NCBI GenBank assembly: GCA_043800555.1 | Contig: JAZDMX010000002.1 | Span: 668 to 64,667 of the forward strand | DNA from: Candidatus Omnitrophota bacterium | Lineage (GTDB): Bacteria > Omnitrophota > Gorgyraeia > Gygaellales > Profunditerraquicolaceae | Length of the DNA stretch: 64,000 bases | Direction: 5' to 3' | Shown here: one piece after another, positions 1 through 64,000 of the stretch | How the letters are laid out: every line of letters begins with the position of its first letter | Numbering within the stretch: the first letter of the stretch is position 1 | Made by a program: the position numbers and the translations under genes | Notes under the pieces: generated by a model | Databases searched by the model: none | Seen by the model: only the letters and a program-made list of their open reading frames with translations | What the model was told of the DNA's origin: nothing

Positions 1-3000
1 GCGGTAATCCAAGTCTGCTCCTTAATGTTAGCCTTATTCCCGTTCTTTCTGGTGAGATAGCCTTCGAATTTTTTCCTGTTTTCAGGAGTATCCTTCATGC
101 CAAACTTCTTGGTTCCTGAAGAAAGCAGTTCAATCATTTTCTCTCTGGCAGTTATTTGTATAAAAGTATAAATCCATGTTTTGAGCCCTACTGCCGGTGA
201 AGACGAAATTGTGGGATTTGAGGTTGCACTTCCGGAAATGCCAGCTTTTGCGGTGATTGAGGAAGACGCACTTTTCGCGCCACTGGTTTTTGCAGTCTCC
301 GGGCCGGGAATTACTTTGGCCGCGGTATAAGTCCTTACTGCAGCGCCTACATCTTTTCCGGCTCCTTGAGCCAGATTACCTGTATTACCGGATGCACCTT
401 CTGCACCCTGTCCCGCTTCTCCATCTCTGGAGATTGCACTCCGGGAACCTGCCAAACTTCTTAAAACGTTTGCTAAATTGCTTACTGCCTCTGCTACAAC
501 TGCACTTATTTGCGCTCTTATCTGTCTAAAACCGCTAACCAACTTTGAGTAAGAGTCGGTTAGTGAGCCGGCAGGCGGGGCTAATCCGGCTAAGTGAAGT
601 TTGCCATTACTGGTTATTAATGATAACGGGCTGCTCACAACCTTTAATCTGGCATTTAAACCGGGCAACATCGCCGGATTGACCGGGTTAACAATGCTTG
701 AGCTGCTTATAGCGCCAACCAATGAGCCTACGGGAGTGGAAGAAGAAGCAGTATTGGGTATCGTGACCGGAGATGACGCAGGCAAAGCAGTCTCTTTCTT
801 CTCGGTTAATGGCAGAGGCACTTCGCGCTGGCTACCACCCGGGCCATTGCCTTCACCCAAAACGCCTTTACCTATACTACCGCCACCACTGCCACCAACT
901 GCCAAAGCCGCCTTTACCGCTTCCGCTATAATTACCTGCTTCTGTGCCAAAGGAGACGAGGCAGCAACCCAACCACCCTGTTCAATGTATTCTGTTAATG
1001 CTTTTAAAGTAGGAGATAACGGCCTCTGTCCTGAAGCGCTTGGTTGCTGTTTCATACTCTGCATAATAAGCGATTCTATAAAGCTAACGACCGGCCCAGC
1101 CTCTTTACCAGCCTTTTGCAAACGAGCCTTTAGAGCGCCCCATTCAGCCTTGCCAAACTTAGTATCTATATTGCCGATTATCCCTTTAACCTTGCCGACA
1201 AACCCAGCATTAATTTCGTTGGGATCCTGGCTCTTAATATTAAAAGCCTCTCTAATAACTTCCAATAGTTTCTTGGATTTAGAGCCAGCCATCTCTTTCT
1301 CAACAACAGGCTTGCGGGTTGCATACCATTTTTTATATGCGTCTGTTCCATGAATCTGCGGGACATCTTCTTCTTTGATTAAATTACCTTCGATATCAAA
1401 TACCGGCAGGCGATCTTTTCCTGTTCCTCTCGTAATTTCAAACACTTGATCGGCAAAGATTCTATTAACTATAATACCTATTATCACATTAGGAGACAAT
1501 ACGCCTTTTTCTCTTGCGTTGCTTACATTAATCAATCTTCCTTCGGTATTTAAGACTCCGCCCTCTCCCTCAACCTTTGCTCTAGATATAATAAGAGTGA
1601 CTCTTCCATCAAAATTATCCATACCTGCTGTTAACTCCCGGGCTCCATGCCTGTAGGCATTATATTGATCCGCAAAGCCGCCGGGAAGCAAATAGTCGTA
1701 ACTTTCCGATAAGCTAAAACATATATTAGCTGCATCTTGATAGTTTGCTATGCCGATGTGGCTGGTAGGCATACCTGCTCCTGCTAACCTCTCTATTAAA
1801 TGCCCTTTGTTTTCTATCCCGATAGAAAGACTGTCCCTTAAATAATCCATATGAATTCCGCGCAGAATCTCACCCTTAATGCCACCAATGTCCTCGAATT
1901 GCCTATTAGAAGAGGCTTTTGCAACTACCGGCTTTTGCGCCAAAGGCGCAGAAGAACTAAGGCCTTCCGGCTTTTGGGCTTGTAGCGATGTTACTAAAGA
2001 AGAGCTGGCTTTATCTGTTTGCTCTCCTGACAATTCCGCTCTTTTTATGCCTGCAAAATGATCTGCGCCTTCCTGTGTGGCAAAATTCCAACTACCATAA
2101 GGCCGAGAATAAGCCTCCCCTCCAAAAACAGCTCGCTGCTCAACGGTAACTTCCCAGCCCGGTAAAGCCGGATGAACGAATACTTCCAGGGGTGCTTGCG
2201 CTGCCAATGTTTGAGCCTTTGACAGTCTTAGCTCTCTTAACATAGCTTGTCCCGCCGGGCTTGATAAATCGGTTTTGGCGCCGCCACCCCCAAACTCAAA
2301 GCGCCTAAACGGCATCAATGAACCTAATTCATTCTTTTCCACAATGGAATCGACTATTTCCTCATTGGCCGCATTGCCTATTTCTAAATCGCTTAGGCCG
2401 GCTATGTGCCCGATAGCGTCAAGAAGGGTATGGGTAATTTCGTGCGGTATGATTACAGTAAGCAAGTCGCCCCTCCAGCCCGGCCTTAAACCACCCTGCT
2501 CGTCCAGAAGCAGCCTGGAATTTAAGTTTATATTATAGCCGTATTCAGATATGGTGCTATCGGCCAAGCCGTAATCGCCTTCATAGGTATTAGCTGAAGC
2601 CTTTTCTATCTCTTCGTCTAACCGAAAAATAAGCTGCAACTCTTTACCTAAAGCTCCATACACGCCCTGCAGGTTACCTGCGCTTCCAATATTCGCGATG
2701 ACATCTCTGGCGCGCGCTATCTTTACAGCTGTTTCCTCTTTTTCATCTTGAGGCTTATTAACGGATTCCTGCTCCAGCTTATTCAAATAAGATTCCAGCT
2801 TGCTTGTAATCTTATGCAAATACTGCTTGATAAAACCAGCCCCAAGTTCTCCGGTAAGGGCTGCTTCCTGTATTTCCTTAGTCTTACCATCGCGGGCCGC
2901 AATTAAAGAGCCAGAAAGGGCTATGAGGCCTAAGGCCTGCCTGCGCAACATTTCAGCCCTGAAATAAGGCGTATAGAATATTCCGGCTCCGCCTTCTTGC

Positions 3001-6000
3001 GCCGCCACCTTCCTTAAGTTCCGATACGCCGCTATGGTCCTGGCCGAATTCATATCCGCCGGCAAATAATCCTGCCCTTGGCTAAATAGCGAAGAAATGG
3101 TAACTGTAGAAGGCGTATTATCTATAAGCAAAGCTCCTTTTTCGCCAGTTATAACCGGTATGACATTAACCTCTGCTTTACCCACATCCAAAATCGCCTT
3201 TTGCATCATCTTGTAGCTGCGGTAATACCTGTCGTATAAATACGTTCTAAGCATACCCTGCGCAGGCGCAGAATAATCCAGTTGATCCTGCATATTATCC
3301 GTAAATGTTTCAAATGATTCCTGCAACCCGTCAGGGAGCCCGCCTGCCGCTAAACTATCGCCTGACGGGAAATATTCTCCGATACTCTTAATGCGCTTCG
3401 CATATTTCTCCATGGAAGGGTTTTTCTCCAGCTGCTTCTTAAGCTCCGCGCTGTAACGGCTGTTGATACCGGCAAAATCAGCCAAGGTTGTAGCTTCTTT
3501 AAAGAACATATCGGTGAAATTAGATAAGCTGGAAGATGCCCCAAAGAATGAAAGTATATCTTGTTCGGCGCTGCTTAGGTCTCTCTTTTCGGTAAGTTCC
3601 GTAAGATAATCGCGCAATGCCTTATCTTGAGCAAGGATGTCCTGCGTGAAAAGCCTGTATGACGAAAAGATCGCGTAGAAACCCAACAAATCCGTGCCTG
3701 TATTATTAAATATGTCCGGGCTCTTTTCCAGCAAACCACGCAATTTGGATGCGGCTGTTACGGAATCATTCTGGTTGGCGATTTTAGAAAGAGAGGTTAT
3801 TTCCCTGGTGAACGCGGCATTGGCTTTCTGATAATCTGCTGCTGCTCTCCTGCCAAATGCATTTTCCCGGTTGATGACCGAATTATAAAGATAGAACATC
3901 TGGCTGCCGCTACCGGCAAGCAAGCCTTTTACAAAATAAGCCGGGTTGCGCAAGTAAGCCCTTAGCAAGGCCTCTTTTCCGCTTTCATAGAAGAGGGCAG
4001 CTTGTTGAGCTCCGGGAGTCAATAAGCGATAGGCCCCTGCTGCGGAAGCCAAAGAATCATAGGTATAATTAGGGTCTACCAATGCTACCAAGGCATCGGC
4101 AAGCTTGAATCTGTTAAAGCTGAACTTTTCAAAAGTAGGAATAAAATTATACCCGGCAGAATTTTCATCTGTGGGATATATATAGGCATTAATCTGCTCT
4201 ACCATATTCTGAAGATAATCAAAATAGTTGACATTATTGGCTTGGATTGCATTAGCCTGATTTCGGAAGCCTTCTAATACCTGATAGAAAGGCGAAGATT
4301 GAGGGGTATATGGAAGGATGGTATTTATTAACGCATCGGGTGAACCCCTTACGCCGTTAGCCAAACGCGCAGCCTCCAATTGCCCTAGTATTTTCTGGCG
4401 GGCTTCAAGGCTTAATTCTCCGGTTTGTCCTCTAGGCGCATCAGCTGTATTAAACCTCGCATTTTCGATAATTTGGACCACAGGATGGCTGGAATCAAAG
4501 TTGGAGTTTCTGATCTCATCTGGCAATACGCTCTTCTGCAACCCCTCCGGGCTCTTAGCTACTTCGGCAACGCCAAGCAAGCCGCTGGCATCCTGGAAAG
4601 AAGCTTTATCGTTGTAGGCTATCGAATCATATTTGTCTAAAATTCGCGCTGCCTCTGCCAAAACCGAGCGGGCATTGCTCCTCAGGAAATCAGGAGCATT
4701 AGGCTCATTAACGACTTTCTGGAATATGTCTTCGGCTTTTAAGGCAACTTCTTCAAGGGCCATTCTGATGCGCACTTCAGGAGCCTGGCCTGTTTCAGAA
4801 ATAACCACCTTGTAAGATTCTTTATGCTCTATGGCCTCTTTTAACAATTCTTGCAGCCGGGAAGAAAGCCCCGTGTCGCCCAGCGTATTCGCCTGCACGA
4901 CCATAGTTTTTAGCTTTTCGATTATGCCGCGGGACATAGCCGCTTCTCTTACCTGGAAGACAAGCGCGTCCGAAGTCTCGAGTGCTTCTTTTGCTTTCGA
5001 GCTATATTCCACTTTCCTCCTATAATAATCTCCGTCTCCCTCGCCAACGGCCTGCGGAATAAACTTACCAATGGCCCCTATTTCCTCAATCTTCTTCATG
5101 GTCCTAGTATCAAGATTATCTACGGATAACTTACCGTCTTCATAGTAAACAAGCCTCTTGCCCTCTTCAATATCTTCCCGGAGGCTTCTGTTGTTTCTGT
5201 TTATCGCCTGAATAAGGTCGGAACTTGTCCAGTTATGGGCATCTGCCACAATCAAATCAAAAGCGCCTTTATAATCAATACCGGTTGCTCCTCTTTCATT
5301 GGAGAGGACAATGAGCCTGTCTTCTCCTATGCGTTTACTTATATCAAGAATATCTCCTGCAGAAGTGCCCTCTTTTATCTCGGTAACCGTAAGGCCTTTT
5401 CCTTCGAGATTTGCCTTAATTGCCGCGCGCGCGTCTCTGTCTTTAACAAACACGATCAACCCCTTGGTAACGGCCAGATTGATGTCTTTTGCGTTTAACG
5501 GCATAATTTCCGCTGTTTCAAGGCCTTTCGACTCATGCGCAGTTAAAACCCTGTTTCCGATATTAAACAACAGCATAGACCTTACTGATTCCATGGTTCC
5601 GGAAGCGCCGGCAATAGAAGCGTTTTTCTTAAAACGCAGCATTTCTGAAAGGGTCGCCTGCGAAGATGACTTGGATATTTCCAAATTATTCTTAATGAGG
5701 CTTATATCTTTGCCGCTATATCCCAGCTTTTCCTTTTGAGCCGCAACTCTGGCATATATAGCAGCAAGGAACCCTTCTTCGCTAAATACTTTCTTTGCCT
5801 GGGCTTCTCCTCTATTACTCGGGACAATCTTGTTCCCAAGAACCGTAAAATTGCCTTGGCTCTGGGCATCCCGCGCAGCCAGGTATGCCCCGACTTCTTC
5901 CTTGCCAATACCGCGGTCTTTAAGTATATCCAGGGCCTGCCTGCTGATGACTGTTACCCCGTTTTGTTCATAAAAAGAGGCTTTTTTATTAGCTCTCGCC

Positions 6001-9000
6001 TCTTCTATGCCTGTTTCCCTGGAAATAGTGCCATTTTCGAACAAGGGCTCGATTATCCCGAATACTTCTTCAGCCCTGCTAATCTTAGCAGGAGATTTAT
6101 CAACTAATTTCTCTGCCCCGTAAGAACTGATAAAGGTCGTCTTATCCGAGAATGGAATATGGAATTCATCGAAACGCACTACATCGTGATTGTAAATTGC
6201 CCGCATTAAATCGGGGTCATCGGTCCTATTCCTTAAATGCCCGAATTTATCCATCGAGAATACGGTAATCATTTTTGCGTCTCTTAATACATCCTTGAGC
6301 TTGCCTGAATCAGTTTCATTATCCAGGGCGTCGCCATTCTTAATTTCCAAACCAAATTGGCCTAGGAATTCTGCATTATTCAACTCATTTGCCTTCACTC
6401 CCGAGCTTAAGGCCTGGCCCATTTCATCGGAATTCTTGATGACAAGCACCTCATTATTCTTATACACCAGTTTTCCGCCTATTCCTTCTGCCTTAAGCGC
6501 CGCCAGCAGGGCCATTTCTACAGGAAAAGCAAATGTCTTCCCGCCGCCTGAAGATTGCTGCACGCTGCCGCCTTTGGATAAGCCAACAATCATCCGCAAC
6601 TGGCCTTCTGCCGTATCTCTTGAGAACCCTTTGCCGAACTTACCTTCCATATATTTTAAGGCCGAGGCTATAACTATGCCGTATATCTCACTTTCATTAT
6701 TTCTTCCTTCTTTATTGGATTTAATATTCTGGGCAATAAATGCATCCGGCCTAAGCCCTGCGATAAACAAGGAGCCATCTTGAAATATTATCTTGCCCAA
6801 GTAAGCGTTAATGGAATCAACAATGGGCTGCAATTTTATAACATCATCCAGGCTTGCGCCTTCTTTAATACCGACTTTCAAGTCTTGGGTGAGCGTAAGA
6901 GCTCCGATATTAAACCCTGAAGCAGCTTTCTCCATGTCTTTCATGCTGTAGAACCGGCCAATCTCCGAAGAATATTCTGAAAGCTGCTCAACGCTAAAAG
7001 TAATTTTCTCGTTTGCCAGGGGGGAATCCTTGATCTTCTCTAAAGCTTTGCTAAACAAAGAGCCTTCTCTGGCTTGGATACTGTCAATAAACCGGCCGAG
7101 GCGATTCCTTGCTTTTAGCTCGACAGTATTTTCTCCCTCAAGCCTCCCGTAAAGAAGCCCGCCGGCTATCTCTATCAAGGATGCGGTATTTTCCTTAGCG
7201 GCCGACAGGCGCGCGTAATCTTTATTCGAACAAACCGTGCTCAATTCGCCTAATAAGTTATTAACTGCGCCTGCTTCTGTATTAAGCGTATCTGCTGTTA
7301 TGCCGGCATTGAGGATATTCCTTAACGCCCTTAAAGCTTCCAGGGCAGCGCTTAGATTCTCAAATCGTTTTATCTGCCTCCGGTATTCTGCCGCGGAAAC
7401 ATTGTCTACCAGCTCCTTGAGAATCGCATTGGGAGCGAGTTTAACAAAACCGTCCAAATCCGTTATGGGAGTTGTAATTTTTGCGGCCCTGACGTATTCA
7501 CCAATAAGCCCCCAGGTGCTTTCCAAAGCCTTGCTTGAGCCCTTAGAATCAGGGTAAAAATCCTTTATCTTGCCAAATGCCGTCTTTTTATCTTGCGCGT
7601 TATAAGCATCCACTAACCCTTTCTTTAATAACCCTAACTCGCTTAACTGCAATTGATGGATACGGCTTAAATCCGCGCCTTCAAGATAAGCGGATATCCT
7701 TCTCTCTCTCGCATGGAAATAATCTTTATATTTACCGGTTATGGCGGGCTCTTTTCCCTGCGCGCGCTGATACGCCAAGCTCTCGACCTCGCTCATTACT
7801 GAAGAGACATATTCCCTCTTTACTGCTTTATCGGTAATAGCGGACAGATTGGCGGTTAATGTTGTTTCAAATCTTTTCTTAAGGTTATCCGTTAATCCAT
7901 CCCTCCAGATTTCACCTAATTCTATGCCTTTTATCAGGCTGCCGCTCTTCCTTGCGCTCTCAAACAAGGAATCCAGCGCTTTTGTTTTAATCGCTCTGTC
8001 TATGCCTAGCTTAAGGATAATATCCTTCCTGCCGGGGAACCTGAAAGCGATATCCGTAGTGTCGCCTATAGCGGCTTTTGAAACTCTGGCAGCTTCATCG
8101 GAAGTAGCAAAATCCAATAAGCCCGTTCCGCTTCTAAAATTGATTATTGAAGCATCAACCACTTTCCTGACCAAGACATAATTGCCATGATTTGAAGAAA
8201 GTTCTTTTATCTTATTAATCTCTGTTTGTACCTGAGGCCCGTTATCAGCCAAAGCTTCAGTCTTTATCCCTTCTGAAGGATAAGAATTCCTCTGCGCGAC
8301 AAAATCATTAAGATATCCGATAACCCCTTCCTGGTTCCCTTTTAATACCGCATCAAAAGCTTTCTTAAAATTATTGCCTTTATCCCAAATAAAATTAGCC
8401 TGCCCCTCAAGAACTGCCCTGGTAACACCTTCCGGCTCTCCAAGGTTATCATGGGCAAACTTTATGAAATTATCTTTTACGGCGGAGCTAAACCCGGTCA
8501 TCTTCGCTACAGCTTGTTCAAAATTCCCGCCGTTTTCTCTTAATATACCTTTGAACGCATAAAAATCTTCCCTGGAGAGCGCCGTAGCTCCAGCCCTGTC
8601 AATTAAAGAAGGCTCTAAACTCGGCGCCATAAAGAACGGAAGCCACTTAAAAGCTTCTTTTTCTCCGCCGGATAAATAACCGTTTACGCTAAAAAGAGGG
8701 ATTTCTTTACCGTTAATATTAACGCTTCCCTGCTTTCCTGTCTGAAGATCCTTGAGCGGCCGGGCATCAAGCTGGATTCCCGCTGCATTTGCCAAGACGG
8801 AATCGGCCAAGGCTACTGCCTTATCAACGCCTGAAACAAAGCCCGGCATCCAGATTACAGAAGAATCAATCCATTTTCCAAAGCTTATTGCCCTGCCTAA
8901 AGCTCCTGCCGTAGGATTAATTGCCTTAAAAACTATGCCATCTGCGGCATTTTTCTGCAACCCGGACTTTTCTAAGCCCAGCCTGCCGATATTGATAATT

Positions 9001-12000
9001 TTCTCAAACAGGCCCCCTGAAGTTAAGGCCGGGGCTTTGCTGGTTTTCATCTGGAATACTTCAATCATCGGTTTCATCCACAAGCCTGAACGCGGGCCGG
9101 TGACCGCGCTCTGAAGGATATCTGTCATGGTAAGCGGGCCATATACCGGCTTAAAACTTCCATTCTTATCCTTGCCAAGACCTCTTTCTACCATCAACCA
9201 GCCTTTTGCGGAATCTGAATGCACATCCAGTAAGCCTGCCTTATAAAACACTCCGTTCCAGAGGGCTCCGCCAAAAGTAAAAGCAGGCGATACCGCGGTC
9301 CATTCTATAGCGCCTGCCAAGGCGCGGTTGTAAAGTAGTTCCGGGCCAACAGCCTTACTTAAATTCAATATGCCCAGGACTTTTGTTTCCTGTAGCGCTC
9401 CTGCGCCGCCAAATGTTTTCAGGTTCCTGGTAATCTCCATGCCTTGTTTTCCTATATATAAAGCGGTTAACCCGCCCAAAAAGCCTCCGGATACGGCATC
9501 CATTATATAGGCTCTCAAGGGTTTCGTATTTCCGGTAATTAAATCTCCGGTTAGGTTAACTCCTGCTTTTGCGGTTGCGCCAACGGCAAACCCATAGCCA
9601 AACCTATCAAGCCCGGAACCCGTAATCATCCCTGTCTTCAGCCCATACCAGGCCCCCAAGCCTATTACCGCGCCTCTGGCATAATTTAACAGATTGCTAT
9701 TAGACGCCAACCTGCTTAAGAAATCCTGATCTGAAGATTCGCTTTCTATAATTGTTTTGGCCAAAGGAAAGGCCCCGGCTCCAATCGCAATTGAGCTTAT
9801 TAAAGGATATTCTTTAATCATATTTGAAATGGCCGAAGCGGAGGATAAATTTACGATTGCCGAAGATGCGCCAAAGATAGCGCCAAAGATAGCGCCATTG
9901 GCTGCTCCTTGCGCATAAGAAGTTAGGACGTTGGAAGCGGTAATTCTCTGCCCGTCGCCATTTAATGCCGCTAAGCTTGCGCCGGTAATCGCATTGACCT
10001 GCCCCCAGAGCGCGGACTGAGAAAAAACGGAGCGAGCTAACGCGTATCCCTCTCCGGCGGCGATGCTTTTTCCCAAGGGGCCGGTTAAGCCTGCGGCAAC
10101 AAGCGCAAAATTAGCATCCCGCGGGAGAAATCCGTTCCAGACAGATTCCCCGAAGTTTGCTACGCTATTAATCTTGCTGCGGTTATCATAAACTGACCTG
10201 CCTGCACTTACCGCGTTGGGGATGCCGACAGTCAAGGCGACAGATTGAGTAACCGCCGGATTAATAAAACTGAAATTGATCAACGCGTCCTGGCCGAAAG
10301 TCAAAGCTTTGCCCGAAGACATATAAGAAATTTGGTTCGCCAATACGTCTGAAACTGCGGCAAATTGAATGCTTGAATTAGTTATAGAGAAACCGGCGTT
10401 TTTTAAAACGCCTAATTCTATAGCAGTCATCCCCGCCTTACCCAAATACGCTATAGCAAGTTCGTATAATCCCGAGGCTGCATAACCATTGTTAATGAGG
10501 TAATTGCCTTCTTCTATCCCCGCCTTTAACGAGCCTAATCCGCCTGCTTCAGATGCTTTAATCTTAAACCCTGTCCCGGGGTCGATTAAATCCCAGTCCT
10601 GTGAGTTATCGCCGACCCTGTCCACTCTAATTGAGCCATTTTCTTCAAGATAACCGTATATAGACTTGCGGGTAGGTTCTGAATAGAACAATCCCGGTAT
10701 GCTGCGTATAGCGTGCAGGTTTGTTCTTGTCCAAGCTTCATTCCCCCATTGTTTCAATGTATTGATGCCGGTCATATATCCCAATAGGTAATCTGCTCCG
10801 GAGCCAAATGCAGTTGCCCCTGTAAAAAGAGTGGCAAAACCGGCATCTATGCCCTTTTCCAGGTATCGGCCTGCTTTGGCATCAAAATACCCCAATTGCG
10901 CCAACCCTTCCGCGGTAAACTCTTTAGATTGGCGAAGATAATAAGCGGAATCATTCTTTGCCCCTGCCAAATTCGCAATTTCTCCGCTGGCGTAAGTAAG
11001 CCAGCCGCCTATTTGCCCAAAACTGCCTGCTATTATTTTTAGACTAGCGGCTACGTTATCCGGGATGCTAAGCCCGCCTGCCGGGCCTCCTATGCTAGCC
11101 AATTCCATCTTGGCCCACTGGCCGTCGGACATCAACTGATACTCGCCGCTGGCAAGCTTAACAGCTGTCCCCGGTAGGCTACCGGTAAAGGTATGCGTCA
11201 GTTCTCCGCGGCCTGAAGCGCCCCCGGCCTTGATATCAATGGTAGAAATATATTTACCGCTAGAAACTTCCTGGTTCCCCAACTTTATCCCCTGAACAGC
11301 CGTAAATTGCGTCCCGGCATCTTGTGTCATCAAGCGCGACTGCATATTATCGGGGTTTATAGAAACAGGAAGCGAGCCTTCATCGAGCCTGACTTTATTA
11401 TTAAGCCGCGCTGACGGGTCGGTCGCGCCAAAAGAAAAGAGCCTGTCGGAAGAAATCCTCTTACCGCTAACGGTTTCGTTACTGCTATTATCAAGCGACA
11501 AAAGATGCCCTTTTAAATCAGCCAACGGGACATCCACGGCGTGATCCCGGCTAAGAGCCGCTTCCCAGACTCCAGGAATATCCGTTTTATCGGCGTTCTT
11601 CGCGATAGATAGCTGAAGCGGTTCTTTTGAGCCGCTTGATTTCAAGCTCATCGCCGGAAGCCCATCCCATTTAAGAGATATTGTCTTCCACGAGCCGCCC
11701 TGCGGGTTAGCGGCGCTGCCGTTGCTATCGGGTTCAAATGCCAAAACAGGAGCGTTAACTCCCCTGGCTGTAAGTATTATCCCGCTGCCTGAATTATCGT
11801 TGGAAGAAACAGGGGCATTGACAATTCTTTCCCGCGCGCTTTGCTGGACCTGCACGCCTTCCGATGTCCCCTCCCAACTCTGCACTGCCCTCCCATCAAT
11901 CGCTTCCAAGGTCGAAACATACCGGGAGCCGGCTGGGTTATTAAGGATCGCTTGCTCGCCAACCTTGCCTGTGCCGGTCAAAACCAGGCGCGTCCCCAGC

Positions 12001-15000
12001 TGGCCAAAAAGCGGCGCAACGCTAATCTGATCTTTTGTGTCTACCTGAATATTGACAGGCACTTGGGAATCATCAAGGAATTTATGCGTCTCCAGGTCCA
12101 GCCCAAAAGCAATAATCCGGCTGGCAATATTGCTGGCGGCAGAATCAGAAGAACCTGTTGTATTTTCCGGAATCATATAGGGGCTTAACAACGGCAACCA
12201 TTTCGATGGGACAACAACGTTGTTATCAACGGCAAAACATAAGACCTTATCGACATAAGTAACCGGGACCTTCTGCGGTTTCCCGGTGGAATCATTCGGA
12301 AGGATACCGCCGATAATCTTGCTGTTTTGGCTGATTATTTCATTGAAAATTTCGAACTTGGAATCATTAACGACGCGGCCAACGGGCCGGACCACAGAGG
12401 TGATCTTAAATGTCGCGCCAAAATAATCGCTATCCATCACATCCTTGACAATGGGCTTTGCCGCCTGCTGCGGGTAAAAGACGCGCATCTTAGCCGAAGT
12501 GCCTTTAAAATCCGGGCCATTAGGAGCCATATGAGATATCAATTGGTCGCCTTTGATTGTGGCGCGGCCAATGGACATGCCGGAACTGGCTATAAGAGTA
12601 GTCCCGGAAACGCCGGTTAAAGGCGCCGCCCTAAATGCACGCGGGTCAGAATCAGAGCTTCCGATTTCAAAAGGCAAAACTCCCTTATACATAATCCCGT
12701 ATTGCTTATCAAAGTAGCGCACATAAAACCGGTAACTATCTCTGGTAAAACGGATATCGCTTCCCTTGGCTCCCTTAACGGCATCGGGGCTGGAACCCGG
12801 GATATAGGGCATCAACGAATTGTTGACCAGCAAAATACCTTGCTTCTTGCTTGGATCAACAGACGCCTCAATGCCCCAATGAGCGCCCTGCGCCCATATC
12901 CCCTGAATACCGGCTTCCAGGGATTTCTTTCCGGACATTACCGTCTTAAGGTAATGTGGTTTATTTTCAGCCAATACCGAAGAGAACTCTCCATTGCCCT
13001 TACCGAGAAACTCTACGGCGATGCTGCCATTATTATAATTGATCCGCTGGCCTATCCTTGCCGAGAATTCCCCTGTTAAAAGCTGCGCTTTTTCTGAACC
13101 CGAAACCGAAAAGATTTGATAATCCTTATCGGCCAGAGGGATCATCCGGCTATAGTCGCTGCCTGATGCGCCTCTCAACGGCCAAGCCCAGTTCTTCGGA
13201 TCCAGGTCCAACTGGCCATGTTGAATCGGCACGCCCTGCAGGCGCTCAAACAGATACCCGGCTGCGGTAACCGGAGCGCGTGTCGCCCCGGTTACAATCG
13301 TTCCGTCTAAAACTGCCGGCCCGACTGTGCCGCTAGGAGCTATTCCCCAAGGGACGCCTTTTGCGGTAAATTCAATAAATCCATCGCCTATAGCCGCACC
13401 GCTTTCCGTTTTCGACTCAAGATTTATAATCGCGGCTTGGCCCCGCACCGCAGTAGCTGCGTTTGTGCTCTTGCCCTCCGGCACAGCTAACGCGGCAGCG
13501 TCAATAAACGTCAAAGCGGATTTCGTTAATACAAGAGGCTTGCCGTTGTAGAGATATTTTGCGTCCTCAGCCTTTGATAAAGGCACATTAACGCCATTAT
13601 TCGTAATAAGCGTCGCGCCTTTTGCGCCCAGGAAAAGATTAACAATCCCGTCTGTTGAACGCTCGCTATCCAACATCGCCCCCACAGGCACTTCATGATA
13701 AACTATTGCCTTAAGGCCATTCTGGTTACGCGCAATAGAGCCTGTTATTTCGACTTTTTGCCCCAATGTGCCGCTGATATACGCCTTCTGCGGCTTGGTT
13801 TCTGAACGCCACATGCCGTCGGCGCCTATTGAGATACGCTCTTTGATCCCATAGCTAAACTTTACAGGCATCGGCCCTCTATCGGTTTGGGCCAAAGCCC
13901 CAACCATATCGCCCCTATTATAGTAACGGTCATTGGCAATGGGCCTAAGCGCGCCATTCATCATATTAACCTTACCGTTTTCAGGAATAATAGCCACCAG
14001 GTTCTGCTCTTTGGCAATCTGCCAATCAAGCGTAGCTAATCCGGGTTTCAACGAAGAGATATCGGTTTTATCGCTGCCGCCGGCGCCGGGCACCAGATAA
14101 TCAGAAGGCGCTAAAGCAAAGAGGCGCTTAACACCGTCGTAGCCTTCTCCGCGGGCAGGCTTGCCGTCTTTTGTGGTCGAGGTAAGAGTAAAACTGCTTG
14201 TCGGCAGGAGTTGGCCGTTGGCAAGTTTAAGCGTGGTTCTTCCTGTTTCCATATCCCACGCGAATCCTCCGGGCGCTTCCCCGGAAACTTTGGCTCCAGA
14301 AACAAGGATATTGTTTGCTTCCTTCTTCAAAACCGCGCTACCGGACAATCCTTCAACTCTTATAGCGGAAGGATCCGTAATAACGTTCCAAATAGAATGG
14401 CCGCGAGGCCCAAGGGCATTGACAATACCGCCCTGGCTCTGCCACATCAAGGCATTCAAACGGTCGCCGGAACCAATCACATTATAAAGGTTCCCGGAGG
14501 CTACCTCAAAAACCTGATTGGCGCGCGCTACGCCAAAACCAAATGCCGTATCCAGCTTTCCGGCAGCCACTTGTTCAGCCTCCTTTTGCAATCCAAGGCT
14601 CTTAAACATAGCGGCCGCGGTATCTTTAGTAATATGGGTATTATCGAGGTATGCCCCATCCAACATCCATTGGCCTGACCAACGGTGCCAAAGCGGCTGG
14701 AAATTCCCCATAATGTCTTTATGCGAAGCGCTGTTTGTAACCAAGGCTCCTTCGATATTTCCTCCATTGGCGCGCACAACAATCTTCTGGCCATCGGATG
14801 CTACAATGCTAAGCCCATCTTGCAAGAATATTTCTTCGCCGGGCACAGGCTTTCCGGAGGCATAAACATCCAAAGATACGGAAGCAAGGCCGAGATCAAT
14901 TAATTTATTTTTCCATTTATCCGAAGTAACGACCCTCCTGTAAGCCTCCTGGAAATCTAGCTGCGCGTCGTTAGCGCTTAAACTTGCCGCCGCCATTCGA

Positions 15001-18000
15001 ATCTGATTCTTAATCTCTTTCCATTCACTTAACTGCTGCGGGGTCGGATCTTTATGCCAGATGTCGTTGGTAAGGGCGCCGGTCATGGTCCAGCCGTAAT
15101 TCAACCCTTCGGCCCCGGGCACGATAGACAAGCCATAATCAGAGCTTCCCAACGGCCTTATATACCACTTGGCTAAACGGGCAAAGGAAGAATCGCTGTC
15201 GCTAGAGCGTAAAATATCCGGGGTAATCCCGAGAGCTTTATAAGTCCTGGCGCTAAAACCTGCGGCCCCCAAAGTAGCCACTCCCAATATATCCCTTAAA
15301 GTGCTCGAGCTGAATACCCCGTCTAAGGCGTTTATCAACGGAGACGCCGGAGCCTGTAACCCGGCATTAACAAAACTGCTGCCAATGGCTACCCCGGGCT
15401 GAACGCTTTGGGTAATATTATCGAAAAACAGTTTGTTTTCTTTAATTTCAATCTCGCGGTTAGACTTTAACTCGCCGTTATCCTGGTATAAATTTTCCTT
15501 CCAGCTCGTATATCCGGAACCATTCGCCCAGTAATTACCGGTTATTACCGAAAGGGCTTTTGCGGGGCCGTTCTTATCTATTACGGTTTGAATCTGATTA
15601 GTTTGGTTAAATACGAGGTTGCCCCATTTGTCCTCGATGCTTAAATTATCAAACCTGGTCGCGGATAATTTATCGGTGTTTGAATACAATGTCAGCCTGC
15701 CGGACTGTAATACCGAATCGGCGTCGCGATAAGTGGTCATAAAGCTTAGCGGCAGGCCAAATACTTCCCGGAAGCTGGAAACTACCCCGATAATGCCCTC
15801 TGTGTTCCTTATGGCTCCGGATTGGTATATGTCGTGGGCCAACTGGCTCCATCCGGCGATAAAGCTGCTCTGCTGGCTTGATTTGGCATTATACAAAGAG
15901 AAGGTCCCGTTGCCGTTACTGACCCAGATATTGCCCGCCGCATCCATATACTTTAACCCGGAACGCACATTATTGCTCATAAAGATTTTGGCGTCACTGG
16001 AATCGCTGATCAGAATAAGGGTGGTTATCGTGCCGTCTTTTAAGGCCAAGCTCACTGTTGAACCGTTTCCTGTGGTTATGCCGTAGAATGAAGTTGAGGA
16101 CATCTGCTGCCGGAGCAATTCCTGCGTCTGCGGGGCGAATGTCGAGGTTAAGCTGCGCATATAGGATATTTCTCCCAACGCAGACTGTTCGCGCCCGCTA
16201 TATCCGAAACTAAGGGCATTTAATGAATCTCTGTATAAGGCATCGGTTACGCTGCTTAAGAAGCCCGTCTCAGGGATAAATGCCGACGGGGCCTTTGTTG
16301 AATTCAACGACTGGATATCCGTAGTCAAGGGCGAAAGCAAGCTCTCGGCCAAGCCCCTGATTGCGGCAGTTCCGGCGTCTGTCAGGTATGCTGCCATAAC
16401 CGCGGTCATATTCGGATTGTTCTTGAGTATTTCGGATTCTACTTTAGCCGCGCCTATAGCCAGAAAACCGGACAGCAGGCCCCGACTAATGCTCTGGTAT
16501 ACAGGCGTCTTGTCAAAATAAGAGCCGGCAACGCCTCCTATCCCTGAAGATATTGCCGAAACATACGGTAAATTATCCAAATCTTTGGAATTAAGCCCGA
16601 TTAGCCCGGGGTTACGGGTAATTATTTCTGCCGCGCCGCTGCCGATTAAACCGGAAATCAGCCTGCCTTTAGTTAAATCCCATGTTGCGCTGCCATAACT
16701 TAATATTCCGGCTTCTGTCAGATTAGGGTTATTTAAATTAGTTGCGTATATTTTACCGGCTGCCGTATCCACATACTGGCCGTTATAATTATAGAGTGCC
16801 CCGTTAACCGCGGTATTAACAGCCAGGCCCGCGGTATTGCCAAGATACATAGCAAGCACATTACTGTTAACTCCGAGGTCTGAAGCCAGCCGCGTAGCGT
16901 AGGTTCCGGCTGCATTCGTTAATGCCCCGCTAATACCGCGTTGCACCCAATGATCCTGGAGCCCGTTTGTTAATTTGCCCAACCCGCCAACCATTCCCAG
17001 TAAAGCTCCGCTGGCAAAAGAAGCGTATAGCTCCGCTTCCCTCTGGTTGACTCCAGTCAGGGTTAATGCGCCTGAAGACAAATAAGCTATTTGGCCGTTA
17101 GCCATACCTTGGAAGACGTTGCCAACGTTAGAGAAAAATCCCGGCGTCTTAACGCTTAACTGGGCGACAGGCGCTGTTGCAGGAGAAGTTAAACTGCTTG
17201 CAGTATACTGGTTCCAGGCATTTACCGCTAACCCTGCGGCTGTTCCGCCTGCGGCGTAAAAATACCAATTATCCCCAAACCAGTCCCCGGTTTTTAATCT
17301 ATTTACTGCCACTCCTGCCGCAGCTCCGGTCAAAGCATATCTTACATATGAGTTCATTCCCGCGTATGTCTGGCTGCTAAACCAACCCTTAACCGGGCTG
17401 GAAACATATTTGCTATATTCTTTAATCTTCTGCGCGTATGAAAAGATTATCGAAGTAGGGTCATTCCAGGAGCTCGCTACATAATTTGCGCCAAGCCCGG
17501 CAAGCGCTCCTCCGGCAGCATACAAATACCAGGAGTCCCCAAACCATTTTCCGGTAGTCAGGCTGTTAACGACGATTCCGGTAACAACTCCGGTTAAGGC
17601 GTATCTGGCATAAGAAGGCATCCCGGCGTATGTCCCGGTGCTAAACCAGCTTGAAGCTACGCTGGAAAATCCCGCCATCGCTAAAGACACCCCTACGCTT
17701 ATTGCCAAATCTTTCACAAAAGCAGCCTCGGCTTTATTGCGTAAAGAAGAAACTTCGCTCTTTAAACTATTCAGGGTTTTTTCTCTGATATACTGTATCT
17801 CGGCTGCGGAAGCATGCTTATTCCAGACAGACGGGGTGGTCGCCCCCAGGATCTTCTTGCTCTCTGAAACAGGTAATGCCTGTAAGCCATCCGGCAGAAA
17901 GCTGACCAGGCAATAACCGCTGAAACCGTTTAAGAATTTATCTTTCGGCAGGAACTCTTCCCTGTGATTGTCGCTAAAGTAAACCTTGTCTCCGGTTACG

Positions 18001-18701
18001 CGGGTAACCAGGACGTAATGATCGCCGTTTAAGTGGGCAATAAAAGGAGCTAAAGATTCCAAACCGCGGGTATTGGATTCTAAAGCAGTATCGATTTTAA
18101 CCGGGTAAAGTTTTTGGCCAAAAAATATGGCTGCCTGGGACAAAGCGTAAAGGGAATTCTTGATGACCTTGGGGTTGCCTTCCGGCTTGATGATATCATT
18201 TAGTATATCTACGGACAAAACAAATACCGCGATATCCTGCTCTTCAACCTTAACCCCTTTATAGCTTAAGAAGTCATAAAGGGCCTTGGAACCGCAAGGC
18301 TTGCCCAATAACCAGTTATAAAGCTCATCTATCCTCTGATTGGACATTTTCAGAGGCTTGTCCAGGTTTATAGTCAGGTTATCCGAGATTTTTATGGCTG
18401 TTACCGGTTTATTGGCTATATCTTTGAGGATTCTCTTTACTGCTTGAGGGATATTGACATTTTGGACATTTTGAAGGTAATTCGGGGCTATTATACTGCC
18501 GGAGGGAAGGCCTATAGCCGGTTTACTCCAGAGCACGCGCCAATCGTATTCTACTGCTTGCGCTGCCTGTTCAGGCAAGAAGACCGCGGCCACAATAAAA
18601 GCTACCACGCGAATCCAAGCCTTGAAACTAGAGTGGAACTTTTCCTTGGATTTTTCTTGGATAACTTTCCGGTCTTCTGTCTGTTGCTTTTGCTTTATCA
18701 T
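1..18701 (-). CDS. Giant multidomain protein, 5' portion only (at least 6,233 codons within the window). The ORF runs off the window at position 1, so no stop is seen. Contains an N-terminal signal-anchor, a papain-like/C39-like peptidase motif, two tandem Gly-zipper repeats, an SF2/DEAD-like ATPase core, an HExxH motif and a Ser/Gly-rich low-complexity C-terminal tract.
   Basis: No complete ORF of 60 aa or more is reported in the minus frame whose end is congruent to 2 mod 3 anywhere in 1-18701, while the other five frames are littered with short ORFs. A manual codon walk from ATG at 18699-18701 (in-frame TAG upstream at 18717-18719) reaches position 1 without a stop. N-terminus MIKQKQQ...AWIRVVAFIVAAVFLPEQAAQA. 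Cys at codon 136 (LLGKPCGSKALYDF) and His at codon 228 (GDHYVLVTRVTGDKVYFSDN). Walker-A-like QQSSGGGKTFAFPVE (about 6528-6552), DEFH (about 6152-6172), RGATGIDYKG/AINRNNR (about 5260-5290). HEITHTLLDAIGH (2430-2444). Confidence 0.85.
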   Translation of the reverse strand, partial: MIKQKQQTEDRKVIQEKSKEKFHSSFKAWIRVVAFIVAAVFLPEQAAQAVEYDWRVLWSKPAIGLPSGSIIAPNYLQNVQNVNIPQAVKRILKDIANKPVTAIKISDNLTINLDKPLKMSNQRIDELYNWLLGKPCGSKALYDFLSYKGVKVEEQDIAVFVLSVDILNDIIKPEGNPKVIKNSLYALSQAAIFFGQKLYPVKIDTALESNTRGLESLAPFIAHLNGDHYVLVTRVTGDKVYFSDNHREEFLPKDKFLNGFSGYCLVSFLPDGLQALPVSESKKILGATTPSVWNKHASAAEIQYIREKTLNSLKSEVSSLRNKAEAAFVKDLAISVGVSLAMAGFSSVASSWFSTGTYAGMPSYARYALTGVVTGIVVNSLTTGKWFGDSWYLYAAGGALAGLGANYVASSWNDPTSIIFSYAQKIKEYSKYVSSPVKGWFSSQTYAGMNSYVRYALTGAAAGVAVNRLKTGDWFGDNWYFYAAGGTAAGLAVNAWNQYTASSLTSPATAPVAQLSVKTPGFFSNVGNVFQGMANGQIAYLSSGALTLTGVNQREAELYASFASGALLGMVGGLGKLTNGLQDHWVQRGISGALTNAAGTYATRLASDLGVNSNVLAMYLGNTAGLAVNTAVNGALYNYNGQYVDTAAGKIYATNLNNPNLTEAGILSYGSATWDLTKGRLISGLIGSGAAEIITRNPGLIGLNSKDLDNLPYVSAISSGIGGVAGSYFDKTPVYQSISRGLLSGFLAIGAAKVESEILKNNPNMTAVMAAYLTDAGTAAIRGLAESLLSPLTTDIQSLNSTKAPSAFIPETGFLSSVTDALYRDSLNALSFGYSGREQSALGEISYMRSLTSTFAPQTQELLRQQMSSTSFYGITTGNGSTVSLALKDGTITTLILISDSSDAKIFMSNNVRSGLKYMDAAGNIWVSNGNGTFSLYNAKSSQQSSFIAGWSQLAHDIYQSGAIRNTEGIIGVVSSFREVFGLPLSFMTTYRDADSVLQSGRLTLYSNTDKLSATRFDNLSIEDKWGNLVFNQTNQIQTVIDKNGPAKALSVITGNYWANGSGYTSWKENLYQDNGELKSNREIEIKENKLFFDNITQSVQPGVAIGSSFVNAGLQAPASPLINALDGVFSSSTLRDILGVATLGAAGFSARTYKALGITPDILRSSDSDSSFARLAKWYIRPLGSSDYGLSIVPGAEGLNYGWTMTGALTNDIWHKDPTPQQLSEWKEIKNQIRMAAASLSANDAQLDFQEAYRRVVTSDKWKNKLIDLGLASVSLDVYASGKPVPGEEIFLQDGLSIVASDGQKIVVRANGGNIEGALVTNSASHKDIMGNFQPLWHRWSGQWMLDGAYLDNTHITKDTAAAMFKSLGLQKEAEQVAAGKLDTAFGFGVARANQVFEVASGNLYNVIGSGDRLNALMWQSQGGIVNALGPRGHSIWNVITDPSAIRVEGLSGSAVLKKEANNILVSGAKVSGEAPGGFAWDMETGRTTLKLANGQLLPTSSFTLTSTTKDGKPARGEGYDGVKRLFALAPSDYLVPGAGGSDKTDISSLKPGLATLDWQIAKEQNLVAIIPENGKVNMMNGALRPIANDRYYNRGDMVGALAQTDRGPMPVKFSYGIKERISIGADGMWRSETKPQKAYISGTLGQKVEITGSIARNQNGLKAIVYHEVPVGAMLDSERSTDGIVNLFLGAKGATLITNNGVNVPLSKAEDAKYLYNGKPLVLTKSALTFIDAAALAVPEGKSTNAATAVRGQAAIINLESKTESGAAIGDGFIEFTAKGVPWGIAPSGTVGPAVLDGTIVTGATRAPVTAAGYLFERLQGVPIQHGQLDLDPKNWAWPLRGASGSDYSRMIPLADKDYQIFSVSGSEKAQLLTGEFSARIGQRINYNNGSIAVEFLGKGNGEFSSVLAENKPHYLKTVMSGKKSLEAGIQGIWAQGAHWGIEASVDPSKKQGILLVNNSLMPYIPGSSPDAVKGAKGSDIRFTRDSYRFYVRYFDKQYGIMYKGVLPFEIGSSDSDPRAFRAAPLTGVSGTTLIASSGMSIGRATIKGDQLISHMAPNGPDFKGTSAKMRVFYPQQAAKPIVKDVMDSDYFGATFKITSVVRPVGRVVNDSKFEIFNEIISQNSKIIGGILPNDSTGKPQKVPVTYVDKVLCFAVDNNVVVPSKWLPLLSPYMIPENTTGSSDSAASNIASRIIAFGLDLETHKFLDDSQVPVNIQVDTKDQISVAPLFGQLGTRLVLTGTGKVGEQAILNNPAGSRYVSTLEAIDGRAVQSWEGTSEGVQVQQSARERIVNAPVSSNDNSGSGIILTARGVNAPVLAFEPDSNGSAANPQGGSWKTISLKWDGLPAMSLKSSGSKEPLQLSIAKNADKTDIPGVWEAALSRDHAVDVPLADLKGHLLSLDNSSNETVSGKRISSDRLFSFGATDPSARLNNKVRLDEGSLPVSINPDNMQSRLMTQDAGTQFTAVQGIKLGNQEVSSGKYISTIDIKAGGASGRGELTHTFTGSLPGTAVKLASGEYQLMSDGQWAKMELASIGGPAGGLSIPDNVAASLKIIAGSFGQIGGWLTYASGEIANLAGAKNDSAYYLRQSKEFTAEGLAQLGYFDAKAGRYLEKGIDAGFATLFTGATAFGSGADYLLGYMTGINTLKQWGNEAWTRTNLHAIRSIPGLFYSEPTRKSIYGYLEENGSIRVDRVGDNSQDWDLIDPGTGFKIKASEAGGLGSLKAGIEEGNYLINNGYAASGLYELAIAYLGKAGMTAIELGVLKNAGFSITNSSIQFAAVSDVLANQISYMSSGKALTFGQDALINFSFINPAVTQSVALTVGIPNAVSAGRSVYDNRSKINSVANFGESVWNGFLPRDANFALVAAGLTGPLGKSIAAGEGYALARSVFSQSALWGQVNAITGASLAALNGDGQRITASNVLTSYAQGAANGAIFGAIFGASSAIVNLSSASAISNMIKEYPLISSIAIGAGAFPLAKTIIESESSDQDFLSRLASNSNLLNYARGAVIGLGAWYGLKTGMITGSGLDRFGYGFAVGATAKAGVNLTGDLITGNTKPLRAYIMDAVSGGFLGGLTALYIGKQGMEITRNLKTFGGAGALQETKVLGILNLSKAVGPELLYNRALAGAIEWTAVSPAFTFGGALWNGVFYKAGLLDVHSDSAKGWLMVERGLGKDKNGSFKPVYGPLTMTDILQSAVTGPRSGLWMKPMIEVFQMKTSKAPALTSGGLFEKIINIGRLGLEKSGLQKNAADGIVFKAINPTAGALGRAISFGKWIDSSVIWMPGFVSGVDKAVALADSVLANAAGIQLDARPLKDLQTGKQGSVNINGKEIPLFSVNGYLSGGEKEAFKWLPFFMAPSLEPSLIDRAGATALSREDFYAFKGILRENGGNFEQAVAKMTGFSSAVKDNFIKFAHDNLGEPEGVTRAVLEGQANFIWDKGNNFKKAFDAVLKGNQEGVIGYLNDFVAQRNSYPSEGIKTEALADNGPQVQTEINKIKELSSNHGNYVLVRKVVDASIINFRSGTGLLDFATSDEAARVSKAAIGDTTDIAFRFPGRKDIILKLGIDRAIKTKALDSLFESARKSGSLIKGIELGEIWRDGLTDNLKKRFETTLTANLSAITDKAVKREYVSSVMSEVESLAYQRAQGKEPAITGKYKDYFHARERRISAYLEGADLSRIHQLQLSELGLLKKGLVDAYNAQDKKTAFGKIKDFYPDSKGSSKALESTWGLIGEYVRAAKITTPITDLDGFVKLAPNAILKELVDNVSAAEYRRQIKRFENLSAALEALRALRNILNAGITADTLNTEAGAVNNLLGELSTVCSNKDYARLSAAKENTASLIEIAGGLLYGRLEGENTVELKARNRLGRFIDSIQAREGSLFSKALEKIKDSPLANEKITFSVEQLSEYSSEIGRFYSMKDMEKAASGFNIGALTLTQDLKVGIKEGASLDDVIKLQPIVDSINAYLGKIIFQDGSLFIAGLRPDAFIAQNIKSNKEGRNNESEIYGIVIASALKYMEGKFGKGFSRDTAEGQLRMIVGLSKGGSVQQSSGGGKTFAFPVEMALLAALKAEGIGGKLVYKNNEVLVIKNSDEMGQALSSGVKANELNNAEFLGQFGLEIKNGDALDNETDSGKLKDVLRDAKMITVFSMDKFGHLRNRTDDPDLMRAIYNHDVVRFDEFHIPFSDKTTFISSYGAEKLVDKSPAKISRAEEVFGIIEPLFENGTISRETGIEEARANKKASFYEQNGVTVISRQALDILKDRGIGKEEVGAYLAARDAQSQGNFTVLGNKIVPSNRGEAQAKKVFSEEGFLAAIYARVAAQKEKLGYSGKDISLIKNNLEISKSSSQATLSEMLRFKKNASIAGASGTMESVRSMLLFNIGNRVLTAHESKGLETAEIMPLNAKDINLAVTKGLIVFVKDRDARAAIKANLEGKGLTVTEIKEGTSAGDILDISKRIGEDRLIVLSNERGATGIDYKGAFDLIVADAHNWTSSDLIQAINRNNRSLREDIEEGKRLVYYEDGKLSVDNLDTRTMKKIEEIGAIGKFIPQAVGEGDGDYYRRKVEYSSKAKEALETSDALVFQVREAAMSRGIIEKLKTMVVQANTLGDTGLSSRLQELLKEAIEHKESYKVVISETGQAPEVRIRMALEEVALKAEDIFQKVVNEPNAPDFLRSNARSVLAEAARILDKYDSIAYNDKASFQDASGLLGVAEVAKSPEGLQKSVLPDEIRNSNFDSSHPVVQIIENARFNTADAPRGQTGELSLEARQKILGQLEAARLANGVRGSPDALINTILPYTPQSSPFYQVLEGFRNQANAIQANNVNYFDYLQNMVEQINAYIYPTDENSAGYNFIPTFEKFSFNRFKLADALVALVDPNYTYDSLASAAGAYRLLTPGAQQAALFYESGKEALLRAYLRNPAYFVKGLLAGSGSQMFYLYNSVINRENAFGRRAAADYQKANAAFTREITSLSKIANQNDSVTAASKLRGLLEKSPDIFNNTGTDLLGFYAIFSSYRLFTQDILAQDKALRDYLTELTEKRDLSSAEQDILSFFGASSSLSNFTDMFFKEATTLADFAGINSRYSAELKKQLEKNPSMEKYAKRIKSIGEYFPSGDSLAAGGLPDGLQESFETFTDNMQDQLDYSAPAQGMLRTYLYDRYYRSYKMMQKAILDVGKAEVNVIPVITGEKGALLIDNTPSTVTISSLFSQGQDYLPADMNSARTIAAYRNLRKVAAQEGGAGIFYTPYFRAEMLRRQALGLIALSGSLIAARDGKTKEIQEAALTGELGAGFIKQYLHKITSKLESYLNKLEQESVNKPQDEKEETAVKIARARDVIANIGSAGNLQGVYGALGKELQLIFRLDEEIEKASANTYEGDYGLADSTISEYGYNINLNSRLLLDEQGGLRPGWRGDLLTVIIPHEITHTLLDAIGHIAGLSDLEIGNAANEEIVDSIVEKNELGSLMPFRRFEFGGGGAKTDLSSPAGQAMLRELRLSKAQTLAAQAPLEVFVHPALPGWEVTVEQRAVFGGEAYSRPYGSWNFATQEGADHFAGIKRAELSGEQTDKASSSLVTSLQAQKPEGLSSSAPLAQKPVVAKASSNRQFEDIGGIKGEILRGIHMDYLRDSLSIGIENKGHLIERLAGAGMPTSHIGIANYQDAANICFSLSESYDYLLPGGFADQYNAYRHGARELTAGMDNFDGRVTLIISRAKVEGEGGVLNTEGRLINVSNAREKGVLSPNVIIGIIVNRIFADQVFEITRGTGKDRLPVFDIEGNLIKEEDVPQIHGTDAYKKWYATRKPVVEKEMAGSKSKKLLEVIREAFNIKSQDPNEINAGFVGKVKGIIGNIDTKFGKAEWGALKARLQKAGKEAGPVVSFIESLIMQSMKQQPSASGQRPLSPTLKALTEYIEQGGWVAASSPLAQKQVIIAEAVKAALAVGGSGGGSIGKGVLGEGNGPGGSQREVPLPLTEKKETALPASSPVTIPNTASSSTPVGSLVGAISSSSIVNPVNPAMLPGLNARLKVVSSPLSLITSNGKLHLAGLAPPAGSLTDSYSKLVSGFRQIRAQISAVVAEAVSNLANVLRSLAGSRSAISRDGEAGQGAEGASGNTGNLAQGAGKDVGAAVRTYTAAKVIPGPETAKTSGAKSASSSITAKAGISGSATSNPTISSSPAVGLKTWIYTFIQITAREKMIELLSSGTKKFGMKDTPENRKKFEGYLTRKNGNKANIKEQTWIT
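17195..17650 (-). repeat. Intragenic tandem repeat (2 x about 65 codons) inside the giant gene, encoding glycine-zipper-like hydrophobic units (WF..TYAGM.SY.RYALTG...V.VN.L.TG.WFGD.WY.YAAGG.AGL..N)
   Basis: Direct translation gives two consecutive, clearly homologous units; the DNA shows the corresponding about 200-bp tandem duplication. Confidence 0.6.
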
Positions 18702-19105
18702 TTTATATTTATATTTCTATATACACAAAATGCAATATAAAAGTTTCCCCTTACCCCATCACTCTTCTTAGATTGAATGAGAAAATTCTTCATATTGGTT
18801 TTATAAAGCGTTTATTAAATACTTTACTAAGCCGCTAAAAATAAATCCGAGCTGTCAAATATATCGTCGGTATTTCGGCAGCTCGGCTATCCTTTGATAA
18901 TCCCGATGTTTTAACTTCTCTTAGGACCCGTAGCTTTGCGTCCTCAAATTGCTCTGAGTTTGCCATTTCGTTAGTTGTTGTTGGTTGTTCCAATCACAAC
19001 CAGAGTATAACACACAGCTCGTCGCTGTCAAGAAGAAATTCCACTTTTTTTGGTAGCGCTTTCCCGGTCAAAAACCCCCTGTTTTTACTGCACTTTTAAA
19101 TGCAA

Positions 19106-19214
19106 AAAAAGGGGGACGTTTCTACTTTTCCGGCAACTTGAAGCGTGAAAAAGGGGGACGTTTCTACTTTTCCGGCAACTTGAAGCGTGAAAAGTAGAAA
19201 CGTCCCCCTTTTTC
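19106..19214. repeat. Palindromic hairpin repeat, copy 1 (complex form: left arm + loop duplicated, then right arm)
   Basis: GAAAAAGGGGGACGTTTCTACTTTTC at 19106-19130 and again at 19147-19172. Loop CGGCAACTTGAAGCGT twice. Right arm GAAAAGTAGAAACGTCCCCCTTTTTC at 19189-19214. Confidence 0.9.
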
Positions 19215-19255
19215 CCACCAGAATGGACAATATTTTAAAAGTAGAAACGTCTCCC
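19215..19255. repeat. Left inverted-repeat module (CCACCAGAATGGACAATATT + degenerate hairpin half-arm AAAAGTAGAAACGTCTCCC) flanking the porin gene
   Basis: Reverse complement matches 20501-20542 (19/20 in the 20-mer; half-arm about 16/20). Contains a plus-strand ATG (19223) followed by the codons MDNILKVETSPS and a stop. Confidence 0.8.
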
Positions 19256-19304
19256 TCTTAGAATGGACATTAGTAAGAGAGTTTTAGGGCAGAATGGACA
19301 ATAA

Positions 19305-20534
19305 TCAGAAGCTAATCAGGAGCCTTAAGCCACAAACAACCTCAATATCAACCGTCTGGTCAGCATCGGGATTAGTAACTATTTGTATGCTCGGAGTCAA
19401 GGTGAGCGCGGGTTTTAAGCTGTAACTGTAATAGGCTTCGTAAATTGTCTCCGCCCTAGCGGCATCATTTACTTGCCGGTAATCATGGCCCATAATAGAT
19501 TGGGCGACTCCCGCGCCTAAACAATCAAATTTGCGTCCGGCAACAGGCTCGGTTATCTGGCCGCCGCAAGACCAGAAATATGCGATGTCGCTTACTTTCG
19601 GATCGGCAAAGCCGTAACGTAAAAACAAAGTTGCGCGCCCGGTTATTGCCTGGTCAAAGCTCAATCCCCAGCTTAGGCTATTCTCCTGGGTTTTATCGCT
19701 ATTGATACGGCTTGATTTCTTATGATTGATACTCAGGATAAACCGGTAATTACCTTTTAACGCGCCGAATTCAGAAGACAATCCTAATTCATTGATAAAG
19801 AAAGAACTGCTAAAAGCGTTGCTTAATCCTGTTTTTGTGGAACTTGCCTTGGCGCTAGAGGCTCCTGCCTGAAAATATACCCAATCATTAGGGGTAAAAC
19901 TCGCCATCGCCCCTATCCCCTTAGCCGGGAAAGGAAGGGCCAGATTGTTTACCAAAGCGCTGGATAGGAATTGCGTATCCGCGGAATTGGCAACATCATT
20001 ACAATCGAACCAATAGGATAAATCCAGTTTCCCCGCGGCAAGAAATACCTTCTGGCCGGCGAGCGTTTGCTCCAGATATAACACGGGTATGTAAAGATTG
20101 GCGTCATCCCCGGAATTATCATTAAAGCCGGAAAAGGTAGGCAGCAATTTATCCACGCCCTTACCCCTGTCCACTTCAAGCTCCGTAAATAACTCCGCGC
20201 CCTGCCAAAGCCTCTGCGCCGCTTCAATGTTCCAATACCAAACCCCTTGGCTCCTGCCTTTATCATTTGGGCCGTCCAATATCGCCTGCTGGGTATAATT
20301 CAGGAGGAAGGCAAACTTTGTCCCGTATTTTTCAGTTAAATTTCCCCGGTAATCGCTAAAATTATTGAACCAGTTTCTCTTAATTATTCCCTGGCTCCTG
20401 ATTTCTTCCTGCGCGGATATTTCCAGGGGCGTGGGAGCGGCGTTTGTATAGGAAGGAAACCCCAGCAGGAACATTAAGGCGAGACTCCCGTAAATGAAAA
20501 AGGGGGAGGTTTCTACTTTTAAGATATTGTCCAT
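19305..20534 (-). CDS. OprB-family (carbohydrate-selective) porin-like outer-membrane beta-barrel protein
   Basis: 409-aa ORF ending in a C-terminal Phe (…GLRLLISF), the typical OMP beta-signal. The LTEKYGTKFAFLLNYTQQAILDG region resembles the OprB family signature. The N-terminal 13 codons (MDNILKVETSPFF) are encoded by the repeat module. An alternative start at M21 (20474) has a GGGAG Shine-Dalgarno-like motif about 10 nt upstream but would leave only a 12-aa signal peptide. Confidence 0.6.
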   Translation of the reverse strand: MDNILKVETSPFFIYGSLALMFLLGFPSYTNAAPTPLEISAQEEIRSQGIIKRNWFNNFSDYRGNLTEKYGTKFAFLLNYTQQAILDGPNDKGRSQGVWYWNIEAAQRLWQGAELFTELEVDRGKGVDKLLPTFSGFNDNSGDDANLYIPVLYLEQTLAGQKVFLAAGKLDLSYWFDCNDVANSADTQFLSSALVNNLALPFPAKGIGAMASFTPNDWVYFQAGASSAKASSTKTGLSNAFSSSFFINELGLSSEFGALKGNYRFILSINHKKSSRINSDKTQENSLSWGLSFDQAITGRATLFLRYGFADPKVSDIAYFWSCGGQITEPVAGRKFDCLGAGVAQSIMGHDYRQVNDAARAETIYEAYYSYSLKPALTLTPSIQIVTNPDADQTVDIEVVCGLRLLISF

Positions 20535-20542
20535 TCTGGTGG
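20496..20542. repeat. Right inverted-repeat module (degenerate hairpin half-arm GAAAAAGGGGGAGGTTTCTACTTTT + AAGATATTGTCCATTCTGGTGG), inverted partner of 19215-19255; overlaps the porin start codon
   Basis: Sequence identity to the reverse complement of 19215-19255. The ATG of the porin ORF (20532-20534) lies inside it. Confidence 0.8.
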
Positions 20543-20638
20543 GAAAAAGGGGGACGTTTCTACTTTTCCGGCAGTCAGGTTTGAGAAAAGTAGAAACGTC
20601 CCCCTTTTTCCGCGGAAAAGTAGAAACGTCCCCGTTTT
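20543..20638. repeat. Palindromic hairpin repeat, copy 2 (left arm, loop CGGCAGTCAGGTTTGA, right arm, plus a second tandem right arm)
   Basis: Perfect 24-bp arms at 20543-20568 and 20585-20610; extra right arm GAAAAGTAGAAACGTCCCCGTTTT at 20615-20638. Confidence 0.9.
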
Positions 20639-20654
20639 CGCCATTTTCGTTACA

Positions 20655-21515
20655 TTAGAAACCCGGGACCATCTTGCCCTGGGTAAACTGCAGGAATATG
20701 GGCCCGCCGATGATGATGCCGATTACCGGCATTATAAAAAAGATAAGCGGGAGCAGTATCTTAATCGGCGCCTGTAACGCTATTCTTTCCCCCCGGTGAA
20801 ACCTTTGGGCGCGGGCGTCGTCGGAAAGTATCGTAAAAACTTCGGCAACAGGCGAACCCATCCTCTCCGCCTGGATAATAGTCTGCGCGAAAGAGCTCAT
20901 TTCAGGGATATCCAGCCTGCTTGACATATCTTTTAAAGCCTGGATGCGGGACTTACCCCATTTTATCTCTTCCAGGACAAGGCTGAATTCTTCGTTGATG
21001 GGGGTAGGCGGGGTTTTATCAATCACCCATTTTATGGCGCTGGAGAAATCCAGCCCGGCTTCGATACAAAGGCCCAATAAATCCACTGTTTCCGGAAGCC
21101 GGCGGACGATTTGATATTTGCGCTTGGAAATTTTTTGTTTCAAATAGAAATCCGGAGCTATATAACCGATCGCCATAGCAACTAAAATATACAGGGGCTC
21201 AACCTTGCCCAAGGCAGCCGGAGTAATCAAGGCTAAGCCCGCCATAGCCAGTATTTTCAAGTTAAAGAACCCTTCGGGGCTGATATTCAAATGGCTGGCT
21301 TCGGTTAATTTCTTCAGTTTAGGGTATAGCTTTATCTGCTCCAGAAACGCCCGGGTAGGCAGGATGCGCGACAATACGGCTACAGGGCTAGCGCGCTTGG
21401 CAGGCGGATTCAACCTGGGCAGGCGCCGGATCCGATTGCCCTGCTGGCTGATAACCAGGCTCCAAACAATTAGCCCCGCGGAAAGAATCAGAAAAAGATA
21501 GATAAGTATGCCCAT
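20655..21515 (-). CDS. tadC: Tad pilus inner-membrane platform protein, TadC-like (T2SS F-domain)
   Basis: 286 aa; multiple TM segments; T2SSF-like core (…VDLLGLCIEAGLDFSSAI…). Second of two adjacent paralogs in operon order, so the B/C assignment is by position only. Confidence 0.7.
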   Translation of the reverse strand: MGILIYLFLILSAGLIVWSLVISQQGNRIRRLPRLNPPAKRASPVAVLSRILPTRAFLEQIKLYPKLKKLTEASHLNISPEGFFNLKILAMAGLALITPAALGKVEPLYILVAMAIGYIAPDFYLKQKISKRKYQIVRRLPETVDLLGLCIEAGLDFSSAIKWVIDKTPPTPINEEFSLVLEEIKWGKSRIQALKDMSSRLDIPEMSSFAQTIIQAERMGSPVAEVFTILSDDARAQRFHRGERIALQAPIKILLPLIFFIMPVIGIIIGGPIFLQFTQGKMVPGF

Positions 21516-21516
21516 A

Positions 21517-22363
21517 TTAAATAGTTATTGCGCTGAATTTACGGATTAAAAACATCCCGATAACCTGCAATAATACCGCTAAAACCAAAAGCATCCTGCC
21601 TATGTCGCTGCCAAGCATTATATCAAAATGATGCCTGTTCACCGAAACCACCCAAAGCACAAACAAAATCGGCAAAAATGACATAATCGCCCCCTGCATC
21701 CTCCCTTGAAGAGTCAGGGTTTTAACGCTCTCTTTAAGCTTGCGGTTATCCCTGATAGTGGTGGTCAGGCGGCTAAAAACTTTTGTCAGCTCGCCACCTG
21801 TTTCCCGTGACACTAACAGAGCGTTAACAACCAGGCTCAACTCCTCGATATTCATCCTTTGGTTCAACCTTACGAGGCTATCCTCAAAAGGTATGCCCAT
21901 TTTGTTCTCTTTAAGCAGCAGGCTCAACTCCTGGCTCATCGGAGGCGGCATCTCCTCCACTAAAACCTCAAACCCCTGCAACAGGCTTAAGCCGCCCTTT
22001 AAACAACTGGAAAGCATGCTGATGGCGTCTAGGAGCTGGGCATTAAATTTTTGTTTATTCCGGGCCAGGCGCATTTTAAGGATAAAATTAGGTATGACCA
22101 AGCCTACTGCCCCGGCGATTATCGCGGGGATTAAAGATTGGGAAAGAAAATAACCCGTTATGCTAAAAACTACCGGCAGGATGAAATAAAGCCGGGCAAT
22201 TGCCTGCGGGCTTTTATCATAAAACACCTGGTCCATCTGTTTTATGACCTTAGCTTCTTTTGCCGCATGCCAGGATTCTACCCGCTTCAAAAATACCGGG
22301 AAAATGCTTATGGCGATTAAAACCACCGAACCCATTATCAACAAACTGAATAATATTATCATG
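21517..22363 (-). CDS. tadB: Tad pilus inner-membrane platform protein, TadB-like (T2SS F-domain)
   Basis: The ORF track extends to 22497, but a real start at MIILFSLLIMG (ATG 22361-22363) avoids overlap with the flp gene. T2SSF-like core (…LLDAISMLSSCLKGGLSLLQGFEVL…). Confidence 0.7.
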
Positions 22364-22381
22364 TTTTCTTCGCGTTTTGGC

Positions 22382-22564
22382 TTACGGTGAAACAGGGGTA
22401 TATTGCTCTCCTGAACCAATAGCATCCCCTGCCTGCTTAAGCCTCTCCTGCAAACCCCTTTTGTAATAAGCGCCCATAGCGATAAATACGGCGGCAAGCA
22501 AAGTTACCACCGCTATATATTCTATAACAGTTTGGGCTTTATTGGTTATTTTTTTTGTTGCCAT
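22382..22564 (-). CDS. flp: Flp-family pilin (60 aa)
   Basis: MATKKITNKAQTVIEYIAVVTLLAAVFIAMGAYYKRGLQERL: Flp motif G/A-x-x-x-x-EY followed by a hydrophobic segment and the conserved YxKRGxQ also seen in the tandem pilin array. Confidence 0.8.
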   Translation of the reverse strand: MATKKITNKAQTVIEYIAVVTLLAAVFIAMGAYYKRGLQERLKQAGDAIGSGEQYTPVSP

Positions 22565-23363
22565 TATAGGTAACCAAAATAGTGGTCTTACTGGAAAATT
22601 GATCCAACGCTTGCCCTTCCAAAGCCAACTTCTTGACCATGGCCTCGCTCATCCCGAATACGCCCTGGTATAGCCTTATTATGCAAATTTCTCCGTTTGT
22701 TTTGCGGAATGTCAAGCTGGCCTTGCTGGATGCAACCTTGATTTCTTCGCCGGCTATCTTTTTTGCCAGGGCCTTGCGGCATTCAGGGCAATCGGCAGTA
22801 TTTGCCGTTACCGGATCCTCGCCGGACAAACTCCAGCCATAGTTAAGCATGGCGGACTTGAAAAAGAAAATCACATCATCAATACTCTTAGTTGTCTCGT
22901 AAGCAGCCGAAGCCCCTGTCGGCCGATCCAAAAGGAAATCCTGTTTAGCCCCGGGGTAAACCGGCATAAAACCCAATTTATCCGGCGTCTCCTTACCGGA
23001 AGCCAGTATATCCTCTTTGGTAGGTATTTTAGTAGTGGTAACGCTAAAGCGCGTTTTGTTATCCCGGCGGCGTATCCGCGGGTTAACCGCGACAATAACC
23101 ATATACCCGTCTTTTAAATATACCCCGCTAGACTGTTCAGCCCAGCCTTCACGAAGCAATTTTTTCTTATACATCGCAATGATATCGTTTCCGGAAAGAG
23201 CTGTCATATAAACCTGGATACGGGTCCGAGTCAAACCCGCGTCTACGTCCTTATCCATGGTCTTAACAGCGTCGGAAGGCAAGGGAAGGACTAATTCTTC
23301 GGCTTGCAGCAAATTAAAATACCCGCATATAAAAAATAAAAGCGCGCAGATAATTATCCTCAT
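22539..23363 (-). CDS. Hypothetical secreted protein (signal peptide MRIIICALLFFICGYFNLLQA) within the Tad locus
   Basis: ORF 22539..23384; start trimmed to the Met that begins a signal peptide; contains CPEC. No recognisable family. Confidence 0.5.
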   Translation of the reverse strand: MRIIICALLFFICGYFNLLQAEELVLPLPSDAVKTMDKDVDAGLTRTRIQVYMTALSGNDIIAMYKKKLLREGWAEQSSGVYLKDGYMVIVAVNPRIRRRDNKTRFSVTTTKIPTKEDILASGKETPDKLGFMPVYPGAKQDFLLDRPTGASAAYETTKSIDDVIFFFKSAMLNYGWSLSGEDPVTANTADCPECRKALAKKIAGEEIKVASSKASLTFRKTNGEICIIRLYQGVFGMSEAMVKKLALEGQALDQFSSKTTILVTYNGNKKNNQ

Positions 23364-23405
23364 CTCATCTCCTTTTCCAAACAAACGGCTGCTTTTTTGT
23401 TTTCC

Positions 23406-24962
23406 CTATCGTGTCCCCGTTATCCTGGAGTCATAGGTATATTCGAAATTCCCCACGTCTCCGCCGTCAAAGCTGGCCTCGCTGCTGCTGGTTATCTCCG
23501 GATAACTCGTAGCTATAATCCCGGAGCTGGCCCCGGGGTGCTTCTGGGTTGTCGTACATATAGTATGCCAATACGGGAATATTACGTCGGCTATCCTGAC
23601 AATCATCATGTCGCTAACGGCCTGGCAAGGAACACAGGAGGCAAGTTCTCCGCTTATGTCGTTACGGCAAGGCTTGCAATCCAGGCAATTATATACGGAC
23701 TCACTGCCATCAGGCCCCCAATCATCATATACTTCACGATTATTCTCTTGCACCAGCACTATCGAATTTATCCCTCCGGCTGATACAATAGCCGACAGAA
23801 TCGCGGCAATAGAACTGGAAATTAACATTTCCGTTGTTCTCATGGCTACGATTGCCGCGCATAACGCGACAGCGGCGATACATACCAGGCAGTCGTAAGA
23901 CTTGCAATTCTCGCATATGGTGGTCAGGACCGCTGTAACAGCGCTCAAGGCAAAAATTATCGTAAGCGTCGCGCCTTGCGCCCCCAATGTAGTAGCTGCG
24001 CTGCTTAAGGCTTGGGAAATGCCTGGCGCTGCGCCGATATTATAATCCAGTAAACTGCCAATCTCTGAATAGCTGCCTACGGTATGCTGGACTTCATAAG
24101 AAGTTATTTTTGGCAAGTCTAAAGTAGCGCTAACCGTATGCTCCTGGCTGGGCCGGGGATTAAGAGGCTCACTGGAAGGTTTGTCCTGCCAACTGTAAAC
24201 CCCCTCCTTGGCCGGCCGGGAGAGTATCCAGTCGTCAGTCCCGCCGCTATCAGTGGTAAACGACGACATCCAAAGGCTAAACGCGTCATTCTGCTCATTA
24301 GAAAGCTTGGAAGGTATGCAGCTATTTGAAAAGGCGTAAGTAAAGCCGGCGTTATACGAGCTTTCATAAGCGCTATCCATAGATACTACGCTCTCGCAAA
24401 AAGCTTCCCATTGAGCGTCGTGGAATGAATCTGTTATTGACCGCATTGTCTTAGCGTTCTGTAGGTAAGCTTCGACTTCAACATAAGCCTCTTCAAGCGT
24501 GATAGAGGCAGCCAAAGCTAAACCCACGGCAACTAAAAAAGAGGCCCAGACAACCTCGCAAGACTCGCTGGAACTCGAAGTAGCTAAAAGAGTGGCCAGC
24601 GCGGTTGCCGATAGGCTACCGGCTACCGCAAGCGTTACTGCGGTGCTTAAATGCTGGTCTGATTCCTGATAAGTAGTCTCGAATTCACCGTCATAGGTAA
24701 TATCAAAATTATCCTCCAGGTTTGCGTTCGCCTGCGCGAGGTTATTTAAGCCTGTGGCATAAACCGAAGCTGCCGCAAGCGCTCCGGCGTCAGCGGCATT
24801 GGCAGAGCAGGTTTTGTCCAAAGAAACCCTGCCGATATTAATTGTGGCGATCGCGGCAATCAACAGGATAACCAGCACCACCAGCAAAAGAGGGGTGATT
24901 TGGCCGGCTAAATTATCCTTTTTGCCAAACTGCTTGTTCTGGCTGAACCAGGAAAAAAACAC
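23406..24962 (-). CDS. TadG-like pilus-associated protein (N-terminal pseudopilin-like hydrophobic segment, Cys-rich C-terminus)
   Basis: 518 aa; N-term …LAGQITPLLLVVLVILLIAAIATINIGRVS…; C-terminal region has many Cys (CENCKSYDCLVC…CLDCKPCRND…CVPCQ). Position next to TadE/F-like genes. Confidence 0.55.
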   Translation of the reverse strand: MFFSWFSQNKQFGKKDNLAGQITPLLLVVLVILLIAAIATINIGRVSLDKTCSANAADAGALAAASVYATGLNNLAQANANLEDNFDITYDGEFETTYQESDQHLSTAVTLAVAGSLSATALATLLATSSSSESCEVVWASFLVAVGLALAASITLEEAYVEVEAYLQNAKTMRSITDSFHDAQWEAFCESVVSMDSAYESSYNAGFTYAFSNSCIPSKLSNEQNDAFSLWMSSFTTDSGGTDDWILSRPAKEGVYSWQDKPSSEPLNPRPSQEHTVSATLDLPKITSYEVQHTVGSYSEIGSLLDYNIGAAPGISQALSSAATTLGAQGATLTIIFALSAVTAVLTTICENCKSYDCLVCIAAVALCAAIVAMRTTEMLISSSIAAILSAIVSAGGINSIVLVQENNREVYDDWGPDGSESVYNCLDCKPCRNDISGELASCVPCQAVSDMMIVRIADVIFPYWHTICTTTQKHPGASSGIIATSYPEITSSSEASFDGGDVGNFEYTYDSRITGTR

Positions 24963-24972
24963 GTCCGCTCCC

Positions 24973-25266
24973 TTATTTCAATAAATAGACTTCGTTTTCC
25001 TGCATCTCCTCGGCCTCGTATGTAGCCGGGGGTTCTTGCCCGGAAGAAATTTGGCCTGCTGCCTGGCGGGTATCGTTATAGCTTATCTGGCGCTTAATGA
25101 TGTTATCGCTGGACCACTTCCACAAGCTAATCAAGCCCGCCAGTAAAGCAGTCGTGGCAACAAAAATAAGCGTGAACTCCAGGGTTACCTGGCCCAGGGA
25201 GGCCACCAACCAAGGTTTCTTATTGTAAGGGGCGCTTTTCAATAACGCCTGATGCGGCCCTGTCAT
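24973..25266 (-). CDS. TadE-like pseudopilin
   Basis: 97 aa; …LGQVTLEFTLIFVATTALLAGLISL… (TadE-type N-terminal motif). Confidence 0.6.
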   Translation of the reverse strand: MTGPHQALLKSAPYNKKPWLVASLGQVTLEFTLIFVATTALLAGLISLWKWSSDNIIKRQISYNDTRQAAGQISSGQEPPATYEAEEMQENEVYLLK

Positions 25267-25922
25267 TGCATACTCCGGGATCTCTGCAAGCTTGTCTGAT
25301 CGGGGTAATATTTGCCGTCCGAACCCAAATATTGGTTAAACTGCTGGTAAACAACCTGGTTCGTTGCGTTGTCAAAACCAAGAGCGACATTCGCCTGTAA
25401 AGTATCCGCGGCATTAAGGGTTTTCGTCGTAAGGATGTTCCCGGAACCTTCGTTTTTCACAAGGACCCGGTTTGCGTCTATGGTATCCTGGAAACTGCTT
25501 GCATTAGTTTCTACTTCGCCTTCGGCTGGCTGATTTGCATCTTCACGCTGGGTTACGTCAATGGCGCCGGCTTCATTAAGCTGGTATTTATTTACCCCTT
25601 TTTTCTCCACATAATAGCCGTACTTATCCAGCTCCTCGCCTGTGGACCATAAGACATTAGAGCTGCTGCTAAAAGACTGCATTTGCCCTAGTTCCATCGG
25701 ATTGGATATGTTGGGCATACGCCGGAAAACAACCCTGGTATAGCTGGCCGAATCATTGGCTTGCCTGGCTGTTTTCAGCGCCGCCCTGAAGGTTTGCATA
25801 ATGTAAGACTGTTGACGGTTAAGTTTTTCGCTATAATTGATCAGGAAGGAAAATGCCACAATAATCAACATCCCCAAAATAGCAAATTCCGTGGCTGCTT
25901 GCGCCCTTGTGCCGGTTGACAT
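25263..25922 (-). CDS. TadE/TadF-like pseudopilin
   Basis: 219 aa; MSTGTRAQAATEFAILGMLIIVAFSFLINY… (TadE-like N-terminus). Confidence 0.6.
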   Translation of the reverse strand: MSTGTRAQAATEFAILGMLIIVAFSFLINYSEKLNRQQSYIMQTFRAALKTARQANDSASYTRVVFRRMPNISNPMELGQMQSFSSSSNVLWSTGEELDKYGYYVEKKGVNKYQLNEAGAIDVTQREDANQPAEGEVETNASSFQDTIDANRVLVKNEGSGNILTTKTLNAADTLQANVALGFDNATNQVVYQQFNQYLGSDGKYYPDQTSLQRSRSMQ

Positions 25923-25937
25923 CGCTTAATCACCCCA

Positions 25938-26282
25938 CTAATTAGCGGCGCCGGAATCTTCTGCCCTTGAACTGTAATGAGTAACCGCGCTCTCGTTAGC
26001 CTGTGATGTTTTCTCCCCGCCGCTTGTTTCCGTTAAGGTTGTTGCCGAACTGGCGACATAATCCGAGCTGGATTCGTTAATCTCCAGGCCCGAAGTATCC
26101 TGCTGGTAAGCCTTATGTTCCCGGCCTATCCAGTTGTCGGCCATATCCTTGATTTTTCCGCTTATCCCGCGTTTGAAATAAATCTCCATCCCAATCAACG
26201 CCAAGCTCACCACTCCGAGAAGAAGCACGATTTCGGTTAGATTCTGCCCTTTTCTTAATAGCTCCCGCTTCATCCGCTCCAT
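25938..26282 (-). CDS. Pilin-like protein (Flp-related N-terminus lacking EY, Ser/Thr-rich tail)
   Basis: MERMKRELLRKGQNLTEIVLLLGVVSLALIGMEIYFKRGISGKIKD…, then an S/T-rich C-terminus. Confidence 0.55.
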   Translation of the reverse strand: MERMKRELLRKGQNLTEIVLLLGVVSLALIGMEIYFKRGISGKIKDMADNWIGREHKAYQQDTSGLEINESSSDYVASSATTLTETSGGEKTSQANESAVTHYSSRAEDSGAAN

Positions 26283-26839
26283 CCATCATTTGAAGTAACG
26301 CCTAAGCTTTCGCTTGCCTGCCGGTCAAGCTGTTGGGCTCCGGTTTCAGTATTAGAGCTGCTAGAAGTTGTCCTATCGGTTGTTTTCTCTTCTAACTGCC
26401 ATTCCCTTATGGCGATATTCAATTCTTTCTGCTTCTCGTTAAGAAGGTCCTTTTGGATGCCTAAGGCGGTATTAAGCCCCTCCCATACAGAGCTGTGTTC
26501 CACAGAATTATGCATCTTGACTGCTAAAACGTTAATTTCATCCTGCAAAGCTTTTGTTTGCGCCTTAAGCGCGAGTATAGCGCTGGAATAACGATGGGAA
26601 TTGCCGTAAGTTATCGTGCTTACGGAGCTTGAATTTATTTCCGATTCCAAGCCTTTATTTTCCCTGCTGGAGGCGCTGGTATTTCCCGGAGAATAGCCTC
26701 CTGCGCCAAGCTGATCAGCCTGGCTGCGCAAGTTTCCCTGGAACCCGCGTTTAATATAAACCGTCATGGCAATAATAGCAGCCGCCACTATTGCCAGCAA
26801 ATATACGTATTCTAGCGTGCTTTGGCCCTTACGCAACAC
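26270..26839 (-). CDS. flp: Flp-family pilin with long C-terminal extension (189 aa)
   Basis: MLRKGQSTLEYVYLLAIVAAAIIAMTVYIKRGFQGNL…, then a coiled-coil and an S/T-rich tail. Confidence 0.75.
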   Translation of the reverse strand: MLRKGQSTLEYVYLLAIVAAAIIAMTVYIKRGFQGNLRSQADQLGAGGYSPGNTSASSRENKGLESEINSSSVSTITYGNSHRYSSAILALKAQTKALQDEINVLAVKMHNSVEHSSVWEGLNTALGIQKDLLNEKQKELNIAIREWQLEEKTTDRTTSSSSNTETGAQQLDRQASESLGVTSNDGWSG

Positions 26840-26846
26840 CGGTTAA

Positions 26847-27161
26847 CTAACTGCCCCAGTATTCTTTGCTTTGTTCGGCTACGGCTTCGTTGCCGGTTTT
26901 TTGCTGTTGATTCTGGTTAATAGTAGTTGTTGTAACCCCGGCGTCAACGTTCTCCGACTGCCCTATATTGGTCGTAGTGGTATAGCTTGAAGTAGTATAC
27001 CCCGGAGAATACTGCTGGCCGACCTGATCCGTAGATTCTTTCAACCTCCCTTGGACTCCGCGCTTCATATACACGCCCATAGCGATAAGGGCTGCTACTA
27101 CGAACGAAATCAAGATAACGTATTCTAACGTGCTTTGTCCCCGTGACTTACGCTTAAGCAT
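26847..27161 (-). CDS. flp: Flp-family pilin with Thr-rich tail (104 aa)
   Basis: MLKRKSRGQSTLEYVILISFVVAALIAMGVYMKRGVQGRL…TTSSYTTTTN…TTTT. Strong SD (AAGGAGGTG) upstream. Confidence 0.8.
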   Translation of the reverse strand: MLKRKSRGQSTLEYVILISFVVAALIAMGVYMKRGVQGRLKESTDQVGQQYSPGYTTSSYTTTTNIGQSENVDAGVTTTTINQNQQQKTGNEAVAEQSKEYWGS

Positions 27162-27187
27162 CTCTTCACCTCCTTAAAAAATACGCC

Positions 27188-27526
27188 CTAAGGATTACTC
27201 TGGTTAACCGCAGCCTTAACCGTTTGAGTCCCTGTCCTGGATGCGGCAGTATTAACGGTCCTGGCAACCCCTCCGCCTGTAGCTGTATCTTCTGTATCAG
27301 TAGCGGATTGGGTAGAGCTCATGGCTGACTGCGTGTAATATGGCTCATACTGCGCGGTTGTGCCGGTAACATTATCTCCGGAATCCTTATAATCCACCGC
27401 GTCCTTGATTTTTCCCTGCAGCCCGCGTTTAACATAGACTTGCATAGCCACTACCGCGGCAACAACCAAACCTATAACTATGGCGTATTCCGCGGTGCTC
27501 TGGCCCTTTCTTGTCAGCTTAAACAT
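27188..27526 (-). CDS. flp: Flp-family pilin with Thr/Ala-rich tail (112 aa)
   Basis: MFKLTRKGQSTAEYAIVIGLVVAAVVAMQVYVKRGLQGKI…; SD AGGAGGT upstream. Confidence 0.8.
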   Translation of the reverse strand: MFKLTRKGQSTAEYAIVIGLVVAAVVAMQVYVKRGLQGKIKDAVDYKDSGDNVTGTTAQYEPYYTQSAMSSTQSATDTEDTATGGGVARTVNTAASRTGTQTVKAAVNQSNP

Positions 27527-27571
27527 ATCTTACCTCCTTTTATTGTCCGCCCGGGCAAACCCGGTTTCATC

Positions 27572-27760
27572 TTACGGCGTAGTTGTGCCGCCGAAACTAA
27601 CCGACTCTATCTTATCATGCATCTTGGTAGTAAGAGTATCGTAAGAACTCTGTAGTTTTGGTTTAAGAAGCGTGCTGGCGACATAAATTATCGCCCCGAC
27701 CACCGCAGCCAAAATAATAACGTACTCCAGCGTGCTTTGAGCCCTGCTAAACTTTTTCAT
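27572..27760 (-). CDS. flp: Flp-family pilin (62 aa)
   Basis: MKKFSRAQSTLEYVIILAAVVGAIIYVASTLLKPKL…; SD GGGAGGTG upstream. Confidence 0.8.
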   Translation of the reverse strand: MKKFSRAQSTLEYVIILAAVVGAIIYVASTLLKPKLQSSYDTLTTKMHDKIESVSFGGTTTP

Positions 27761-27779
27761 CTTTTCACCTCCCTATTGA

Positions 27780-27941
27780 TTATTCCTTCCGGTAATAATT
27801 CAATTCGTCCTGCGCCTGTATAAGGCGGGCGTTCATCGAACGCATTATATACGTAGTCATCGCCATCAACGCGGCAGCGACGATAATTATCAACATGGTA
27901 TACTCCACGACACTCTGGGCTTTTTGTTTGGCTGTTTTCAT
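27780..27941 (-). CDS. flp: Flp-family pilin (53 aa). Not in the ORF track (under 60 aa).
   Basis: Manual translation: MKTAKQKAQSVVEYTMLIIIVAAALMAMTTYIMRSMNARLIQAQDELNYYRKE*. The track's 27757..27978 ORF is in another frame and judged spurious. Confidence 0.6.
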   Translation of the reverse strand: MKTAKQKAQSVVEYTMLIIIVAAALMAMTTYIMRSMNARLIQAQDELNYYRKE

Positions 27942-28081
27942 TCCATTCTTGCCTTGGCATTGGCAACGTAATCCTCAAAGATCTTTGGGATCTTCTCCAT
28001 AAAAATCACGGAGAGGCTCACGATAATCGCAAAAATAACCACATACTCTATTACGCTCTGGCCCTTCTTCGCTAAAATCAT
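27938..28081 (-). CDS. flp: Flp-family pilin (47 aa). Not in the ORF track (under 60 aa).
   Basis: Manual translation: MILAKKGQSVIEYVVIFAIIVSLSVIFMEKIPKIFEDYVANAKARME*; 4-nt ATGA overlap with the next pilin gene. Confidence 0.55.
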   Translation of the reverse strand: MILAKKGQSVIEYVVIFAIIVSLSVIFMEKIPKIFEDYVANAKARME

Positions 28082-28122
28082 CGCTTAAAATATAACACTT
28101 TGCCGCGCGCTAGTCAAGCTTA

Positions 28123-30276
28123 TTAAGGCCTGGCGAGAAAGCGCTTTCCATCCAAAACCGCCTCTCTTTCATTTATCCTTTGGCAGAAATAGGCCAGGTC
28201 ATTGCCAAAGGCGTAACCTTCTGCGGGCAAGACAAACTCGGCTACGTAATTTTCCCCGCCCTTATCTAACCGCGCGCCTAAATCATAAAAACGCTCCTGG
28301 GTAACCGCAAAATCTTTGTCCTCATAGCCTGCCGGCAGGAAATGCCAACGGCTGTAAGCGTCTAAAACCGCCAGATAATTCTCAAACAGGGACTTGACGC
28401 TTGAATCCCGGGTCAATCCCGAATTAATATTTTCGGCGTTAAAAAACCTCCGGGAATCAGCGGTATAGGTGAAAAGCTCTATTTTCCGGCTGTAATCCTG
28501 AAAGGCCTCGTCGAGATTCGGCCAATGGCTAAGGTACAAACAAGCTATTTCTTCGGCCCTTTTGGCCCCGGGCTCCAGGTTGCTCAAGATAACCAAACGG
28601 GTTTTTCCGGTAATGGCTGTCTTTAAAGCGCAGCCTCTTAAGATTACCTGCTTAGCGTTCCCGGAATTACGCAATTCCATCTCTATATCCGCGATAAAAA
28701 AATCCTTGCCCTGGCCTTCCAAGCGATAGGGCCGGAAATCTCCTATGCTCCTGACCTTGCGGCATTCGATAAACTGCCAGGGCCATACGCCAAAAATAAA
28801 AAGGTGTTTGCCGGCCTGGGATACAGGCAAAGTTTCCAACTCCTCGAGTTTGTTCCCGTGGATAGTCAGGCTGTTTACGCTATTTTCCTTTGCCTCAAGC
28901 CCGGCAAGAAGATTAAAAAATTCCTGCGAAGGCGAATCATAACCCGGGGCGTTAAAAAGGATAAGCGGGGCAGCCGTATTAAAAGATTTATTTATCCTCT
29001 TCTTTAAATCATGTAGCGGAGAGGAAAAATCATAAGGCATATACGGGCTTGACCAAACTGAATAGAATTGGCCGTCCAGGTAAAGAGTTGAACCGTCGGA
29101 TAAACTAACCTTTAGGCAACGGGCCTCGCGCAGAGCAAAATCCATAATGCGCCAGATACCCAGGCCGATTACCTTGATGTTTTCTATAGCGTCCAAACAG
29201 CCGTTTAGCTTATCTTCTAAAGATTTTTCTATTTTTCCCCGCAGTAAAGGCAGGTAAATAATACTCTCCGTTATGCCTTCAAAATCCCACCCGCTTTCTG
29301 GAAGCCGGTTTTTAATTTCCGCGGCAATTAATTTGCTTACGCCGAGAACGGAATCTACCGCCCTAAGCAATATGATGCCGGTATTTTCCAGTTGTAAAGG
29401 CCTATCGAATGTAAATATACTGGCCTCCTTGCCGGCCGGCTCTTTTGCCTCGCCTCCCATAGCTTGCCTGCCGGATTCTTCTTTGTCCCCGGCGCCGGCA
29501 TCTTCCTTGCGGGTAAGCTCTTCTTCTTGGGCTTTCCTGGCTGCTTCTGCCCGGGCCTTCTGCAATTCTTCCTCCCGGCGCTTAGCCTCTTCTTCTATCT
29601 GAAGCGCTTTTAACCTTTCGGCTTCGGCTTTGATTTTTTGTTCTGCCTCTTCCCGGGCCGCTCTTATTTCTTCCTGACGGCGTTCTTCTTCAAGAACGCG
29701 CTCTCTTTCCCGAACGATTTCTTCTTCCTGCCTGCGGATAGCTTTTTCCTCTGCTTCTTTCACCGGCCCACTGCCATCGATGGGCAAGGGGAGCAAAGTA
29801 ATCTGGCTAACGGGAATTTCCTGCCCGCCGGCAGGCAGGCTGCTTTGGGACTTATCATCCTCGAAATGTTTGGGGTTTTCCGAAGGCTGGGCTGTTACGG
29901 ATTTTGCCTCTGCTTTTTGGGATGATGCGTCTTCCAATAAAACAGGAAGCTTGGGCATAACAATGCGCTGCTTCTTCTGTTTGGGGGCCCTTCCAACAGG
30001 AGCGCTCAAACCAACCTCTTTTATAATCCTGTTTATGGCGGACTTAGACAAGGCTATTTTATAGTGATCCAGGGCTAAGGCGGTTAATTTACGGCAGCTT
30101 AAGGCAGGATTGGATTTCTTTTGCTCTATTATAAAATCCCTTATTTCCGGTTTTAGCTTATGCACTACACCCATATATCTCCTGACAATAGAAATTTTCT
30201 TATCGAAAATATCCCCTTGCAGCGGGCGTTGAAATGCCTGCCCTGCTGTAACTCGCTCCAGATTGGACATTTTCAA
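28123..30276 (-). CDS. HTH-domain protein with a long Glu/Arg/Lys-rich coiled-coil and an about 400-aa C-terminal domain of unknown function (possibly transposase-derived regulator)
   Basis: 717 aa; N-terminal …IIEQKKSNPALSCRKLTALALDHYKIALSKSAINRIIKEVGL (HTH-like). Charged heptad region EEKAIRRQEEEIVRERERVLEEERRQEEIRAAREEAEQKIKAEAERLKALQIEE…; no family recognised for the C-terminus. Confidence 0.5.
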   Translation of the reverse strand: MKMSNLERVTAGQAFQRPLQGDIFDKKISIVRRYMGVVHKLKPEIRDFIIEQKKSNPALSCRKLTALALDHYKIALSKSAINRIIKEVGLSAPVGRAPKQKKQRIVMPKLPVLLEDASSQKAEAKSVTAQPSENPKHFEDDKSQSSLPAGGQEIPVSQITLLPLPIDGSGPVKEAEEKAIRRQEEEIVRERERVLEEERRQEEIRAAREEAEQKIKAEAERLKALQIEEEAKRREEELQKARAEAARKAQEEELTRKEDAGAGDKEESGRQAMGGEAKEPAGKEASIFTFDRPLQLENTGIILLRAVDSVLGVSKLIAAEIKNRLPESGWDFEGITESIIYLPLLRGKIEKSLEDKLNGCLDAIENIKVIGLGIWRIMDFALREARCLKVSLSDGSTLYLDGQFYSVWSSPYMPYDFSSPLHDLKKRINKSFNTAAPLILFNAPGYDSPSQEFFNLLAGLEAKENSVNSLTIHGNKLEELETLPVSQAGKHLFIFGVWPWQFIECRKVRSIGDFRPYRLEGQGKDFFIADIEMELRNSGNAKQVILRGCALKTAITGKTRLVILSNLEPGAKRAEEIACLYLSHWPNLDEAFQDYSRKIELFTYTADSRRFFNAENINSGLTRDSSVKSLFENYLAVLDAYSRWHFLPAGYEDKDFAVTQERFYDLGARLDKGGENYVAEFVLPAEGYAFGNDLAYFCQRINEREAVLDGKRFLARP

Positions 30277-30353
30277 TCTTAATCACAGCTTAGCATAGAT
30301 TATAATTTTGTCAAGACAGGCTAGATTGGACATTTCAGCGTAAGGGAGGACGA

Positions 30354-30417
30354 GAAAAGGGGGACGTTTCTACTTTTCCGGCAGCGGGATCGAGAAAAGT
30401 AGAAACGTCCCCCTTTT
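30354..30417. repeat. Palindromic hairpin repeat, copy 3 (loop CGGCAGCGGGATCGA)
   Basis: Perfect 24-bp arms flanking a 15-nt loop; between the DUF192 gene stop and the HTH gene start. Confidence 0.9.
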
Positions 30418-30434
30418 CTGAAACGTTTCCCTTT

Positions 30435-30797
30435 TCACTCTAAGGTAATGTGATCGCCCACGGCTGTAAAGCTATCTTTGATTGCCCCGGAAGGAAGTTC
30501 AATGACATAATTGGCTTGGAAATATATCCTGGTGAATTTAAACGGCTTAATACCGGAAAGGGTTTGAATGACCTTATTATCCCTGCCCATAAATAAGGCA
30601 TCAATGGAAAATCGCATAAAGAACGTGTGGATGGAATTACAGGGTTTAATTATAAGGGCTTGGCTTTTATTAAAACTTTTCTTTCCTAACAGGCCTTTGA
30701 TCCTCTTAAGCGGGGAACCGGCAATAAAAACGTCGCCGGCTACAACTGTATTCCGGGTTTTATTAATCAGGCGCATAGAGTTAATAGGAAGATACAA
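30435..30797 (-). CDS. DUF192 (COG1430) family protein
   Basis: 120 aa; …IIKPCNSIHTFFMRFSIDALFMGRDNKVIQ… matches the conserved core of DUF192. Confidence 0.6.
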   Translation of the reverse strand: MYLPINSMRLINKTRNTVVAGDVFIAGSPLKRIKGLLGKKSFNKSQALIIKPCNSIHTFFMRFSIDALFMGRDNKVIQTLSGIKPFKFTRIYFQANYVIELPSGAIKDSFTAVGDHITLE

Positions 30798-30818
30798 CCG
30801 AAAAAACCGCCGCTATCC

Positions 30819-32981
30819 CTATTTATTGGGCTTACTGGGTTTGAATATTTCTTCCGAGACCACGATGCCGCGCACCCGGATCTCGTCGAGAAAAGAAGGC
30901 TTGTATCCGGTGGCGGTAAAATACCCGTGCACCTTGCCCTGGGCGTCCACCCCGGTCTGCTTAAAGACGAATATATCGTTAAGAATAATGTGCAACTCGT
31001 CTTTCATCCCGGTAATTTCAGATACAGCCATGATTTTACGCGAGCCGTCGGATAACCGGGCCGTATGGACTATTATGTCGACGGCAGAGGCGATCATTTC
31101 GCGTATGGCCCTGACCGGGAGCTCTACTCCCGACATAAGGATCATGGAATCCAGCCGGGACAAAACATCATAGGTGGAATTGGCGTGAATGGTGGTCATC
31201 GAACCGTCGTGGCCGGTATTCATTGCCTGAAGCATATCCAGAGACTCTGTCCCGCGGCATTCGCCGACGATAATCCTGTCCGGGCGCATGCGCAGGGTAT
31301 TGCGGAAAAGGTCTTTTATGGCAACCGCGCCCTTGCCCTCGATGTTCGGCGGACGGCTCTCCAATCTTACCCAATGCTCCTGGTTTAGTTTTAATTCGGC
31401 GGCATCCTCTAAGGTTATGATCCTCTCGTTATTGGGGATATGCTCGGAGAGGGCGTTAAGCACGGTGGTTTTGCCGGAGCCGGTGCCGCCGGAAACAATC
31501 ATGTTCTTACGGCATAGAACGCAAGTCATGATAAAATCCGCCATTTCCTGCGTAAGCGCGCCCAAAGCAATCAGGTCTTTCGTCTTATACCTCTCCTTGC
31601 GGAATTTCCTGATTGTTAACGTCGGGCCTGTTAAGGCAAGCGGCGGGATAATCGCGTTTACGCGCGAGCCATCGGCAAGGCGGGCGTCAACCATAGGCAC
31701 AGATTCATCGATACGCCTTCCGATAGGGGCGATTATGCGTTCGATGATCGTGCGGACCTGCTCGTTAGAGATGAATTTCTTGCTGGTTGGCTCGATCCTG
31801 CCGTGTTTTTCGACAAAGATTTCATCTTTGTTATTAACCATAATATCGGTGATATCCGTATCGGCCAAAAGGTCCTCTAAGGGCCCCAGCCCCAGGGCTT
31901 CATCAAGTATTTCTTTAACAAGCTTTTTCCTGTCGTCCTGGGAAGGGATAAAACTTCCCGCTTCTTCCAGCAAAAGATTAGCTACGGTAATTTCCGCCCT
32001 GTCTCTTAATTCTTTGGTTTTCTTGTAGTCGCTGAAGACATTCAGGTTCATTAACTTGATATTCATGCCGTCGAGAAGGCGGCTATGTATTTTCCTCTTA
32101 AGGGCCAAAACTTCATCCCTGTCTTCTGAACTCGGCTCAACCACCGTATCAGTCAGGCCCTGCTCTTGCCAAAATTGCCCCGGTTTTTCCAACCCGCTAG
32201 ACTTTAAAGCAATTTCATCGAGGTTCTTCCTGTCTACGAATAAATTTTTGTTCGCGCAAAGCGCGCGGGCCAATCCTATAATCGACTGCGCTACCCGCGA
32301 ATGCGGCGCATCGATAACAACCGGCACTCCCCGGTTCACCGCCTGGTTTACTACTCTTCCGTCGGAAGGGATCCTCTCAATTATTTCCAAAGGGATGTTA
32401 TTGCGGATCTCCTGCCAGCTTATGCTCGAGGAGGACTCTGCCCGGTTAAGCACAAGCCTTATCATGTTCAAAGGAAAATGCAGCACCTGCAGGGTATCCA
32501 GCATCCATTTAGTCTGATACACCGAAAGCACGTCCGGAGTAACCATCAAAAGCATTAAATTCGCCTGATTTAAAGCGGAGAGGAAAACGTTGTTAAAGCT
32601 CTCTCCCGCGTCGGAGATTATATAATCGTAATCTTTATCCAGAAAAGAAAAGACTTCCTGGATCATTTCCGGGTGCAGGTGCGCCGCCTGTTGCGGCCTC
32701 AAAATACCCGTCAGGAAATCCACGCTATAAAGGTTGGTCTTAACGACAAAATCCTCTTTTTTGGTCTTTTGCGGCTGTTTTTGCAGGAAGCCCATAAGGT
32801 CGGCTATTGATTTCTGCGGGCTGAGGTTAAGCATATGCGCCATGTCTCCGACCACATGGGTATCCAGGTCAATAAGGCAAACCCGGTTGCCTTCGGCGGC
32901 AAGAGCCACCGCCAGGCTGGAAGTAATCAGCGTCTTGCCTGTCCCGCCTTTAGTGCTGAATATTACTATTCTTTTGGCCAT
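30819..32981 (-). CDS. cpaF: Fusion of a CpaE/TadZ-like ParA/MinD ATPase domain (N-terminal) with the CpaF/TadA secretion ATPase (C-terminal)
   Basis: 720 aa; N-term MAKRIVIFSTKGGTGKTLITSSLAVALAAEGNRVCLIDLD (deviant Walker A of ParA/MinD). C-term …MIVSGGTGSGKTTVLNALS…RIITLEDAAEL…GHDGSMTTIHANS… (VirB11/CpaF family). Confidence 0.8.
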   Translation of the reverse strand: MAKRIVIFSTKGGTGKTLITSSLAVALAAEGNRVCLIDLDTHVVGDMAHMLNLSPQKSIADLMGFLQKQPQKTKKEDFVVKTNLYSVDFLTGILRPQQAAHLHPEMIQEVFSFLDKDYDYIISDAGESFNNVFLSALNQANLMLLMVTPDVLSVYQTKWMLDTLQVLHFPLNMIRLVLNRAESSSSISWQEIRNNIPLEIIERIPSDGRVVNQAVNRGVPVVIDAPHSRVAQSIIGLARALCANKNLFVDRKNLDEIALKSSGLEKPGQFWQEQGLTDTVVEPSSEDRDEVLALKRKIHSRLLDGMNIKLMNLNVFSDYKKTKELRDRAEITVANLLLEEAGSFIPSQDDRKKLVKEILDEALGLGPLEDLLADTDITDIMVNNKDEIFVEKHGRIEPTSKKFISNEQVRTIIERIIAPIGRRIDESVPMVDARLADGSRVNAIIPPLALTGPTLTIRKFRKERYKTKDLIALGALTQEMADFIMTCVLCRKNMIVSGGTGSGKTTVLNALSEHIPNNERIITLEDAAELKLNQEHWVRLESRPPNIEGKGAVAIKDLFRNTLRMRPDRIIVGECRGTESLDMLQAMNTGHDGSMTTIHANSTYDVLSRLDSMILMSGVELPVRAIREMIASAVDIIVHTARLSDGSRKIMAVSEITGMKDELHIILNDIFVFKQTGVDAQGKVHGYFTATGYKPSFLDEIRVRGIVVSEEIFKPSKPNK

Positions 32982-32982
32982 G

Positions 32983-34617
32983 CTATTCCAATTGATAAAT
33001 AATGGGAATGTCTATCCAAAGATCATTTTCTTTTATTGCGGGAGGAAACGGGGGATACGGCGCTATTTTTCGAGCCGCGCTTAAAGCGTCATCGTCGAGC
33101 ATGCGGGACATTGAAGATTCCTTGATTTTCGAATCCAGCAATTCCCCCTGATAAGAAAGCCTGAGGCTCAACTTTACCGTGCCCTGCAAACCCAGTTGCC
33201 TGGCTTCGGACGGATAAGAAAGATTATCCAGTATCTTTCTCTGGATTATTTTACAATAGTTTAAAACCGGATCCTGCTCCTTGTCGTTAACGGCCAAAGG
33301 GGCATCCGCCGCAGGCGCCTTTTCTATTGCCTCTTCTTGCGGCTTTTGAGGGTAAACGATTCTCGGCGTAAGCGTAATAAATAATTCTGTATCGGTTAAA
33401 TTATCGGTGTCGGAATTCCAGCCCTGCTGGGTTGTTTTTTGCCTGAAGATGGCCCCTAAAACAGGGATCTCGGAAAGCCAGGGGACCCGGCGCAGTGTCT
33501 CTTTATTCTTCTTTTTAATTAAGCCTCCGATGGCCATGGTCTCGCCGTCGTTAAGGAATAACTCGGTGGTCGCGGTGCGCTTAGTCATTTTATACGCCAA
33601 GGCATAAGTAGTCTCCACCTGGTCCCCTAATTCGCTGACCACGACATTCAGGTTAAGGTGGACACGGCCAGAATCTTCGAGCCTGGGGTTTATGCTAAGG
33701 ATTATCCCGTATTCTTTATACTCGACAGTCCCTCCCGTGGTTGCGCCAACCGAGCTAGAGCCGCTTGTGCCCGGGGTGACTGTGCCGCTTAAAACCGGGA
33801 CTTCCCCTCCGACAACCAACTTTGCTTCTTTACCGCTCTGGCAGGAAAGCCTGGGCCGGGAAAGTATTCTCGCCTTGCCCTCCTGTATTAAGGCGTCTAA
33901 TTTCAACGTAAATGGGTTTGCTGTCCCGTCTACTGAACGGGCAACATTAGAAACGTGGAAAACCTTGCCCCAGGTTGTGCCTCCGGCAGAAAGGGCGGCA
34001 GAGCCGACTTCGGTAAAAGTAACTGAACCCGGCCAGGTAAATCCCAGGTCATTCTCATGCCCGCTATTTATTTCGATTACCTGGACATCGATCTCCAGGC
34101 TTGCCTCCTCCTCTTTTACCACTATTAAATCAACCGCTTTTTCTTTGAGCGGCCCCAAAGCGATAGCGATCCTGTCTTTATCTTTAGGGGATTTTATGCT
34201 TCCCAACAGCATTACCTTTCCTTCTTCATCTTCGGCTTTAGTATTTACGCCGGATATACCGAGTTTGGACAATATATTATCTATCCGGCGCTTGATCGCT
34301 CCGGTATCTTCCGCATAAACTTTTATCCGGTAAGACTGTTCCCCGAAATTATCCCAAACAGTCAGGGTGGCCGTGCCGGCGGATTTAGGATTAAGCGTTA
34401 TCTCGGATTTACTGACGCTAACGACATCGGCGACCGCGGGCTTGCTGATAGAAACGCGCATAGGATTGCTCACCGGCACTATCTGGATCTCTCCGACAAA
34501 ACACTTCAATTCTTCAGCCGATGCGTCAATCGAATAAACCTTAAAAGGCATGATAATAACCGAAGCAATTACGAATATAAGGCCGGTAAGTAATCTTTTC
34601 ATTTTCCTCGCTCTCAT
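32983..34617 (-). CDS. cpaC: CpaC/RcpA-type secretin with an appended C-terminal TonB-C-like domain
   Basis: 544 aa; signal peptide. Secretin core …ARILSRPRLSCQSGKEAKLVVGGEVPVLSGTV…EYKEYGIILSINPRL… The last about 90 aa (…NYCKIIQRKILDNLSYPSEARQLGLQGTVKLSLRLSYQGELLDSKIKESSMSRMLDDDALSAARKIAPYPPFP…) match the TonB C-terminal consensus (YP..A…G.V.v.f.i…G.v…v..SSG…LD.aAl.av). Confidence 0.7.
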   Translation of the reverse strand: MRARKMKRLLTGLIFVIASVIIMPFKVYSIDASAEELKCFVGEIQIVPVSNPMRVSISKPAVADVVSVSKSEITLNPKSAGTATLTVWDNFGEQSYRIKVYAEDTGAIKRRIDNILSKLGISGVNTKAEDEEGKVMLLGSIKSPKDKDRIAIALGPLKEKAVDLIVVKEEEASLEIDVQVIEINSGHENDLGFTWPGSVTFTEVGSAALSAGGTTWGKVFHVSNVARSVDGTANPFTLKLDALIQEGKARILSRPRLSCQSGKEAKLVVGGEVPVLSGTVTPGTSGSSSVGATTGGTVEYKEYGIILSINPRLEDSGRVHLNLNVVVSELGDQVETTYALAYKMTKRTATTELFLNDGETMAIGGLIKKKNKETLRRVPWLSEIPVLGAIFRQKTTQQGWNSDTDNLTDTELFITLTPRIVYPQKPQEEAIEKAPAADAPLAVNDKEQDPVLNYCKIIQRKILDNLSYPSEARQLGLQGTVKLSLRLSYQGELLDSKIKESSMSRMLDDDALSAARKIAPYPPFPPAIKENDLWIDIPIIYQLE

Positions 34618-35537
34618 TTAGATATCGGGATTCTTTCTTTATTCGCCCCGCGGTAAATTTCTATCGTATCCGCCGAAGATTGCTCTTCTTTCTTTTCATG
34701 GCCTGCTGCCGGGTTTAACCCGGAATTGGCGTCTTGAGACTGCGGCATAATATACTGAAAGAGCGTATTCAGGTTAGCCGGCATAATCGGTTCGACTCTT
34801 GCATCTGCCGGAGAGCGCAGGGTAAAACGAATTTTACCCTGTTCCTGCACAAAGGCGATAAAACTGGATTCCTGGGGGGATAACGCCAAAGTAACTAAAA
34901 CCGTCCCGCCGGAGATAGGGGCTTCTTCTCTGGTGCGGCTGTGCTGGCTTACAGGGGCTCCGGTATTCTGGCCTACAGCCAAAACCAAGACATTTTGGAA
35001 TAACGGTATTACCGCTATTTGAGAGCCTTGCTGGCCGTCAGCGCCCTGGACCGGTATCTGAATCGTCGCGATAACATCCACATAATCCCCCGGTTTTACC
35101 ATGCCTGCCACAGAAGCTATATTATCAACCGCGACTGAAATCGCCCGCTTTCCTGCCGGGGTTATGCCGGCTAGATCTCCGCCGGCCTGCTTTACGTTAG
35201 CTAACTTCGAGAGGGTCACTTGCTCTCCCTTGGAAATAGGCGCCACGGTGACCATGCCGGAGACCCTGCTTAACGAAGTAACTGCCTGCGGCTGGACAAA
35301 TTTATTCGGCACAACAGCGGTATCTAGCGGCGCGGACTCTATATACGTGCCTTTAGGTATATCCTGCTTTGCCACTAAAACGGCGCTTTGATTGCTCTGG
35401 ATATTGGCAATCGCCCTTCTGGCCTCTTCCCGGGAGGCCTGCTGCTGATGATCCAGGTAGACCTTGACCATGACAATCGCCAATAACCCCAAAGCCACTC
35501 CGGCAATAAGTACAATTTTTTGTTTTTCAATAGGCAC
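34614..35537 (-). CDS. cpaB: Flp pilus assembly protein CpaB/RcpC
   Basis: 307 aa; N-terminal TM (IVLIAGVALGLLAIVMV), then a SAF-like region; adjacent to the secretin. Confidence 0.65.
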   Translation of the reverse strand: MPIEKQKIVLIAGVALGLLAIVMVKVYLDHQQQASREEARRAIANIQSNQSAVLVAKQDIPKGTYIESAPLDTAVVPNKFVQPQAVTSLSRVSGMVTVAPISKGEQVTLSKLANVKQAGGDLAGITPAGKRAISVAVDNIASVAGMVKPGDYVDVIATIQIPVQGADGQQGSQIAVIPLFQNVLVLAVGQNTGAPVSQHSRTREEAPISGGTVLVTLALSPQESSFIAFVQEQGKIRFTLRSPADARVEPIMPANLNTLFQYIMPQSQDANSGLNPAAGHEKKEEQSSADTIEIYRGANKERIPISK

Positions 35538-36448
35538 TATTTTATCTCTCCTTCGTTTATTTCAATTTTAGCTTCGCGGGAAAGCTTGCCGATTAGGTCC
35601 TCTACAACTTGCTGTTGCTTCAAAAAGGTAAGGCCGCGTTTTATATCATCCCACATATCGGAAAGCGACTTCTGTTTTCCTCCGTGCTTGAGCTCCAGCT
35701 TGATAATATAATACCCGTCGGGGCCCTTAAAAATACTGCTGATTTTTCCCAGCTCCAGGGAATCGGAGAAAGCTACTGCGTCAAACTGGGCGGGTTTCTG
35801 GCCTTTCTTGATGAAACCCAGGTCTCCGCCGTTTTTTGCGCTGGATGAAATCGAGCGTTCTTTGGCTAAAGTGGCAAAGTCCGCGCCCTGCAGCAGCTGG
35901 ATCATTATATCTTTGGCGTCCTGCTCGGTGGGAACGACAATTTCCCGTATCTGCCTTTCCTCGGGTTCTTTGAGCTGTTCTTTATAAGTATTATAATAAT
36001 CCTCTATCTCCTTGGAAGAGACGTCGACTTTCTGAGTAACGTCTTTAATCAACTGCAGGACTAACAGGTCCATCTTGGTTTTTTCCAGGGCCCGCAGGAC
36101 ATCTTCATTCCTGTCCAGGCCTTTATCCAAAGCATCCTGGTATAAGAGGGTCCGGCGGATTACTTCATTCTTAAGGTAAGCGATTTTCTGTTCGCGCGTG
36201 GTTACTTTAAGCTCGGGTTTATCGGCGGGCACATTGGCGTTGTAAAGATCGACCTCCTGGTTAAAATCATCCAGGCCTATCGAGATATTATTGACTTTGG
36301 CAACTATCGGGCCTTTTGGCTGGGCAGTCAAGGCGGGAATTTTTATTTCTACCTTACGCCCCCCGACCATTGAGTTAATCTTATTGCATCCTACAATAAC
36401 GCTAAAGAATAAACCTAAAACCGCCCACAAAATAATATTGCGTTTCAA
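35537..36448 (-). CDS. Parvulin-type peptidyl-prolyl isomerase lipoprotein (PrsA/SurA-like)
   Basis: 303 aa; lipoprotein signal (…FSVIVGC). PpiC domain …AKNGGDLGFIKKGQKPAQFDAVAFSDSLELGKISSIFKGPDGYYIIKLE. Confidence 0.7.
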   Translation of the reverse strand: MKRNIILWAVLGLFFSVIVGCNKINSMVGGRKVEIKIPALTAQPKGPIVAKVNNISIGLDDFNQEVDLYNANVPADKPELKVTTREQKIAYLKNEVIRRTLLYQDALDKGLDRNEDVLRALEKTKMDLLVLQLIKDVTQKVDVSSKEIEDYYNTYKEQLKEPEERQIREIVVPTEQDAKDIMIQLLQGADFATLAKERSISSSAKNGGDLGFIKKGQKPAQFDAVAFSDSLELGKISSIFKGPDGYYIIKLELKHGGKQKSLSDMWDDIKRGLTFLKQQQVVEDLIGKLSREAKIEINEGEIK

Positions 36449-36523
36449 TCTTTACCTCCTCGATTCTCCAGGCTTACTCCCGGGAATGTATCCCGGGTTT
36501 TAGCCAGGGGACTAAAAAACTGC

Positions 36524-36769
36524 CTACTCTTTCTTGATTTCTTTTATGATCAGGCTCAATAATTCGGCGATCTTGGCGATAAGAAAAAGAAAAAAGAAAA
36601 AAAAGGTATAAACTACCAGCACAACGGCCCCCGTCCAGCGGGAATTCCCGGGCGAGGCTCCAAAAATAATCGAAACCCCTCCTACGACCCCAAAAAAAAG
36701 AAAAATCCAGGCAGCGATTTTTACCACCGTGCTGGATGTTTTTAGGAAACTCAGGTGTTCGCGCATCAA
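36524..36769 (-). CDS. Small hypothetical membrane protein (81 aa, two TM segments)
   Basis: Hydrophobic ORF; no family recognised. Confidence 0.35.
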   Translation of the reverse strand: MMREHLSFLKTSSTVVKIAAWIFLFFGVVGGVSIIFGASPGNSRWTGAVVLVVYTFFFFFLFLIAKIAELLSLIIKEIKKE

Positions 36770-36833
36770 ACCTCCTTGTTATTGTATTTTTTTATCATAA
36801 AGCGCGCTAAATAGCAAGAGAAATCTTCATTTT

Positions 36834-36906
36834 GAAAAAAAGGGGGACGTTTCTACTTTTCTCGAGCCCGATTGCTGGAAAAGTGGAAACGTCCCCCTTT
36901 TTTTCA
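36834..36906. repeat. Palindromic hairpin repeat, copy 4 (loop TCGAGCCCGATTGCTG, opposite loop orientation; one mismatch in the right arm)
   Basis: GAAAAAAAGGGGGACGTTTCTACTTTTC … GAAAAGTGGAAACGTCCCCCTTTTTTTC. Confidence 0.9.
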
Positions 36907-36980
36907 TCGGGCTTCACTTTGCGGTGCTTATTATAAAATTCTGCGCCGCCAGGCGCAAAGCCTGCCTGGCGAAACATAAA

Positions 36981-37055
36981 TAGCCCCAACCGGATTTGAA
37001 CCGGTGTTTATTGGCTGAGAACCAAGCGTCCTAGGCCGGGCTAGACGATGGGGCC
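36981..37055 (-). tRNA. tRNA-Glu (anticodon CUC)
   Basis: Reverse complement GGCCCCAUCGUCUAGCCCGGCCUAGGACGCUUGGUUCUCAGCCAAUAAACACCGGUUCAAAUCCGGUUGGGGCUA folds as a cloverleaf (acceptor GGCCCCA/UGGGGCU, T-loop UUCAAAU, anticodon loop UUCUCAG). D-arm resembles bacterial tRNA-Glu. No encoded CCA. Confidence 0.8.
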
Positions 37056-37156
37056 GTTTTCGATTCCTGGAAAATACTTTTATAACGGAAATTTGGGATT
37101 CAGTTGCAAAAGCGAACATATTGTAATATAAAGAAGGAACCGGGTCAATAATTATG

Positions 37157-37185
37157 TTGACCCGGGTTCTCAAAGCGCTTATAAT
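37157..37185 (+). promoter_or_regulatory. Sigma-70-like promoter for the FIST/HK/RR operon: TTGACC, 17-nt spacer, TATAAT
   Basis: TTGACC at 37157-37162, 17-nt spacer, TATAAT at 37180-37185, ATG at 37193. The -35 is embedded in an inverted repeat GAACCGGGTCAA…TTGACCCGGGTTC (37137-37170). Confidence 0.55.
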
Positions 37186-37192
37186 ACAAAAC

Positions 37193-38383
37193 ATGCGTGT
37201 AGGCATAGGCGTAAGCACGGAACTCGATCACTTAAAAGCGGCAAAAGAAGCGGTTGAAAAAGCAACTGCCCAGCTAAACTCGGACAATATCGATTTTGCG
37301 TTTCTGTTTGCTACGAAAGAATTCAGCCATCAGCTAGTCTTGCAAACAATCGCCGGCCTTATCGGCTCAACACCCCTCCTTGGCTCAAGCAGCTCAATTA
37401 TCATATCCAAAAACGGGCCCTTGAAATACGGCCTGGCCCTTGCGCTCTTCAGCTTAAGCGAAGGCGCTTATTGCAACGCTGCTTGCGTCAAAAACATACC
37501 TGCGAATGGCACGCTGGCAGCCGGAGAAGAGCTGGGAGAAAAACTCTTGTATGGGTGCAAAGACGTGCGCCGCGATTTAAGCGTTATATTTTCCAATACG
37601 AATACGAGCGATTATTCAAACCTAATCATAGGCGTGCAGGAAAAACTAGGCAAAGGCTTCCCTTTGGTCGGGGCTTCCCTGTCAAAGAATACGGGAAGTC
37701 CCGAAAACCACGTTTATTTCGGCGCGGAAATATTAAATAACGCGGCTTGCGGGATACTCTGGGGCGGCAAGCTTAATTTTAGCTTAGGCATAGAACACGG
37801 CTGGCAGCCTTTGGGAAAGCCGCGTTACGTTACGCGGGCGCAGATGGATACGGTTAACGAAATAGACGGCTTGCCGGCGGTTAATTTATATAAAGAATAC
37901 TTCGGCAAAGAAATTCTCTCCCTGAAAAGAGAACTTAAGCGCATCTCGGTATTTTATCCGCTGGGGGTAGCTTTGCCCGAGAAAAACGAATACCTGGTAA
38001 GGAGCGTCGTATCGATAAAAAATGACGGCTCCCTTCTTTTTCAGGGAGAGGTCCCCGAAGGAAGCAAGGTCAGGCTTATGATCAGCTCAAAGGATTCCTG
38101 CCTGGCCAGCGTAGCTAAAGCCGCCCAGGCGGCCTTAAATAACGCCAAAGGCAAAAAAATTAAATTTGCGCTTGTATTAAATTCTTTATCGCGGTATGCT
38201 CTCTTAGGCAGGCAGGCCTCCCAAGAGATAAAAATCATGCGGGAGGCGCTGGGTAACGAAGTGCCCTTTGCCGGCGTATACACCTCGGCGGAACAAGCCC
38301 CTTTAAGCTCCGCTAACTACAGTTTGGGGAAAACATATTTTCACAATAACTCGATAGCGATATTAACCATAACCGAATGGTAA
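37193..38383 (+). CDS. FIST-domain sensory protein
   Basis: About 396 aa from MRVGIGVSTELDH…; the C-terminal …ALGNEVPFAGVYTSAEQAP… resembles the FIST_C motif. The ORF track begins at 37154, upstream of the promoter, so the downstream ATG is preferred. Confidence 0.55.
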   Translation: MRVGIGVSTELDHLKAAKEAVEKATAQLNSDNIDFAFLFATKEFSHQLVLQTIAGLIGSTPLLGSSSSIIISKNGPLKYGLALALFSLSEGAYCNAACVKNIPANGTLAAGEELGEKLLYGCKDVRRDLSVIFSNTNTSDYSNLIIGVQEKLGKGFPLVGASLSKNTGSPENHVYFGAEILNNAACGILWGGKLNFSLGIEHGWQPLGKPRYVTRAQMDTVNEIDGLPAVNLYKEYFGKEILSLKRELKRISVFYPLGVALPEKNEYLVRSVVSIKNDGSLLFQGEVPEGSKVRLMISSKDSCLASVAKAAQAALNNAKGKKIKFALVLNSLSRYALLGRQASQEIKIMREALGNEVPFAGVYTSAEQAPLSSANYSLGKTYFHNNSIAILTITEW

Positions 38384-38396
38384 CCCCTGTTCAGAA

Positions 38397-39872
38397 ATGC
38401 TGACTATTATAGTATTCGCCTTAACAACCATACCTCTTGCCCTGGTGCTCCTGTATAAAATACAGGGCATAAAGCAATTGCGTTCGCAAGTCAACAGCCT
38501 GAAAAAATCCCTCGATGATATGGATGAACAGGCCAAGCTTATCGTGCGCACGGATATGGAATTGAATAAAATAGGGGAAGAGCTGGATAAAAAGGTATCC
38601 GGCCTCTACGCGCTGCAAAGTTTATCCCGCATCATAAGCATGACCCTGGAGGAAGACCAAATATTTAAACGGATACAGCCGGAATATTTGAAGGAGCTGG
38701 GGTTTGAAAAGGCGTTTGGCTTTCTCTGGAACGATAAAAACAAGGATTTTGTTTTGCGTTTTAGCGTAGGATACTCCGAAGAGGAGGTCAAAGCGATAGA
38801 GTCGTTCATTAACGGCAATAAAGAAAGCTGCATGAATTTTATAACAAGCGACAAAACGCTGTCTTCTGTCTCGGCATCCAATAATTTAATCTCTACGCAG
38901 CAGTTAAATGAAATTTTCAAGGCCCACTCGTTTATCGTTTCCCCTTTGGCCCCTCAACAGAATAACCGGGGATTGATCTTTGCCGGGACGCAAAACTTGG
39001 AAACGCTGGTCACCGAAGGAGATGAGGAATTAATTAAAATACTCTCTACCCAGTTGGCCCAAGCCCTTGAAAATGCCCGTCTTTTTGAAAAGACCTGGCG
39101 CGCGCAGCAGGAGCTGGAACATAAAGTAACCGAAAGGACCCATGAATTAACCGTGGCCCTGGAAGAAGTAAAAAAGATAAGCGACCGCAAAACCAGTTTC
39201 GTTTCAAGCGTTTCCCACGAATTAAGGACGCCCCTTACTTCCATAAAAGGATACGCCGCGATAATGCTTGCCGGAAAATTAGGGGATTTACCGCCCGACG
39301 TGCGCCAACGGCTGGAGAAAATAAACCGGCATAGCGACGAACTTGTGCATATGGTCAACGAACTGCTGGATATATCCCGTATTGAATCCGGCCGGGTAAC
39401 GATGCGGGCAGAGATTTGCAACCTGAAAGAGATAGCGGATAAAACGGATGATTTATTATCCGGCCAACTAAAGGAACGGAAATTACATTTGACTGCTGAG
39501 ATTAACCCCGAGGCAAACTTAGTTTTAGCCGACAGGACGCAGATAGAGCGCGTATTTATAAACCTTGTGGGCAACGCGATGAAATTTACTCCGCCCGGCG
39601 GCGCGATAACCATAAAAAGCCGCAAAGCGGACAATATGGCGGAGGTCAGCGTAACGGATACCGGCTGCGGCATACCCGAAGAAGCGCATAACGTTATATT
39701 TGACGAATTCTACCGGGTGGATAATGCCATAAACCAGGAAGTTAAGGGGACGGGCTTAGGGCTGGCCCTTGTAAAACACATCGTTGAGGCTCATGGCGGA
39801 AGAATTTGGGTAAAAAGCCCTCCCGGAAGCGGAGCAACTTTTAGCTTTACGCTTCCGATAGCTTGCGCGTAA
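38397..39872 (+). CDS. Sensor histidine kinase (membrane anchor, coiled-coil, GAF-like region, HisKA, HATPase_c)
   Basis: H-box SHELRTPLTSIKGY; N/G1/G2 boxes …NLVGNAMKFT…DTGCGIP…GTGLGLALVKHIVEAHGG…. Confidence 0.85.
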   Translation: MLTIIVFALTTIPLALVLLYKIQGIKQLRSQVNSLKKSLDDMDEQAKLIVRTDMELNKIGEELDKKVSGLYALQSLSRIISMTLEEDQIFKRIQPEYLKELGFEKAFGFLWNDKNKDFVLRFSVGYSEEEVKAIESFINGNKESCMNFITSDKTLSSVSASNNLISTQQLNEIFKAHSFIVSPLAPQQNNRGLIFAGTQNLETLVTEGDEELIKILSTQLAQALENARLFEKTWRAQQELEHKVTERTHELTVALEEVKKISDRKTSFVSSVSHELRTPLTSIKGYAAIMLAGKLGDLPPDVRQRLEKINRHSDELVHMVNELLDISRIESGRVTMRAEICNLKEIADKTDDLLSGQLKERKLHLTAEINPEANLVLADRTQIERVFINLVGNAMKFTPPGGAITIKSRKADNMAEVSVTDTGCGIPEEAHNVIFDEFYRVDNAINQEVKGTGLGLALVKHIVEAHGGRIWVKSPPGSGATFSFTLPIACA

Positions 39873-39906
39873 TCAACCTGGGGGCTTTTAACGGATACTA
39901 TTAACT

Positions 39907-40842
39907 ATGTCCATAAAAATACTTATAGTCGATGATGACCCCGATATACGGGACGTATTAAAACTCACCCTCTCCGAGGAAAATTATGAAATACTGGAAG
40001 TGGGCGACGGAGAGGAAGCCCTGAAGGTAATCCACGACAACCAGCCTGACCTGATACTGCTGGATTATAAAATACCCAAGATTGACGGCCGCGAAGTATG
40101 CCGCAGAATAAAAAGCGATTTACTCCTGCGGCATTTACCTATAATTATGGTAACCGGTAAAGGCGATATAAGCGACAAGGTTGACGGCATTGACGCCGGC
40201 GCCGACGATTACGTAGTTAAGCCATTTGAGCCGAAAGAACTTCTGGCGCGGATCCGCATGATCTTAAGGCATACTGAACGCGACCTGGAAGCAAACCCGC
40301 TTACCCGCCTTCCCGGGAACGTTTCGATATTAAAAGAGCTCTCCACGCGCATCGAAAGCAAATCTTTATTTGCCGTATGCTACATAGACCTGGATAAATT
40401 CAAATCCTATAACGATAAATACGGGTTTGAGCACGGAGACGAGGTAATCCGCGAAACCGCGCGCATCCTGATACGCGCGACGCAGGAGCATGGCAATAAC
40501 AACGACTTCGTAGGGCACATAGGCGGAGACGATTTCGTAATCGTAACTACTCCTGAGAAAACTGACCCGCTATGCCAGAAAGTGATACTTGATTTCGAGA
40601 AGCTTGTCCCTTCCTTTTATAATGAAAATGACGGGAAAAACGGGTACATAATAGGCAAGGGAAGGCACGGACAGGAACAAAAAATACCTCTTCTCTCCAT
40701 ATCCATAGGTATAGTAACCAACCAATACCGCAAAGTTACTCACGTAGCCCAAATCGGAGAAATAGGCGCGGAGTTAAAAGCTTACGCTAAAAGCCTCGAA
40801 AGAAGTAACTATGTAAAAGACAGGCGCATAGAAAACAGATAA
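39907..40842 (+). CDS. Response regulator with receiver domain fused to a GGDEF-family domain carrying a non-canonical GGDDF motif
   Basis: REC: ILIVDDDPDIRD…DLILLDYKIPKIDG…; GGDEF-like: NPLTRLPGN…YIDLDKFKSYND…GHIGGDDFVIV. Confidence 0.8.
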   Translation: MSIKILIVDDDPDIRDVLKLTLSEENYEILEVGDGEEALKVIHDNQPDLILLDYKIPKIDGREVCRRIKSDLLLRHLPIIMVTGKGDISDKVDGIDAGADDYVVKPFEPKELLARIRMILRHTERDLEANPLTRLPGNVSILKELSTRIESKSLFAVCYIDLDKFKSYNDKYGFEHGDEVIRETARILIRATQEHGNNNDFVGHIGGDDFVIVTTPEKTDPLCQKVILDFEKLVPSFYNENDGKNGYIIGKGRHGQEQKIPLLSISIGIVTNQYRKVTHVAQIGEIGAELKAYAKSLERSNYVKDRRIENR

Positions 40843-40843
40843 C

Positions 40844-40908
40844 AAACAGGGACAGCAACCGTTTTCCAAGCAGGCGATAATTTGAGAAACGGTTGCTGTC
40901 CCTGTTTA
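40844..40908. terminator. Bidirectional rho-independent terminator (21-bp perfect inverted repeat, T-run on the plus strand)
   Basis: AAACAGGGACAGCAACCGTTT at 40844-40864, a 23-nt loop, AAACGGTTGCTGTCCCTGTTT at 40888-40908, then TAATTT. Lies between the convergent RR gene and tRNA-Leu. Confidence 0.7.
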
Positions 40909-40914
40909 ATTTAC

Positions 40915-41000
40915 TGGTGCGCGAGGGGGGAGTTGAACCCCCAAGCCTTGCGGCACAAGCCCCTCATGCTTGCGTGTCTGCCATTCCACCACCCGCGCGC
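40915..41000 (-). tRNA. tRNA-Leu (anticodon GAG), type II with long variable arm
   Basis: Reverse complement GCGCGCGGGUGGUGGAAUGGCAGACACGCAAGCAUGAGGGGCUUGUGCCGCAAGGCUUGGGGGUUCAACUCCCCCCUCGCGCACCA. Anticodon stem CAAGC/GCUUG, loop AUGAGGG (U33, GAG, G37). T-arm GGGGG-UUCAACU-CCCCC; CCA encoded. Overall similarity to bacterial tRNA-Leu. Confidence 0.75.
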
Positions 41001-41067
41001 AATCTGCGTCGACCCGTGATTATAACAATAGCCGGATAAAATATCAAGTAAAAATGAGCTCGAAAAC

Positions 41068-41134
41068 GGAAAAGGGGGACGTTTCTACTTTTCCGGCACG
41101 AGGCTTGCGAAAAGTAGAAACGTCCCCCTTTTCC
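41068..41134. repeat. Palindromic hairpin repeat, copy 5 (loop CGGCACGAGGCTTGC)
   Basis: Perfect arms GGAAAAGGGGGACGTTTCTACTTTTC / GAAAAGTAGAAACGTCCCCCTTTTCC, directly downstream of the antiporter-like gene stop (41136). Confidence 0.9.
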
Positions 41135-41135
41135 T

Positions 41136-42278
41136 TCACAAATTGAAGCGTTCCCTGTTCAGTTGAAAGAATACCCGGAAAGCGTTCCTGTTCTCGAAAT
41201 TCTTGACCAGCCTGATTGTTTCGATTAACGCCCAGGCCCCATACACCCAGATGATCTCTGCGCGTATGGCCGGAAAGATGAATTGAGCCAGCCATAACAA
41301 AAACAGGGCTGCGGCCTCAAAAAACTTAAAATCCATGCTTGCTAAAAACAAGAAGCCCAGATAAGACTGGATAATCGTAAGGAGTATCTCCACCTTTTGC
41401 TGGTCGTCGAAAATAACGCTCGCCACCCTGCCCATGCCGAAAGAATAAATAAACGGAATAAGCGCCACCAGGATGGTCCACTGGTTGATGGAGGAAGAAA
41501 CAAAATTGGCCAGCGCCATAGGCGCCTTATTTACCTTTCTGGCCCAATAGAACGCCGAAAGCTTCTCGGGGAACTCGCTTAAGAACGGCGCCACCCACTG
41601 CACAAATACGAATTGCGATATGCCGGCCGAAACAGCCAAAGCAAGCATGGAGTCTAAAAACGGGTGGGCTGCGAAATAAAGGACCGTGCCTCCTGCAACA
41701 AAGAATAATACGACCCAGGCTATATTCAACGGGCGTTTTTGCCGCATTACGTATTTAGGTATCCGGCCCAAATCGCCGACATCCTCCTGTTCATGCGGAG
41801 GCATCTTCGATAAAAGATACAAATAGCCGAAATAAATCGCGCTGAGGATTAAACCGTCAAAAATATTCAGGGAACTCTTAAAATAGATAACCAGAAAATA
41901 GAGCAAAGCCGGCAAAAGCGAAAGGACGGCTATGGAATGTTCATCCTCCAGCTCTATGCTCCACGGATTTTTACCGCCGGGTTTACCCCTCCTGTGGAAA
42001 AAAGCGACAAAATAAACCATCGGCCAGCCTAAACCGACGAATAGCCTTAAAGAGCCTGTATAATTAGCGGTGATTAGATGTAATTTGGAAGGGTCTCTGG
42101 CCGCGGTAAAAGCAATTACTCCTTCTACCGCAAACTCCGGAAGGGTTTGTATCCATGCCAAAACAGCCAAAGCCAGGCCTTGCGAAATAAAGAATTGCCC
42201 GCACTCGGCTGCCCAGGAAATAAGCAGGGCGGCTAAGATTATCGCGGGAAACGTCCATAGGGCGCTTAAAGCTTCCAT
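41136..42278 (-). CDS. Polytopic membrane protein, Na+/Ca2+ (cation) antiporter-like
   Basis: 380 aa, about 10 hydrophobic segments with an internal duplication pattern; family assignment tentative. Confidence 0.4.
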   Translation of the reverse strand: MEALSALWTFPAIILAALLISWAAECGQFFISQGLALAVLAWIQTLPEFAVEGVIAFTAARDPSKLHLITANYTGSLRLFVGLGWPMVYFVAFFHRRGKPGGKNPWSIELEDEHSIAVLSLLPALLYFLVIYFKSSLNIFDGLILSAIYFGYLYLLSKMPPHEQEDVGDLGRIPKYVMRQKRPLNIAWVVLFFVAGGTVLYFAAHPFLDSMLALAVSAGISQFVFVQWVAPFLSEFPEKLSAFYWARKVNKAPMALANFVSSSINQWTILVALIPFIYSFGMGRVASVIFDDQQKVEILLTIIQSYLGFLFLASMDFKFFEAAALFLLWLAQFIFPAIRAEIIWVYGAWALIETIRLVKNFENRNAFRVFFQLNRERFNL

Positions 42279-42295
42279 ATAATAAAGGGGAACCC

Positions 42296-42652
42296 TTATT
42301 CGTTAGCGTCGTTTAAATCGCTAAGATTTCTTATTTTTAAACCGCTTAAATCATCTTTATAATAGGTAATCGAAACAGGGTCTCCCTGCTCGACATCGAA
42401 GAGTAAGATAGATTCTGTGCCCCGGGTAAGCTCTGAATCACCGGTAACCTTAAGGGCAATCTCATCCGAGTCCCCGGTATAGGGATCGGTATAACGCACG
42501 CTCAATACCGATTTTATCCAGTCTACGGAAGAGACTGTCCCGGAAATAGATTTATCGCCGCTTTCATCCGCTAAAGCCGCGGGAGCAATTATAAAGCAGA
42601 AAATCAGGAAAATAATGCTTATTTTATTCATTTTTCTCCTTTCTACGGGCAT
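42296..42652 (-). CDS. Small secreted hypothetical protein
   Basis: Signal peptide MNKISIIFLIFCFIIAPAALA (start probably at the internal Met); no family recognised. Confidence 0.4.
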   Translation of the reverse strand: MPVERRKMNKISIIFLIFCFIIAPAALADESGDKSISGTVSSVDWIKSVLSVRYTDPYTGDSDEIALKVTGDSELTRGTESILLFDVEQGDPVSITYYKDDLSGLKIRNLSDLNDANE

Positions 42653-42827
42653 TCATCTCCGGCGGCATTCCGAGCCCTATTTGCTTACGGCAACAAAAAA
42701 CAGGCTGCTTCCTCCATATTACTGCCGGCAACTAACATAAAACCGGCGGAACCCATTATACCCCGCCCACCCCAAAAAAGCGCCCACTTACAAACTCAAT
42801 AGTATGATACAATAAATAAGGTGAATA

Positions 42828-43949
42828 TCAAGGAATTACGCTGGAGGCGTTTTCTTCTTCCAGGATATTAACCAAGGCGGGATTTTCAGTCAGGCTGCTA
42901 TAATGAAAAATAACATATCCCCCTGCCTCCAGCTTCTCCGAAAACCTAAGCTCTTCCTTGAATTCTTCCGGTAAATTCCCCAGCTTATAAGCGCCAATGC
43001 CAATCTTCACTTTTCTAAAATCATCCACCTTATCTTTAATTGCTGATATCCACCTTTTGAATTCCGAAGGCTCCGGAGAATAATCCATCACCGTAACAAA
43101 ATCAACTAATTTGCGGTTAAGCCAGGAAGGCCAATCCTGAAATGCCTCAGAGCAGGCGCGCTGGATAGGCATACACCCTGTAACCGAAATCCGGATATTC
43201 GGGCGGATCCGCCGGGCCGCTTGCACAAGCCTTTCAAGCATTGCGGTTACCTGGGCGGATTTCCAATCTTGCCAAACATGGCTATCTTCTTCTATGTGTT
43301 TGGCGCCGGTTGCTTTCCGGAAACGTTCCATATTCATCGCGGTATAGCCGTAAGCGGGGTTCTTATCCGGATACCGGACATAATCAAGCTGTATACCGTC
43401 TAAATCCGGATAGGCCCGGACAACTTCCTCGACAATTCCGGAAAGTTCGCCGCGGACGCGGATATCCCCCGGCTCAAGGAAATATTGCCCATCAATCCTA
43501 TAATCTTCCGGGCCCTTCTTTTCTTTCAGGTCCCTCGTCAAAACGCTAAAGCCGTATTTTCTAAGAATGGGGGCGTTTTTATTCCTGCTTAAGCTTAAAA
43601 TATTGAGCCAGGCGTGCACCTCTATGCCGAGGCTATGGGCTTGCTTAATAAGAAGCCCAAGCGGGTCTTCAGAAACATTTTCCAGGCAGGCATTGTATGG
43701 GGCAGGATCCGCGATTTTCGACGCAAACCAAGACCGGTTCCCCCGGTAGATTTGAATAAAAATGACTCTAGCGCGGATCCTTTTGGCTAAATTTACAAGC
43801 TTGGATATTTCCCGGCGGCTTGAAAGCGCTTGGGGTTCATCCAGCGCCATCACAAATAGCCCGCTACCGGCTAAAGCCCCTTCGCACCTGGCAATGGGCG
43901 AAAAGAGAAATAACAGGCATAAGATATAAACTAAACCGCATTTCTTCAT
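42828..43949 (-). CDS. UPF0748/YddW-like glycosyl-hydrolase-like lipoprotein (GH10-like fold family)
   Basis: 373 aa; signal peptide; …RVIFIQIYRGN…GIEVHAWLNIL…GIQLDYVRYPD… matches conserved blocks of the YddW/UPF0748 family. Confidence 0.6.
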   Translation of the reverse strand: MKKCGLVYILCLLFLFSPIARCEGALAGSGLFVMALDEPQALSSRREISKLVNLAKRIRARVIFIQIYRGNRSWFASKIADPAPYNACLENVSEDPLGLLIKQAHSLGIEVHAWLNILSLSRNKNAPILRKYGFSVLTRDLKEKKGPEDYRIDGQYFLEPGDIRVRGELSGIVEEVVRAYPDLDGIQLDYVRYPDKNPAYGYTAMNMERFRKATGAKHIEEDSHVWQDWKSAQVTAMLERLVQAARRIRPNIRISVTGCMPIQRACSEAFQDWPSWLNRKLVDFVTVMDYSPEPSEFKRWISAIKDKVDDFRKVKIGIGAYKLGNLPEEFKEELRFSEKLEAGGYVIFHYSSLTENPALVNILEEENASSVIP

Positions 43950-43968
43950 TTTTACGCGCCGTTAAACT

Positions 43969-45390
43969 TTATTCCGCAATGCTACGTATGGATATGACCC
44001 GCTCAAGCAAAGAACCTTTCCGGGAACCCTCGCCTAAAGCAAGATCGCTGACCACCGCCCGGTTTAGCTTATGGAATACCTCTTTGCCCAACCCTTGTTT
44101 TTGCCTATAACCGTAAATTTCGTGTATCACATACGGACGGTTGCCAAACATCCCCAGATATAAAAGGATATGGCCTTTTAACTGTAAGATTGTTACTCCC
44201 CCGATAGCCTCTTTAGCTAAAATACGCGTTTTCAACTCATTACTCGTCTTCTGCTCAAAGTTGCCTAAAAGCTTCCCGGACCTGCCTTGCTCCGCGGAAT
44301 CCCTCGGCAAGACTATTCCCACCGTAGAAAAAACCTCCTGGATAAAACCCGAACAGTCCTGTTCGCCCCCCTTGCCTCCCCAGCCATAAGGGGCGCCTAA
44401 AAGTTTAAAAGCCTGTTCTATGGTATTACGCGGAGTATACTCCAAATAACCCGGGTTTATCTCTGCCTTCCTTAAATAGGCGGCCTGCTCAACGAACTTC
44501 CCCTCTTTTTGCTGCGAAGGGATAAGGACCGTGGCTGTTTCGGATGCAATCCCTATCAAAGGAAATTTCGCGCCCATCCTGACATAGCCGATACGGCGCG
44601 TTAATGCGGGGTCTTGGAAAATACCGGCCTTGGCGCTAACCACTACGGCAAACGGCGATCTCCCCAGGAAAGCCTTGAAATCGCTGAATTCGCAAAAGGC
44701 AACCTTATCTTTTTTGACCCATCCGGAACTTGTCGGAGAATATACATATACCCAAAGCCCGTCCCTGCTTTCGTGTAAGGCCACCAAAGGAGTGCCGATA
44801 TCTAAAGAACTGTTTTGGAGCTCGTCAAATGCGGCATCTGCCGGAAGTACGGTCAAAATATCCTCAGTCGGAAGCAAACGCTGGTCAGCGTAATGGCGGA
44901 TAAACCCGTAACGCGCATTAATCCTGGAAGGAATTGCCGCAACACTAATTTGCTTTTCCATCTCCTGATAAAAAGGCTCCGCCGCAATTATCGAATCTTT
45001 TGCATAAAGCTTCTGTTTGACAAATCCAGCGAACTCTTTTCTTAAGGAAGAGGCCAATTCTTCTCCGGAACATACCGGGCCTGTTTTTAACAAGTCTTTT
45101 ATAAGCCCAAGCTCTTTTTCTGTCCTGGAATTAAACGCTGCGATACCGGATTGGCTTAAGATAATTTTATCTGCGGAATCGTTCCGGCTGATCCAGAAAC
45201 CAGGCTCTTGTATATGCCTGTTGGCGCAAGGGGCTGTATCGCATCCTGTTGCGGATAATAAGAAAATTGCCAGTAGAAAAAAACAGGGGCGAAAAAAGGG
45301 GGACGTTTCTACTTTTCTCGAGCCCGATTGCCAGAAAAGTAGAAACGTCCCCCTTTTTTCTGAAACACTCCTATTTCCGCGCATTTTCAA
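43969..45390 (-). CDS. NlpC/P60 (C40) cell-wall peptidase lipoprotein with N-terminal SH3-like region; 5' end overlaps hairpin repeat copy 6
   Basis: C-terminal catalytic block …GWGGKGGEQDCSGFIQEVF…HILLYLG…YVIHE… (Cys/His/His). Lipobox-like …LLSATGC. The first about 30 codons (…EKRGTFLLFWQSGSRKVETSPFF) are a translation of the hairpin repeat, so the exact start is uncertain. Confidence 0.7.
   Translation of the reverse strand: MKMRGNRSVSEKRGTFLLFWQSGSRKVETSPFFRPCFFLLAIFLLSATGCDTAPCANRHIQEPGFWISRNDSADKIILSQSGIAAFNSRTEKELGLIKDLLKTGPVCSGEELASSLRKEFAGFVKQKLYAKDSIIAAEPFYQEMEKQISVAAIPSRINARYGFIRHYADQRLLPTEDILTVLPADAAFDELQNSSLDIGTPLVALHESRDGLWVYVYSPTSSGWVKKDKVAFCEFSDFKAFLGRSPFAVVVSAKAGIFQDPALTRRIGYVRMGAKFPLIGIASETATVLIPSQQKEGKFVEQAAYLRKAEINPGYLEYTPRNTIEQAFKLLGAPYGWGGKGGEQDCSGFIQEVFSTVGIVLPRDSAEQGRSGKLLGNFEQKTSNELKTRILAKEAIGGVTILQLKGHILLYLGMFGNRPYVIHEIYGYRQKQGLGKEVFHKLNRAVVSDLALGEGSRKGSLLERVISIRSIAE
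45291..45359. repeat. Palindromic hairpin repeat, copy 6 (loop TCGAGCCCGATTGCCA, same orientation as copy 4)
   Basis: GAAAAAAGGGGGACGTTTCTACTTTTC … GAAAAGTAGAAACGTCCCCCTTTTTT. Confidence 0.9.
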
Positions 45391-45634
45391 CCAATTTGCC
45401 CTGAATCAATGCTAATTTTTTCTTTCTCGCCCAACCTTTGATCAGGGACTCGCGTTTCAGGGCTTCATTCCTACTGCCGCTCGGTTCAGAATAAAGAAGC
45501 TTACGGGCCTTAAATGCGCGGGTAAATTTTCCGCCCTTGCCGGATTTGTGTTCTTGGAATCTTCGCCGGAGATTATCGGTAATGCCGGTATAAAGACTTT
45601 CGTTTCTGCATTCAAGGATATAGACATACCACAT
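45371..45634 (-). CDS. GIY-YIG nuclease-family protein (small, YhbQ-like)
   Basis: 87 aa; MWYVYILECRNESLYTGITDNLRRRFQEHKSG… (GIY-YIG motif: YVYIL…YTGIT…R…E). Confidence 0.7.
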   Translation of the reverse strand: MWYVYILECRNESLYTGITDNLRRRFQEHKSGKGGKFTRAFKARKLLYSEPSGSRNEALKRESLIKGWARKKKLALIQGKLVENARK

Positions 45635-45924
45635 TTCGGTGTATCCTTCGACTCAGTCGCCCTTCGGGCTCCTTCGCTCAGGATGGTTCGCCTCGCTTCT
45701 TAAAGACTCGCTTCAGCTCACTCATATGGCTTGTGGTGAGCGAGCGAAGCGAGTCGAACCACTGCCCAAAGTTGTCGCCAGCCGAGTTTCGCAACCTCAA
45801 TATTGCCAAATAGTTATCAAAATGACTATCCGCTGCGGTAAAGGCGGATTTATTTATCTTGGCGATCCGTCAATCGACAATTAAAATGACAACCTAAATG
45901 GCAATCAAGCTCTATGTTTAGTGC

Positions 45925-46365
45925 TTATTTTCTACGCCCTACTAGTGAAAGTTTCTCTATATATTTATCAATGTTTTTTTCTTCGCCAAAAATATCTGCC
46001 CTAATAGATTTAATAAGAGATTTTAATAGCCTATCATGTTCAATAACCCACTCTTCAGACCATCTGGGGAATTTATCTTCGGCACCCTGGCGTACAAAAC
46101 TGTGAAATTCCATTAAATCTTTTACTACCTGAGGACTGGCAATAACCAATAAAAAATTGATGGATTCTGATAGTTTCTCTTGCGCTTTATCATTTTTGTT
46201 ATCAATAGCGACGTCACTTAATGATTTAAGAAAAGACTTATAGTATTCCTCTTTTAATCTCCTATCTTCTGTTTTTAGTTGAAGTCTCTTTGTGAAATAA
46301 AAAGATAGGGATGCTGTTATTACCGATGCAAATAACCCAATTGTAGCTACTATAATTGGCTCCAC
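45925..46365 (-). CDS. Hypothetical membrane-anchored protein
   Basis: 146 aa; single N-terminal TM; no family recognised. Confidence 0.35.
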   Translation of the reverse strand: MEPIIVATIGLFASVITASLSFYFTKRLQLKTEDRRLKEEYYKSFLKSLSDVAIDNKNDKAQEKLSESINFLLVIASPQVVKDLMEFHSFVRQGAEDKFPRWSEEWVIEHDRLLKSLIKSIRADIFGEEKNIDKYIEKLSLVGRRK

Positions 46366-46430
46366 TTGTTTTTCTTCCTTATGCTAATATTTGTTCGCCT
46401 GAGCCTCAAGATCGGCTGAAAAATTGCGCC

Positions 46431-46841
46431 TTAGATCTTCCCGATCGTCTCCCTTACCCATTGATAAACTCTTGTGGCCACTTTAACTATCTCATCCGCA
46501 TCTGATTTATTAACACTGCGGCACTCGTATTGGACAAGGTTTTTGCGGGCGATTACTTTGCGCAACTGCTTGGACTTTTCTTCCGCGCCATCAAAAGGCA
46601 GACCAGCTACCAAATCGCAAACGTCAAAATGATCCTGCGAAACCGAACGTACTCCTTTTCCATAGACACAAATCGCATCTGCAGAAGAAATCACACATTG
46701 AACAGCCAATGTCGCTGCCGCATTCCAGTTTGAGGCATTAAACGCAACCAGCATCTGTTCATAATTATCGGCGGCTTTCTTTAAATACTCCGAAGCTGTA
46801 GATCTGTCCTCTTGCCTGACTTTTATTTCGCGGGCTGTCAT
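46431..46841 (-). CDS. HEPN-domain protein (putative toxin of HEPN/MNT pair)
   Basis: 136 aa; R-x4-6-H motif RSVSQDH; immediately downstream of and co-oriented with the MNT gene. Confidence 0.55.
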   Translation of the reverse strand: MTAREIKVRQEDRSTASEYLKKAADNYEQMLVAFNASNWNAAATLAVQCVISSADAICVYGKGVRSVSQDHFDVCDLVAGLPFDGAEEKSKQLRKVIARKNLVQYECRSVNKSDADEIVKVATRVYQWVRETIGKI

Positions 46842-46843
46842 AC

Positions 46844-47473
46844 CTAAATCTCCAACGGTTCTTTGCCGTATAAAACGGAATAGGATTTCATTAAAGTTGA
46901 AACCGGCGGCTGATTCTTTTTAAGCCGCTCTTTAAATTCAACAGCTGACTTGATATATGCATCCATCTGAACGCCAAAATATGCCTTAAATCTGGGAGCT
47001 ATTTCAGAAAGAAAAACATTTTCAACTGAATGAAGATCCGTAGCCCTAAGGACCACCGCCGCAATATCAATATCGCTTCCTTTTTTGGCTGTCTCGGTTT
47101 GCATGCTTCCGTAAAGGATTAACGATATTATTTTCGTTCTAATCTTAGTTCGCTTGAATTCTTTTAAAAGAAAATCGCGGATTTCGTTCTTAACGTTGCT
47201 TTCAGCGGCAAACATCGGACGAATAATTTTTTGAACAATCCGATCGTCATCATTTAAAGCATAAATATGCTGTTTTCCAATAATATCTAATTTTAAGATG
47301 TTACGGCTATGCAGATCTTTTAATGAGTCATGCGTAGAAGGCGCTGAATAACCAATGAGCTTAGCAATCTGGCGACCTGTGGCCTTGAAGTTCTTCCGAG
47401 CAGTAAAAAGCCGCAAAATTGCTACCTTGGAAGGAGAATCGATAATTTCTTCAATTTGAAATGTTTTAACCAT
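46844..47473 (-). CDS. Minimal nucleotidyltransferase (MNT) with N-terminal winged-HTH (putative antitoxin)
   Basis: 209 aa; NTase signature LYGSMQTETAKKGSDIDIAAV (GS…D.D); N-terminal HTH-like region. Confidence 0.6.
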   Translation of the reverse strand: MVKTFQIEEIIDSPSKVAILRLFTARKNFKATGRQIAKLIGYSAPSTHDSLKDLHSRNILKLDIIGKQHIYALNDDDRIVQKIIRPMFAAESNVKNEIRDFLLKEFKRTKIRTKIISLILYGSMQTETAKKGSDIDIAAVVLRATDLHSVENVFLSEIAPRFKAYFGVQMDAYIKSAVEFKERLKKNQPPVSTLMKSYSVLYGKEPLEI

Positions 47474-47490
47474 AATATAAACCTAACATA

Positions 47491-47508
47491 TGTAAGGTTA
47501 ACCTTACA
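47491..47508. promoter_or_regulatory. Perfect 18-bp palindrome TGTAAGGTTAACCTTACA, candidate operator upstream of the MNT/HEPN operon
   Basis: Located 18 nt upstream of the MNT start codon (47473). Confidence 0.5.
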
Positions 47509-47686
47509 CTGAATATAACACGTTTTATATAATTGTCAAGGAGATTAGCTAATGAAAGCGCCCTACAGAAGTCTGTAAGGCGCTTGTGGCTACTGCACCG
47601 CTTGGCGGTGATTCGGCCAGTTGTCAACATTGGCTGCCCCTACTGGACGAAATATGCAACTGGGTATATTCTCTTGAAACAGTAAA

Positions 47687-48250
47687 TTACTTCGATGAAA
47701 GTATATCCTTGCCCAATTTAACGGCTACTTCCGCTGTCTGAACTAATAGATTTTGTTCGAGTTGATTAAATTGCCCAGAATAAACTATTTCTTTGAGCTT
47801 TAAAGATTTTTCATCTAATTTATCATCGTAGTGAGCACCGCCCTCTTTCTCCGCCACCATTCTTATAACTTCATTTGGAGTATAAATCATACTACCCAAT
47901 CTTACAAAAGGAGAAAATAACCAATCATTTAATTCGTATCTTTGATTAGCAGGAGAAAAAGGCAATAATCCAATAAGAAAGAATGAAATCTTTAAAACTG
48001 TAAATTCATCTGTATCAGAACTTCTTGTAGAGGGTCCATAACAGAATAACAACACATTTCTCTCTTTAGCTAAGTTTATTAAAAGAGGACTGAGACTACG
48101 GCTTCCTGAGCATATTAGCGCTCTTAGTTGGGATGAAATAACTTTAAAATATTTGAGGTCTCCAGATTTTACTTTTTGCAAGGCATCTTCTAACAAAGAT
48201 ATTGATTCGTTTAATTCGTTCAATCTTGTATCAAGACTTTTGCTTTTCAT
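47687..48250 (-). CDS. Hypothetical protein (187 aa), accessory-region gene
   Basis: ORF only; no recognised motif. Confidence 0.35.
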   Translation of the reverse strand: MKSKSLDTRLNELNESISLLEDALQKVKSGDLKYFKVISSQLRALICSGSRSLSPLLINLAKERNVLLFCYGPSTRSSDTDEFTVLKISFFLIGLLPFSPANQRYELNDWLFSPFVRLGSMIYTPNEVIRMVAEKEGGAHYDDKLDEKSLKLKEIVYSGQFNQLEQNLLVQTAEVAVKLGKDILSSK

Positions 48251-48329
48251 CTGATTACTATTTATCCCTTAAACAGAGGTTTATTAAAATTGTTGTAACT
48301 CGTTATAATGCAAATGTTTAATTATTTAA

Positions 48330-48401
48330 CTGCCCCGCATGGAATCGAACCATGATAGTCAGATCCAGAATCTGAAGTCCTACCGATTAGACGACAGGGC
48401 A
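48330..48401 (-). tRNA. tRNA-Gln (anticodon CUG)
   Basis: Reverse complement UGCCCUGUCGUCUAAUCGGUAGGACUUCAGAUUCUGGAUCUGACUAUCAUGGUUCGAUUCCAUGCGGGGCAG. Anticodon stem UCAGA/UCUGA, loop UUCUGGA; T-loop UUCGAUU. Confidence 0.75.
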
Positions 48402-48429
48402 AAATTATTATAGAGGGGCGAAAATGTGG

Positions 48430-48487
48430 GAAACGGGGACGTTTCTACTTTTCCGGCAGCCAGGCTCGAGAAAAGTAGAAACGTCCC
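48430..48487. repeat. Palindromic hairpin repeat, copy 7 (slightly degenerate; loop CGGCAGCCAGGCTCGA)
   Basis: GAAACGGGGACGTTTCTACTTTTC … GAAAAGTAGAAACGTCCCC. Confidence 0.85.
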
Positions 48488-48495
48488 CATTCTCG

Positions 48496-48696
48496 CTACC
48501 AGAGATTCTTCTTGAACCAGGTATCGGCATTATCAACGCTCTTTACAAGCCATGACCAATCTTCCCTGGCCCCTTCCTGGAACCCCTCTTTTGCTCCCTT
48601 GGCCAGCCCGCTTGTCCCCTTATATAATGTCCCGCAGCCGCCCGCCAAAACAACAAAAGCCAGAAGAACACCTGATAAGAATACTTTTTTAAACAT
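48496..48696 (-). CDS. Small lipoprotein (66 aa)
   Basis: MFKKVFLSGVLLAFVVLAGGCG… lipobox. Confidence 0.45.
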   Translation of the reverse strand: MFKKVFLSGVLLAFVVLAGGCGTLYKGTSGLAKGAKEGFQEGAREDWSWLVKSVDNADTWFKKNLW

Positions 48697-50083
48697 CCTC
48701 TCCCCCTTTTACCGCGCCAGAAACCCCCGTTTCTGAAGCCTTTTTTCTTACAGGGTTTACCCAACGGCCCAATCTTTCTTTCGTCCGCTCTTTTCCTAGA
48801 TAATATATTACTTCGAATAATCCCGGCCCGATTGTTTTCCCGGTAAGCGCCACCCTTATCGGATGGATAAGCTCCTTGGATTCAATGTTTAGTTCTTTGA
48901 CTAAGCCGCGGAAACCCTCTTCTATCGTAAGAATATCAAATTTATCCATTTTATCAAGCTTTTCTATGAAGAGCCTAAACTCGCGGGAGAGGTCTTTAGA
49001 CAAACATTTATTTTCGGCCGCCGGGTCAATCTTTAATTCTTTAACAAAGAAAAAATCTGCCCAGTCGGGAAAATCGTTAATGGTAGTCAGGCGAGGCTGA
49101 AATAATCTTACCAGGGAAACCAGATACTCCTTATCCGGGTTATCTTTGCCAATATAGCCTTTCTCAATGAGCGCCGGAACCAGCATATCCGCCAGTTTTT
49201 CGGGATCTTCATTTTTAAGATACTGGTTGTTCATCCAATTAAGCTTCTTCAGGTCAAATGTGGCGGCCGTCTTGTTAACCTGGGTTACGTCAAAGAGTTT
49301 TACCGCCTCACTTATGTCGATACGCTCGACGTTATTCCCGGGAGCCCAGCTTAAAAGCAAAAGGTAATTTACAAGGGCCCGGGGCAAATAACCCATCTTA
49401 CGGTAATCGCTTATGGCGGTCGCGCCTGTCCTTTTAGAGAGCCTGCCTCCTTCTATGCCCATAATTAAAGGCAAATGCGCAAATTTTGGCAAACTAAAAC
49501 CAAGGGCCTCATATAAAAGCGCTTGTTTTGGAGTATTGGAGATATGGTCATCGCCCCGGATAACATGGGTAATATTCATATCCGCGTCATCAACCACGCA
49601 GGCAAAGTTATAAGCCGGCGTCCCGTCGGATTTTATTAAAACCTGGTCTTTGATTACAGCAGTGTCAAACTCAATCTCACCCCGGATTAAATCCTGAATC
49701 TTAATTTTTTGCCGGGGCACCTTAAAGATTACCGCTTCCTGCGGCTTATCCGGAAGCTTCTCTTTATAAGCCTTGCCTTCCTCAAGCAGCCTTTGCGCGC
49801 ATGCGTTATAAATATCGAACCGCTTACTCTGGTAACCAATCTCGTCCCAGTTGAACCCGAGCCATTGCAGGCTGTTTAAGATCTCATCCACGAATTCCTG
49901 CTTTGAACGGGTTTGGTCCGTATCTTCGATCCTAAGGACAAACTTTCCCCCTTTTGCCCGGGCATAAAGCCAATTAAATAAAGCTGTGCGCGCGCCGCCG
50001 ATATGCAGGTTCCCGGTCGGGCTGGGAGCAAAACGGACCTTAATCATTTCTTGTGACTCCGGCGGCAAATCTTTCCCGGCCAT
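48689..50083 (-). CDS. gltX: Glutamyl-tRNA synthetase
   Basis: HIGH-type motif PTGNLHIGGARTALFNW; KMSKS-type RLSKR; overall class I GluRS layout. Confidence 0.9.
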   Translation of the reverse strand: MAGKDLPPESQEMIKVRFAPSPTGNLHIGGARTALFNWLYARAKGGKFVLRIEDTDQTRSKQEFVDEILNSLQWLGFNWDEIGYQSKRFDIYNACAQRLLEEGKAYKEKLPDKPQEAVIFKVPRQKIKIQDLIRGEIEFDTAVIKDQVLIKSDGTPAYNFACVVDDADMNITHVIRGDDHISNTPKQALLYEALGFSLPKFAHLPLIMGIEGGRLSKRTGATAISDYRKMGYLPRALVNYLLLLSWAPGNNVERIDISEAVKLFDVTQVNKTAATFDLKKLNWMNNQYLKNEDPEKLADMLVPALIEKGYIGKDNPDKEYLVSLVRLFQPRLTTINDFPDWADFFFVKELKIDPAAENKCLSKDLSREFRLFIEKLDKMDKFDILTIEEGFRGLVKELNIESKELIHPIRVALTGKTIGPGLFEVIYYLGKERTKERLGRWVNPVRKKASETGVSGAVKGGEDV

Positions 50084-50611
50084 TTATAATCCCATGCCTT
50101 TCTTTAATGCCTTGAGGTTTACCTGGAGGAGTTCCGGCTGGCCCTTTGGCGCCATCTTCTTCATGGCTTTCACGATATTCTCCGGGTTAATAATATTCTT
50201 GCCGGCAAGATACCCGCCCAAGGCCACCATATTGGCTACTTTAATGTTGCCTAAGCCTATCGCTATATCCGTAAATCTTCCGGATACTGATTTAATTTCC
50301 GGCTCACCCTGCGGGCTGGCCAAAGAACTGTTTATAACCATAAGACCGCCGGGTTTTAACCGATTCCTGAATTTGCTTAAAGATGCCTGGTTCATAATAA
50401 TCAGGGTATCCGCTTTATCCACATAAGGAGAGCCGATTTCATCATCAGCCAAAGTCACCATGCAATAGGCGCACCCTCCGCGCACTTCCGGCCCGTAAGC
50501 GGGAAGCCAGGTAACAAACTTATCGTTAAATAGCGCCGCTTCAGCCAGAACTTTTCCCAGAAGCATAATGCCTTGCCCGCCGCTACCGGCGATTATTATA
50601 CGTTCGGTCAT
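50084..50611 (-). CDS. 2-oxoacid:ferredoxin oxidoreductase, gamma subunit
   Basis: MTERIIIAGSGGQGIMLLGKVLAEAA…; POR/VOR gamma family. Confidence 0.8.
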   Translation of the reverse strand: MTERIIIAGSGGQGIMLLGKVLAEAALFNDKFVTWLPAYGPEVRGGCAYCMVTLADDEIGSPYVDKADTLIIMNQASLSKFRNRLKPGGLMVINSSLASPQGEPEIKSVSGRFTDIAIGLGNIKVANMVALGGYLAGKNIINPENIVKAMKKMAPKGQPELLQVNLKALKKGMGL

Positions 50612-50615
50612 TTTA

Positions 50616-51344
50616 TTATTTTATCCTTCCCAACGGGAACTCTTTGGACATGACATCTTTAATCCAATCCAGGGATAATTTAGGGGACATGCCCCAATAG
50701 GTCGGGCAAGCAGATAACATCTCCACTAAAGAAAAACCCACGCCTGTGATCTGATTTATAAATACCTGTTTTATGGCCTTCTTGGCTTTCATAATCTCCT
50801 GCGGGGAATCCAGCGCTACGCGTTCGATATATTTTACCCCCGGTAAAAGCGCTAACATTTCAGAAATCTTCAAAGGATACCCTTGCCCATTGGCTAGCCT
50901 GCCCGACGGAGAAGTGGATGTCTTTTGGTTTAAAAGAGTAGTCGGCGCCATTTGCCCGCCGGTCATCCCGTAAACAGCGTTATTGATGAAAAAAACGGAG
51001 ATGTTCTCTGCGCGGTTAGCCGCATGTATTGTCTCGTTTGTCCCAATGGCTGCCAGGTCTCCGTCACCCTGATAAGTAAATACAATATTCTTCGGCCTGA
51101 CCCTTTTTATGCCGGTAGCCACTGCCAACGCCCTTCCGTGCGCGGCTTCCGAACAATCAAAATCCCAATAATCATAAGCGATGACGGCGCAGCCAACCGG
51201 AGCTACCGCGATAACTTTCTGGCGTATCCCTAATTCATCGATTACTTCGGCAATAAGCCGATGCGCCAGGCTGTGGCCGCAACCCGGGCAATAATGGGTC
51301 GAAACATCCCGCAATGATTTCGGATGAGAGTATATTTTATCCAT
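50616..51344 (-). CDS. 2-oxoacid:ferredoxin oxidoreductase, beta (TPP-binding) subunit
   Basis: …HYCPGCGHSLAHRLI…GDGDLAAIG…. Confidence 0.8.
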   Translation of the reverse strand: MDKIYSHPKSLRDVSTHYCPGCGHSLAHRLIAEVIDELGIRQKVIAVAPVGCAVIAYDYWDFDCSEAAHGRALAVATGIKRVRPKNIVFTYQGDGDLAAIGTNETIHAANRAENISVFFINNAVYGMTGGQMAPTTLLNQKTSTSPSGRLANGQGYPLKISEMLALLPGVKYIERVALDSPQEIMKAKKAIKQVFINQITGVGFSLVEMLSACPTYWGMSPKLSLDWIKDVMSKEFPLGRIK

Positions 51345-52464
51345 TGTATATTTTATTGGCTTTGTTAATTATCTCTTCTTCCGAAGGGACCCCTCCTCCC
51401 GAACGGCCCATAAATTCAACCTTCGCCCGGCCGCAAAGAGCCAACTGCACGTCTTCCAGCATTTGCCCGTAGGACATTTCAACGACCAGGTATTTTCCGT
51501 TTGGCGCCGGGAGTTTAGAAAAAGCCCGCTTAGGAAACGGCCACAAGGTTATCGGCCTGATCAAGCCGGCCTTTTTGCCCTTGCTCCTTAAAATCTTTAC
51601 CGCTGATTTGGCAATCCTGGCCATACTGCCATAGGCAACCAGAATTATTTTCGCGTCATTCACGCAAAATTCTTCCCAGCGCTCTTCTTTCGACTGTATC
51701 TGTTTATACTTTGCCTGCAGCTTAAGGTTAAATTTCTCCAAATCCCCTTCTTTTAAATAAAAAGACTTAACTACGCGGGCTTTCCTGCCCTGGCATCCGC
51801 TCAAAGCCCAGGGCTTATCGATTGATTGCTTCTCTCTGCGGGATGCAAGCTGCCGGCTGCGGGTTGATATCGGCTCCATCATCTGCCCAAGCCTGCCGTC
51901 TCCCAAAATTATCGCCGGGGTCCGGTATTTATCGGCAAGGTCAAAAGCAAGGCTTGTGAAATCATAGCACTCCTGAACAGTTGCCGGGGCTAAAACTATG
52001 CAATGATAATCTCCGTGCCCGCCTGAACGCGTTGCCTGGAAATAATCCGATTGGGCGGGAGCAATATTGCCTAAGCCCGGCCCGCCGCGCACAATATTTA
52101 CGATTACAGCCGGTAACTCTGCTCCGGCTATATAAGAGATGCCTTCCTGTTTCAGGCTGATGCCGGGGCTGGAAGAGGAAGTCATTGCGCGCGCGCCTGC
52201 GGCTGCAGCGCCAAATACCATATTAATCGCGGCCACTTCGGCTTCCGCCTGGATAAAGACTCCTGCGCTTTTCTCCATATGGTTAGCCATATAGGCGATA
52301 AGTTCATTTTGCGGAGTAATCGGATAGCCGGCATAAAACCGGCAGCCTGCGTCGATAGCAGCTTTCGCTATGGCCTCATTACCGGTAATCAGTATTTTCT
52401 TCACCTGTACACCTCGATACAGCAATCCGGGCAGATGACCGCGCACATCGCGCATCCTAGGCAT
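51337..52464 (-). CDS. 2-oxoacid:ferredoxin oxidoreductase, alpha subunit
   Basis: Family-typical N-terminal …ITGNEAIAKAAIDAGCRFYAGYPITPQNE…. Confidence 0.8.
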   Translation of the reverse strand: MPRMRDVRGHLPGLLYRGVQVKKILITGNEAIAKAAIDAGCRFYAGYPITPQNELIAYMANHMEKSAGVFIQAEAEVAAINMVFGAAAAGARAMTSSSSPGISLKQEGISYIAGAELPAVIVNIVRGGPGLGNIAPAQSDYFQATRSGGHGDYHCIVLAPATVQECYDFTSLAFDLADKYRTPAIILGDGRLGQMMEPISTRSRQLASRREKQSIDKPWALSGCQGRKARVVKSFYLKEGDLEKFNLKLQAKYKQIQSKEERWEEFCVNDAKIILVAYGSMARIAKSAVKILRSKGKKAGLIRPITLWPFPKRAFSKLPAPNGKYLVVEMSYGQMLEDVQLALCGRAKVEFMGRSGGGVPSEEEIINKANKIYNG

Positions 52465-52643
52465 TTCTTCCCGGCTTTTCCCGGCGCTCCCGCTGCTTTC
52501 GCATTAGCCTGGGGAGAGAATTTTACCGGTTTTATCCCGCGTAAATTAAGTTCGTCATCTATTATAATCAGCCCTTGGGGACAAGCGCTTACGCACAAAA
52601 GGCAGCCTTTGCATTTATCTTTATTAATGGTGATTCTCGGCAT
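52401..52643 (-). CDS. 2-oxoacid:ferredoxin oxidoreductase, delta subunit (2x[4Fe-4S] ferredoxin)
   Basis: Two CxxCxxCxxxCP motifs (CKGCLLCVSACP; CLGCAMCAVICP). Confidence 0.8.
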   Translation of the reverse strand: MPRITINKDKCKGCLLCVSACPQGLIIIDDELNLRGIKPVKFSPQANAKAAGAPGKAGKKCLGCAMCAVICPDCCIEVYR

Positions 52644-52748
52644 AGACTAAATTTCTCCTACCGGATACAGGTTGCGCCGCTTAAAACGCCTAGCGCCTTA
52701 TGCCATATGATGGCTCATAACGCTTAATAATCCGCGGCGCGAAACCGT

Positions 52749-54611
52749 TTAACGGGCGCTGACCTTATCCTTAATCTTATCCGCAATTGCCTTGGCGGTC
52801 AACCCGTATTTTTCCAACAACAACTCCCTCTTGCCATGCTCAATAAATGAGCAGGGCAAGCCGATCTTTATAACCGCTTTACCCAACGCGTCTTCTATGG
52901 CGCTTCCAAATCCGCCGGCAACAATTCCTTCTTCAACCGTAAAAATATAGCTTACCTTCCTAGATATTTCGTCAAATAATGGCTTATCCAAAGGCTTGGC
53001 AAAGCGCGAGTTTATCAAAAATCCCGATAGCCCTTCCTTCTTCAGCAATTCCCGGGCCTCTAAAGAAACCTTGACCATGCTTCCTAAGGCAAAAATGGCA
53101 AAATCTTTCCCTTCGCTTAGGACTTCTGCCTTGCCTAATTCAATCTCCTGGGTTTTAGCCCCTTCTGCCAGGCCCTCTGCCTTTCCCTTAGGATACCTTA
53201 TTACCATGGGGAGGCCGGATTTAAGGCTAAACTCAAGCATCATTTCTAACTCCTTAGCGCCTTTCGGCGCTAAAATCGCCAAGTTCGGGACTGTATTTAA
53301 GAAGCTTATATCGAATACCCCCTGGTGAGTCATTCCGTCTTCTCCGGTAATCCCGGCGCGGTCAACGCAAAAGATAACCGCCAGTTTCTGTAGGGCCACA
53401 TCTTCGATAATCTGGTCATAAGCCCTCTGTAAAAAAGTGGAATATAAAACGACCACCGGCTTAAGCCCGGCCTTGGCTAATCCGGCGGCAAAACAAACGG
53501 CGTGCCCCTCGGCAATGCCGACATCAAAGAACCTGTCCGGAAATAAACAACGGAACTTGTCCAACCCTGTCCCTTCGGGCATCGCCGCAGTAATGGCCAT
53601 AATTTTGTTATCTCCGGCGGCTAACTCCGCCAGCTTGTCGCTAAAGACCTCCGTATAGGTTTTTACTCCGGGCGGATTAGGCAGGCCCAAGCCTGTCTGA
53701 ATGTCAAAAGGGCCTGTCCCATGGAACCTCACCGGTTCTTTTTCGGCGGCAAAATAACCTTTGCCCTTTTTTGTAACTATGTGCAGGATGCGCGGCCCTT
53801 TTATATTCAGTATATTTTTGAGGGAATGCACCAAAGGCTCTATGTTGTGCCCGTCAAACGGGCCAAAATAACGAAAGCCCAGCTCTTCGAATAACATCCC
53901 CGGTATAAATAGGCCTTTGAGCCCTTCTTCAAATTTATAAAACAAATTTAGGATCCGGCTCTTGCCTGTCCCGTGTTTGGTAAGAAAATTCTCCAAAGAT
54001 TCCTTAAAACGGTTATAAACCGGAAGAGAAATTATTTTATTCAAATAATTGCTTATGGCCCCGACATTGGGAGAAATGCTTAACTCATTGGTGTTGAGGA
54101 CTACCAGTATGTCTTTTTTCAAGTGGCCGGCGTTATTTAAACCCTCGAAGCACAAGCCTCCGCTTAAAGAGCCATCCCCGATCACCGCCACAACCTTAAA
54201 GTGATTGTCAACGGGGAGCCTGTCTCTGGCTATTGCTAACCCTAAAGCCAAAGATACCGCATTTGAAGAATGCCCGGTCGTAAAGCAATCATAGGCCGAT
54301 TCATCTTGAGACGGAAATCCCGAAATCCCCCGGTAAGCCCTAAGCGTGGAGAATTCTTTGTTCCTGCCGGTCAATATCTTGTGCGCGTAAGCCTGGTGGC
54401 CGACATCAAAAACTATTTTATCAACAGGGGTATTCAAGCAATAATGCAGGGCAATTATCAATTCTACCGCTCCCAAGCTAGAAGCCAGATGCCCCCCGTT
54501 AACTGCCACAACCTCGGTTATCCTCTGCCTTATCTCCGAAGCAAGCAGCGGCAGCTCTTCAAGCTTGAGCTTCTTTAAACCCTGCGGAGAATCAATGCCT
54601 TCCAGCAACAT
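52749..54611 (-). CDS. dxs: 1-deoxy-D-xylulose-5-phosphate synthase
   Basis: …GGHLASSLGAVELIIALHY…DVGHQAYAHKILTGR…GDGSLSGG… (TPP-binding transketolase-like). Confidence 0.9.
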   Translation of the reverse strand: MLLEGIDSPQGLKKLKLEELPLLASEIRQRITEVVAVNGGHLASSLGAVELIIALHYCLNTPVDKIVFDVGHQAYAHKILTGRNKEFSTLRAYRGISGFPSQDESAYDCFTTGHSSNAVSLALGLAIARDRLPVDNHFKVVAVIGDGSLSGGLCFEGLNNAGHLKKDILVVLNTNELSISPNVGAISNYLNKIISLPVYNRFKESLENFLTKHGTGKSRILNLFYKFEEGLKGLFIPGMLFEELGFRYFGPFDGHNIEPLVHSLKNILNIKGPRILHIVTKKGKGYFAAEKEPVRFHGTGPFDIQTGLGLPNPPGVKTYTEVFSDKLAELAAGDNKIMAITAAMPEGTGLDKFRCLFPDRFFDVGIAEGHAVCFAAGLAKAGLKPVVVLYSTFLQRAYDQIIEDVALQKLAVIFCVDRAGITGEDGMTHQGVFDISFLNTVPNLAILAPKGAKELEMMLEFSLKSGLPMVIRYPKGKAEGLAEGAKTQEIELGKAEVLSEGKDFAIFALGSMVKVSLEARELLKKEGLSGFLINSRFAKPLDKPLFDEISRKVSYIFTVEEGIVAGGFGSAIEDALGKAVIKIGLPCSFIEHGKRELLLEKYGLTAKAIADKIKDKVSAR

Positions 54612-54613
54612 CC

Positions 54614-54871
54614 CTAACCTTTCCCCCGGTCATCTTCGGAGAAATCCTGAAGCGAGAATTTCCCGTCTTTTTTCATCAAAGACGACACCTTGGTTTCGGC
54701 ATCCTGCAACGCCTGAGAACAGCTTTCGGCAAGCTTGATCCCTTCCTCGTATTTCTTAAGCGCCTCCCCCAGGGTAAGCTTACCGCCGGATAAATCTTCC
54801 ACGATTTTATGCAGCTTCTTTATATCTTCTTCAAGCGGCTGTTTTTCTTTTGTCATTGGTGACCTCCTCAA
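54614..54871 (-). CDS. xseB: Exodeoxyribonuclease VII small subunit
   Basis: 85 aa; …LTLGEALKKYEEGIKLAESCSQALQDAE…; immediately downstream of xseA. Confidence 0.8.
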   Translation of the reverse strand: MRRSPMTKEKQPLEEDIKKLHKIVEDLSGGKLTLGEALKKYEEGIKLAESCSQALQDAETKVSSLMKKDGKFSLQDFSEDDRGKG

Positions 54872-56063
54872 CTAAGCTTATAAAACTCCCCTCGCTTAAA
54901 ATTGTCTTGATTTTGCCCCCTACCTTGATTTGGGAGGCATTTTTAATCACTACTTCATCCGTCAAACGCATGCTTAAACTATAACCGCGGGATAGAACCG
55001 CCAGAGGGCTAAGCGCCTCTAACCTGTGTATTAATGCCCGGGACCTTTCGCGGGAGATATCAATAAACTTGCGCATATTCTGGTTTAAACCAAGCGATAG
55101 GTCATCAACCAACTGCTCTTTTTCATGCAGGCGGTCCAACGGGCTCTTGATCGAATTCCTCAAGGCAATAAGGCCATTTTTAAAAACGCTGATAATATTT
55201 GAAACGGAGAAATCCATTTTGTGGCCTAAGCTGTCAATTTGGGCTAAAATCGAATTTTTCTTATCTACGATTATTTTTGCCGCTGCCGTAGGAGTTTCGA
55301 CAAAACAATCCGCCGTTAAATCGCAAAGGCTCGTGTTTATTTGATGCCCCACCGCGGAAATTACCGGTATTTTCGAATTATAAACTGCCCTGGCCGCAAT
55401 TTCTTCGTTAAAGGACCAAAGGTCTTCGGCGCTTCCTCCGCCGCGGCTGACAATGATAAGGTCAACCCTATTGAATTGATTGAGGTCTTCGACTCCCCGG
55501 GCTATTTCCTCCGCCGCGCCTTCGCCCTGCACGCGCACAGAACGTATTACCACGTCTACGCAAGGCGCGCCTTTCTTTAGTATCCCTAAAATATCGCGAA
55601 TCGCGGCCCCTGATCCGGAAGTAACTACGCCAATCCTAAGGGGCATAAAAGGAAGCTCCCTTTTGTGGGCGGCATCAAACAGCCCTTCTTTATGCAATTT
55701 CTCTTTTAACTGCTCAAAAGCCAGCTGGCGGGCGCCAACACCTTTCGGCTCCATTTTCTCTACAATCATCTGGTATTGCCCGCGCGGGCCATAAACATCG
55801 ATTTTGCCGAAACAAATTACTTTAATCCCATCCTGCAGTTTAAACTTCAACTCCCGGTTTGCCCGGGCAAACATCGCGGCAGCCAAAACAGCCGCGCCAT
55901 CTTTAAGCGAAAAATAAAAATGCCCGGAGGTGGCAACTTTGAAGTTAGAAAGCTCTCCCTCCACCCACACTCCATTGCCAAAGGTGTTTTCAAAGATAAC
56001 CCCGATCTCCCGGGTAACCTGCGAGACTGTATAGATATGTTTATTTCCCGGCGGAGTTAGCAT
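54831..56063 (-). CDS. xseA: Exodeoxyribonuclease VII large subunit
   Basis: N-terminal OB-fold …YTVSQVTREIGVIFENTFGNGVWVEGELSNFKVATSGHFYFSLKD…; about 410 aa. Confidence 0.85.
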   Translation of the reverse strand: MLTPPGNKHIYTVSQVTREIGVIFENTFGNGVWVEGELSNFKVATSGHFYFSLKDGAAVLAAAMFARANRELKFKLQDGIKVICFGKIDVYGPRGQYQMIVEKMEPKGVGARQLAFEQLKEKLHKEGLFDAAHKRELPFMPLRIGVVTSGSGAAIRDILGILKKGAPCVDVVIRSVRVQGEGAAEEIARGVEDLNQFNRVDLIIVSRGGGSAEDLWSFNEEIAARAVYNSKIPVISAVGHQINTSLCDLTADCFVETPTAAAKIIVDKKNSILAQIDSLGHKMDFSVSNIISVFKNGLIALRNSIKSPLDRLHEKEQLVDDLSLGLNQNMRKFIDISRERSRALIHRLEALSPLAVLSRGYSLSMRLTDEVVIKNASQIKVGGKIKTILSEGSFISLVEEVTNDKRKTAA

Positions 56064-57942
56064 CTTTGACAGCCTCCCCTAATTTAGGCCCTTCTGCCTT
56101 AGGCGCCTCTGTTGCTTGCGCTTCTGGTTTTTTCTTCAAAACAATAAGCTCAACCGAATAAGGGCTTAAAGAAAGTTCTTCCTGGTAAGAATCTTGGGCG
56201 GTAATTTCTTTTTCAATAACCGGCTTAAATTCGCAATTCAGGCTGCAGGATGAATCTACCCTAAACAAGCTATAGGAGTAATTTCCCTTAATGTTCTTTA
56301 AATTAAGCTTAAAAACCCGTTTGGCGGTTTTTGCCTCCTCGGCCCTGTCGTAAAGCTCCTTGGCATTCTTCAGTAAACTCTTGACTCTACCGGTGGTAGA
56401 TAAAGCGCCTATTTCCTCGTGTTGCGAAATAATCGTGGAGATCCGGCCAGAGCGGATAATGCCGAGCAGGAATCTACTTTCCTCCGCGTTAAGCCCGGCG
56501 ATATTCTGGGCGATTAACCCCCGCACTATTTCCGGGTCAATGTAATTATAGACCAATATAGCGATTTTTTCCTCCGACTTTGTGGCAATCGCTCCCACAA
56601 ATTCATCGTTAAGCTTAACCGGAAACATATTTTTCTCCAAGCCCTTAAGCATCTTGAAAACATTGTAACTGGCCTTTTGCCCTATGGAATGCCGGGCAGA
56701 GGAATAAAATACTCCCGTGTTCCTGGTCACCCCCTCCTTATTCCCCTGAAAATCCTCCAGGCAAAAATAGAGTTGATTATCCAGTCCCGCTTCGTACATA
56801 TTTTTTATGCGCGCCGGAATATAGCTGGCTGAAATATAAGATTTCTCTTTGCGTTCAGGTATAAGGTTTGCGTGGCGGTCATAGTTCCATTCATCCACGA
56901 TCAAAAAAGTATTTTTGTCAAAGTTAAAATATGTCAGCCAGTCCCGCACAAGGCTGGCGGCGTCTTTCTCATATATGGTATTTTCTTTTTCTGTTTTAGG
57001 GTCGGTAGAAAAACCATGCCAGGTAATAAAATCAAGGCGCAGGCGGTTTTGGTAACAAAATTTAATCAGCGCGTAGATTAAACTCTTTTCCGGGGTTAAA
57101 ACGGTATTGCCCCCCAGGTTATGGAACCAGGAGCTTACCCCGGGAGCGCCGACCGGAATATGAATTTTATACTCGGCCTCCAACTCCTTTACGCTCTCGC
57201 TGGCCAAACGGTATAGATTAAGATAATCCGCCTCTCTGCCCAGGAAGAACCCTTCCAAGTCCGGGGCATTCCAGAGTTCATACCAAATATTATACTTTTT
57301 ATCACAGCTTAAATCTTTGATTACGCTTTTTACCAAATTTTTATAAGCTGCTGAATTTAACGGTCCGCTGTTTTTATCCAAAACCTTCCCCATGCCCGCG
57401 GGCATGCCGCATAAATCCAGGATAACCGTCCCTCCGGAATCGCTTATATTCTTGATGATGGCGTCGTAGGCGGCTAGCATTTTATCTTTGGCTGCCGGAT
57501 CCTTCTCAAGCTGGGTGATCTCCCAAAGGTTAAACTGAATACGGTAGAATCCGTTAAAACCGATATCTTTTTGCCAGGCGCCCAGGGCTTCTTTTGAGGC
57601 CAGGCTTTGCGGCCAGGCATTGTCGGGATTAAAGCCCCTGCCGCTTAAATCAAGGTTGGGTTTAAATATTCCGGGGGTAGGCAGGGTATTGGAATTTATA
57701 TCTATGGTTAATTCGAGATCGTTTGCCGTTTGAGCAAAGGCCAAAGAACAAATGCCCGCATTCAAAATCCATAATAACGCTAAAACGCAAATACCGGACC
57801 TGGTTACCGTTGGCCCGGAGGCCGGCCAAGCGCGGCAAAAAAGCCAAAGCCTAAAAACCCGCAGGCAGCTGGGCCGGTTTACGGGGCTTGCGGCGGCGGC
57901 TCCCCGCAACAACGCTTCAGTTTTGGGCTGGGGGTTATTCAT
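56041..57942 (-). CDS. Secreted TIM-barrel glycoside-hydrolase-like protein (GH5/GH39-like motif)
   Basis: 633 aa; N-terminal signal/anchor; …YNIWYELWNAPDLEGFF… resembles the GH5/GH39 (W)ELWNEP block; family not resolved. Confidence 0.45.
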   Translation of the reverse strand: MNNPQPKTEALLRGAAAASPVNRPSCLRVFRLWLFCRAWPASGPTVTRSGICVLALLWILNAGICSLAFAQTANDLELTIDINSNTLPTPGIFKPNLDLSGRGFNPDNAWPQSLASKEALGAWQKDIGFNGFYRIQFNLWEITQLEKDPAAKDKMLAAYDAIIKNISDSGGTVILDLCGMPAGMGKVLDKNSGPLNSAAYKNLVKSVIKDLSCDKKYNIWYELWNAPDLEGFFLGREADYLNLYRLASESVKELEAEYKIHIPVGAPGVSSWFHNLGGNTVLTPEKSLIYALIKFCYQNRLRLDFITWHGFSTDPKTEKENTIYEKDAASLVRDWLTYFNFDKNTFLIVDEWNYDRHANLIPERKEKSYISASYIPARIKNMYEAGLDNQLYFCLEDFQGNKEGVTRNTGVFYSSARHSIGQKASYNVFKMLKGLEKNMFPVKLNDEFVGAIATKSEEKIAILVYNYIDPEIVRGLIAQNIAGLNAEESRFLLGIIRSGRISTIISQHEEIGALSTTGRVKSLLKNAKELYDRAEEAKTAKRVFKLNLKNIKGNYSYSLFRVDSSCSLNCEFKPVIEKEITAQDSYQEELSLSPYSVELIVLKKKPEAQATEAPKAEGPKLGEAVKDANSAGK

Positions 57943-57944
57943 CT

Positions 57945-58730
57945 TTATTCCTGCAGCTTCCTTTTTATCCTCTCGATAGACCTTGCCCTGCCGGTTTCTC
58001 CGTCAATATCTAAAACCGCGCCGCACAACTGGACATCGCCTTCAGCTACTTCAAATCTCACCGGTATGCCCGTAATAAACCTCTCCAGGACATTCTCCGC
58101 TTTTCTTCCGATAACCGAATCATACGGGCCGCACATGCCCGCATCGGTCAAATAAGCCGTCCCTTGCGGCAATACTCTTTCATCCGCGGTCTGGATATGG
58201 GTATGCGTGCCTAAAACTGCCGAGACTTTGCCATCCAGATACCAGCCTAAAGCCACTTTCTCGGAGGTAGCTTCAGCGTGAACATCCACTATAATTATTT
58301 TTGTTTCTGGAAAGAGTTCATTCCGGGCGTTAAGCGCTGCCTTAAACGGGCAATCCAACGCCTCCATAAAAACCCGGCCATTAACATTAATTACTCCGAT
58401 TTTATCGCCTGTTTTAGACCTGAATACCCCGCTCCCCTTGCCGGGAGAAGACGCGGGAAAATTTACCGGCCGCAGGATCCTTTTTTCGCGGCTTATCAAC
58501 TCAAATATTGCGCTCTTTTTCCAAATATGGTCGCCCGAAGTAATAACGTCAACCCCGGAGGCGAATAATTCATCCGCTACCTTAGGGACAATCCCGGAAC
58601 CGCCGGAAGCATTCTCGGCATTGGCAATAACAAAATCCAGGGAATATTCTTCCTTTAGTCCCGGTATAAGCTTATTAACCGCCCTTCTTCCGGGGCTGCC
58701 GACTATATCGCCGATAAACAGGATTTTCAT
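57945..58730 (-). CDS. YmdB-like metallophosphoesterase (TIGR00282 family)
   Basis: MKILFIGDIVGSPGRRAV…; downstream of rny, as in many bacteria. Confidence 0.8.
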   Translation of the reverse strand: MKILFIGDIVGSPGRRAVNKLIPGLKEEYSLDFVIANAENASGGSGIVPKVADELFASGVDVITSGDHIWKKSAIFELISREKRILRPVNFPASSPGKGSGVFRSKTGDKIGVINVNGRVFMEALDCPFKAALNARNELFPETKIIIVDVHAEATSEKVALGWYLDGKVSAVLGTHTHIQTADERVLPQGTAYLTDAGMCGPYDSVIGRKAENVLERFITGIPVRFEVAEGDVQLCGAVLDIDGETGRARSIERIKRKLQE

Positions 58731-58756
58731 ATTTTTACGGGCCTATAGGCTAGCGC

Positions 58757-60313
58757 CTATTTTGCGTACTCTATCGCCCTTGTCTCCCTTATTACCGTAA
58801 CCTTGATCTGCCCGGGGTATTCCATCCCTTCCTCTATCTTTTTGCGGATGTCTCTTGCCATATTAGTCGCTTCGGCATCGGATACTTTCTCCGGCTGGAC
58901 AATCACCCGGATCTCCCGGCCTGCCTGTATGGCAAAGGATTTTTCTACTCCTTTAAACAGGTTGGCAATCGACTCTAATTTCTCCAGCCGCTTAACGTAA
59001 GTTTCCAGGGTTTCCCTGCGCGCGCCCGGACGGGCTGCGCTGATGGCATCGGCTGCTATGGCCAACACCGCGTAAATGCTCTGCGGAGCAGACTCCTCAT
59101 GATGGGCTTCAATCGCCGCGACGACTTCCGGAGACTCCCCGTATTTCCTGGCCAGTTCCGCTCCAAGTTTGGCGTGCGTGCCTTCAACCTGATGGTCAAC
59201 TGCCTTGCCTATATCATGCAAGAGCCCGATCCGGCGGGACAGTTTAAAATCCAAGCCCAGTTCCGAAGCCATAGACCCCAACAAAAACGCCGCTTCTTTA
59301 GAGTGCTGCAGGGCGTTCTGGCCGAAACTCGTCCGGTATCTCAAGCGGCCGAGCAATTTAATTATCTCCGGATGCAAACCATTCACCCCGGCCTCAAACG
59401 CCGCGCGCTCTCCTTCCTCGCGGATCTTCTCGTCCATCTCCTTCTTGGTCTTTTCAACGATTTCTTCGATTCTTCCCGGGTGTATCCTGCCGTCGGCAAG
59501 CAGCTTTTCCAGGCTCAAACGGGCAATTTCACGGCGCACAGCGTCAAAAGCGGAAATCGTAACTGCTTCCGGGGTATCGTCAATGATTACATCCACCCCC
59601 GTGGCCATCTCCAAAGCGCGGATATTCCTTCCTTCGCGGCCTATAACACGGCCTTTCATTTCATCGTTAGGTAAAGTTACAACGCTCACCGTAGATTCCA
59701 CCGTATGCTCGGCGGCGCATTTCTGTATAGCAAGGCTCAAAATCTCCCTGGCTTTTTTGTTGGAGGCGCTGCGGATTTCTTCTTCCTGTTTCTTAATCAA
59801 AACCGCCTTTTCATTGTTTAGTTCTTCGTTCATCCGGCTAAGCAAAATCTGTTTTGCTTCCTCTGCCGAAAGCGTCGAAATCTTCTGCAACCTTTCTTTT
59901 TCTTCGGCAATCAAAGAATGCAGCTGGGAATCTTTGGCTTTAATCGCTTCTTCCTGCTTTCTGATATTATCATGCTTTGCTTCAAGCTCTTTTTCCTTCT
60001 TCTCCAAGAGATCGAGCCTTCGGTCGATGTTCTCTTCTTTCTGCGAAAGCCTTTTCTCCATATTGGAGATTTCCTGGCGCCTGTCTTTTGTCTCGCGTTC
60101 AAAATCCTGGCGTATACGGTATAATAAATCTTTTGCTTCCAGCTCCACTTCACGGCGCTTGTCCTGGGCCTCTTTTTTGGCCTGCTCCAGGATATGCTGC
60201 GCCTTGGCTTCGGCATCCTGTATTTTCTTTTCAGCCACCTGCTTCCGGAAAACGTAACCTGCCAAAACAGAAACGCAAGCAACTGCTAAAGATATGAATA
60301 TAGTTAATAACAT
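58757..60313 (-). CDS. rny: Ribonuclease Y
   Basis: N-terminal TM, coiled-coil, KH region (…VTLPNDEMKGRVIGREGRNIRALE…), HD domain (…LLHDIGKAVDHQVEGTHAKLGAE…). Confidence 0.9.
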   Translation of the reverse strand: MLLTIFISLAVACVSVLAGYVFRKQVAEKKIQDAEAKAQHILEQAKKEAQDKRREVELEAKDLLYRIRQDFERETKDRRQEISNMEKRLSQKEENIDRRLDLLEKKEKELEAKHDNIRKQEEAIKAKDSQLHSLIAEEKERLQKISTLSAEEAKQILLSRMNEELNNEKAVLIKKQEEEIRSASNKKAREILSLAIQKCAAEHTVESTVSVVTLPNDEMKGRVIGREGRNIRALEMATGVDVIIDDTPEAVTISAFDAVRREIARLSLEKLLADGRIHPGRIEEIVEKTKKEMDEKIREEGERAAFEAGVNGLHPEIIKLLGRLRYRTSFGQNALQHSKEAAFLLGSMASELGLDFKLSRRIGLLHDIGKAVDHQVEGTHAKLGAELARKYGESPEVVAAIEAHHEESAPQSIYAVLAIAADAISAARPGARRETLETYVKRLEKLESIANLFKGVEKSFAIQAGREIRVIVQPEKVSDAEATNMARDIRKKIEEGMEYPGQIKVTVIRETRAIEYAK

Positions 60314-60439
60314 AGGGTTCTCCTCCTGTAAGATTATCCCATATATTTTTCAAGAGCTACCGCACAAGTTGGCTAAAGCGGGATTAATCTGCGCAGCCTT
60401 ATCTTTTTTAATCTGTGTAACCGGATTTAGAAACTGTTT

Positions 60440-61045
60440 TTAGGCGAAGAGCACTTTTTTGACGCTTACATCGTGGGAGACAGTAGGAACAGCGGGCAAG
60501 ATTTGCAGTTGGAATGCCAAACCAATAGAAGGAGTATCCTTGGGTAGCTTGCTTAGGAAGCGGTCATAATAACCTTTGCCCCGGCCCAGCCGGTTGCCTT
60601 TTTTATCAAAGGCGACTCCCGGGATAATTACCAAATCCAGGTCTTTGGGCTTAATAAACCTGCTTATGACAGGCTCCGCTACCCCATAAGGTCCTTTTCT
60701 TAAGTGGGCATGGCTATCTAATATAGCCGGCCTTAAGGACGTTCTATTTTCCACGCAAACTGGCACGGCAATAATCTTGCCTAATCTTTTCGCTGATTCT
60801 ATCATTTCTCTTGTTTCCACTTCGCCTTTTATCGCGATGTAAAACATAACTTTTTTCGCTTTTCTAAAAACCTTCTGCCTTAAAAGCCTGTTCTTGATTA
60901 ACCGGCTCCTCCTTTTACGCTCACCCTCCTCCTGATTTTTGAGCTTAAGTAAAATTCTACTACGCAATTCCTGCTTTGTCAACCCCGCGGTTCTACCCAT
61001 CCTACAAACAGGCCTCTCCCTCATGTTTATGCTCCTTGGAATCAA
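60440..61045 (-). CDS. 5-formyltetrahydrofolate cyclo-ligase
   Basis: …IIPGVAFDKKGNRLGRGKGYYDRFL… The start is probably an internal Met near 61000, which would avoid the overlap with the upstream gene. Confidence 0.7.
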   Translation of the reverse strand: MIPRSINMRERPVCRMGRTAGLTKQELRSRILLKLKNQEEGERKRRSRLIKNRLLRQKVFRKAKKVMFYIAIKGEVETREMIESAKRLGKIIAVPVCVENRTSLRPAILDSHAHLRKGPYGVAEPVISRFIKPKDLDLVIIPGVAFDKKGNRLGRGKGYYDRFLSKLPKDTPSIGLAFQLQILPAVPTVSHDVSVKKVLFA

Positions 61046-61439
61046 AAGGGACGGGCTTGCCCTGCCGGGTATAATAATCTTTTAACGCTGAACGCAAGGC
61101 CTCTTCCGCCAGGACCGAACAATGCATCTTAATCGCCGGCAGTCCTCCCAATGCTTCAACAACCGCCTTATTGGTAATCTTCAACGCTTCGGAGATTGGC
61201 TTACCTTTGACCATCTCCGTAACTATGGAACTGGTGGCAACCGCAGCTCCGCAGCCAAATGTCTTAAATTTTACGTCCACGATTATGTCGTTTTCTATTT
61301 TAAGGAACATCTTCATTACGTCGCCGCAGATAGGATTCCCGACGGTGCCGATGCCGCTGGCATCGGGGATCTCTCCGACGTTGCGCGGATTTTTAAAGTG
61401 GTCCATCACTTTTTCGCCATAAGGCGGTTGTTCTGCCAT
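61002..61439 (-). CDS. IscU/NifU-like Fe-S cluster assembly scaffold
   Basis: …GNPICGDVMKMFL…FGCGAAVATSS…HCSVLAEEAL… (three conserved Cys blocks). Confidence 0.8.
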   Translation of the reverse strand: MAEQPPYGEKVMDHFKNPRNVGEIPDASGIGTVGNPICGDVMKMFLKIENDIIVDVKFKTFGCGAAVATSSIVTEMVKGKPISEALKITNKAVVEALGGLPAIKMHCSVLAEEALRSALKDYYTRQGKPVPFDSKEHKHEGEACL

Positions 61440-61440
61440 T

Positions 61441-62094
61441 TTATTTACGCATTGCTAATTTATGAGGCTTAACTGATTTCTGAAAATCTTTAGGCCCCCG
61501 GATTTCTTTTAATGTCTCCAGCCTTTTGCGCTTCTCTAATTCTTTATAGATCAAAATCCAGGCACAGTCTTTATCTTTATCTACTTCGCATTTTCCTTTA
61601 TTCATACCGCCGCAAGGCCCGTTAAGCAGGCCTTTGGCGCAAAGCGTAACCGGGCAAATTCCGCCGGTCAGATGCAAAACGCACTCTGCGCACAAAGAAC
61701 ATTTCTCGTAGAAATCCCCTTTGGCGTCAACTACCGCGCCAAAAATAGTATCGCAGGCGGGAAAAACCGCTAAGCCCAGCCTGTCGTTATCCTTAAAAGA
61801 CTGCGCCCCCAATCCGCAGGATAAAACCAAAACCGCTTCGGACTGGCGTAAAAAAAGCGTATTCTTGGCTAATTCGGCCTTAAGCTTAGCTGCCACGCAA
61901 GGGGCAGAAGGTATGCAATAGCCTGTGATTATCTTGCCTGCGGCCTCCAAATCCTTTTTCATTTTGAGGATTTCCGGCTCGCCCCCGGTCTTGCAAGTAG
62001 TGGCGCATTCGCCGCAACCCACTAAGAAAATCTTAGAATAGCCTTTTAAGCTATCTATAATGCCCTGAAGAGGTTTTAGCTCTGTTATGATCAT
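61441..62094 (-). CDS. Methylene-tetrahydrofolate reductase C-terminal-domain-like (Cys-rich zinc-ribbon) protein
   Basis: 217 aa with many Cys (…GCGECATTCKTGG…CPVTLCAKGLLNGPCGGMNKGKCEV…), matching the MTHFR_C-like family. Confidence 0.55.
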   Translation of the reverse strand: MIITELKPLQGIIDSLKGYSKIFLVGCGECATTCKTGGEPEILKMKKDLEAAGKIITGYCIPSAPCVAAKLKAELAKNTLFLRQSEAVLVLSCGLGAQSFKDNDRLGLAVFPACDTIFGAVVDAKGDFYEKCSLCAECVLHLTGGICPVTLCAKGLLNGPCGGMNKGKCEVDKDKDCAWILIYKELEKRKRLETLKEIRGPKDFQKSVKPHKLAMRK

Positions 62095-62146
62095 ATAAAA
62101 ATTTTACCACTATTTAAAGGCCGGGGCAAGGAAAATATGGGCGGGG

Positions 62147-64000
62147 CTAATACTCTTCTTTGTCGCGAAAATACTCTCGCATCATTCTTAAGAATTCTTT
62201 ATCTGTCGCGCTTTCTTTGCCGGCATCCCCTTGGAATTCATCGCAACCTGCGTCAAATTCATTCCCTGTATCTTCAATCTGGAGAAGCTTATCCATCCCG
62301 GCTTCATCCAGAAAACGCGAAACCTGCGTAAGTACCGGGCCGCCTCCATCCAGGAAACTTCTGGGGTTCCGGTCAACATGCGGTTTAAGCAAAAACAATT
62401 TTTCCTTCGCCCGGGTTGAAGCAACATAAAAAAGCCGGCGCTCTTCTTCAATCCCTTCTTCATCCTCCAGGGAGCGATAAGAAGGCAGATGGCCTTCGGC
62501 AACATAAATCAGAAAAACCGTGTGCCACTCCAGGCCTTTAGCCGAATGAATCGTGGAGAGCGTAAGAGCGGGGTCATCTTTATCTTTTGACCCTGCCTCG
62601 GCAAGAGAACGCTCCGGAGGCTCCAAAGCCATATCGGTCAAAAATTGCTCCAGCGACTTGTAGCGCGAGGCAATCCGCAGAAGCGAATCCAAATCATTAA
62701 TCCTCTTATGAAAATCATCATATTTATTTTTAAGCAAAGGCTGATAATACTCCAAGAATGCCCCGATTATCTTGGCTGGGCCTTGTTTAGCGGAATCAAT
62801 ATCCTTCAAAATGCCAAAAAGCTTATTCACCTCTTCCTTATTCTTCCCGGGAGCCGCTTGAGGCGCGCCTTTATCCAGGACAAACGCATTAATTATTTTC
62901 TCCGCGCTCCTGGGCCCTATGCCGGGTATTAAAAGCAGGGCGCGCAACCAGCTTACCTGATCGGCGCAGTTATAGACGATGCGCAAATAAGAGATTACGT
63001 CTTTAATGTGCGCTGCCTCGACAAATTTCTGGCCGCCGTATTTTACGAAAGGAATGTTGCGGCTGGCTAATTCCACCTCCAGGTCATTAGAGTGCCAGCC
63101 CGAGCGGAACAAAACCGCCATATCCTTTAATTCGACCCCCTCTTCCCTTAGCTCCAGGACCTTCTTGGCGATATAACGGGATTGGGCGTTTTCATCCTCA
63201 GCGTCGACAAAAATCGGCTGCTGATCCCCCTTCTTCCTGGTGTAAAGATTCTTCTCAAACTTCTCTTTCGCTCCCCTGATTACTTCATTAGTCAGGTTCA
63301 GGATTGGCTGGGTCGAACGGTAATTCTCCTCGAGGGTTATAATTTCGGTATCTTTAAATAGCCGGGGGAAATCCATGATATTCCTGAAGTTCGCGCCTCT
63401 AAAAGAGTAAATGCTCTGGGCGTCATCTCCGACAACCATAATATTCTTATGCTCTGAGGCCAGTAAACAGGCAATAAAGGCCTGCAGTTTATTGGTGTCC
63501 TGGTATTCATCAACCATAATGTATTTGTATTGCCGGGAAAGCGAAACCCGCGCTTCTTCGTGGTCGGTTAAAAGTTTCTTCAGGTAAACCAAAAGGTCGT
63601 CATAGTCTAAAAGCGATTTTTCAACTTTGTATTTGTGGTATGCGGCCCTGATCTTTTTAATCTCTTCGCTGAATTCCAAGAATTGCGGATACTCCTCATA
63701 CAGGATATCTTCTAACTTCTCGGATTTATTGACGCTTTTAGAGATTACTTCCAGGATGGCCCTTTTGCGGGGAAAACGTTTTTCGCTCTTATTAAAACCC
63801 AGCTGGGTGCGGATGAGATTGATTGTATCTGCGGCGTCAGATTCATCGAGAATGGAAAAATTATTGGATAAGCCCAAAACCTTCGCGTATCTTCTAAGGA
63901 TGGCGTTGGCAAATGAATGGAATGTGCCTCCGCTGACCCTTGAACAACGTTCATCCAAGAGTAAACTCGCCCGGCGCAGCATCTCTTCGCTGGCCCTGCG
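62147..64000 (-). CDS. UvrD/PcrA/Rep-family DNA helicase, partial (N-terminus beyond window end)
   Basis: …VDEYQDTN…AVLFRSGWHSNDLE…VHSAKGLEWHTVFLI…LFYVASTRAKEKL… (SF1 motifs II to VI). Walker A is absent because the ORF continues past 64000. Confidence 0.8.
   Translation of the reverse strand, partial: RRASEEMLRRASLLLDERCSRVSGGTFHSFANAILRRYAKVLGLSNNFSILDESDAADTINLIRTQLGFNKSEKRFPRKRAILEVISKSVNKSEKLEDILYEEYPQFLEFSEEIKKIRAAYHKYKVEKSLLDYDDLLVYLKKLLTDHEEARVSLSRQYKYIMVDEYQDTNKLQAFIACLLASEHKNIMVVGDDAQSIYSFRGANFRNIMDFPRLFKDTEIITLEENYRSTQPILNLTNEVIRGAKEKFEKNLYTRKKGDQQPIFVDAEDENAQSRYIAKKVLELREEGVELKDMAVLFRSGWHSNDLEVELASRNIPFVKYGGQKFVEAAHIKDVISYLRIVYNCADQVSWLRALLLIPGIGPRSAEKIINAFVLDKGAPQAAPGKNKEEVNKLFGILKDIDSAKQGPAKIIGAFLEYYQPLLKNKYDDFHKRINDLDSLLRIASRYKSLEQFLTDMALEPPERSLAEAGSKDKDDPALTLSTIHSAKGLEWHTVFLIYVAEGHLPSYRSLEDEEGIEEERRLFYVASTRAKEKLFLLKPHVDRNPRSFLDGGGPVLTQVSRFLDEAGMDKLLQIEDTGNEFDAGCDEFQGDAGKESATDKEFLRMMREYFRDKEEY

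Follow-up and report, generated by a model that had tools for sequence, protein, structure and literature searches.

We consider it likely that positions 1-18701 of the window (the whole 64,000-nucleotide stretch of Candidatus Omnitrophota DNA that was analysed) hold the first 6,233 codons of an Omnitrophota giant gene of the C39/SecA-like class, and, as part of the same joint reading, that the leader of this gene works as a riboswitch that turns transcription on when its ligand is bound. The features on which this reading is based are listed in Table 1.

Table 1. Features of the giant gene, its leader and the genes upstream (aa, residues of the predicted giant protein; features are given by window position).
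Feature	Window position	Strand	Basis or remark
Giant ORF, 5' part	1..18701	(-)	at least 6,233 codons, open at window edge
Conserved module with a single HExxH (HEITH, aa 5420-5424, window 2430-2444)	2286..3269	(-)	within WRGDL...HEITH...IGNxANEExVD
Conserved, mostly helical tail after the motor, aa ~4541-4930	3912..5081	(-)	
SecA-like ATPase motor, aa ~4020-4540: NBD1 (Walker A GGGKT, DEFH), PPXD-like insert, NBD2	5082..6644	(-)	
Conserved Gly-rich hydrophobic block, aa ~2880-3420	8442..10061	(-)	homologue alignments
Variable non-repetitive region rich in Gly, Ala, Ser, Asn and Thr, aa ~500-2880	10062..17201	(-)	
Duplicated Gly-rich hydrophobic units, aa ~330-500	17202..17714	(-)	internal BLAST
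C39-like cysteine peptidase, aa ~100-270, Cys136, His228	17892..18404	(-)	PF03412
Putative signal peptide or signal anchor: Lys-rich N-tail, hydrophobic segment aa 29-45, AQA/VE motif (putative cleavage at the slash)	18555..18701	(-)	hydropathy
Predicted intrinsic terminator, CCGAGCUG[24 nt]CAGCUCGG then AUUUAUUUUU	18837..18886	(-)	5' arm = 3' strand of aptamer helix
c-di-GMP-I-clan riboswitch aptamer (predicted) in the 5' leader	18873..18973	(-)	best Rfam model RF03167
Near-consensus sigma-70-type promoter (predicted), TTGACA-16-TGnTATACT, dedicated to the giant gene	19004..19031	(-)	
Two tandem long hairpins, each with a T-run, after the porin gene	19104..19208	(-)	read from sequence
OprB-family porin gene, between secretion locus and giant gene	19305..20534	(-)	PF04966, E = 2e-32
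Tad/type-II-like secretion-pilus locus	20655..36448	(-)	Pfam matches, pilin-like ORFs

Extent and family of the giant frame

The initial annotation had described a minus-strand frame running uninterrupted from 18701 to 1 and had proposed its translation as a check. Translation of window 3-18701 bore this out, with no stop in 6,233 codons, compared with 178, 402, 251, 401 and 462 stops in the other five frames of the same stretch. The nearest in-frame stop 5' of the ATG at 18701 is at position 18719, and more than 25 homologues start at the aligned Met in the N-terminal alignment, so homology supports this ATG as the predicted start codon. Purifying selection acts on the frame where it could be measured, with a dN/dS against the closest relative (L004) of ~0.10 for aa 1-300 and ~0.21 for aa 600-1200, synonymous sites being saturated past aa 1200.

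In the window gene, a signal sequence and a C39 peptidase are followed by a duplicated Gly-rich unit, a variable region of ~2,400 aa, a Gly-rich hydrophobic block, a SecA-like ATPase, a helical tail and the HEITH module. The long frame could in principle be an artefact, either an assembly chimera or a set of genes fused through sequencing errors, and such an origin would accommodate the slightly lower G+C content of positions 1-10000 (0.45-0.47) than of 10001-18000 (0.49-0.51). It would also accommodate the two related loci in which the C39 part was called as a separate ORF, one of 480 aa ahead of a 14,858-aa ORF (L002) and one of 407 aa ahead of a long ORF (L003). We regard an artefact as extremely improbable, given that the same module order is found in independent assemblies (P0008 and P0016), that the frame is open to the end of the available locus sequence in 40 of 43 relatives, and that a total lack of stops over this length is impossible by chance.

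The predicted N-terminus has 50 homologues that are 50-66% identical to it. Nearly all carry the name Candidatus Omnitrophica or Omnitrophota, and a PF03412 match is precomputed on 46 of the 50. Among GTDB species genomes, 99 relatives were found, the best being UBA6233 (78% identity), with which the window is syntenic at 56-85% amino acid identity. Overall, N-terminal identity to ~100 Omnitrophota metagenome-assembled genomes ranges from 50 to 78%.

The published signature of Omnitrophota giant genes consists of an N-terminal C39, a divergent SecA_DEAD and, upstream of the gene, a type-II/Tad-like locus that includes RcpC and a Rotamase PPIase (bioRxiv 10.1101/2023.11.21.568195; 10.64898/2026.06.07.730766). 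The window gene is one more, rather divergent, example of the class catalogued in these two preprints. It has in common with the giant proteins of West-Roberts et al. 2023 and Nielsen & Lui 2026 the phylum, an N-terminal C39 beside a signal peptide, predicted membrane-spanning segments, and a divergent SecA-like DEAD motor in which no scaffold or wing domain is detectable. The upstream loci are also alike, each with genes of the GspD/E/F type, RcpC and a Rotamase PPIase, and in addition small pilin-like genes whose products have class III signal peptides (10.1101/2023.11.21.568195). The differences concern length and content: the visible protein, cut by the window edge at 6,233 aa, is below the 10-30 kaa thresholds of the two preprints, and the visible part is without the glycosyltransferase, methyltransferase, NUDIX and dockerin domains that define their subtypes. 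Pfam and NCBIfam searches of these 6,233 aa found neither an Archaeovorin-type enzyme set nor Dockerin repeats; C39 alone was significant, the remaining matches being weak and sub-threshold (E 0.005-0.3). The initial annotation had called the domain mix unusual and such genes rare in bacteria, and on both counts the family comparison speaks otherwise, as C39, SecA_DEAD and a Tad-like locus together are the published signature and giant genes are not rare in the phylum Omnitrophota. The end function proposed for these proteins in the literature is contact with, and degradation of, the cell envelope of a host or prey.

Modules and topology of the encoded protein

The N-terminal hydrophobic segment reaches a Kyte-Doolittle peak of 1.8, and the motif VAFxxxxxFLPEQxAQA is almost invariant in 32 aligned homologues; signal cleavage may follow AQA. 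Sequence comparison supports the assignment of the next domain as a C39-like peptidase. It scored 23.9 bits against PF03412 (gathering threshold 22) in an alignment that spans only profile positions 73-127 of 133, the C-terminal half, and the region matched PDB 6mpz at E = 0.04. The motifs first quoted for a C39-like pair, KPCGSKALYDF (Cys136) and GDHYVLV (His228), are present, and both residues are invariant in the 32 homologues. At the expected place of the third catalytic residue, an Asp after the His, Asp244 is not invariant, and His246 and Glu248 are nearly so. The papain-like Cys and His context is common to the C39 of bacteriocin/PCAT ABC transporters (PF03412, PDB 6mpz). Unlike that domain, which sits in an ABC transporter, the window C39 has no ABC fusion, comes after a signal sequence and is probably located outside the cytoplasm. 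Pfam detected no ABC domain in the visible protein or in the neighbouring genes.

The duplicated hydrophobic units of the first description were recovered by internal BLAST, with 63% identity between aa 346-375 and aa 434-463 (E = 7e-7). Pfam gave no match to the units of the window protein itself, and the glycine-zipper families PF13441 and PF05433 are precomputed on one homologue (P0087). The variable region behind them (aa ~500-2880) has no Pfam or NCBIfam match, aligns in the closest relatives only, and is wholly missing from P0016. The Gly-rich block is common to P0002, P0005, P0016 and P0019 and also to eight loci. Uncharged hydrophobic stretches are found in or near it (aa 2806-2834, 2891-2962 and 3134-3153), and the block probably spans the membrane.

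Judged by crude hydropathy, the protein would probably be anchored in the inner membrane. Its N-terminal peptidase and its variable region would then lie beyond the cytoplasm, and the SecA-like motor and all that comes after it would be on the cytoplasmic side. The description as a surface protein can stand for part of the protein only, because an ATP-driven SecA-like module must be cytoplasmic; it does not extend to that module and what follows, as crude hydropathy found no hydrophobic segment past ~aa 3153.

Great length, a signal sequence and extended tracts with much Gly, Ala, Ser, Asn and Thr would equally fit a conventional giant repeat adhesin or type-I-secreted toxin (RTX-, Bap- or LapA-like), the enzyme motifs then being present by chance. 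Moreover, c-di-GMP is a common controller of adhesins. This reading is very improbable and already largely refuted: self-comparison found no tandem or further internal repeats besides one 30-aa duplication, Pfam returned no adhesin, RTX or Ig-like match, the motifs sit in modules conserved over many homologues, and the ATPase is modelled with the fold of SecA.

The initial annotation had also named an SF2/DEAD-like ATPase core, and all four of its quoted motifs are there, GGGKTFAF at ~aa 4053, DEFH at ~aa 4178, RGATGIDYKG at ~aa 4470 and QAINRNNR at ~aa 4498. A more precise name for the core is SecA-like motor, an assignment supported by the family profile and an AF2 model (pLDDT 77). Compared with SecA, the profile gave co-linear matches that include the PPXD region. 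A ~150-aa insert lies where PPXD is expected, and the PPXD piece itself is matched weakly (2.1 bits). The top 20 Foldseek matches of the model are all SecA or SecA2, aligned over ~590 columns to the whole of SecA. The family alignment contains the SecA-type motifs FGHLRN, DEFHxPFSDxTT and QATLSExLRF...GASGT, and Lys36, Asp159 and Glu160 of the ATPase segment are invariant in an 18-sequence alignment. Pfam, SecA_DEAD included, gave no match to the ATPase segment of the window at E <= 1, family members match the generic DEAD and Helicase_C families only, and a single-segment phmmer search of the PDB found no match for the ATPase. An hhalign comparison of a two-sequence alignment with E. coli SecA gave a spurious match only, and an AF2 model made from a two-sequence alignment (pLDDT 39) was discarded.

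That the ATPase is instead a nucleic-acid helicase or translocase, and not a protein-translocation motor, is quite improbable, as the co-linear profile matches across the PPXD region, the uniform Foldseek result and the SecA-type motifs argue against it, together with the position of the motor inside a membrane protein and next to a secretion locus. The SecA-like motor shares with SecA and SecA2 two RecA-like nucleotide-binding domains with Walker A and B, at ~13-17% identity. Unlike them, it occupies a central stretch of a giant membrane protein, and the helical scaffold, two-helix finger, wing and C-terminal linker of SecA are not detectable by sequence in the window protein. The conserved tail behind the motor aligns in at least ten large homologues, and a profile of aa 4520-4960 had no similarity at the sequence level to the scaffold or wing of E. 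coli SecA. The motor would probably power the export of partner proteins or of segments of the giant protein.

The protein contains one HExxH motif, against 0.018 expected from its composition. The motif reported as HEITH is present. Only two homologues, P0024 and P0092, extend over it, and both keep the whole motif around it (Table 1) unchanged; HEITH and the downstream NEE are invariant in all three sequences. A link to a known metallopeptidase family did not emerge, as the module matched nothing in Pfam and, by profile search, nothing in the PDB. A word-indexed search returned one homologue each for the ATPase and HEITH regions, and two metagenome scans found no relatives of the HEITH module or of aa 5590-5900.

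The giant protein or its partners may be substrates for cleavage by C39 and possibly by the HEITH site. Such cleavage has been proposed by West-Roberts et al. (10.1101/2023.11.21.568195), and the gene might accordingly encode a polyprotein precursor that C39, perhaps with HEITH, cuts into mature proteins of ordinary size. This possibility, which is compatible with the main explanation, seems doubtful to us. The invariant catalytic Cys and His, the conserved HEITH module and the separate C39 ORFs of L002 and L003 are in its favor; against it, no cleavage sites or double-glycine leaders were identified, and if the N-terminus is exported, C39 and most of the protein may face opposite sides of the membrane.

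Leader and upstream neighbourhood

The secretion locus upstream of the giant gene encodes a PPIase, RcpC, a secretin with TonB_C, a TadZ-TadA fusion, a 717-aa unknown protein, nine pilin-like proteins, a TadG-like protein, TadB and TadC. Homologues of TadB and TadC occur in 47 and 50 related loci, respectively, all on the strand of the giant gene, and the window locus matches the published one in having more than ten genes, those of GspD/E/F type, RcpC and the Rotamase PPIase among them (10.1101/2023.11.21.568195). A porin is found at the equivalent position only in the four closest loci (L004-L007). The tandem hairpins after the porin gene probably terminate the upstream operon; matches to miRNA and snoRNA families at 19107-19260 were rejected as artefacts of these terminator hairpins. 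With predicted terminators upstream and then a promoter of its own, the giant gene is, as predicted from sequence, its own transcription unit.

A leader with a predicted promoter, riboswitch and terminator, missed by the initial annotation, lies just outside coordinates 1-18701. The promoter hexamers match at 11 of 12 positions and are accompanied by an extended -10 TG. In 61 of 64 related leaders, a promoter with at least 10 of 12 matches is located 11-25 nt 5' of the aptamer, versus 2% of shuffled sequences. The aptamer matched the full RF03167 model with 65 bits (gathering 59, E = 4e-13), and a second family of the c-di-GMP-I clan was also above gathering at the same site. Rfam detected the aptamer in all seven related loci tested, and a covariance model built here, applied to the 450 nt that precede each of 76 related genes, found it in 65 and not in the other 11. 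In the aptamer helices, 97.5% of the cells are paired, in an alignment fitted to the model, which favours both pairing and covariation. Compensatory changes occur at 11 of 21 pairs; the 150 compensatory cells were reached in none of 500 shuffles and are far above the slid control as well.

The window RNA has the architecture, GNRA tetraloop, conserved core and terminator-type platform of the c-di-GMP-I (GEMM) clan CL00126 (RF01051, RF03167), and like many GEMM RNAs it precedes a gene for a large envelope protein. Unlike known GEMM RNAs, it would control a gene of at least 18.7 kb and is paired with a near-consensus promoter across a phylum-level gene family. The core nucleotides, including the invariant G and C positions, are conserved, and we take them to correspond to the ligand contacts of the Vc2 structure. 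Although the GGC-variant model matches best, GCAAAGC is retained in all 75 aptamers, with A where the RF03167 consensus has G. The GGC variant was reportedly defined in a 2017 study, and we know of no experiment that has settled the ligand of the RF03167 class.

The predicted terminator hairpin (-16 kcal/mol) is followed by a T-tract. Of 65 leaders, 64 have this design, in which the terminator reaches into the 3' strand of the aptamer. When the leader was folded without ligand, the hairpin formed in both the MFE and the centroid structure. Between the terminator and the ATG there are ~135 nt of AU-rich leader.

A predicted ON switch for giant genes

Without ligand, the terminator would form and transcription would halt ~140 nt before the ATG. 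With a cyclic dinucleotide, most likely c-di-GMP, the aptamer would keep the shared arm and RNA polymerase would read into the giant gene. An ON switch is predicted because the 5' arm of the terminator lies inside the aptamer (64 of 65 leaders) and the terminator is favoured without ligand; ligand binding and the ON direction are both predictions from sequence. For Omnitrophota as a whole, we give slightly better than even chances to the generalization that a dedicated promoter, a c-di-GMP-I-type aptamer and an overlapping terminator gate C39/SecA-type giant genes as an ON switch. In the literature we found no report linking a riboswitch to giant genes, and the leader is not mentioned in the text of the two preprints (10.1101/2023.11.21.568195; 10.64898/2026.06.07.730766).

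The leader might instead respond to another ligand (c-AMP-GMP or that of the GGC variant), act as an OFF switch or act on translation. The higher score of the variant RF03167 over RF01051 would suit another ligand, and the ~135 nt AU-rich stretch between terminator and ATG could house more control elements. We think these alternatives unlikely. Against them stand the A in all 75 aptamers at the G of the RF03167 consensus, with the invariant G and C positions kept, the placement of the terminator 5' arm inside the aptamer, which is ON-switch geometry, and the terminator being the favoured ligand-free fold. A window gene with REC-GGDEF-like features was dropped as a candidate source of c-di-GMP, having GGDDF in place of GG(D/E)EF, and no clear diguanylate cyclase was identified in the window.

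The preferred reading, a ligand-ON switch, offers ways to approach these genes. The ~110-nt leader RNA can be synthesized and assayed in vitro with c-di-GMP without culture, and the 18-sequence alignment and the SecA-like model define an ATPase core for biochemistry. If the predicted mechanism is true, only a high cyclic-dinucleotide signal, such as might arise when a host or prey cell is touched, would commit the cell to making a protein of between 6,000 and more than 15,000 residues, and the leader would give experimenters a first practical way to find out when and why giant proteins are made. A ligand-ON terminator switch would tie giant-protein expression to second-messenger signalling, a link that fits the PilZ genes reported, along with sugar-uptake genes, downstream of Omnitrophota giant genes (10.1101/2023.11.21.568195). 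It would also account for the way in which a tiny cell spares itself wasteful transcription of a gene of 18-45 kb.

The open frame and its relatives

The initial annotation described a minus-strand frame that begins with the ATG at 18701 and runs uninterrupted to the window edge, and translation bore this out, with 6,233 residues without a stop compared with 178-462 stops in each of the five remaining frames of 1-18701. The closest in-frame stop upstream of the ATG is at 18719, and Met1 aligned with the first Met in more than 25 homologues. Against the closest relative (locus L004), dN/dS was ~0.10 for aa 1-300 and ~0.21 for aa 600-1200, beyond which synonymous sites are saturated. All motifs quoted in that annotation were found in the translated protein, as was its duplicated hydrophobic unit (30 residues, aa 346-375 vs aa 434-463, E = 7e-7). 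Self-comparison detected no other repeats, and the protein is non-repetitive.

Searching with aa 1-520 retrieved 50 proteins (50-66% identity), named Candidatus Omnitrophica or Omnitrophota nearly throughout and most commonly annotated as 'cysteine peptidase family C39 domain-containing protein, partial'; these are N-terminal stubs of long genes, truncated where their contigs stop. Scanning GTDB with one genome for each species gave 99 relatives, essentially all from Omnitrophota metagenome-assembled genomes, and 80 related loci were kept. The best relative, UBA6233 (78% identity), is syntenic with the window over the genes upstream of the giant gene. Of 43 related loci for which 6 kb or more of downstream sequence was available, 40 kept the frame open as far as that sequence reached. 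On metagenome contig L002, the long ORF reaches 14,858 aa. There and in L003 the C39 part is called as a separate preceding ORF (480 or 407 aa), and in both loci a gene for a Y1-type (IS200-like) transposase separates the Tad locus from the riboswitch leader (L002 8574-9278, L003 6637-7362).

Features of the giant gene and its surroundings (aa numbers count from the ATG at 18701)
Feature	Position	Strand	Description
Giant ORF, 5' part	ATG at 18701 to 3	-	6,233 residues, 0 stops
N-terminal segment	aa 1-49	-	Lys-rich tail, hydrophobic segment, AQA/VE motif; nearly invariant across family
C39 domain	aa ~100-270	-	Pfam Peptidase_C39, 23.9 bits (threshold 22)
Variable region	aa ~500-2880	-	Common to closest relatives only; missing in homologue P0016
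Gly-rich hydrophobic block	aa ~2880-3420	-	Kept in several large homologues
Predicted terminator hairpin	After aptamer	-	CCGAGCUG[24]CAGCUCGG-AUUUAUUUUU; in MFE and centroid folds without ligand
Riboswitch aptamer	18973-18873	-	Rfam c-di-GMP-I-GGC, full-length match, 65 bits vs 59
Promoter	19031-19004	-	TTGACA-16-TGnTATACT, 11/12 matches
Two long hairpins	19208-19104	-	After porin gene; each followed by a T-run
OprB-family porin gene	19305-20534	-	Flanked by TadC and the promoter of the giant gene
Nine consecutive small ORFs	24973-28081	-	47-219 aa; '(K/R)KGQSTLEYV'-type class III signal peptide, then hydrophobic helix
717-aa protein	28123-30276	-	Central stretch very rich in Glu/Lys/Arg/Ala
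Two unusual fusions in secretion locus	30819-34617	-	TadZ-TadA; secretin with C-terminal TonB_C domain
FIST sensor, GAF histidine kinase, REC-GGDEF-like response regulator	37154-40842	+	Divergent three-gene set
Envelope and glycan hydrolase genes: NlpC/P60 with SH3b domain, GHL10, GH39	42828-45390 and 56041-57942	-	

Modules of the giant protein

The AQA/VE motif may mark a cleavage site. The C39 domain had a weak PDB match to a PCAT protease domain and, because all 32 aligned sequences keep Cys136 and His228, looks catalytically competent, in which it would differ from the C39-like domains of RTX exporters. Family-wide conservation ends sharply at ~aa 290. The variable region had no Pfam or NCBIfam matches, and no hydrophobic stretch was found beyond ~aa 3153 within the visible 6,233 aa.

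An SF2/DEAD-like ATPase core had been proposed. In an alignment of 18 sequences, the family-wide features are a Walker A of the form G(G/S)GKT, FGHLRN, DEFHxPFSDxTT, ~150 inserted residues, QATLSExLRF...GASGT, SNxRGATGxDY and QAIxRNxR. Exhaustive HMMER searching found 40 homologues of this region, many of them 3,000-7,800 aa long, compared with one by word-indexed search. The best PDB match of the 18-sequence profile was Thermotoga SecA (E = 1.2e-5), followed by SecA2 and a DEAD-box helicase; the Thermotoga SecA match is split into three co-linear segments, covering Walker A, the cross-linking domain, and motif III through NBD2. Foldseek with the AlphaFold2 model from this alignment (pLDDT 77, pTM 0.68) returned only SecA or SecA2 among the top 20 PDB matches (best E = 2.8e-13), and the model aligned to SecY-bound SecA over ~590 columns (TM 0.57). 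Yet the window's ATPase sequence alone did not reach a Pfam helicase or SecA model, and sequence comparison found nothing in the conserved tail (aa 4520-4960) that resembles the scaffold or wing domains of SecA. Because of these profile and fold matches and these differences, the module is predicted to fold and work like a SecA motor without being a canonical SecA.

The HExxH motif quoted initially, HEITH, occurs once (0.018 expected from composition). It lies in a block (WRGDL..HEITH..LDA..AG..L.IGN.ANEE.VD) that does not vary in the two homologues that reach this region, the only ones to do so, and the NEE ~27 residues later recalls the third-ligand motif of gluzincins, as in a possible metallopeptidase. 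Neither Pfam nor PDB gave a family match. In the Ser/Ala/Pro-rich C-terminal part, 'SS(A)PLAQK' / 'ASSP(L/V)' recurs several times (aa 5575-6030, ~window 610-1980, minus strand) and may mark linkers or processing sites.

A conserved leader with a predicted riboswitch

The leader (promoter, riboswitch aptamer and terminator between the porin gene and the ATG) lies outside the coordinates of the initial annotation. Before it, the unit 'cacgcttcaagttgccggaaaagtagaaacgtccccctttt' occurs in tandem (19104-19260, minus strand) and pairs with 'gggggacgtttctactttt' into long perfect hairpins, which probably terminate the upstream operon; Rfam miRNA matches there were spurious, produced by these hairpins. 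Of 64 leaders, 61 have a promoter scoring at least 10/12 that lies 11-25 nt before the aptamer, compared with 2% of shuffles.

A second family of the c-di-GMP-I clan also exceeded its gathering score at the aptamer, and the c-di-GMP-I-GGC match lay at equal upstream distance in 7/7 loci tested. Our own covariance model, built from eight copies and run on the window and 82 loci, found 75 copies. An aptamer lies within 450 nt of the gene start in 65 of the 76 testable genes (median 165 nt from the aptamer end), farther upstream in five, and is absent in six. Pairing was 97.5%, with compensatory changes in 11/21 pairs, far above shuffled and slid controls; the alignment had been fitted to the model, which favours such an outcome. 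GCAAAGC is present in 75/75 aptamers, so that an A replaces the G of the GGC-variant consensus; the core positions that are invariantly G or C are kept. c-di-GMP is the likeliest ligand by analogy, because the conserved core positions match what we take to be the canonical c-di-GMP contacts of the Vibrio Vc2 structure.

All 65 leaders have a stable hairpin and T-tract ~20-30 nt after the aptamer, the 5' arm lying within the aptamer's 3' strand in 64. Because of this geometry, the terminator is predicted to form without ligand, stopping transcription by default, and ligand would lock the aptamer, allowing read-through into the giant gene. In a few related loci (L049 5783-5940; L044 888-985; L053 2575-2671) a second or a distant aptamer copy sits several kb ahead of the giant gene, which suggests that further genes in those genomes are under riboswitch control. 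In the literature searched, no paper links riboswitches to Omnitrophota genes, and the two preprints on giant genes are silent on riboswitches and on control by c-di-GMP (10.1101/2023.11.21.568195; 10.64898/2026.06.07.730766); West-Roberts noted PilZ genes downstream of giant genes (10.1101/2023.11.21.568195).

The Tad-like locus and the proposed working of the giant protein

Upstream on the same strand are genes for a PPIase, RcpC, the secretin with fused TonB_C, the TadZ-TadA fusion (a 720-aa TadZ/CpaE-like ParA ATPase joined to a TadA/CpaF (T2SSE) ATPase), a TadG-like protein, TadB, TadC and the OprB-type porin. The nine small ORFs resemble a series of genes for pilins or pseudopilins within this Tad-like locus; the ORFs of at least 150 aa included no prepilin peptidase (A24). 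The 717-aa protein, whose central stretch looks like a coiled coil, has no Pfam match and is conserved ahead of the giant gene in 13 of the related loci. The porin occupies this position in four loci only, the closest relatives L004-L007.

TadB and TadC homologues occur in 47 and 50 related loci, respectively, all on the giant gene's strand. An upstream locus of this kind, an N-terminal C39 and divergent SecA domains were reported for Omnitrophota giant genes (10.1101/2023.11.21.568195), and Nielsen & Lui bear out the pattern, their two largest architecture clusters being the C39 and SecA_DEAD groups (10.64898/2026.06.07.730766). The combination, initially described as domains not normally found together, is therefore the norm for Omnitrophota. 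The giant gene adds a new and divergent example to an already known class of Omnitrophota giant genes.

The REC-GGDEF-like domain may be degenerate because its motif reads GGDDF, not GG(D/E)EF, and is possibly a receptor, not a cyclase. The NlpC/P60-SH3b, GHL10 and GH39 genes fit the published cell-wall-degradation idea but do not prove it. The giant gene product is likely a c-di-GMP-gated, membrane-anchored multi-module protein, of which the peptidase and variable region would be exported and the SecA-like motor would be cytoplasmic, with the Tad-like apparatus next door. We infer this topology, the switching direction, the ligand and proteolysis, and an eventual role in contact with a host or prey.

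What the first reader, a model, noticed from the sequence alone, without database searches (positions are those of the whole stretch)
1..36448. Giant gene lies co-directionally just downstream of a complete Tad/Flp pilus locus: candidate attachment / contact-dependent system
From 36448 down to 1, every gene is on the minus strand: PrsA-like PPIase, cpaB, cpaC, cpaE/F, DUF192, HTH/coiled-coil protein, nine pilin genes, tadE/F/G-like, tadB, tadC, porin, giant gene. The only clear breaks are the hairpin repeats. Tad pili mediate tight adherence and are required for prey attachment in predatory bacteria. A 6,000+ aa protein with peptidase, ATPase and HExxH domains next to the locus suggests a combined adhesion/effector apparatus. 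This inference rests on gene order only.
Basis: inference. Interest (0 to 1): 0.8.

Follow-up and report, generated by a model that had tools for sequence, protein, structure and literature searches.

The report
Omnitrophota Tad locus, riboswitch-gated giant gene
This is the already-published pairing of a Tad-type pilus gene cluster with a giant surface-protein gene in the tiny predatory or parasitic Omnitrophota bacteria; the giant gene also proves to be its own transcription unit, apparently switched on by the signal molecule c-di-GMP through a conserved riboswitch.

Summary
The gene order is real. A minus-strand Tad/Flp cluster (36448-20655) is followed by an OprB porin and an open frame of at least 6,233 codons (18701 to the window edge).

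Homologues place the window in Candidatus Omnitrophota. The same arrangement recurs there: Tad genes lie upstream of 41 of 55 giant-anchored loci, and 12 of the other 14 have another huge ORF filling the flank. Of 18 TadC-anchored loci, 17 carry a giant ORF or its riboswitch downstream.

This association is already published (West-Roberts et al. 2023 bioRxiv), including the PPIase, rcpC, gspD/E/F, class-III-signal genes and N-terminal C39 domain.

New relative to the papers I could search: the giant gene has its own near-consensus promoter (19031-19004), a c-di-GMP-I riboswitch (18973-18873) and a competing terminator (18886-18837). That arrangement predicts an ON switch. The aptamer lies within 600 nt upstream of the giant gene in 67 of 78 species-level loci, with strong covariation.

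The C39 peptidase fold and a conserved HExxH...NExxxD motif are supported. The ATPase domain is not. What the giant protein does remains inferred.

The parts
3..18701 (-). 5' part (at least 6,233 codons) of a giant gene. It runs off the window, so the 3' end was not seen.
   Evidence: Open frame 18716..3 with ATG at 18701. No internal repeats by BLASTP. The body is a mosaic of modules shared with other Omnitrophota giant ORFs.
18563..18701 (-). N-terminal export signal: a Lys-rich stretch, a hydrophobic helix (about aa 25-45) and a conserved AQA|VEYDW that looks like a signal-peptidase site.
   Evidence: Kyte-Doolittle peak 1.81 at aa 24. The segment is conserved in 31 homologues. Cleavage is inferred, not shown.
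17892..18449 (-). C39 papain-like cysteine peptidase domain (about aa 85-270) with Cys136, His228 and Asp244.
   Evidence: Pfam PF03412. AlphaFold core pLDDT is about 85-96. Foldseek top hits are 6mpz LahT150, PCAT1 and ComA PEP, E 2e-6, TM about 0.7. C136 and H228 are invariant. Asp244 is read in the window; it is the consensus residue in the alignment but not invariant.
2343..2642 (-). Probable gluzincin-type metallopeptidase module (about aa 5354-5453): HEITH at aa 5420-5424 and NEEIVD 22 residues later.
18698..18793 (-). Conserved leader element: a possible 31-codon upstream ORF whose TGA stop overlaps the giant ATG. It contains a nearly invariant GGGGTAAGGGG (18757-18747). Function unexplained.
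   Evidence: Found in 72 places across 68 of 88 sources (the 87 loci held at that point plus the window); about 54 of these are ATG-started frames, 8 of which run on in frame into the giant ORF. Variability shows no 3-nt periodicity, so an RNA element is at least as likely.
18837..18886 (-). Intrinsic terminator (expression platform). Its 5' arm CCGAGCUG (18886-18879) is also the 3' strand of aptamer helix P2. The 3' arm is CAGCUCGG (18854-18847), followed by a U-tract (18845-18837).
   Evidence: Folding. The element is aligned and covaries in 22 UTRs. It is present after 100 of 123 aptamers, against 3.5% in shuffled controls.
18873..18973 (-). c-di-GMP-I (GEMM-I clan) riboswitch aptamer in the 5' UTR of the giant gene.
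   Evidence: Rfam RF03167, 65 bits (gathering score 59), E 4e-13. In 83 aligned homologues 98% of cells pair, 12 of 20 pairs show two-sided changes and 0 of 500 shuffles reach the observed covariation. The contact bases G20, A47 and C92 are canonical.
19004..19031 (-). Near-consensus sigma-70 promoter with an extended -10: TTGACA, 16 nt, TG-n-TATACT.
   Evidence: 11 of 12 matches. A similar promoter (at least 9 of 12 matches; 11 of 12 in 57 of them) was found within about 110 nt upstream of the aptamer in 63 of 64 related loci, 4-26 nt upstream in 58.
19111..19255 (-). Nested palindromic repeat (REP-like) ending in a T-run. Probably the terminator of the Tad/porin transcript.
   Evidence: Four copies of the 20-mer. 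Folds to -83.8 kcal/mol, z -9.
19305..20534 (-). OprB-family outer-membrane porin.
   Evidence: PF04966, E 2e-32. It sits at this position only in the closest relatives.
20502..20634 (-). Second nested palindromic repeat, between tadC and the porin gene.
20655..22497 (-). TadC (20655-21515) and TadB (21517-22497) platform proteins.
   Evidence: PF00482 T2SSF, E 2e-16 and 2e-18.
22382..22564 (-). Tenth Flp-like pilin ORF (60 aa; N-terminus KAQTVIEY).
   Evidence: Sequence motif. The same ORF is present in L008 and L018.
22539..23384 (-). Conserved 281-aa exported protein of unknown function.
   Evidence: No Pfam hit. Homologues lie at the same position in many loci.
23406..24962 (-). TadG-like protein.
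   Evidence: PF13400, E 3e-8.
24973..28081 (-). Nine pilin or pseudopilin ORFs (47-219 aa) with a class III signal of the G/XXXXEY type.
   Evidence: Translations. Weak Class_IIIsignal and Flp1_like Pfam hits.
28123..30276 (-). Conserved 717-aa protein: a weak HTH, a charged coiled coil and an unknown C-terminal domain.
   Evidence: HTH_32, E 0.02. Homologues lie upstream of the pilins in many loci.
30435..30797 (-). DUF192 protein.
   Evidence: PF02643, E 5e-15.
30819..32981 (-). CpaE/TadZ-like ParA ATPase fused to the CpaF/TadA secretion ATPase.
   Evidence: CbiA/ParA at aa 3-240 and T2SSE at aa 363-643 in one 720-aa ORF.
32983..34617 (-). CpaC/RcpA secretin with a C-terminal TonB_C domain.
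   Evidence: PF00263, PF13629 and PF03544.
34614..36448 (-). CpaB/RcpC (34614-35537) and a PrsA/SurA-like PPIase (35537-36448).
   Evidence: PF16976; Rotamase and SurA_N.
37154..40842 (+). Divergent FIST protein, GAF histidine kinase and response regulator with a GGDEF-like domain (motif GGDDF). A possible local source of c-di-GMP.
   Evidence: Pfam; sequence. Activity and any link to the locus are inferred.

Best explanation
**What it is.** The window comes from a Candidatus Omnitrophota genome. It carries that phylum's conserved two-part surface locus.

**Part 1: the Tad cluster.** This is a Tad/Flp (type IVc) pilus cluster. It comprises a PPIase, CpaB, a secretin-TonB_C fusion, a CpaE-CpaF fusion, DUF192, a 717-aa protein, ten Flp-type pilins or pseudopilins, TadG, TadB and TadC. 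Here it also includes an OprB porin. It ends at a palindromic terminator.

**Part 2: the giant gene.** This is a separate transcription unit.
- A strong, near-consensus promoter fires into a c-di-GMP-I aptamer.
- The 3' strand of the aptamer is also the 5' arm of an intrinsic terminator.
- Without ligand the terminator forms and transcription stops about 135 nt before the ATG.
- With c-di-GMP bound the aptamer holds that strand and RNA polymerase reads into the giant ORF of at least 18.7 kb. This is an ON switch.

**The protein (inferred).** It is exported by an N-terminal Sec-type signal. It starts with a C39 cysteine peptidase that looks catalytically competent and carries a probable zinc metallopeptidase near aa 5400. 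It most likely acts outside the cytoplasm alongside the Tad pili in attachment to other cells and attack on their surfaces.

**Shown versus inferred.**
- Shown computationally: gene identities, synteny, the aptamer with covariation, the promoter, the terminator overlap and the C39 fold.
- Inferred: ligand binding, direction of the switch in vivo, export route, protease activity and substrates, and any role in predation.
For: **Taxon and family**
- 42 homologues of the N-terminal 1,000 aa were found. Nearly all those that carry a source name are called Omnitrophota/Omnitrophica C39 proteins.
- 80 genome loci were retrieved, most titled Omnitrophota, about 17 titled 'uncultured Planctomycetales/Planctomycetia' and one Margulisiibacteriota.

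**Synteny**
- 7 of 7 looked-up contexts have Tad genes upstream.
- 41 of 55 giant-anchored loci have tadB, tadC or tadG upstream on the same strand.
- 12 of the other 14 have another ORF of at least 1,000 aa filling the flank.
- Of 18 TadC-anchored loci with at least 8 kb downstream, 14 have the C39 module and 3 more have the riboswitch. In two of those three (L148, L163) a long ORF without a C39 N-terminus follows; in the third (L106) the aptamer is cut by the contig end.

**Literature**
- The same locus is described in 10.1101/2023.11.21.568195 and in 10.64898/2026.06.07.730766.

**Riboswitch**
- Rfam hits above the gathering score in the window and in 6 of 7 first loci.
- My own covariance model finds the aptamer within 600 nt upstream of the giant ORF (median 166 nt) in 67 of 78 testable loci.
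- Covariation: 98% of cells paired, 212 cells with two-sided changes, 0 of 500 shuffles as high.
- Contact bases: G20 in 73 of 83, A47 in 83 of 83, C92 in 80-83 of 83.

**Promoter and terminator**
- A promoter matching at least 9 of 12 positions lies upstream of the aptamer in 63 of 64 loci.
- A terminator competing with helix P2 follows 100 of 123 aptamers, against 3.5% in shuffles.
- The pilin operons of many relatives have the same ON-type aptamer.

**Protein**
- C39 fold and catalytic residues.
- HExxH module.
Against: - No experiment or expression data were available, so ligand binding and the ON direction rest on sequence logic alone.
- The window's own pilin operon has no riboswitch. 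Co-regulation with Tad in this particular genome is therefore not shown.
- The adjacent response regulator has GGDDF instead of GGDEF/GGEEF. It may not make c-di-GMP.
- Rfam's best-scoring submodel is the 'GGC' variant, whose ligand I could not verify. The window itself keeps A47, which is canonical.
- C39 domains normally sit on the cytoplasmic side of ABC exporters. Here no ABC domain is present and the domain is predicted to be exported.
- The gene is truncated by the window, so its C-terminal domains and downstream genes (PilZ, per the literature) were not seen.
Confidence: 0.72

Rival explanations
1. The Tad-like machine is mainly a dedicated export or assembly system for the giant protein, not a pilus that works beside it. 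The protein would cross the outer membrane through the TonB_C-fused secretin, and the many 'pilins' would form a piston-like pseudopilus, as in type II secretion.
For: West-Roberts et al. describe the cluster as a type II secretion-like system preceding giant genes. The pairing persists when the internal Tad gene order changes. The giant protein has a Sec-type signal and so needs a route across the outer membrane. The secretin has an unusual TonB_C domain.
Against: All the hallmarks are those of Tad/Flp pili: the G/XXXXEY pilins, TadG, CpaB, and CpaE-CpaF. No Tad system is known to secrete a folded multi-thousand-residue substrate (my own knowledge). Tandem giant genes share a single Tad cluster at most. 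One Tad locus of this type has no giant gene downstream (L150).
Confidence: 0.15
2. The adjacency is inherited gene order with no functional coupling. Two surface-related loci simply stayed together in small, streamlined genomes.
For: They are separate transcription units, each with its own promoter and terminator. The window's pilin operon lacks the riboswitch. One Tad locus is followed by housekeeping genes (L150).
Against: Synteny holds down to about 37-40% TadC identity and across rearranged Tad clusters. Many lineages put the same ON riboswitch in front of both the pilin operon and the giant gene. The body of the giant gene diverges far faster than the Tad genes, yet its position is kept.
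Confidence: 0.1
3. The N-terminal C39 peptidase of the giant protein replaces the missing TadV/CpaA prepilin peptidase and processes the Flp pilins.
For: No A24 prepilin peptidase is found in the window. C39 enzymes cleave after small residues (Gly-Gly/Ala/Ser), and the pilins are cut after G or A.
Against: The pilin -2 position is Lys or Arg, not Gly. Prepilin processing happens at the cytoplasmic face, whereas this domain follows an export signal. TadV may simply be encoded elsewhere in the genome, which I could not test. Giant genes in tandem arrays each carry their own C39 domain.
Confidence: 0.03
4. The giant ORF is an assembly or annotation artefact, or a decaying pseudogene.
For: Only one weak Pfam hit in 6,233 residues. 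Very few homologues exist for distal parts.
Against: The frame is uninterrupted for 18.7 kb. The N-terminal module is conserved in more than 100 loci. Promoter, riboswitch and terminator are conserved. Internal modules are shared with other giant ORFs. Peptides from such a protein were reported for V. archaeovorus (cited in PMC10066038).
Confidence: 0.02

Closest known systems
Omnitrophota giant-gene loci (West-Roberts et al. 2023, bioRxiv 10.1101/2023.11.21.568195; also 10.64898/2026.06.07.730766 and Seymour et al. 2023, PMC10066038)
   Same: The giant ORF is preceded by a secretion or pilus cluster of more than 10 genes: gspD/E/F-type proteins, rcpC, a Rotamase_2 PPIase and many small class III signal genes. 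There is an N-terminal C39 domain next to a signal peptide. Few other domains are recognisable and the sequence diverges fast.
   Different: Those papers do not contain the word riboswitch. In the 6,233 residues visible here there is no SecA_DEAD domain, no dockerin or TSP3 repeat, and only one clear membrane helix. Total length is unknown, since those papers concern genes over 20-90 kb. An OprB porin is inserted here.
Bacillus thuringiensis Bc2 c-di-GMP-I riboswitch controlling the collagen adhesion protein Cap (PMC4933901)
   Same: A class I c-di-GMP aptamer lies in the 5' UTR of a large surface adhesin gene. According to that paper's abstract, expression is repressed unless c-di-GMP is available.
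   Different: The phylum and the protein are unrelated. Here the cargo is at least 18.7 kb, the promoter is near consensus, and the arrangement is conserved across a whole phylum next to a Tad cluster. The ON direction here is predicted, not measured.
Tad/Flp pili of Caulobacter (Cpa) and Aggregatibacter (Tad/Rcp)
   Same: CpaB/RcpC, the CpaC/RcpA secretin, CpaE/TadZ, CpaF/TadA, TadB, TadC, TadG-like protein and Flp pilins with G/XXXXEY.
   Different: CpaE and CpaF are fused. The secretin carries TonB_C. There are ten pilin-like genes. No TadV/CpaA or TadD/CpaD was found in the window. PPIase, DUF192 and 717-aa proteins are built into the cluster.
C39 double-glycine peptidase domains of PCAT/AMS ABC exporters (LahT, PCAT1, ComA)
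   Same: The fold and the Cys-His-Asp spacing, with His to Asp at +16.
   Different: There is no ABC transporter. The domain follows an export signal at the start of a giant protein. The substrate is unknown; self-processing has been suggested in the literature.
LapA / LapG / LapD of Pseudomonas fluorescens (from my own knowledge, not tested here)
   Same: A giant surface adhesin, a periplasmic cysteine protease acting at its N-terminal anchor, and control by c-di-GMP.
   Different: There, c-di-GMP acts through a protein receptor (LapD) after translation, the protease is a separate protein of another family, and export is type I. Here control is at transcription and the protease is part of the giant protein. 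This is an analogy only.

Membership tests
Tad/Flp (type IVc) pilus system | TadA/CpaF-type secretion ATPase | tested here: met
   PF00437 T2SSE, E 7e-62, aa 363-643 of the 30819-32981 ORF.
Tad/Flp (type IVc) pilus system | Two T2SSF-type platform proteins (TadB, TadC) | tested here: met
   PF00482 in the 21517-22497 and 20655-21515 ORFs.
Tad/Flp (type IVc) pilus system | RcpA/CpaC secretin and RcpC/CpaB | tested here: met
   PF00263 with PF13629, and PF16976.
Tad/Flp (type IVc) pilus system | Flp-type pilins with a G/XXXXEY processing motif | tested here: met
   Ten ORFs with [GA]-Q-[ST]-x-x-E-[YF] followed by a hydrophobic helix. The Pfam hits are weak and below cut-off.
Tad/Flp (type IVc) pilus system | Dedicated prepilin peptidase (TadV/CpaA, family A24) | tested here: not met
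   No PF01478 hit in any window ORF scanned. It may be encoded elsewhere in the genome, which cannot be tested from this window.
Omnitrophota giant-gene locus (West-Roberts 2023) | Giant ORF preceded by the conserved secretion/pilus cluster with Rotamase_2 PPIase, rcpC, gspD/E/F and class III signal genes | tested here: met
   compared with the description read. Synteny.
Omnitrophota giant-gene locus (West-Roberts 2023) | N-terminal C39 (or S8) peptidase near a signal peptide | tested here: met
Omnitrophota giant-gene locus (West-Roberts 2023) | Numerous transmembrane helices and a SecA_DEAD-like domain | tested here: inconclusive
   None in the 6,233 residues visible: no Pfam hit, and one strong plus two or three weak hydrophobic segments. 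The gene continues beyond the window.
Omnitrophota giant-gene locus (West-Roberts 2023) | Length over 20-30 thousand codons; PilZ genes downstream | not testable with these tools
   The 3' end lies outside the window. At least 6,233 codons are seen.
c-di-GMP-I riboswitch (GEMM-I, Rfam clan CL00126) | Match to the covariance model above the curated threshold | tested here: met
   RF03167, 65 bits against 59. Relatives match RF03167 or RF01051.
c-di-GMP-I riboswitch (GEMM-I, Rfam clan CL00126) | Helices supported by compensatory changes | tested here: met
   12 of 20 pairs have two-sided changes and 98% of cells pair. Partners slid by 1-3 columns drop to 33-49% paired. The alignment was fitted to the model, which favours the structure.
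c-di-GMP-I riboswitch (GEMM-I, Rfam clan CL00126) | Ligand-contacting G20, A47, C92 (A20 would suggest cGAMP) | tested here: met
   G in 73 of 83, A in 83 of 83, C in 80-83 of 83. The mapping to Vc2 numbering is from my own knowledge of the Vc2 structure.
c-di-GMP-I riboswitch (GEMM-I, Rfam clan CL00126) | Binds c-di-GMP and changes expression | not testable with these tools
   Needs in-line probing or ITC, and transcription assays.
Peptidase family C39 | Papain-like fold with catalytic Cys and His (plus Asp) | tested here: met
   Foldseek hits 6mpz, 7n87, 5xe8. C136 and H228 are invariant. The window has Asp244.
Peptidase family C39 | N-terminal domain of an ABC exporter that cleaves double-glycine leaders | tested here: not met
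   No ABC_membrane or ABC_tran hit anywhere in the giant ORF. The context is different, so I call it a C39-fold domain, not a PCAT-type processing domain.
Gluzincin metallopeptidases | HExxH plus a downstream Glu ligand on a second helix, in a zincin fold | tested here: inconclusive

The most novel reading that the evidence does not exclude
Across Omnitrophota, c-di-GMP is the common trigger that deploys the attack or attachment surface. A strong promoter held shut by an ON-type c-di-GMP-I riboswitch gates each giant gene. In many lineages the same device gates the Flp pilin operon. A surface- or prey-contact signal that raises c-di-GMP would then release transcription of genes 20-250 kb long. 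The exported N-terminal C39 protease would then process the giant protein or release it from its anchor. This would be the first regulatory handle on bacterial giant proteins and a phylum-wide riboswitch regulon for predation or parasitism.
Probability: 0.4. Interest if true: 0.65.

Novelty: new member of a known kind. Interest (0 to 1): 0.45.

Why it matters
The Tad-giant gene pairing is not new. It is a published hallmark of Omnitrophota, ultra-small bacteria thought to prey on or parasitise other microbes.

What could matter is the control element. The function and timing of expression of bacterial giant proteins are open questions, and these organisms are uncultured. A conserved c-di-GMP riboswitch with a simple terminator platform gives a test that needs no culture:
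- RNA binding and in vitro transcription assays.
- Read-through ratios in existing metatranscriptomes.

It also ties giant-protein deployment to the second messenger that governs attachment in other bacteria. Finally, the promoter-aptamer-terminator cassette is a precise marker for finding the 5' ends of giant genes in fragmented metagenome assemblies.

Tried and rejected
- **Internal repeats.** BLASTP of 300-aa chunks of the giant protein against itself found none.
- **Sequence search against PDB.** Both halves gave only the weak C39 hit.
- **ATPase.** No Walker A or DEAD motif and no NTPase Pfam hit.
- **Word-indexed homologue search of aa 5101-5700.** One hit only. The exhaustive search gave six.
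- **Upstream ORF.** The frame is kept in many loci, but variability shows no codon periodicity. Left unexplained.
- **Second riboswitch in the window.** I looked before the window's pilin genes and found none. Other lineages have one.
- **First automated terminator count.** It used MFE folding and was too crude, giving 20 of 73. I replaced it with a direct complementarity test with a shuffled control.
- **Supplement of Weinberg et al. 2017.** I wanted it to learn what the 'GGC' variant binds, but it is not held.
- **C39 as substitute prepilin peptidase.** Considered and judged unlikely (see rivals).
- **'No Tad upstream' in 14 loci.** This looked like counter-evidence, but 12 are tandem giant genes whose upstream flank is filled by another huge ORF.

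Full report

Yes, with small corrections. ORF listing and a six-frame scan show that all long frames between 36448 and 1 lie on the minus strand. One frame is open for 6,238 codons from 18716 to the window edge, with its first ATG at 18701.

Pfam confirms these identities:
- A PrsA/SurA-like PPIase.
- CpaB/RcpC.
- A secretin that also carries a TonB_C domain.
- A single ORF fusing a ParA/MinD-type CpaE to the CpaF ATPase.
- DUF192.
- A TadG-like protein.
- Two T2SSF platform proteins.
- An OprB porin.

Nine ORFs between 24973 and 28081, and a tenth at 22382-22564, begin with a basic stretch, then [GA]-Q-[ST]-x-x-E-[YF], then a hydrophobic helix. That is the Flp G/XXXXEY signature.

The 'hairpin repeats' are an REP-like 20-mer present 18 times at nine intergenic sites, where 0.01 is expected. 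They include the three breaks inside the cluster. No A24 prepilin peptidase is encoded in the window.

**2. The giant protein**

Only one Pfam family reaches threshold: Peptidase_C39 at aa 215-266. Several results support it:
- The first ~290 residues are 50-75% identical in dozens of homologues, with C136 and H228 invariant. The window has Asp at 244; this column is Asp in the consensus but is not listed as 90% conserved.
- An AlphaFold model has a confident core.
- That core matches double-glycine C39 proteases: LahT150, PCAT1 and ComA, with E 2e-6 and TM about 0.7.

The domain follows a Lys-rich N-terminus, one strong hydrophobic helix and a conserved AQA|VEYDW. I infer that it is exported. 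It is not cytoplasmic as in ABC exporters.

There are no internal repeats.

Beyond the N-terminal module even the closest relative aligns only over aa 521-1033, although its TadB is 85% identical. Other modules (about aa 2820-3366 and 3359-4929) recur at different positions in other giant ORFs. The body is therefore mosaic and fast-evolving.

**3. Origin and synteny**

Almost all N-terminal homologues that carry a source name are called Candidatus Omnitrophota/Omnitrophica. Most of the 80 genome loci are titled Omnitrophota; about 17 are titled 'uncultured Planctomycetales/Planctomycetia' and one Margulisiibacteriota.

Anchoring on the giant gene:
- Seven of seven looked-up contexts show pilin-like genes, a TadG-like protein and T2SSF genes directly upstream on the same strand.
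- Among 55 species-level loci with at least 4 kb upstream, 41 have tadB, tadC or tadG upstream.
- Of the other 14, 12 have another ORF of at least 1,000 aa on the same strand filling the flank. These are tandem giant genes, so Tad may lie further away. The remaining two still show pilin-like or cluster proteins.

Anchoring on TadC in metagenomes, among 18 loci with at least 8 kb downstream:
- 14 have the C39 module downstream.
- 3 more have the riboswitch. Two of these (L148, L163) are followed by a large ORF with a different N-terminus; the third (L106) is cut by the contig end.
- One (L150) is followed by housekeeping genes.

The pairing survives changes in the internal order of the Tad cluster (L160, L166).

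**4. This is already known**

West-Roberts et al. [quoted passage not shown] They list gspD/E/F, rcpC, a Rotamase_2 PPIase and many small class III signal genes. They also report that the proteins start with C39 domains near signal peptides.

A 2026 preprint finds secretion or pilus flanks at 13 of 14 giants, including a 'Tad-pilus assembly cassette'. Seymour et al. 2023 tabulate Tad and 'big ORF' as symbiosis traits.

**5. What the gap before the giant gene holds**

Rfam finds a c-di-GMP-I-clan aptamer at 18973-18873: RF03167, 65 bits against a gathering score of 59.

It is conserved:
- It appears at the same place in 6 of the first 7 loci.
- A covariance model built from eight copies finds it within 600 nt upstream of the giant ORF (median 166 nt) in 67 of 78 testable species loci. 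It lies 1.2-3.5 kb upstream in five more.
- On 83 copies, 98% of cells pair and 12 of 20 pairs show two-sided changes. No shuffle of 500 reaches the observed covariation, and slid registers collapse to 33-49% paired.

The ligand-contacting bases are canonical: G20 in 73 of 83, A47 in 83 of 83 and C92 in 80-83 of 83. The 'GGC' label of the best Rfam submodel therefore does not describe the window's binding site, and c-di-GMP is the expected ligand.

A promoter lies upstream of the aptamer: TTGACA, 16-18 nt, TG-n-TATACT or TATATT. It scores 11 of 12 in the window (19031-19004). A promoter matching at least 9 of 12 positions is found in 63 of 64 loci, 4-26 nt upstream of the aptamer in 58 of them.

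Immediately downstream, CAGCUCGG (18854-18847) pairs with CCGAGCUG (18886-18879) and is followed by a U-tract. CCGAGCUG is also the 3' strand of aptamer helix P2. Such a competing terminator follows 100 of 123 aptamers, against 3.5% of shuffled controls, and it covaries with the aptamer strand.

The aptamer and the terminator exclude each other. Ligand binding should therefore allow read-through, which makes this an ON switch. This direction is inferred.

The palindrome after the porin gene ends in a T-run and folds at z = -9. The Tad/porin transcript probably ends there.

**6. Links to c-di-GMP**

- In many relatives a second aptamer of the same clan, with the same type of terminator, precedes the first pilin gene. 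The window has none there.
- Divergently upstream of the cluster the window encodes a FIST protein, a GAF histidine kinase and a response regulator with a GGDEF-like domain. Its motif reads GGDDF, so activity is uncertain.
- The literature reports PilZ genes after giant genes and GGDEF domains inside some of them.
- None of the three Omnitrophota papers contains the word riboswitch. A full-text search for riboswitch together with Omnitroph* found only unrelated papers. I could not check Rfam's own annotation or the Weinberg 2017 supplement.

**7. Mechanism I consider most likely**

The Tad cluster builds Flp-type pili. The giant gene is a separate unit with a strong promoter held off by premature termination until c-di-GMP rises. 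Its product is exported, carries at least two protease-type modules and a fast-changing body, and acts at the cell surface together with the pili. The C39 domain may process the giant protein or release it, as the literature suggests.

Rival explanations:
- Tad as a dedicated exporter of the giant protein (0.15).
- Mere inherited adjacency (0.10).
- C39 as a replacement prepilin peptidase (0.03).
- Artefact or pseudogene (0.02).

**8. Verdict**

The locus is a new member of a known kind. The added value is the conserved promoter-riboswitch-terminator cassette, which makes giant-gene regulation directly testable. Interest is 0.45.

Noticed in passing
window 18747-18757 (motif), 18698-18793 (possible uORF): A nearly invariant GGGGTAAGGGG followed by a U-rich tract lies between the riboswitch terminator and the giant ATG. 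It was found in 72 places across 68 of 88 sources searched. It sits in a 20-33-codon frame (consensus ..K..GVRG[KE][LIF][YCF]F..) that often ends at or overlaps the giant start codon. In 8 loci this frame runs on in frame into the giant ORF. Variability shows no codon periodicity, so whether it is a peptide or an RNA element is unresolved.
   Followed up: partly
window 19111-19255, 20502-20634, 30359-30413, 36842-36897, 41074-41128, 45298-45353, 48434-48489: An REP-like palindromic 20-mer, GGGGGACGTTTCTACTTTTC, occurs in inverted pairs, 18 copies in all, in intergenic gaps across the whole window and not only in the Tad locus. Two sites are nested double hairpins. Copies at 20502-20521 and 45298-45353 fall inside the 5' ends of the listed ORFs 19305-20534 and 43969-45390. 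The true starts of those genes are therefore probably further downstream.
   Followed up: partly
L003:735-865, L006:832-920, L005:818-930, L110:2543-2682, L129:3299-3431, L104:3811-3940 and others: In many related Omnitrophota loci a second c-di-GMP-I aptamer with its own competing terminator sits in front of the first Flp pilin gene. The pilus operon and the giant gene would then respond to the same signal. The window lineage lacks this copy.
   Followed up: partly
L031, L061, L072, L078, L080, L021 (upstream flanks): C39-type giant genes often stand in tandem behind another ORF of 1,000 to more than 2,500 codons on the same strand. In L031 and L061 each unit has its own riboswitch. Some MAGs hold two or three C39-type giant genes on different contigs, for example L013 and L078, L046 and L059, and L039, L044 and L085.
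   Followed up: partly
L148:12929-15282, L163:16439-20495: Two Tad loci are followed by the riboswitch and a long ORF whose N-terminus is not a C39 domain. The cassette therefore also serves other types of giant gene.
   Followed up: no
window 32983-34617 and 30819-32981: There are two gene fusions in the Tad machinery: a secretin with a C-terminal TonB_C domain, and a ParA-like CpaE fused to the CpaF ATPase. I did not check how widespread they are.
   Followed up: no
window 39907-40842 (+): A response regulator with a GGDEF-like domain reads GGDDF at the signature motif, and Pfam matches only the first half of the GGDEF model. It follows a FIST protein and a GAF histidine kinase, divergent from the Tad cluster.
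   Followed up: partly
window 42828-45390 and 56041-57942 (-): The same window holds genes for a GHL10 glycosyl-hydrolase-like protein, an SH3b plus NlpC/P60 cell-wall peptidase and a GH39-like protein. This fits a lifestyle that degrades cell walls or polysaccharides.
   Followed up: no
window 46431-47473 (-): A HEPN protein next to a nucleotidyltransferase (MNT-type) protein forms a likely toxin-antitoxin pair, in a stretch with lower GC content (0.385).
   Followed up: no
window 36524-36769 (-) and 36981-37055 (-): A small ORF (81 codons as listed) for a hydrophobic protein, with a good Shine-Dalgarno sequence, and a tRNA-Glu gene lie just upstream of the PPIase gene on the same strand. The minus-strand run therefore extends past 36448.
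   Followed up: no

Follow-up and report, generated by a model that had tools for sequence, protein, structure and literature searches.

To our knowledge, work on REP/REPIN-RAYT systems has been almost confined to Proteobacteria, and the largest RAYT group (group 1, or subclass 2.1) has, as far as we know, been described as lacking REP populations. Published surveys have characterized related elements and enzymes under several names: (i) TIRtrons, whose TIRs bear the motif GGGGWSAS and also occur, in moderate abundance, as dimers or clusters (Di Nocera, De Gregorio & Rocco 2013, PMC3733652); (ii) TnpAY1 subclass 2.1, recognised by an NHVH-type HuH motif, W[EQ] and YIELNP in a protein of about 238 aa, with no REP-like sequences around its genes (Quentin et al. 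2018, PMC6006769); and (iii) RAYT group 1, whose flanking 16-mers occur in only about 12 copies (Bertels et al. 2017, PMC5581495).

Here we describe a hairpin population, dense and clearly delimited, that is linked to RAYT group 1 in an uncultured phylum; it centres on a 64,000-nt stretch of DNA (the window) taken from a 65,257-bp contig of a Candidatus Omnitrophota MAG. We reason, with a probability of roughly 0.8, that these hairpins are non-autonomous and REPIN-like: each would be a dimer of TIRYT terminal repeats that is mobilised in trans and that probably also serves as a bidirectional terminator.

Hairpin copies in the window

A scan of the whole window with the arm sequence AAAAGGGGGACGTTTCTACTTTTC, allowing up to three mismatches, returned 18 arm matches on the two strands (0 expected, from 100 shuffles), grouped into seven intergenic sites that all fall within 19107-48493, a density of seven hairpin sites in 30 kb. 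Five sites are simple arm dimers and two are clusters bearing extra arms. An earlier note, made from the sequence, had described just such a family of seven intergenic hairpins; both the family and its intergenic placement are borne out, with corrections of detail. The last copy ends at 48493 rather than 48487, and the perfect 24-bp arms attributed to every copy are found in five (19149-19212, 20545-20608, 30355-30417, 41070-41132 and 45294-45357; arms of 24-28 bp), the copy at 36838-36901 having one mismatch and that at 48430-48493 arms of 22 bp. What had been read as two loop types is a single homologous type throughout, CGGCA..GG..TCGA, 15-16 nt long, and the five-to-two split in its orientation stands.

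The cluster downstream of oprB (19107-19212) opens with a plus-strand arm (19107-19130) and an 18-nt copy of the loop, followed by a full hairpin (arm 19149-19172, loop 19173-19188, arm 19189-19212). It represents a tandem duplication with a 42-nt arm-plus-loop unit, and its predicted fold reaches -57.6 kcal/mol. Adjoining it (19213-19259) are a 23-nt spacer, TCCCACCAGAATGGACAATATTT, and a degenerate minus-strand arm with three mismatches (19236-19259). The second cluster, in the gap between the T2SSF gene and oprB (20498-20638), comprises a degenerate plus-strand arm (20498-20521), a 23-nt spacer (20522-20544), an inner hairpin (20545-20608) and, after a 6-nt spacer, an outer minus-strand arm (20615-20638), with a predicted nested fold of -73.3 kcal/mol (z -10.3). 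Local duplication of an arm plus loop had been proposed at both clusters: at 19107-19188 it is genuine, and 20585-20638 proves to be an extra arm after the 6-nt spacer. The degenerate arms at 19236-19259 and 20498-20521 had been overlooked; with them, both clusters become nested double hairpins, and a 71-bp inverted repeat is seen to bracket oprB. Its left copy (19189-19212 together with 19213-19259) and its mirror copy (20498-20568) differ by four mismatches, as read from the sequence.

The copy at 30355-30417 has 24-bp perfect arms (26 counting flanks) and a 15-nt loop, lies 18 nt past the stop of a DUF192 gene, folds at -46 to -48 kcal/mol on each strand (z about -8 to -9), and is followed closely by a partial arm-like motif, GAAACGTTTCCCTTTT (30420-30435). 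That at 36838-36901, with its single arm mismatch and a loop in reverse orientation, is located 80 nt downstream of tRNA-Glu (36981-37055, minus strand) and upstream of a PpiC/SurA-like gene. Perfect arms characterize the copy at 41070-41132, which abuts the stop of a Na/Ca-exchanger gene (41136-42278, minus strand) and lies upstream of tRNA-Leu (40915-40998, minus strand) and its promoter, as well as that at 45294-45357, where they extend to 28 bp around a reversed loop, upstream of an NlpC/P60 gene. The diverged copy at 48430-48493, with two changes relative to the consensus in its 22-bp arms, has tRNA-Gln (48329-48402, minus strand) on one side and, on the other, a small lipoprotein ORF that follows gltX.

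Arms and loops differ sharply in conservation. Across the window copies, arms are 97% identical versus 65% for loops; in the five best copies all 10 arms are identical and the loops only 60% so; and variable columns number 4 of 24 in the arm versus 11 of 16 in the loop (Fisher p=0.002). Because the loops are homologous yet diverged, and neutral decay would erode arms and loops alike, the identity of the arms requires constraint or continuing homogenisation, and is not solely the mark of very recent spread. A single 24-nt arm contains no internal palindrome; the stem needs both arms.

Dispersal of the arm core and its association with a Y1 transposase

The arm core, GGGACG-N-TTC-N-A-N-TTT, is not private to the source genome. 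At least 114 stretches of GTDB representatives carry the two-arm hairpin pattern; the host genomes range from 27 to 68% in GC content and include Omnitrophota, Aminicenantes, Clostridia, Bacteroidaceae and Nitrospirae. For annotation purposes, the family accounts for a very common intergenic motif of Omnitrophota and Aminicenantes MAGs. The exact 19-mer arm of the window copies is absent from all GTDB representatives, and searches of plasmid and phage collections yielded nothing similar to the hairpins. In the family loci 331 of 367 core matches (90%) form convergent pairs, accompanied by some solo copies and tandem arrays, and identical or near-identical loops recur inside single MAGs in both orientations, in keeping with the hairpin being copied as a unit.

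In Omnitrophota and Aminicenantes loci the core is associated with one clade of Y1/HUH transposases, the only gene that the arms bound. All eight transposase genes checked (L066, L085, L048, L122, L123, L124, L125 and L127) are flanked on both sides by the core, inverted, with a shared geometry: the plus-strand core lies 55-70 nt before the ATG, and the minus-strand core overlaps the stop or lies just past it. The L066 ORF matches Pfam Y1_Tnp (50.5 bits) and, among NCBIfam models, scores best with REP_Tyr_transpos (65.8 bits, versus 18.9 bits for IS200); the closest PDB entry is 4ER8 (E. coli TnpA-REP), in a weak alignment (E=0.002) that spans the HUH and Y motifs. Homologs of the transposase number 1920, with a median length of 225 aa; YIELNP is present in 111 of 120 homologs and WQ in most, with NHxH appearing as NH[VILTP]H. 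Judged by these sequence features, the transposase is that of Quentin's subclass 2.1, Bertels' RAYT group 1 and Di Nocera's "TIRYT/TIRtron". Members of the clade are mostly on one contig each; L125 carries two Y1_Tnp genes 1 kb apart.

The locus has a counterpart in a relative with 84% identity in GltX (JAQUAP010000001.1, locus L127), which shows the order T2SSF, hairpin, Y1_Tnp, arm, OprB, hairpin and giant gene. The window is syntenic with it, but a 23-nt spacer stands in place of about 740 bp comprising a leader and the Y1 transposase. The relative's transposase site corresponds to the window's 20.5-kb hairpin cluster (20498-20638), its "empty" counterpart; the window has no transposase gene at this ancestral T2SSF/oprB site, where the nested arms alone remain. 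The exact coincidence of transposase and cluster makes this a new example of a known element type, not a new mechanism. The hairpin at 19107-19212 also has an ortholog in L127 (11997-12049). The hairpin at 45294-45357 is missing from the orthologous spacer of a second relative locus (L128), which at the position of 48430-48493 carries, by alignment, a conventional GC-stem/T-tract terminator. One copy in a relative lies within an operon and has no T-tract. Together these loci provide a natural pair, syntenic with and without the transposase, along with filled and empty sites.

These comparisons also bear on the wider claims of the earlier note. A repeat confined to the window, which it had allowed for, is at odds with the dispersal just described. 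Its observation that the window contains no RAYT-type gene holds: neither tblastn with 120 clade members nor an HMM search of the six-frame translation found a Y1 transposase or remnant there. The RAYT gene that it proposed to seek elsewhere is present in related genomes, and the presence/absence comparison that it suggested reveals polymorphism at orthologous sites, in both directions, between the window and its relatives. Its view of the family as REP/MITE-like is upheld as to a mobile repeat, by the transposase link and the site polymorphism, and revised as to type: these are TIR dimers (TIRtron/TIRYT, RAYT group 1) and not classical GTAG-tagged REPs.

Proposed mobilisation, terminator role and alternatives

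We propose that each hairpin is a head-to-head dimer of the TIR flanking a RAYT-related Y1 (HUH) tyrosine transposase. A full element ("TIRtron") has its arms about 750 bp apart, with the transposase gene in the interval; a hairpin has a 6-36-nt loop in place of the gene. The two arms may pair while the DNA is single-stranded, as on the lagging-strand template. A transposase acting in trans, encoded by a single gene elsewhere in the genome, would then recognise the stem sequence, that is the core, and would cut and rejoin the strand, so that the hairpin moves or is copied in its entirety and no target-site duplication arises. Dependence of recognition on stem sequence would keep the arms identical as the loops drift. 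A classical REP can pair with itself, which a single arm here cannot, and the enzyme may therefore recognise a substrate other than the one used by E. coli TnpA-REP; the 16-nt stem core offers a concrete substrate for the biochemistry of TIRYT enzymes. The copies in the window could be orphans.

The hairpins probably serve, in addition, to terminate transcription in both directions or to stabilise 3' ends, as suggested by their position, U-tracts and stability and by one replaced terminator; the earlier note had likewise proposed bidirectional termination. Copies lie a median of 17 nt past stop codons, and most have A- and T-runs flanking the base of a stable stem. Folding of the window stems gave -41 to -50 kcal/mol (z -6.6 to -9.4), and six of the seven window copies combine stem and U-tract on both strands, that at 48430-48493 having no clean T-run; both A-rich and T-rich flanks are present in 64 of 98 family copies (65%). 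Divergent spacers, where a terminator role makes less sense, hold 15 of 98 hairpins and show no depletion, and a simple terminator scan missed the hairpins, whose 24-28-bp stems and 15-nt loops are unusual among intrinsic terminators. Use by the host as terminators may help to retain the hairpins, and the family presents a case for studying the conversion of mobile hairpins into host terminators.

The same observations could be turned around, so that the hairpins would be host intrinsic terminators first, their identity kept by gene conversion or selection and the link with a transposase incidental. The short distance from stops, the 65% of copies with A-rich and T-rich flanks, the very stable stems and the conventional terminator at an orthologous position in a relative would all fit, as would an A-run that varies from 4 to 7 among copies yet is symmetric within any one copy. 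Termination, however, needs no stem sequence, yet the 16-nt core is kept over genomes of 27-68% GC and brackets eight of eight transposase genes in fixed geometry; some copies, moreover, have no T-tract, lie within operons or occupy divergent spacers, and loops recur in both orientations within genomes. We consider this account improbable. Alternatively, the genome may have lost the transposase and kept dead, functionless remnants of a TIRtron family. Such remnants would be expected to resemble the window in several respects: there is no transposase in it, even at the syntenic site, the exact 19-mer arm is found in no GTDB representative, and loop identity falls to 60-65%. Such decay would have struck arms and loops alike, contrary to the ten identical arms beside diverged loops, and the absence of the transposase pertains to the window only, the gene possibly lying elsewhere in the genome; simple relics are therefore an unlikely explanation.

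Still less probable, in our estimation, are classical MITEs, that is, internally deleted DDE-type IS elements moved by cut-and-paste on double-stranded DNA. Although 24-28-bp terminal inverted repeats, a short non-coding centre and scattering through intergenic DNA are features of such elements, the 142 copies checked showed no excess of 2-8 bp target-site duplications (counts were at or below random expectation), no DDE transposase recurred near copies in about 885 kb of loci, the arms bound only a Y1/HUH transposase gene, and plasmid and phage collections yielded nothing alike. Returning to the preferred reading of mobilised TIR dimers, we raise a broader version only tentatively, as rather doubtful: one TIRYT (RAYT group-1) clade and the hairpin might form a long-lived partnership spanning at least five phyla, with the same 16-nt core whatever the host GC, the hairpins of Omnitrophota having been recruited as routine bidirectional terminators that displace conventional ones and persist by host selection even after transposase loss, as at the window's syntenic site. 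If true, this would be the first REPIN-like population for a RAYT group held not to be REP-associated, and a rare near-universal REP sequence.

Comparison with known systems

Correia/NEMIS elements and inverted DUS pairs of Neisseria are likewise short inverted-repeat elements at gene ends, with a conserved arm, a variable centre and RNA hairpins able to terminate. Correia elements, however, are DDE-type MITEs with TA target duplications, whereas the hairpins here have no target-site duplication and are linked to a Y1 transposase; DUS are often solo and tied to a species-specific uptake receptor, whereas 90% of the cores here are paired. E. coli REP/BIME sequences and TnpA-REP (PDB 4ER8; Messing et al. 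2012, PMC3479197) share with this system the Y1/HUH fold family and the presence of extragenic palindromes past the 3' ends of genes, for which functions in termination and mRNA stability have been proposed, but the protein similarity is weak (E=0.002), the E. coli enzyme belongs to subclass 2.2, and the REPs of E. coli are imperfect hairpins, 35-40 nt long, that carry a GTAG guide at the 5' end. A classical REP, tagged by GTAG or CGTC, was considered and rejected for the arm, which has no palindrome of its own: the family consensus reads ATAG, and CGTC forms part of the stem rather than an unpaired tag at its foot.

REPINs of Pseudomonas and Enterobacteria (Bertels & Rainey 2011, PMC3116915) similarly consist of two conserved inverted units around a less conserved spacer, forming one long hairpin that is copied as a complete doublet; copies are intergenic, and all rely on a Y1 transposase that is usually present once and has the repeats on its flanks. 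The REP within a REPIN is an imperfect palindrome with a GTAG tag, whereas the arms here are not self-complementary and GTAG appears only in the source genome's variant (GAAAAGTAGAAAC); the transposase is of group 1 rather than groups 2 or 3, and the core is common to several phyla and not lineage-specific. With TIRtron/TIRYT elements the family shares a transposase of about 225-238 aa with NHxH, WQ and YIELNP (in related genomes, not the window), a gene set at a roughly fixed distance between long inverted repeats starting GGGG, TIR copies dispersed as singles, dimers and clusters, and a wide, patchy taxonomic range. It departs from them in a core, GGGGACG(G/T/C), that agrees with GGGGWSAS at seven of eight positions (G not A at position 7) and so marks a related but distinct TIR type; in hosts, comprising Omnitrophota, Aminicenantes and other uncultured lineages, that lie outside those surveys; and in the conservation of its 16-nt core across phyla, together with dense, mostly terminator-shaped dimers.

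The hairpin family and its gene setting

We searched both strands of the window with the 24-mer AAAAGGGGGACGTTTCTACTTTTC, allowing up to three mismatches, and obtained 18 matches, all confined to 19107-48493, against none expected by chance in 100 dinucleotide-preserving shuffles; the matches fall into seven sites, which an inverted-repeat scan also returned, the arms being 22-31 nt long and 14-16 nt apart. The family of seven near-identical palindromic hairpins that an earlier note had placed at 19106-48487 is thereby confirmed at every site, with the last copy reaching 48493. Two degenerate arms (19236-19259 and 20498-20521) had been overlooked, and with these both clusters flanking oprB become nested double hairpins. 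The arms are perfect in five copies, whose ten 24-nt arms are identical; the copy at 36838 has one arm mismatch, and that at 48430 shows the greatest divergence. Of the two loop types reported previously, two copies are indeed reversed, but once these are re-oriented all loops form a single homologous alignment, CGGCA..GG..TCGA. Pairwise identity is 65% among loops (60% in the five perfect-arm copies) versus 97% among all arms, and variable columns number 4 of 24 in the arms and 11 of 16 in the loops (Fisher p=0.002). At the base of the stem, the A/T run ranges from 4 to 7 among copies and is equal on both sides within a copy. All seven sites are intergenic, three adjoining tRNA genes (Glu, Leu, Gln).

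Nearly all genes of the window, which derives from a Candidatus Omnitrophota MAG, lie on the minus strand, and its GltX is 100% identical to a Candidatus Omnitrophota protein (P0121), the next 100 matches also being Omnitrophota. The gene of an OprB-family porin (oprB, 19305-20534) occupies the interval between the two hairpin clusters, with a Tad/T2SS operon upstream and, downstream, an ORF that exceeds 6238 aa and continues beyond the window start (3-18716, minus strand). This ORF is preceded by a c-di-GMP-I-GGC riboswitch (18873-18973, minus strand; 65 bits) and a near-consensus sigma-70-like promoter (19031-19004), and looks like a giant Omnitrophota gene controlled by c-di-GMP; its ortholog (>7593 aa) in L127, the related contig JAQUAP010000001.1, has weak Peptidase_C39 and GGDEF matches. 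An IS element at 19305-20534, considered for the inverted repeats of 45-71 bp around the ORF, was rejected, the ORF being the porin gene and no transposase. The 71-bp inverted repeat bracketing oprB (19189-19259 / 20498-20568; 4 mismatches) is laid out as arm, 23-nt spacer and degenerate arm. It takes in the oprB ATG (20534) with about the first 13 codons, and in the opposite copy this start recurs as a 12-codon stub; such a repeat could allow oprB inversion or reflect oprB capture. The 10-mer AGAATGGACA (TGTCCATTCT) occurs at 19220, 19260 and 19291 (plus strand), just 3' of oprB, and at 20528 (minus strand), within the spacer of the 20.5-kb cluster. The motif may be bound by a protein; the TGTCCATTCT triplet is kept in the relative (L127 11900-11990) though nearby non-coding DNA has diverged.

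A local Rfam scan and ARAGORN placed a tRNA-Leu(gag) at 40915-40998 (minus strand), overlooked by the whole-window Rfam gathering scan; an sRNA suspected in the 87-bp stretch 40912-40998, 97.7% identical to the relative, proved to be this tRNA. A hairpin unrelated to the repeat family (40844-40907; 26-bp arms, 92% complementary) lies between a GGDEF response-regulator gene (plus strand) and this tRNA gene (minus strand), and is probably a bidirectional terminator common to both.

Dispersal of the repeat among genomes

The exact 19-mer of the arm was found in none of 185,579 GTDB representative genomes and in no IMG/VR viral contig. Of the seven metagenome contigs that contain it, L002 and L004 alone truly belong to the family; the matches in L001, L003, L005, L006 and L007 seem to be chance or unrelated. 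Two metagenome contigs (38% and 65% GC) bear hairpins with nearly identical arms. A degenerate two-arm pattern (GGGACGNTTCNANTTT, a gap of 6-36 nt and the complement) retrieved at least 114 stretches from GTDB representatives, so that the repeat is not confined to the window, a restriction that the earlier note had named as telling against its reading. Among the matches listed, most are from Omnitrophota, further carriers being Aminicenantes, 'Planctomycetales' MAGs, Clostridia (including the isolate Lachnospiraceae P6A3), Anaerovoracaceae, Bacteroidaceae, Nitrospirae and Desantisbacteria, with GC contents from 27% to 68%. The same pattern gave no matches in viral contigs, and blastn against plasmids and phages returned chance matches only. 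Rfam gathering and E-value scans yielded nothing alike, only generic miRNA-hairpin noise, and the searchable literature returned irrelevant matches only for the repeat sequence itself.

The family consensus comprises an A-run, GGGGACG(G/T/C)TTCTATTTT, a variable loop and the complement. The window and 885 kb of retrieved loci together contain 367 matches to the core (the conserved part of the arm, GGGACG-N-TTC-N-A-N-TTT), of which 331 form convergent pairs; the remainder are short hairpins, tandem arm-plus-loop arrays (as at 19107), wide pairs or solo cores. A DNA-uptake sequence was ruled out by the pairing of 90% of cores and by the occurrence of the core across phyla; a dimeric DNA-binding site was likewise rejected, since arm spacing ranges from 6 to 36 nt. 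Likenesses to parS, CRISPR repeats and the tmRNA 5' end, which we take to be too weak, were dropped. Loops recur within single MAGs, some exactly and in both orientations (three times in L109, twice in L085, and in L033/L034, L072/L106 and L077/L100), and the whole hairpin is therefore the copied unit. In L049, from an Anaerovoracaceae MAG, solo cores GGGGACGGTTCTAAT at 1796, 3594, 4185 and 5719 (plus strand) and 6371 (minus strand) lie in sense orientation inside long ORFs. Translated in frame they give GDGSN, in two instances within a CCA-adding-enzyme-like ORF and in one within a 610-aa ORF, and they may represent single arms inserted in frame into genes, as reported for REPs.

A partner transposase and polymorphic sites

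All-versus-all clustering of 1166 flanking ORFs revealed no recurrent neighbour beyond a three-locus cluster of Y1 transposases, the others being ordinary and unrelated. On an Aminicenantes chromosome (L066), a 229-aa ORF lies between two inverted solo cores 775 bp apart. It matches Pfam Y1_Tnp (50.5 bits), and its best NCBIfam model is 'REP-associated tyrosine transposase' (65.8 bits, below the 80-bit cut-off), with IS200 at 18.9 bits; homologs of 55-60% identity adjoin hairpins in two Omnitrophota loci. The best solved-structure match of the transposase is E. coli TnpA-REP (4ER8), aligned over the HUH and Y...NP motifs. A large protein collection contained 1920 homologs at E<=1e-10, of about 225 aa, mostly on one contig each and annotated merely as 'transposase'. 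The clade carries the motifs NH[VILTP]H, WQ and YIELNP (111/120; median 225 aa). Five more members, from long contigs, have a core in (+) orientation 55-70 nt before the ATG and one in (-) orientation at the stop codon; the flanking arms in L122 and L124 are locally divergent variants. The RAYT gene that the earlier note proposed seeking outside the window is thus present in related genomes, bracketed by cores in all eight cases examined (Omnitrophota and Aminicenantes).

Several incidental features accompany these genes. The L085 transposase (3158-3853) has a C-terminus, ...KSGDVSIF, translated from the downstream arm, and the gene neighbouring that of L066 (4358-6658) ends ...KGDGSI within the upstream arm. 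From upstream arm to ATG, a conserved leader (…GTTAGATTT…ACGTCTATT(A/G)…AGGAGG…; L048, L085, L122-L125, L127) is kept though the transposases are only 55-60% identical, and is a candidate promoter, operator or second recognition element. Two Y1_Tnp genes 1 kb apart on one Omnitrophota contig (L125; 10001-10678 and 11681-12373) are separated by an RHH-Fic toxin-antitoxin-like pair, and in L123 an RHH-PIN pair directly follows the transposase; TIRtrons (such transposase genes with their flanking TIRs) may be associated with small addiction modules.

The contig JAQUAP010000001.1 (GCA_028687205.1; GltX 84% identical) is syntenic with the window from 21515 to 3 on the minus strand, in the order T2SSF, hairpin, T2SSF, hairpin, Y1 transposase, arm(-), OprB, three copies of TGTCCATTCT, hairpin and the giant gene (>7593 aa). 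In alignment A1 (72% mean column identity overall) the T2SSF 3' ends, oprB and a hairpin 3' of oprB are orthologous, oprB at about 70-75% nucleotide identity by eye, and the TGTCCATTCT triplet is conserved. Where the relative has some 740 bp of leader and transposase, the window has the 23-nt spacer 20522-20544, which makes the 20.5-kb cluster an empty TIRtron site. The arms of the orthologous hairpin 3' of oprB follow the variant of their own genome, TAC for the window and TAT for the relative, and the two loops are unrelated, a pattern that points to concerted evolution or copy turnover.

Presence/absence polymorphism, a check suggested earlier, was seen at orthologous sites of relatives in both directions. 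The relative has a hairpin between two T2SSF genes that in the window overlap (TAATATG; alignment A4). Conversely, L126 and L128, whose GltX is 84% and 88% identical to that of the window, lack the core throughout the 21 and 15 kb surrounding gltX, a region in which the window's copies at 48430 and 45294 lie; in the L128 gltX-tRNA-Gln spacer (alignment A2) an ordinary terminator, GCCGGG-TTTAT-CCCGGC-TTTTTT, stands at the position of the window's hairpin.

Terminator role and place among known systems

Folding energies of the window copies are -41 to -50 kcal/mol (z -6.6 to -9.4), whichever strand is folded, and U-tracts stand on both sides in six of the seven, the diverged copy at 48430 having no clean T-run. 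In the family as a whole the median distance from the facing stop codon to the start of the core is 17 nt, and 64 of 98 classifiable copies are bordered on both sides by A-rich and T-rich sequence. Folding, U-tracts, stop-codon distance, flanks and the replaced conventional terminator together support a terminator or 3'-end role, and the hairpins are probably bidirectional terminators or 3'-end protectors, as judged from fold and position. We keep to this qualified wording because the stems are atypical (24-28 bp, with 15-nt loops), divergent spacers hold 15 of the 98 copies, and one copy in the relative lies inside an operon and lacks a T-tract. A simple terminator scan with a loop limit of 8 nt, which did not score the hairpins, gave counts not above shuffles.

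The motif set NH[VILTP]H / WQ / YIELNP is tabulated for TnpAY1 subclass 2.1, which is equated with RAYT group 1 of Bertels and with the 'TIRYT' (TIR-associated Y1/HUH tyrosine transposase) of Di Nocera et al., and for which no REP-like sequences were found (Quentin et al., PMC6006769). TIRtrons comprise RAYT-like genes with long TIRs at similar distances, many with GGGGWSAS, and 'moderately abundant' TIR families occur as singles, dimers or clusters (Di Nocera et al., PMC3733652). Group 1 is the most widely distributed RAYT group (21 classes, including Clostridia), with signs of horizontal transfer and flanking 16-mers in only about 12 genomic copies (Bertels et al., PMC5581495). The clade matches this subclass in motifs and length, and we therefore assign the hairpins to a TIR-dimer family of a TIRtron. 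Core-bracketed transposases, the syntenic locus and site polymorphism support the earlier REP/MITE-like reading in this form: the window hairpins are REPIN-like TIR dimers of a TIRYT (RAYT group 1) element. They would very probably have been mobilised in trans on single-stranded DNA and, probably, co-opted as host terminators.

The hairpin core GGGGACG(G/T/C) agrees with GGGGWSAS of TIRtrons at 7 of 8 positions. Unlike classical REPs, the single arms are non-palindromic and have no unpaired GTAG or CGTC tag, and on these grounds we do not class them as such. No 2-8-bp target-site duplications flank 142 copies, as expected of HUH/Y1 transposition and unlike DDE-type MITEs. New with respect to these systems are the host phylum, the conservation of a 16-nt core across phyla, the natural pairs of filled and empty sites, and the population density reached in a RAYT group regarded as not REP-associated.
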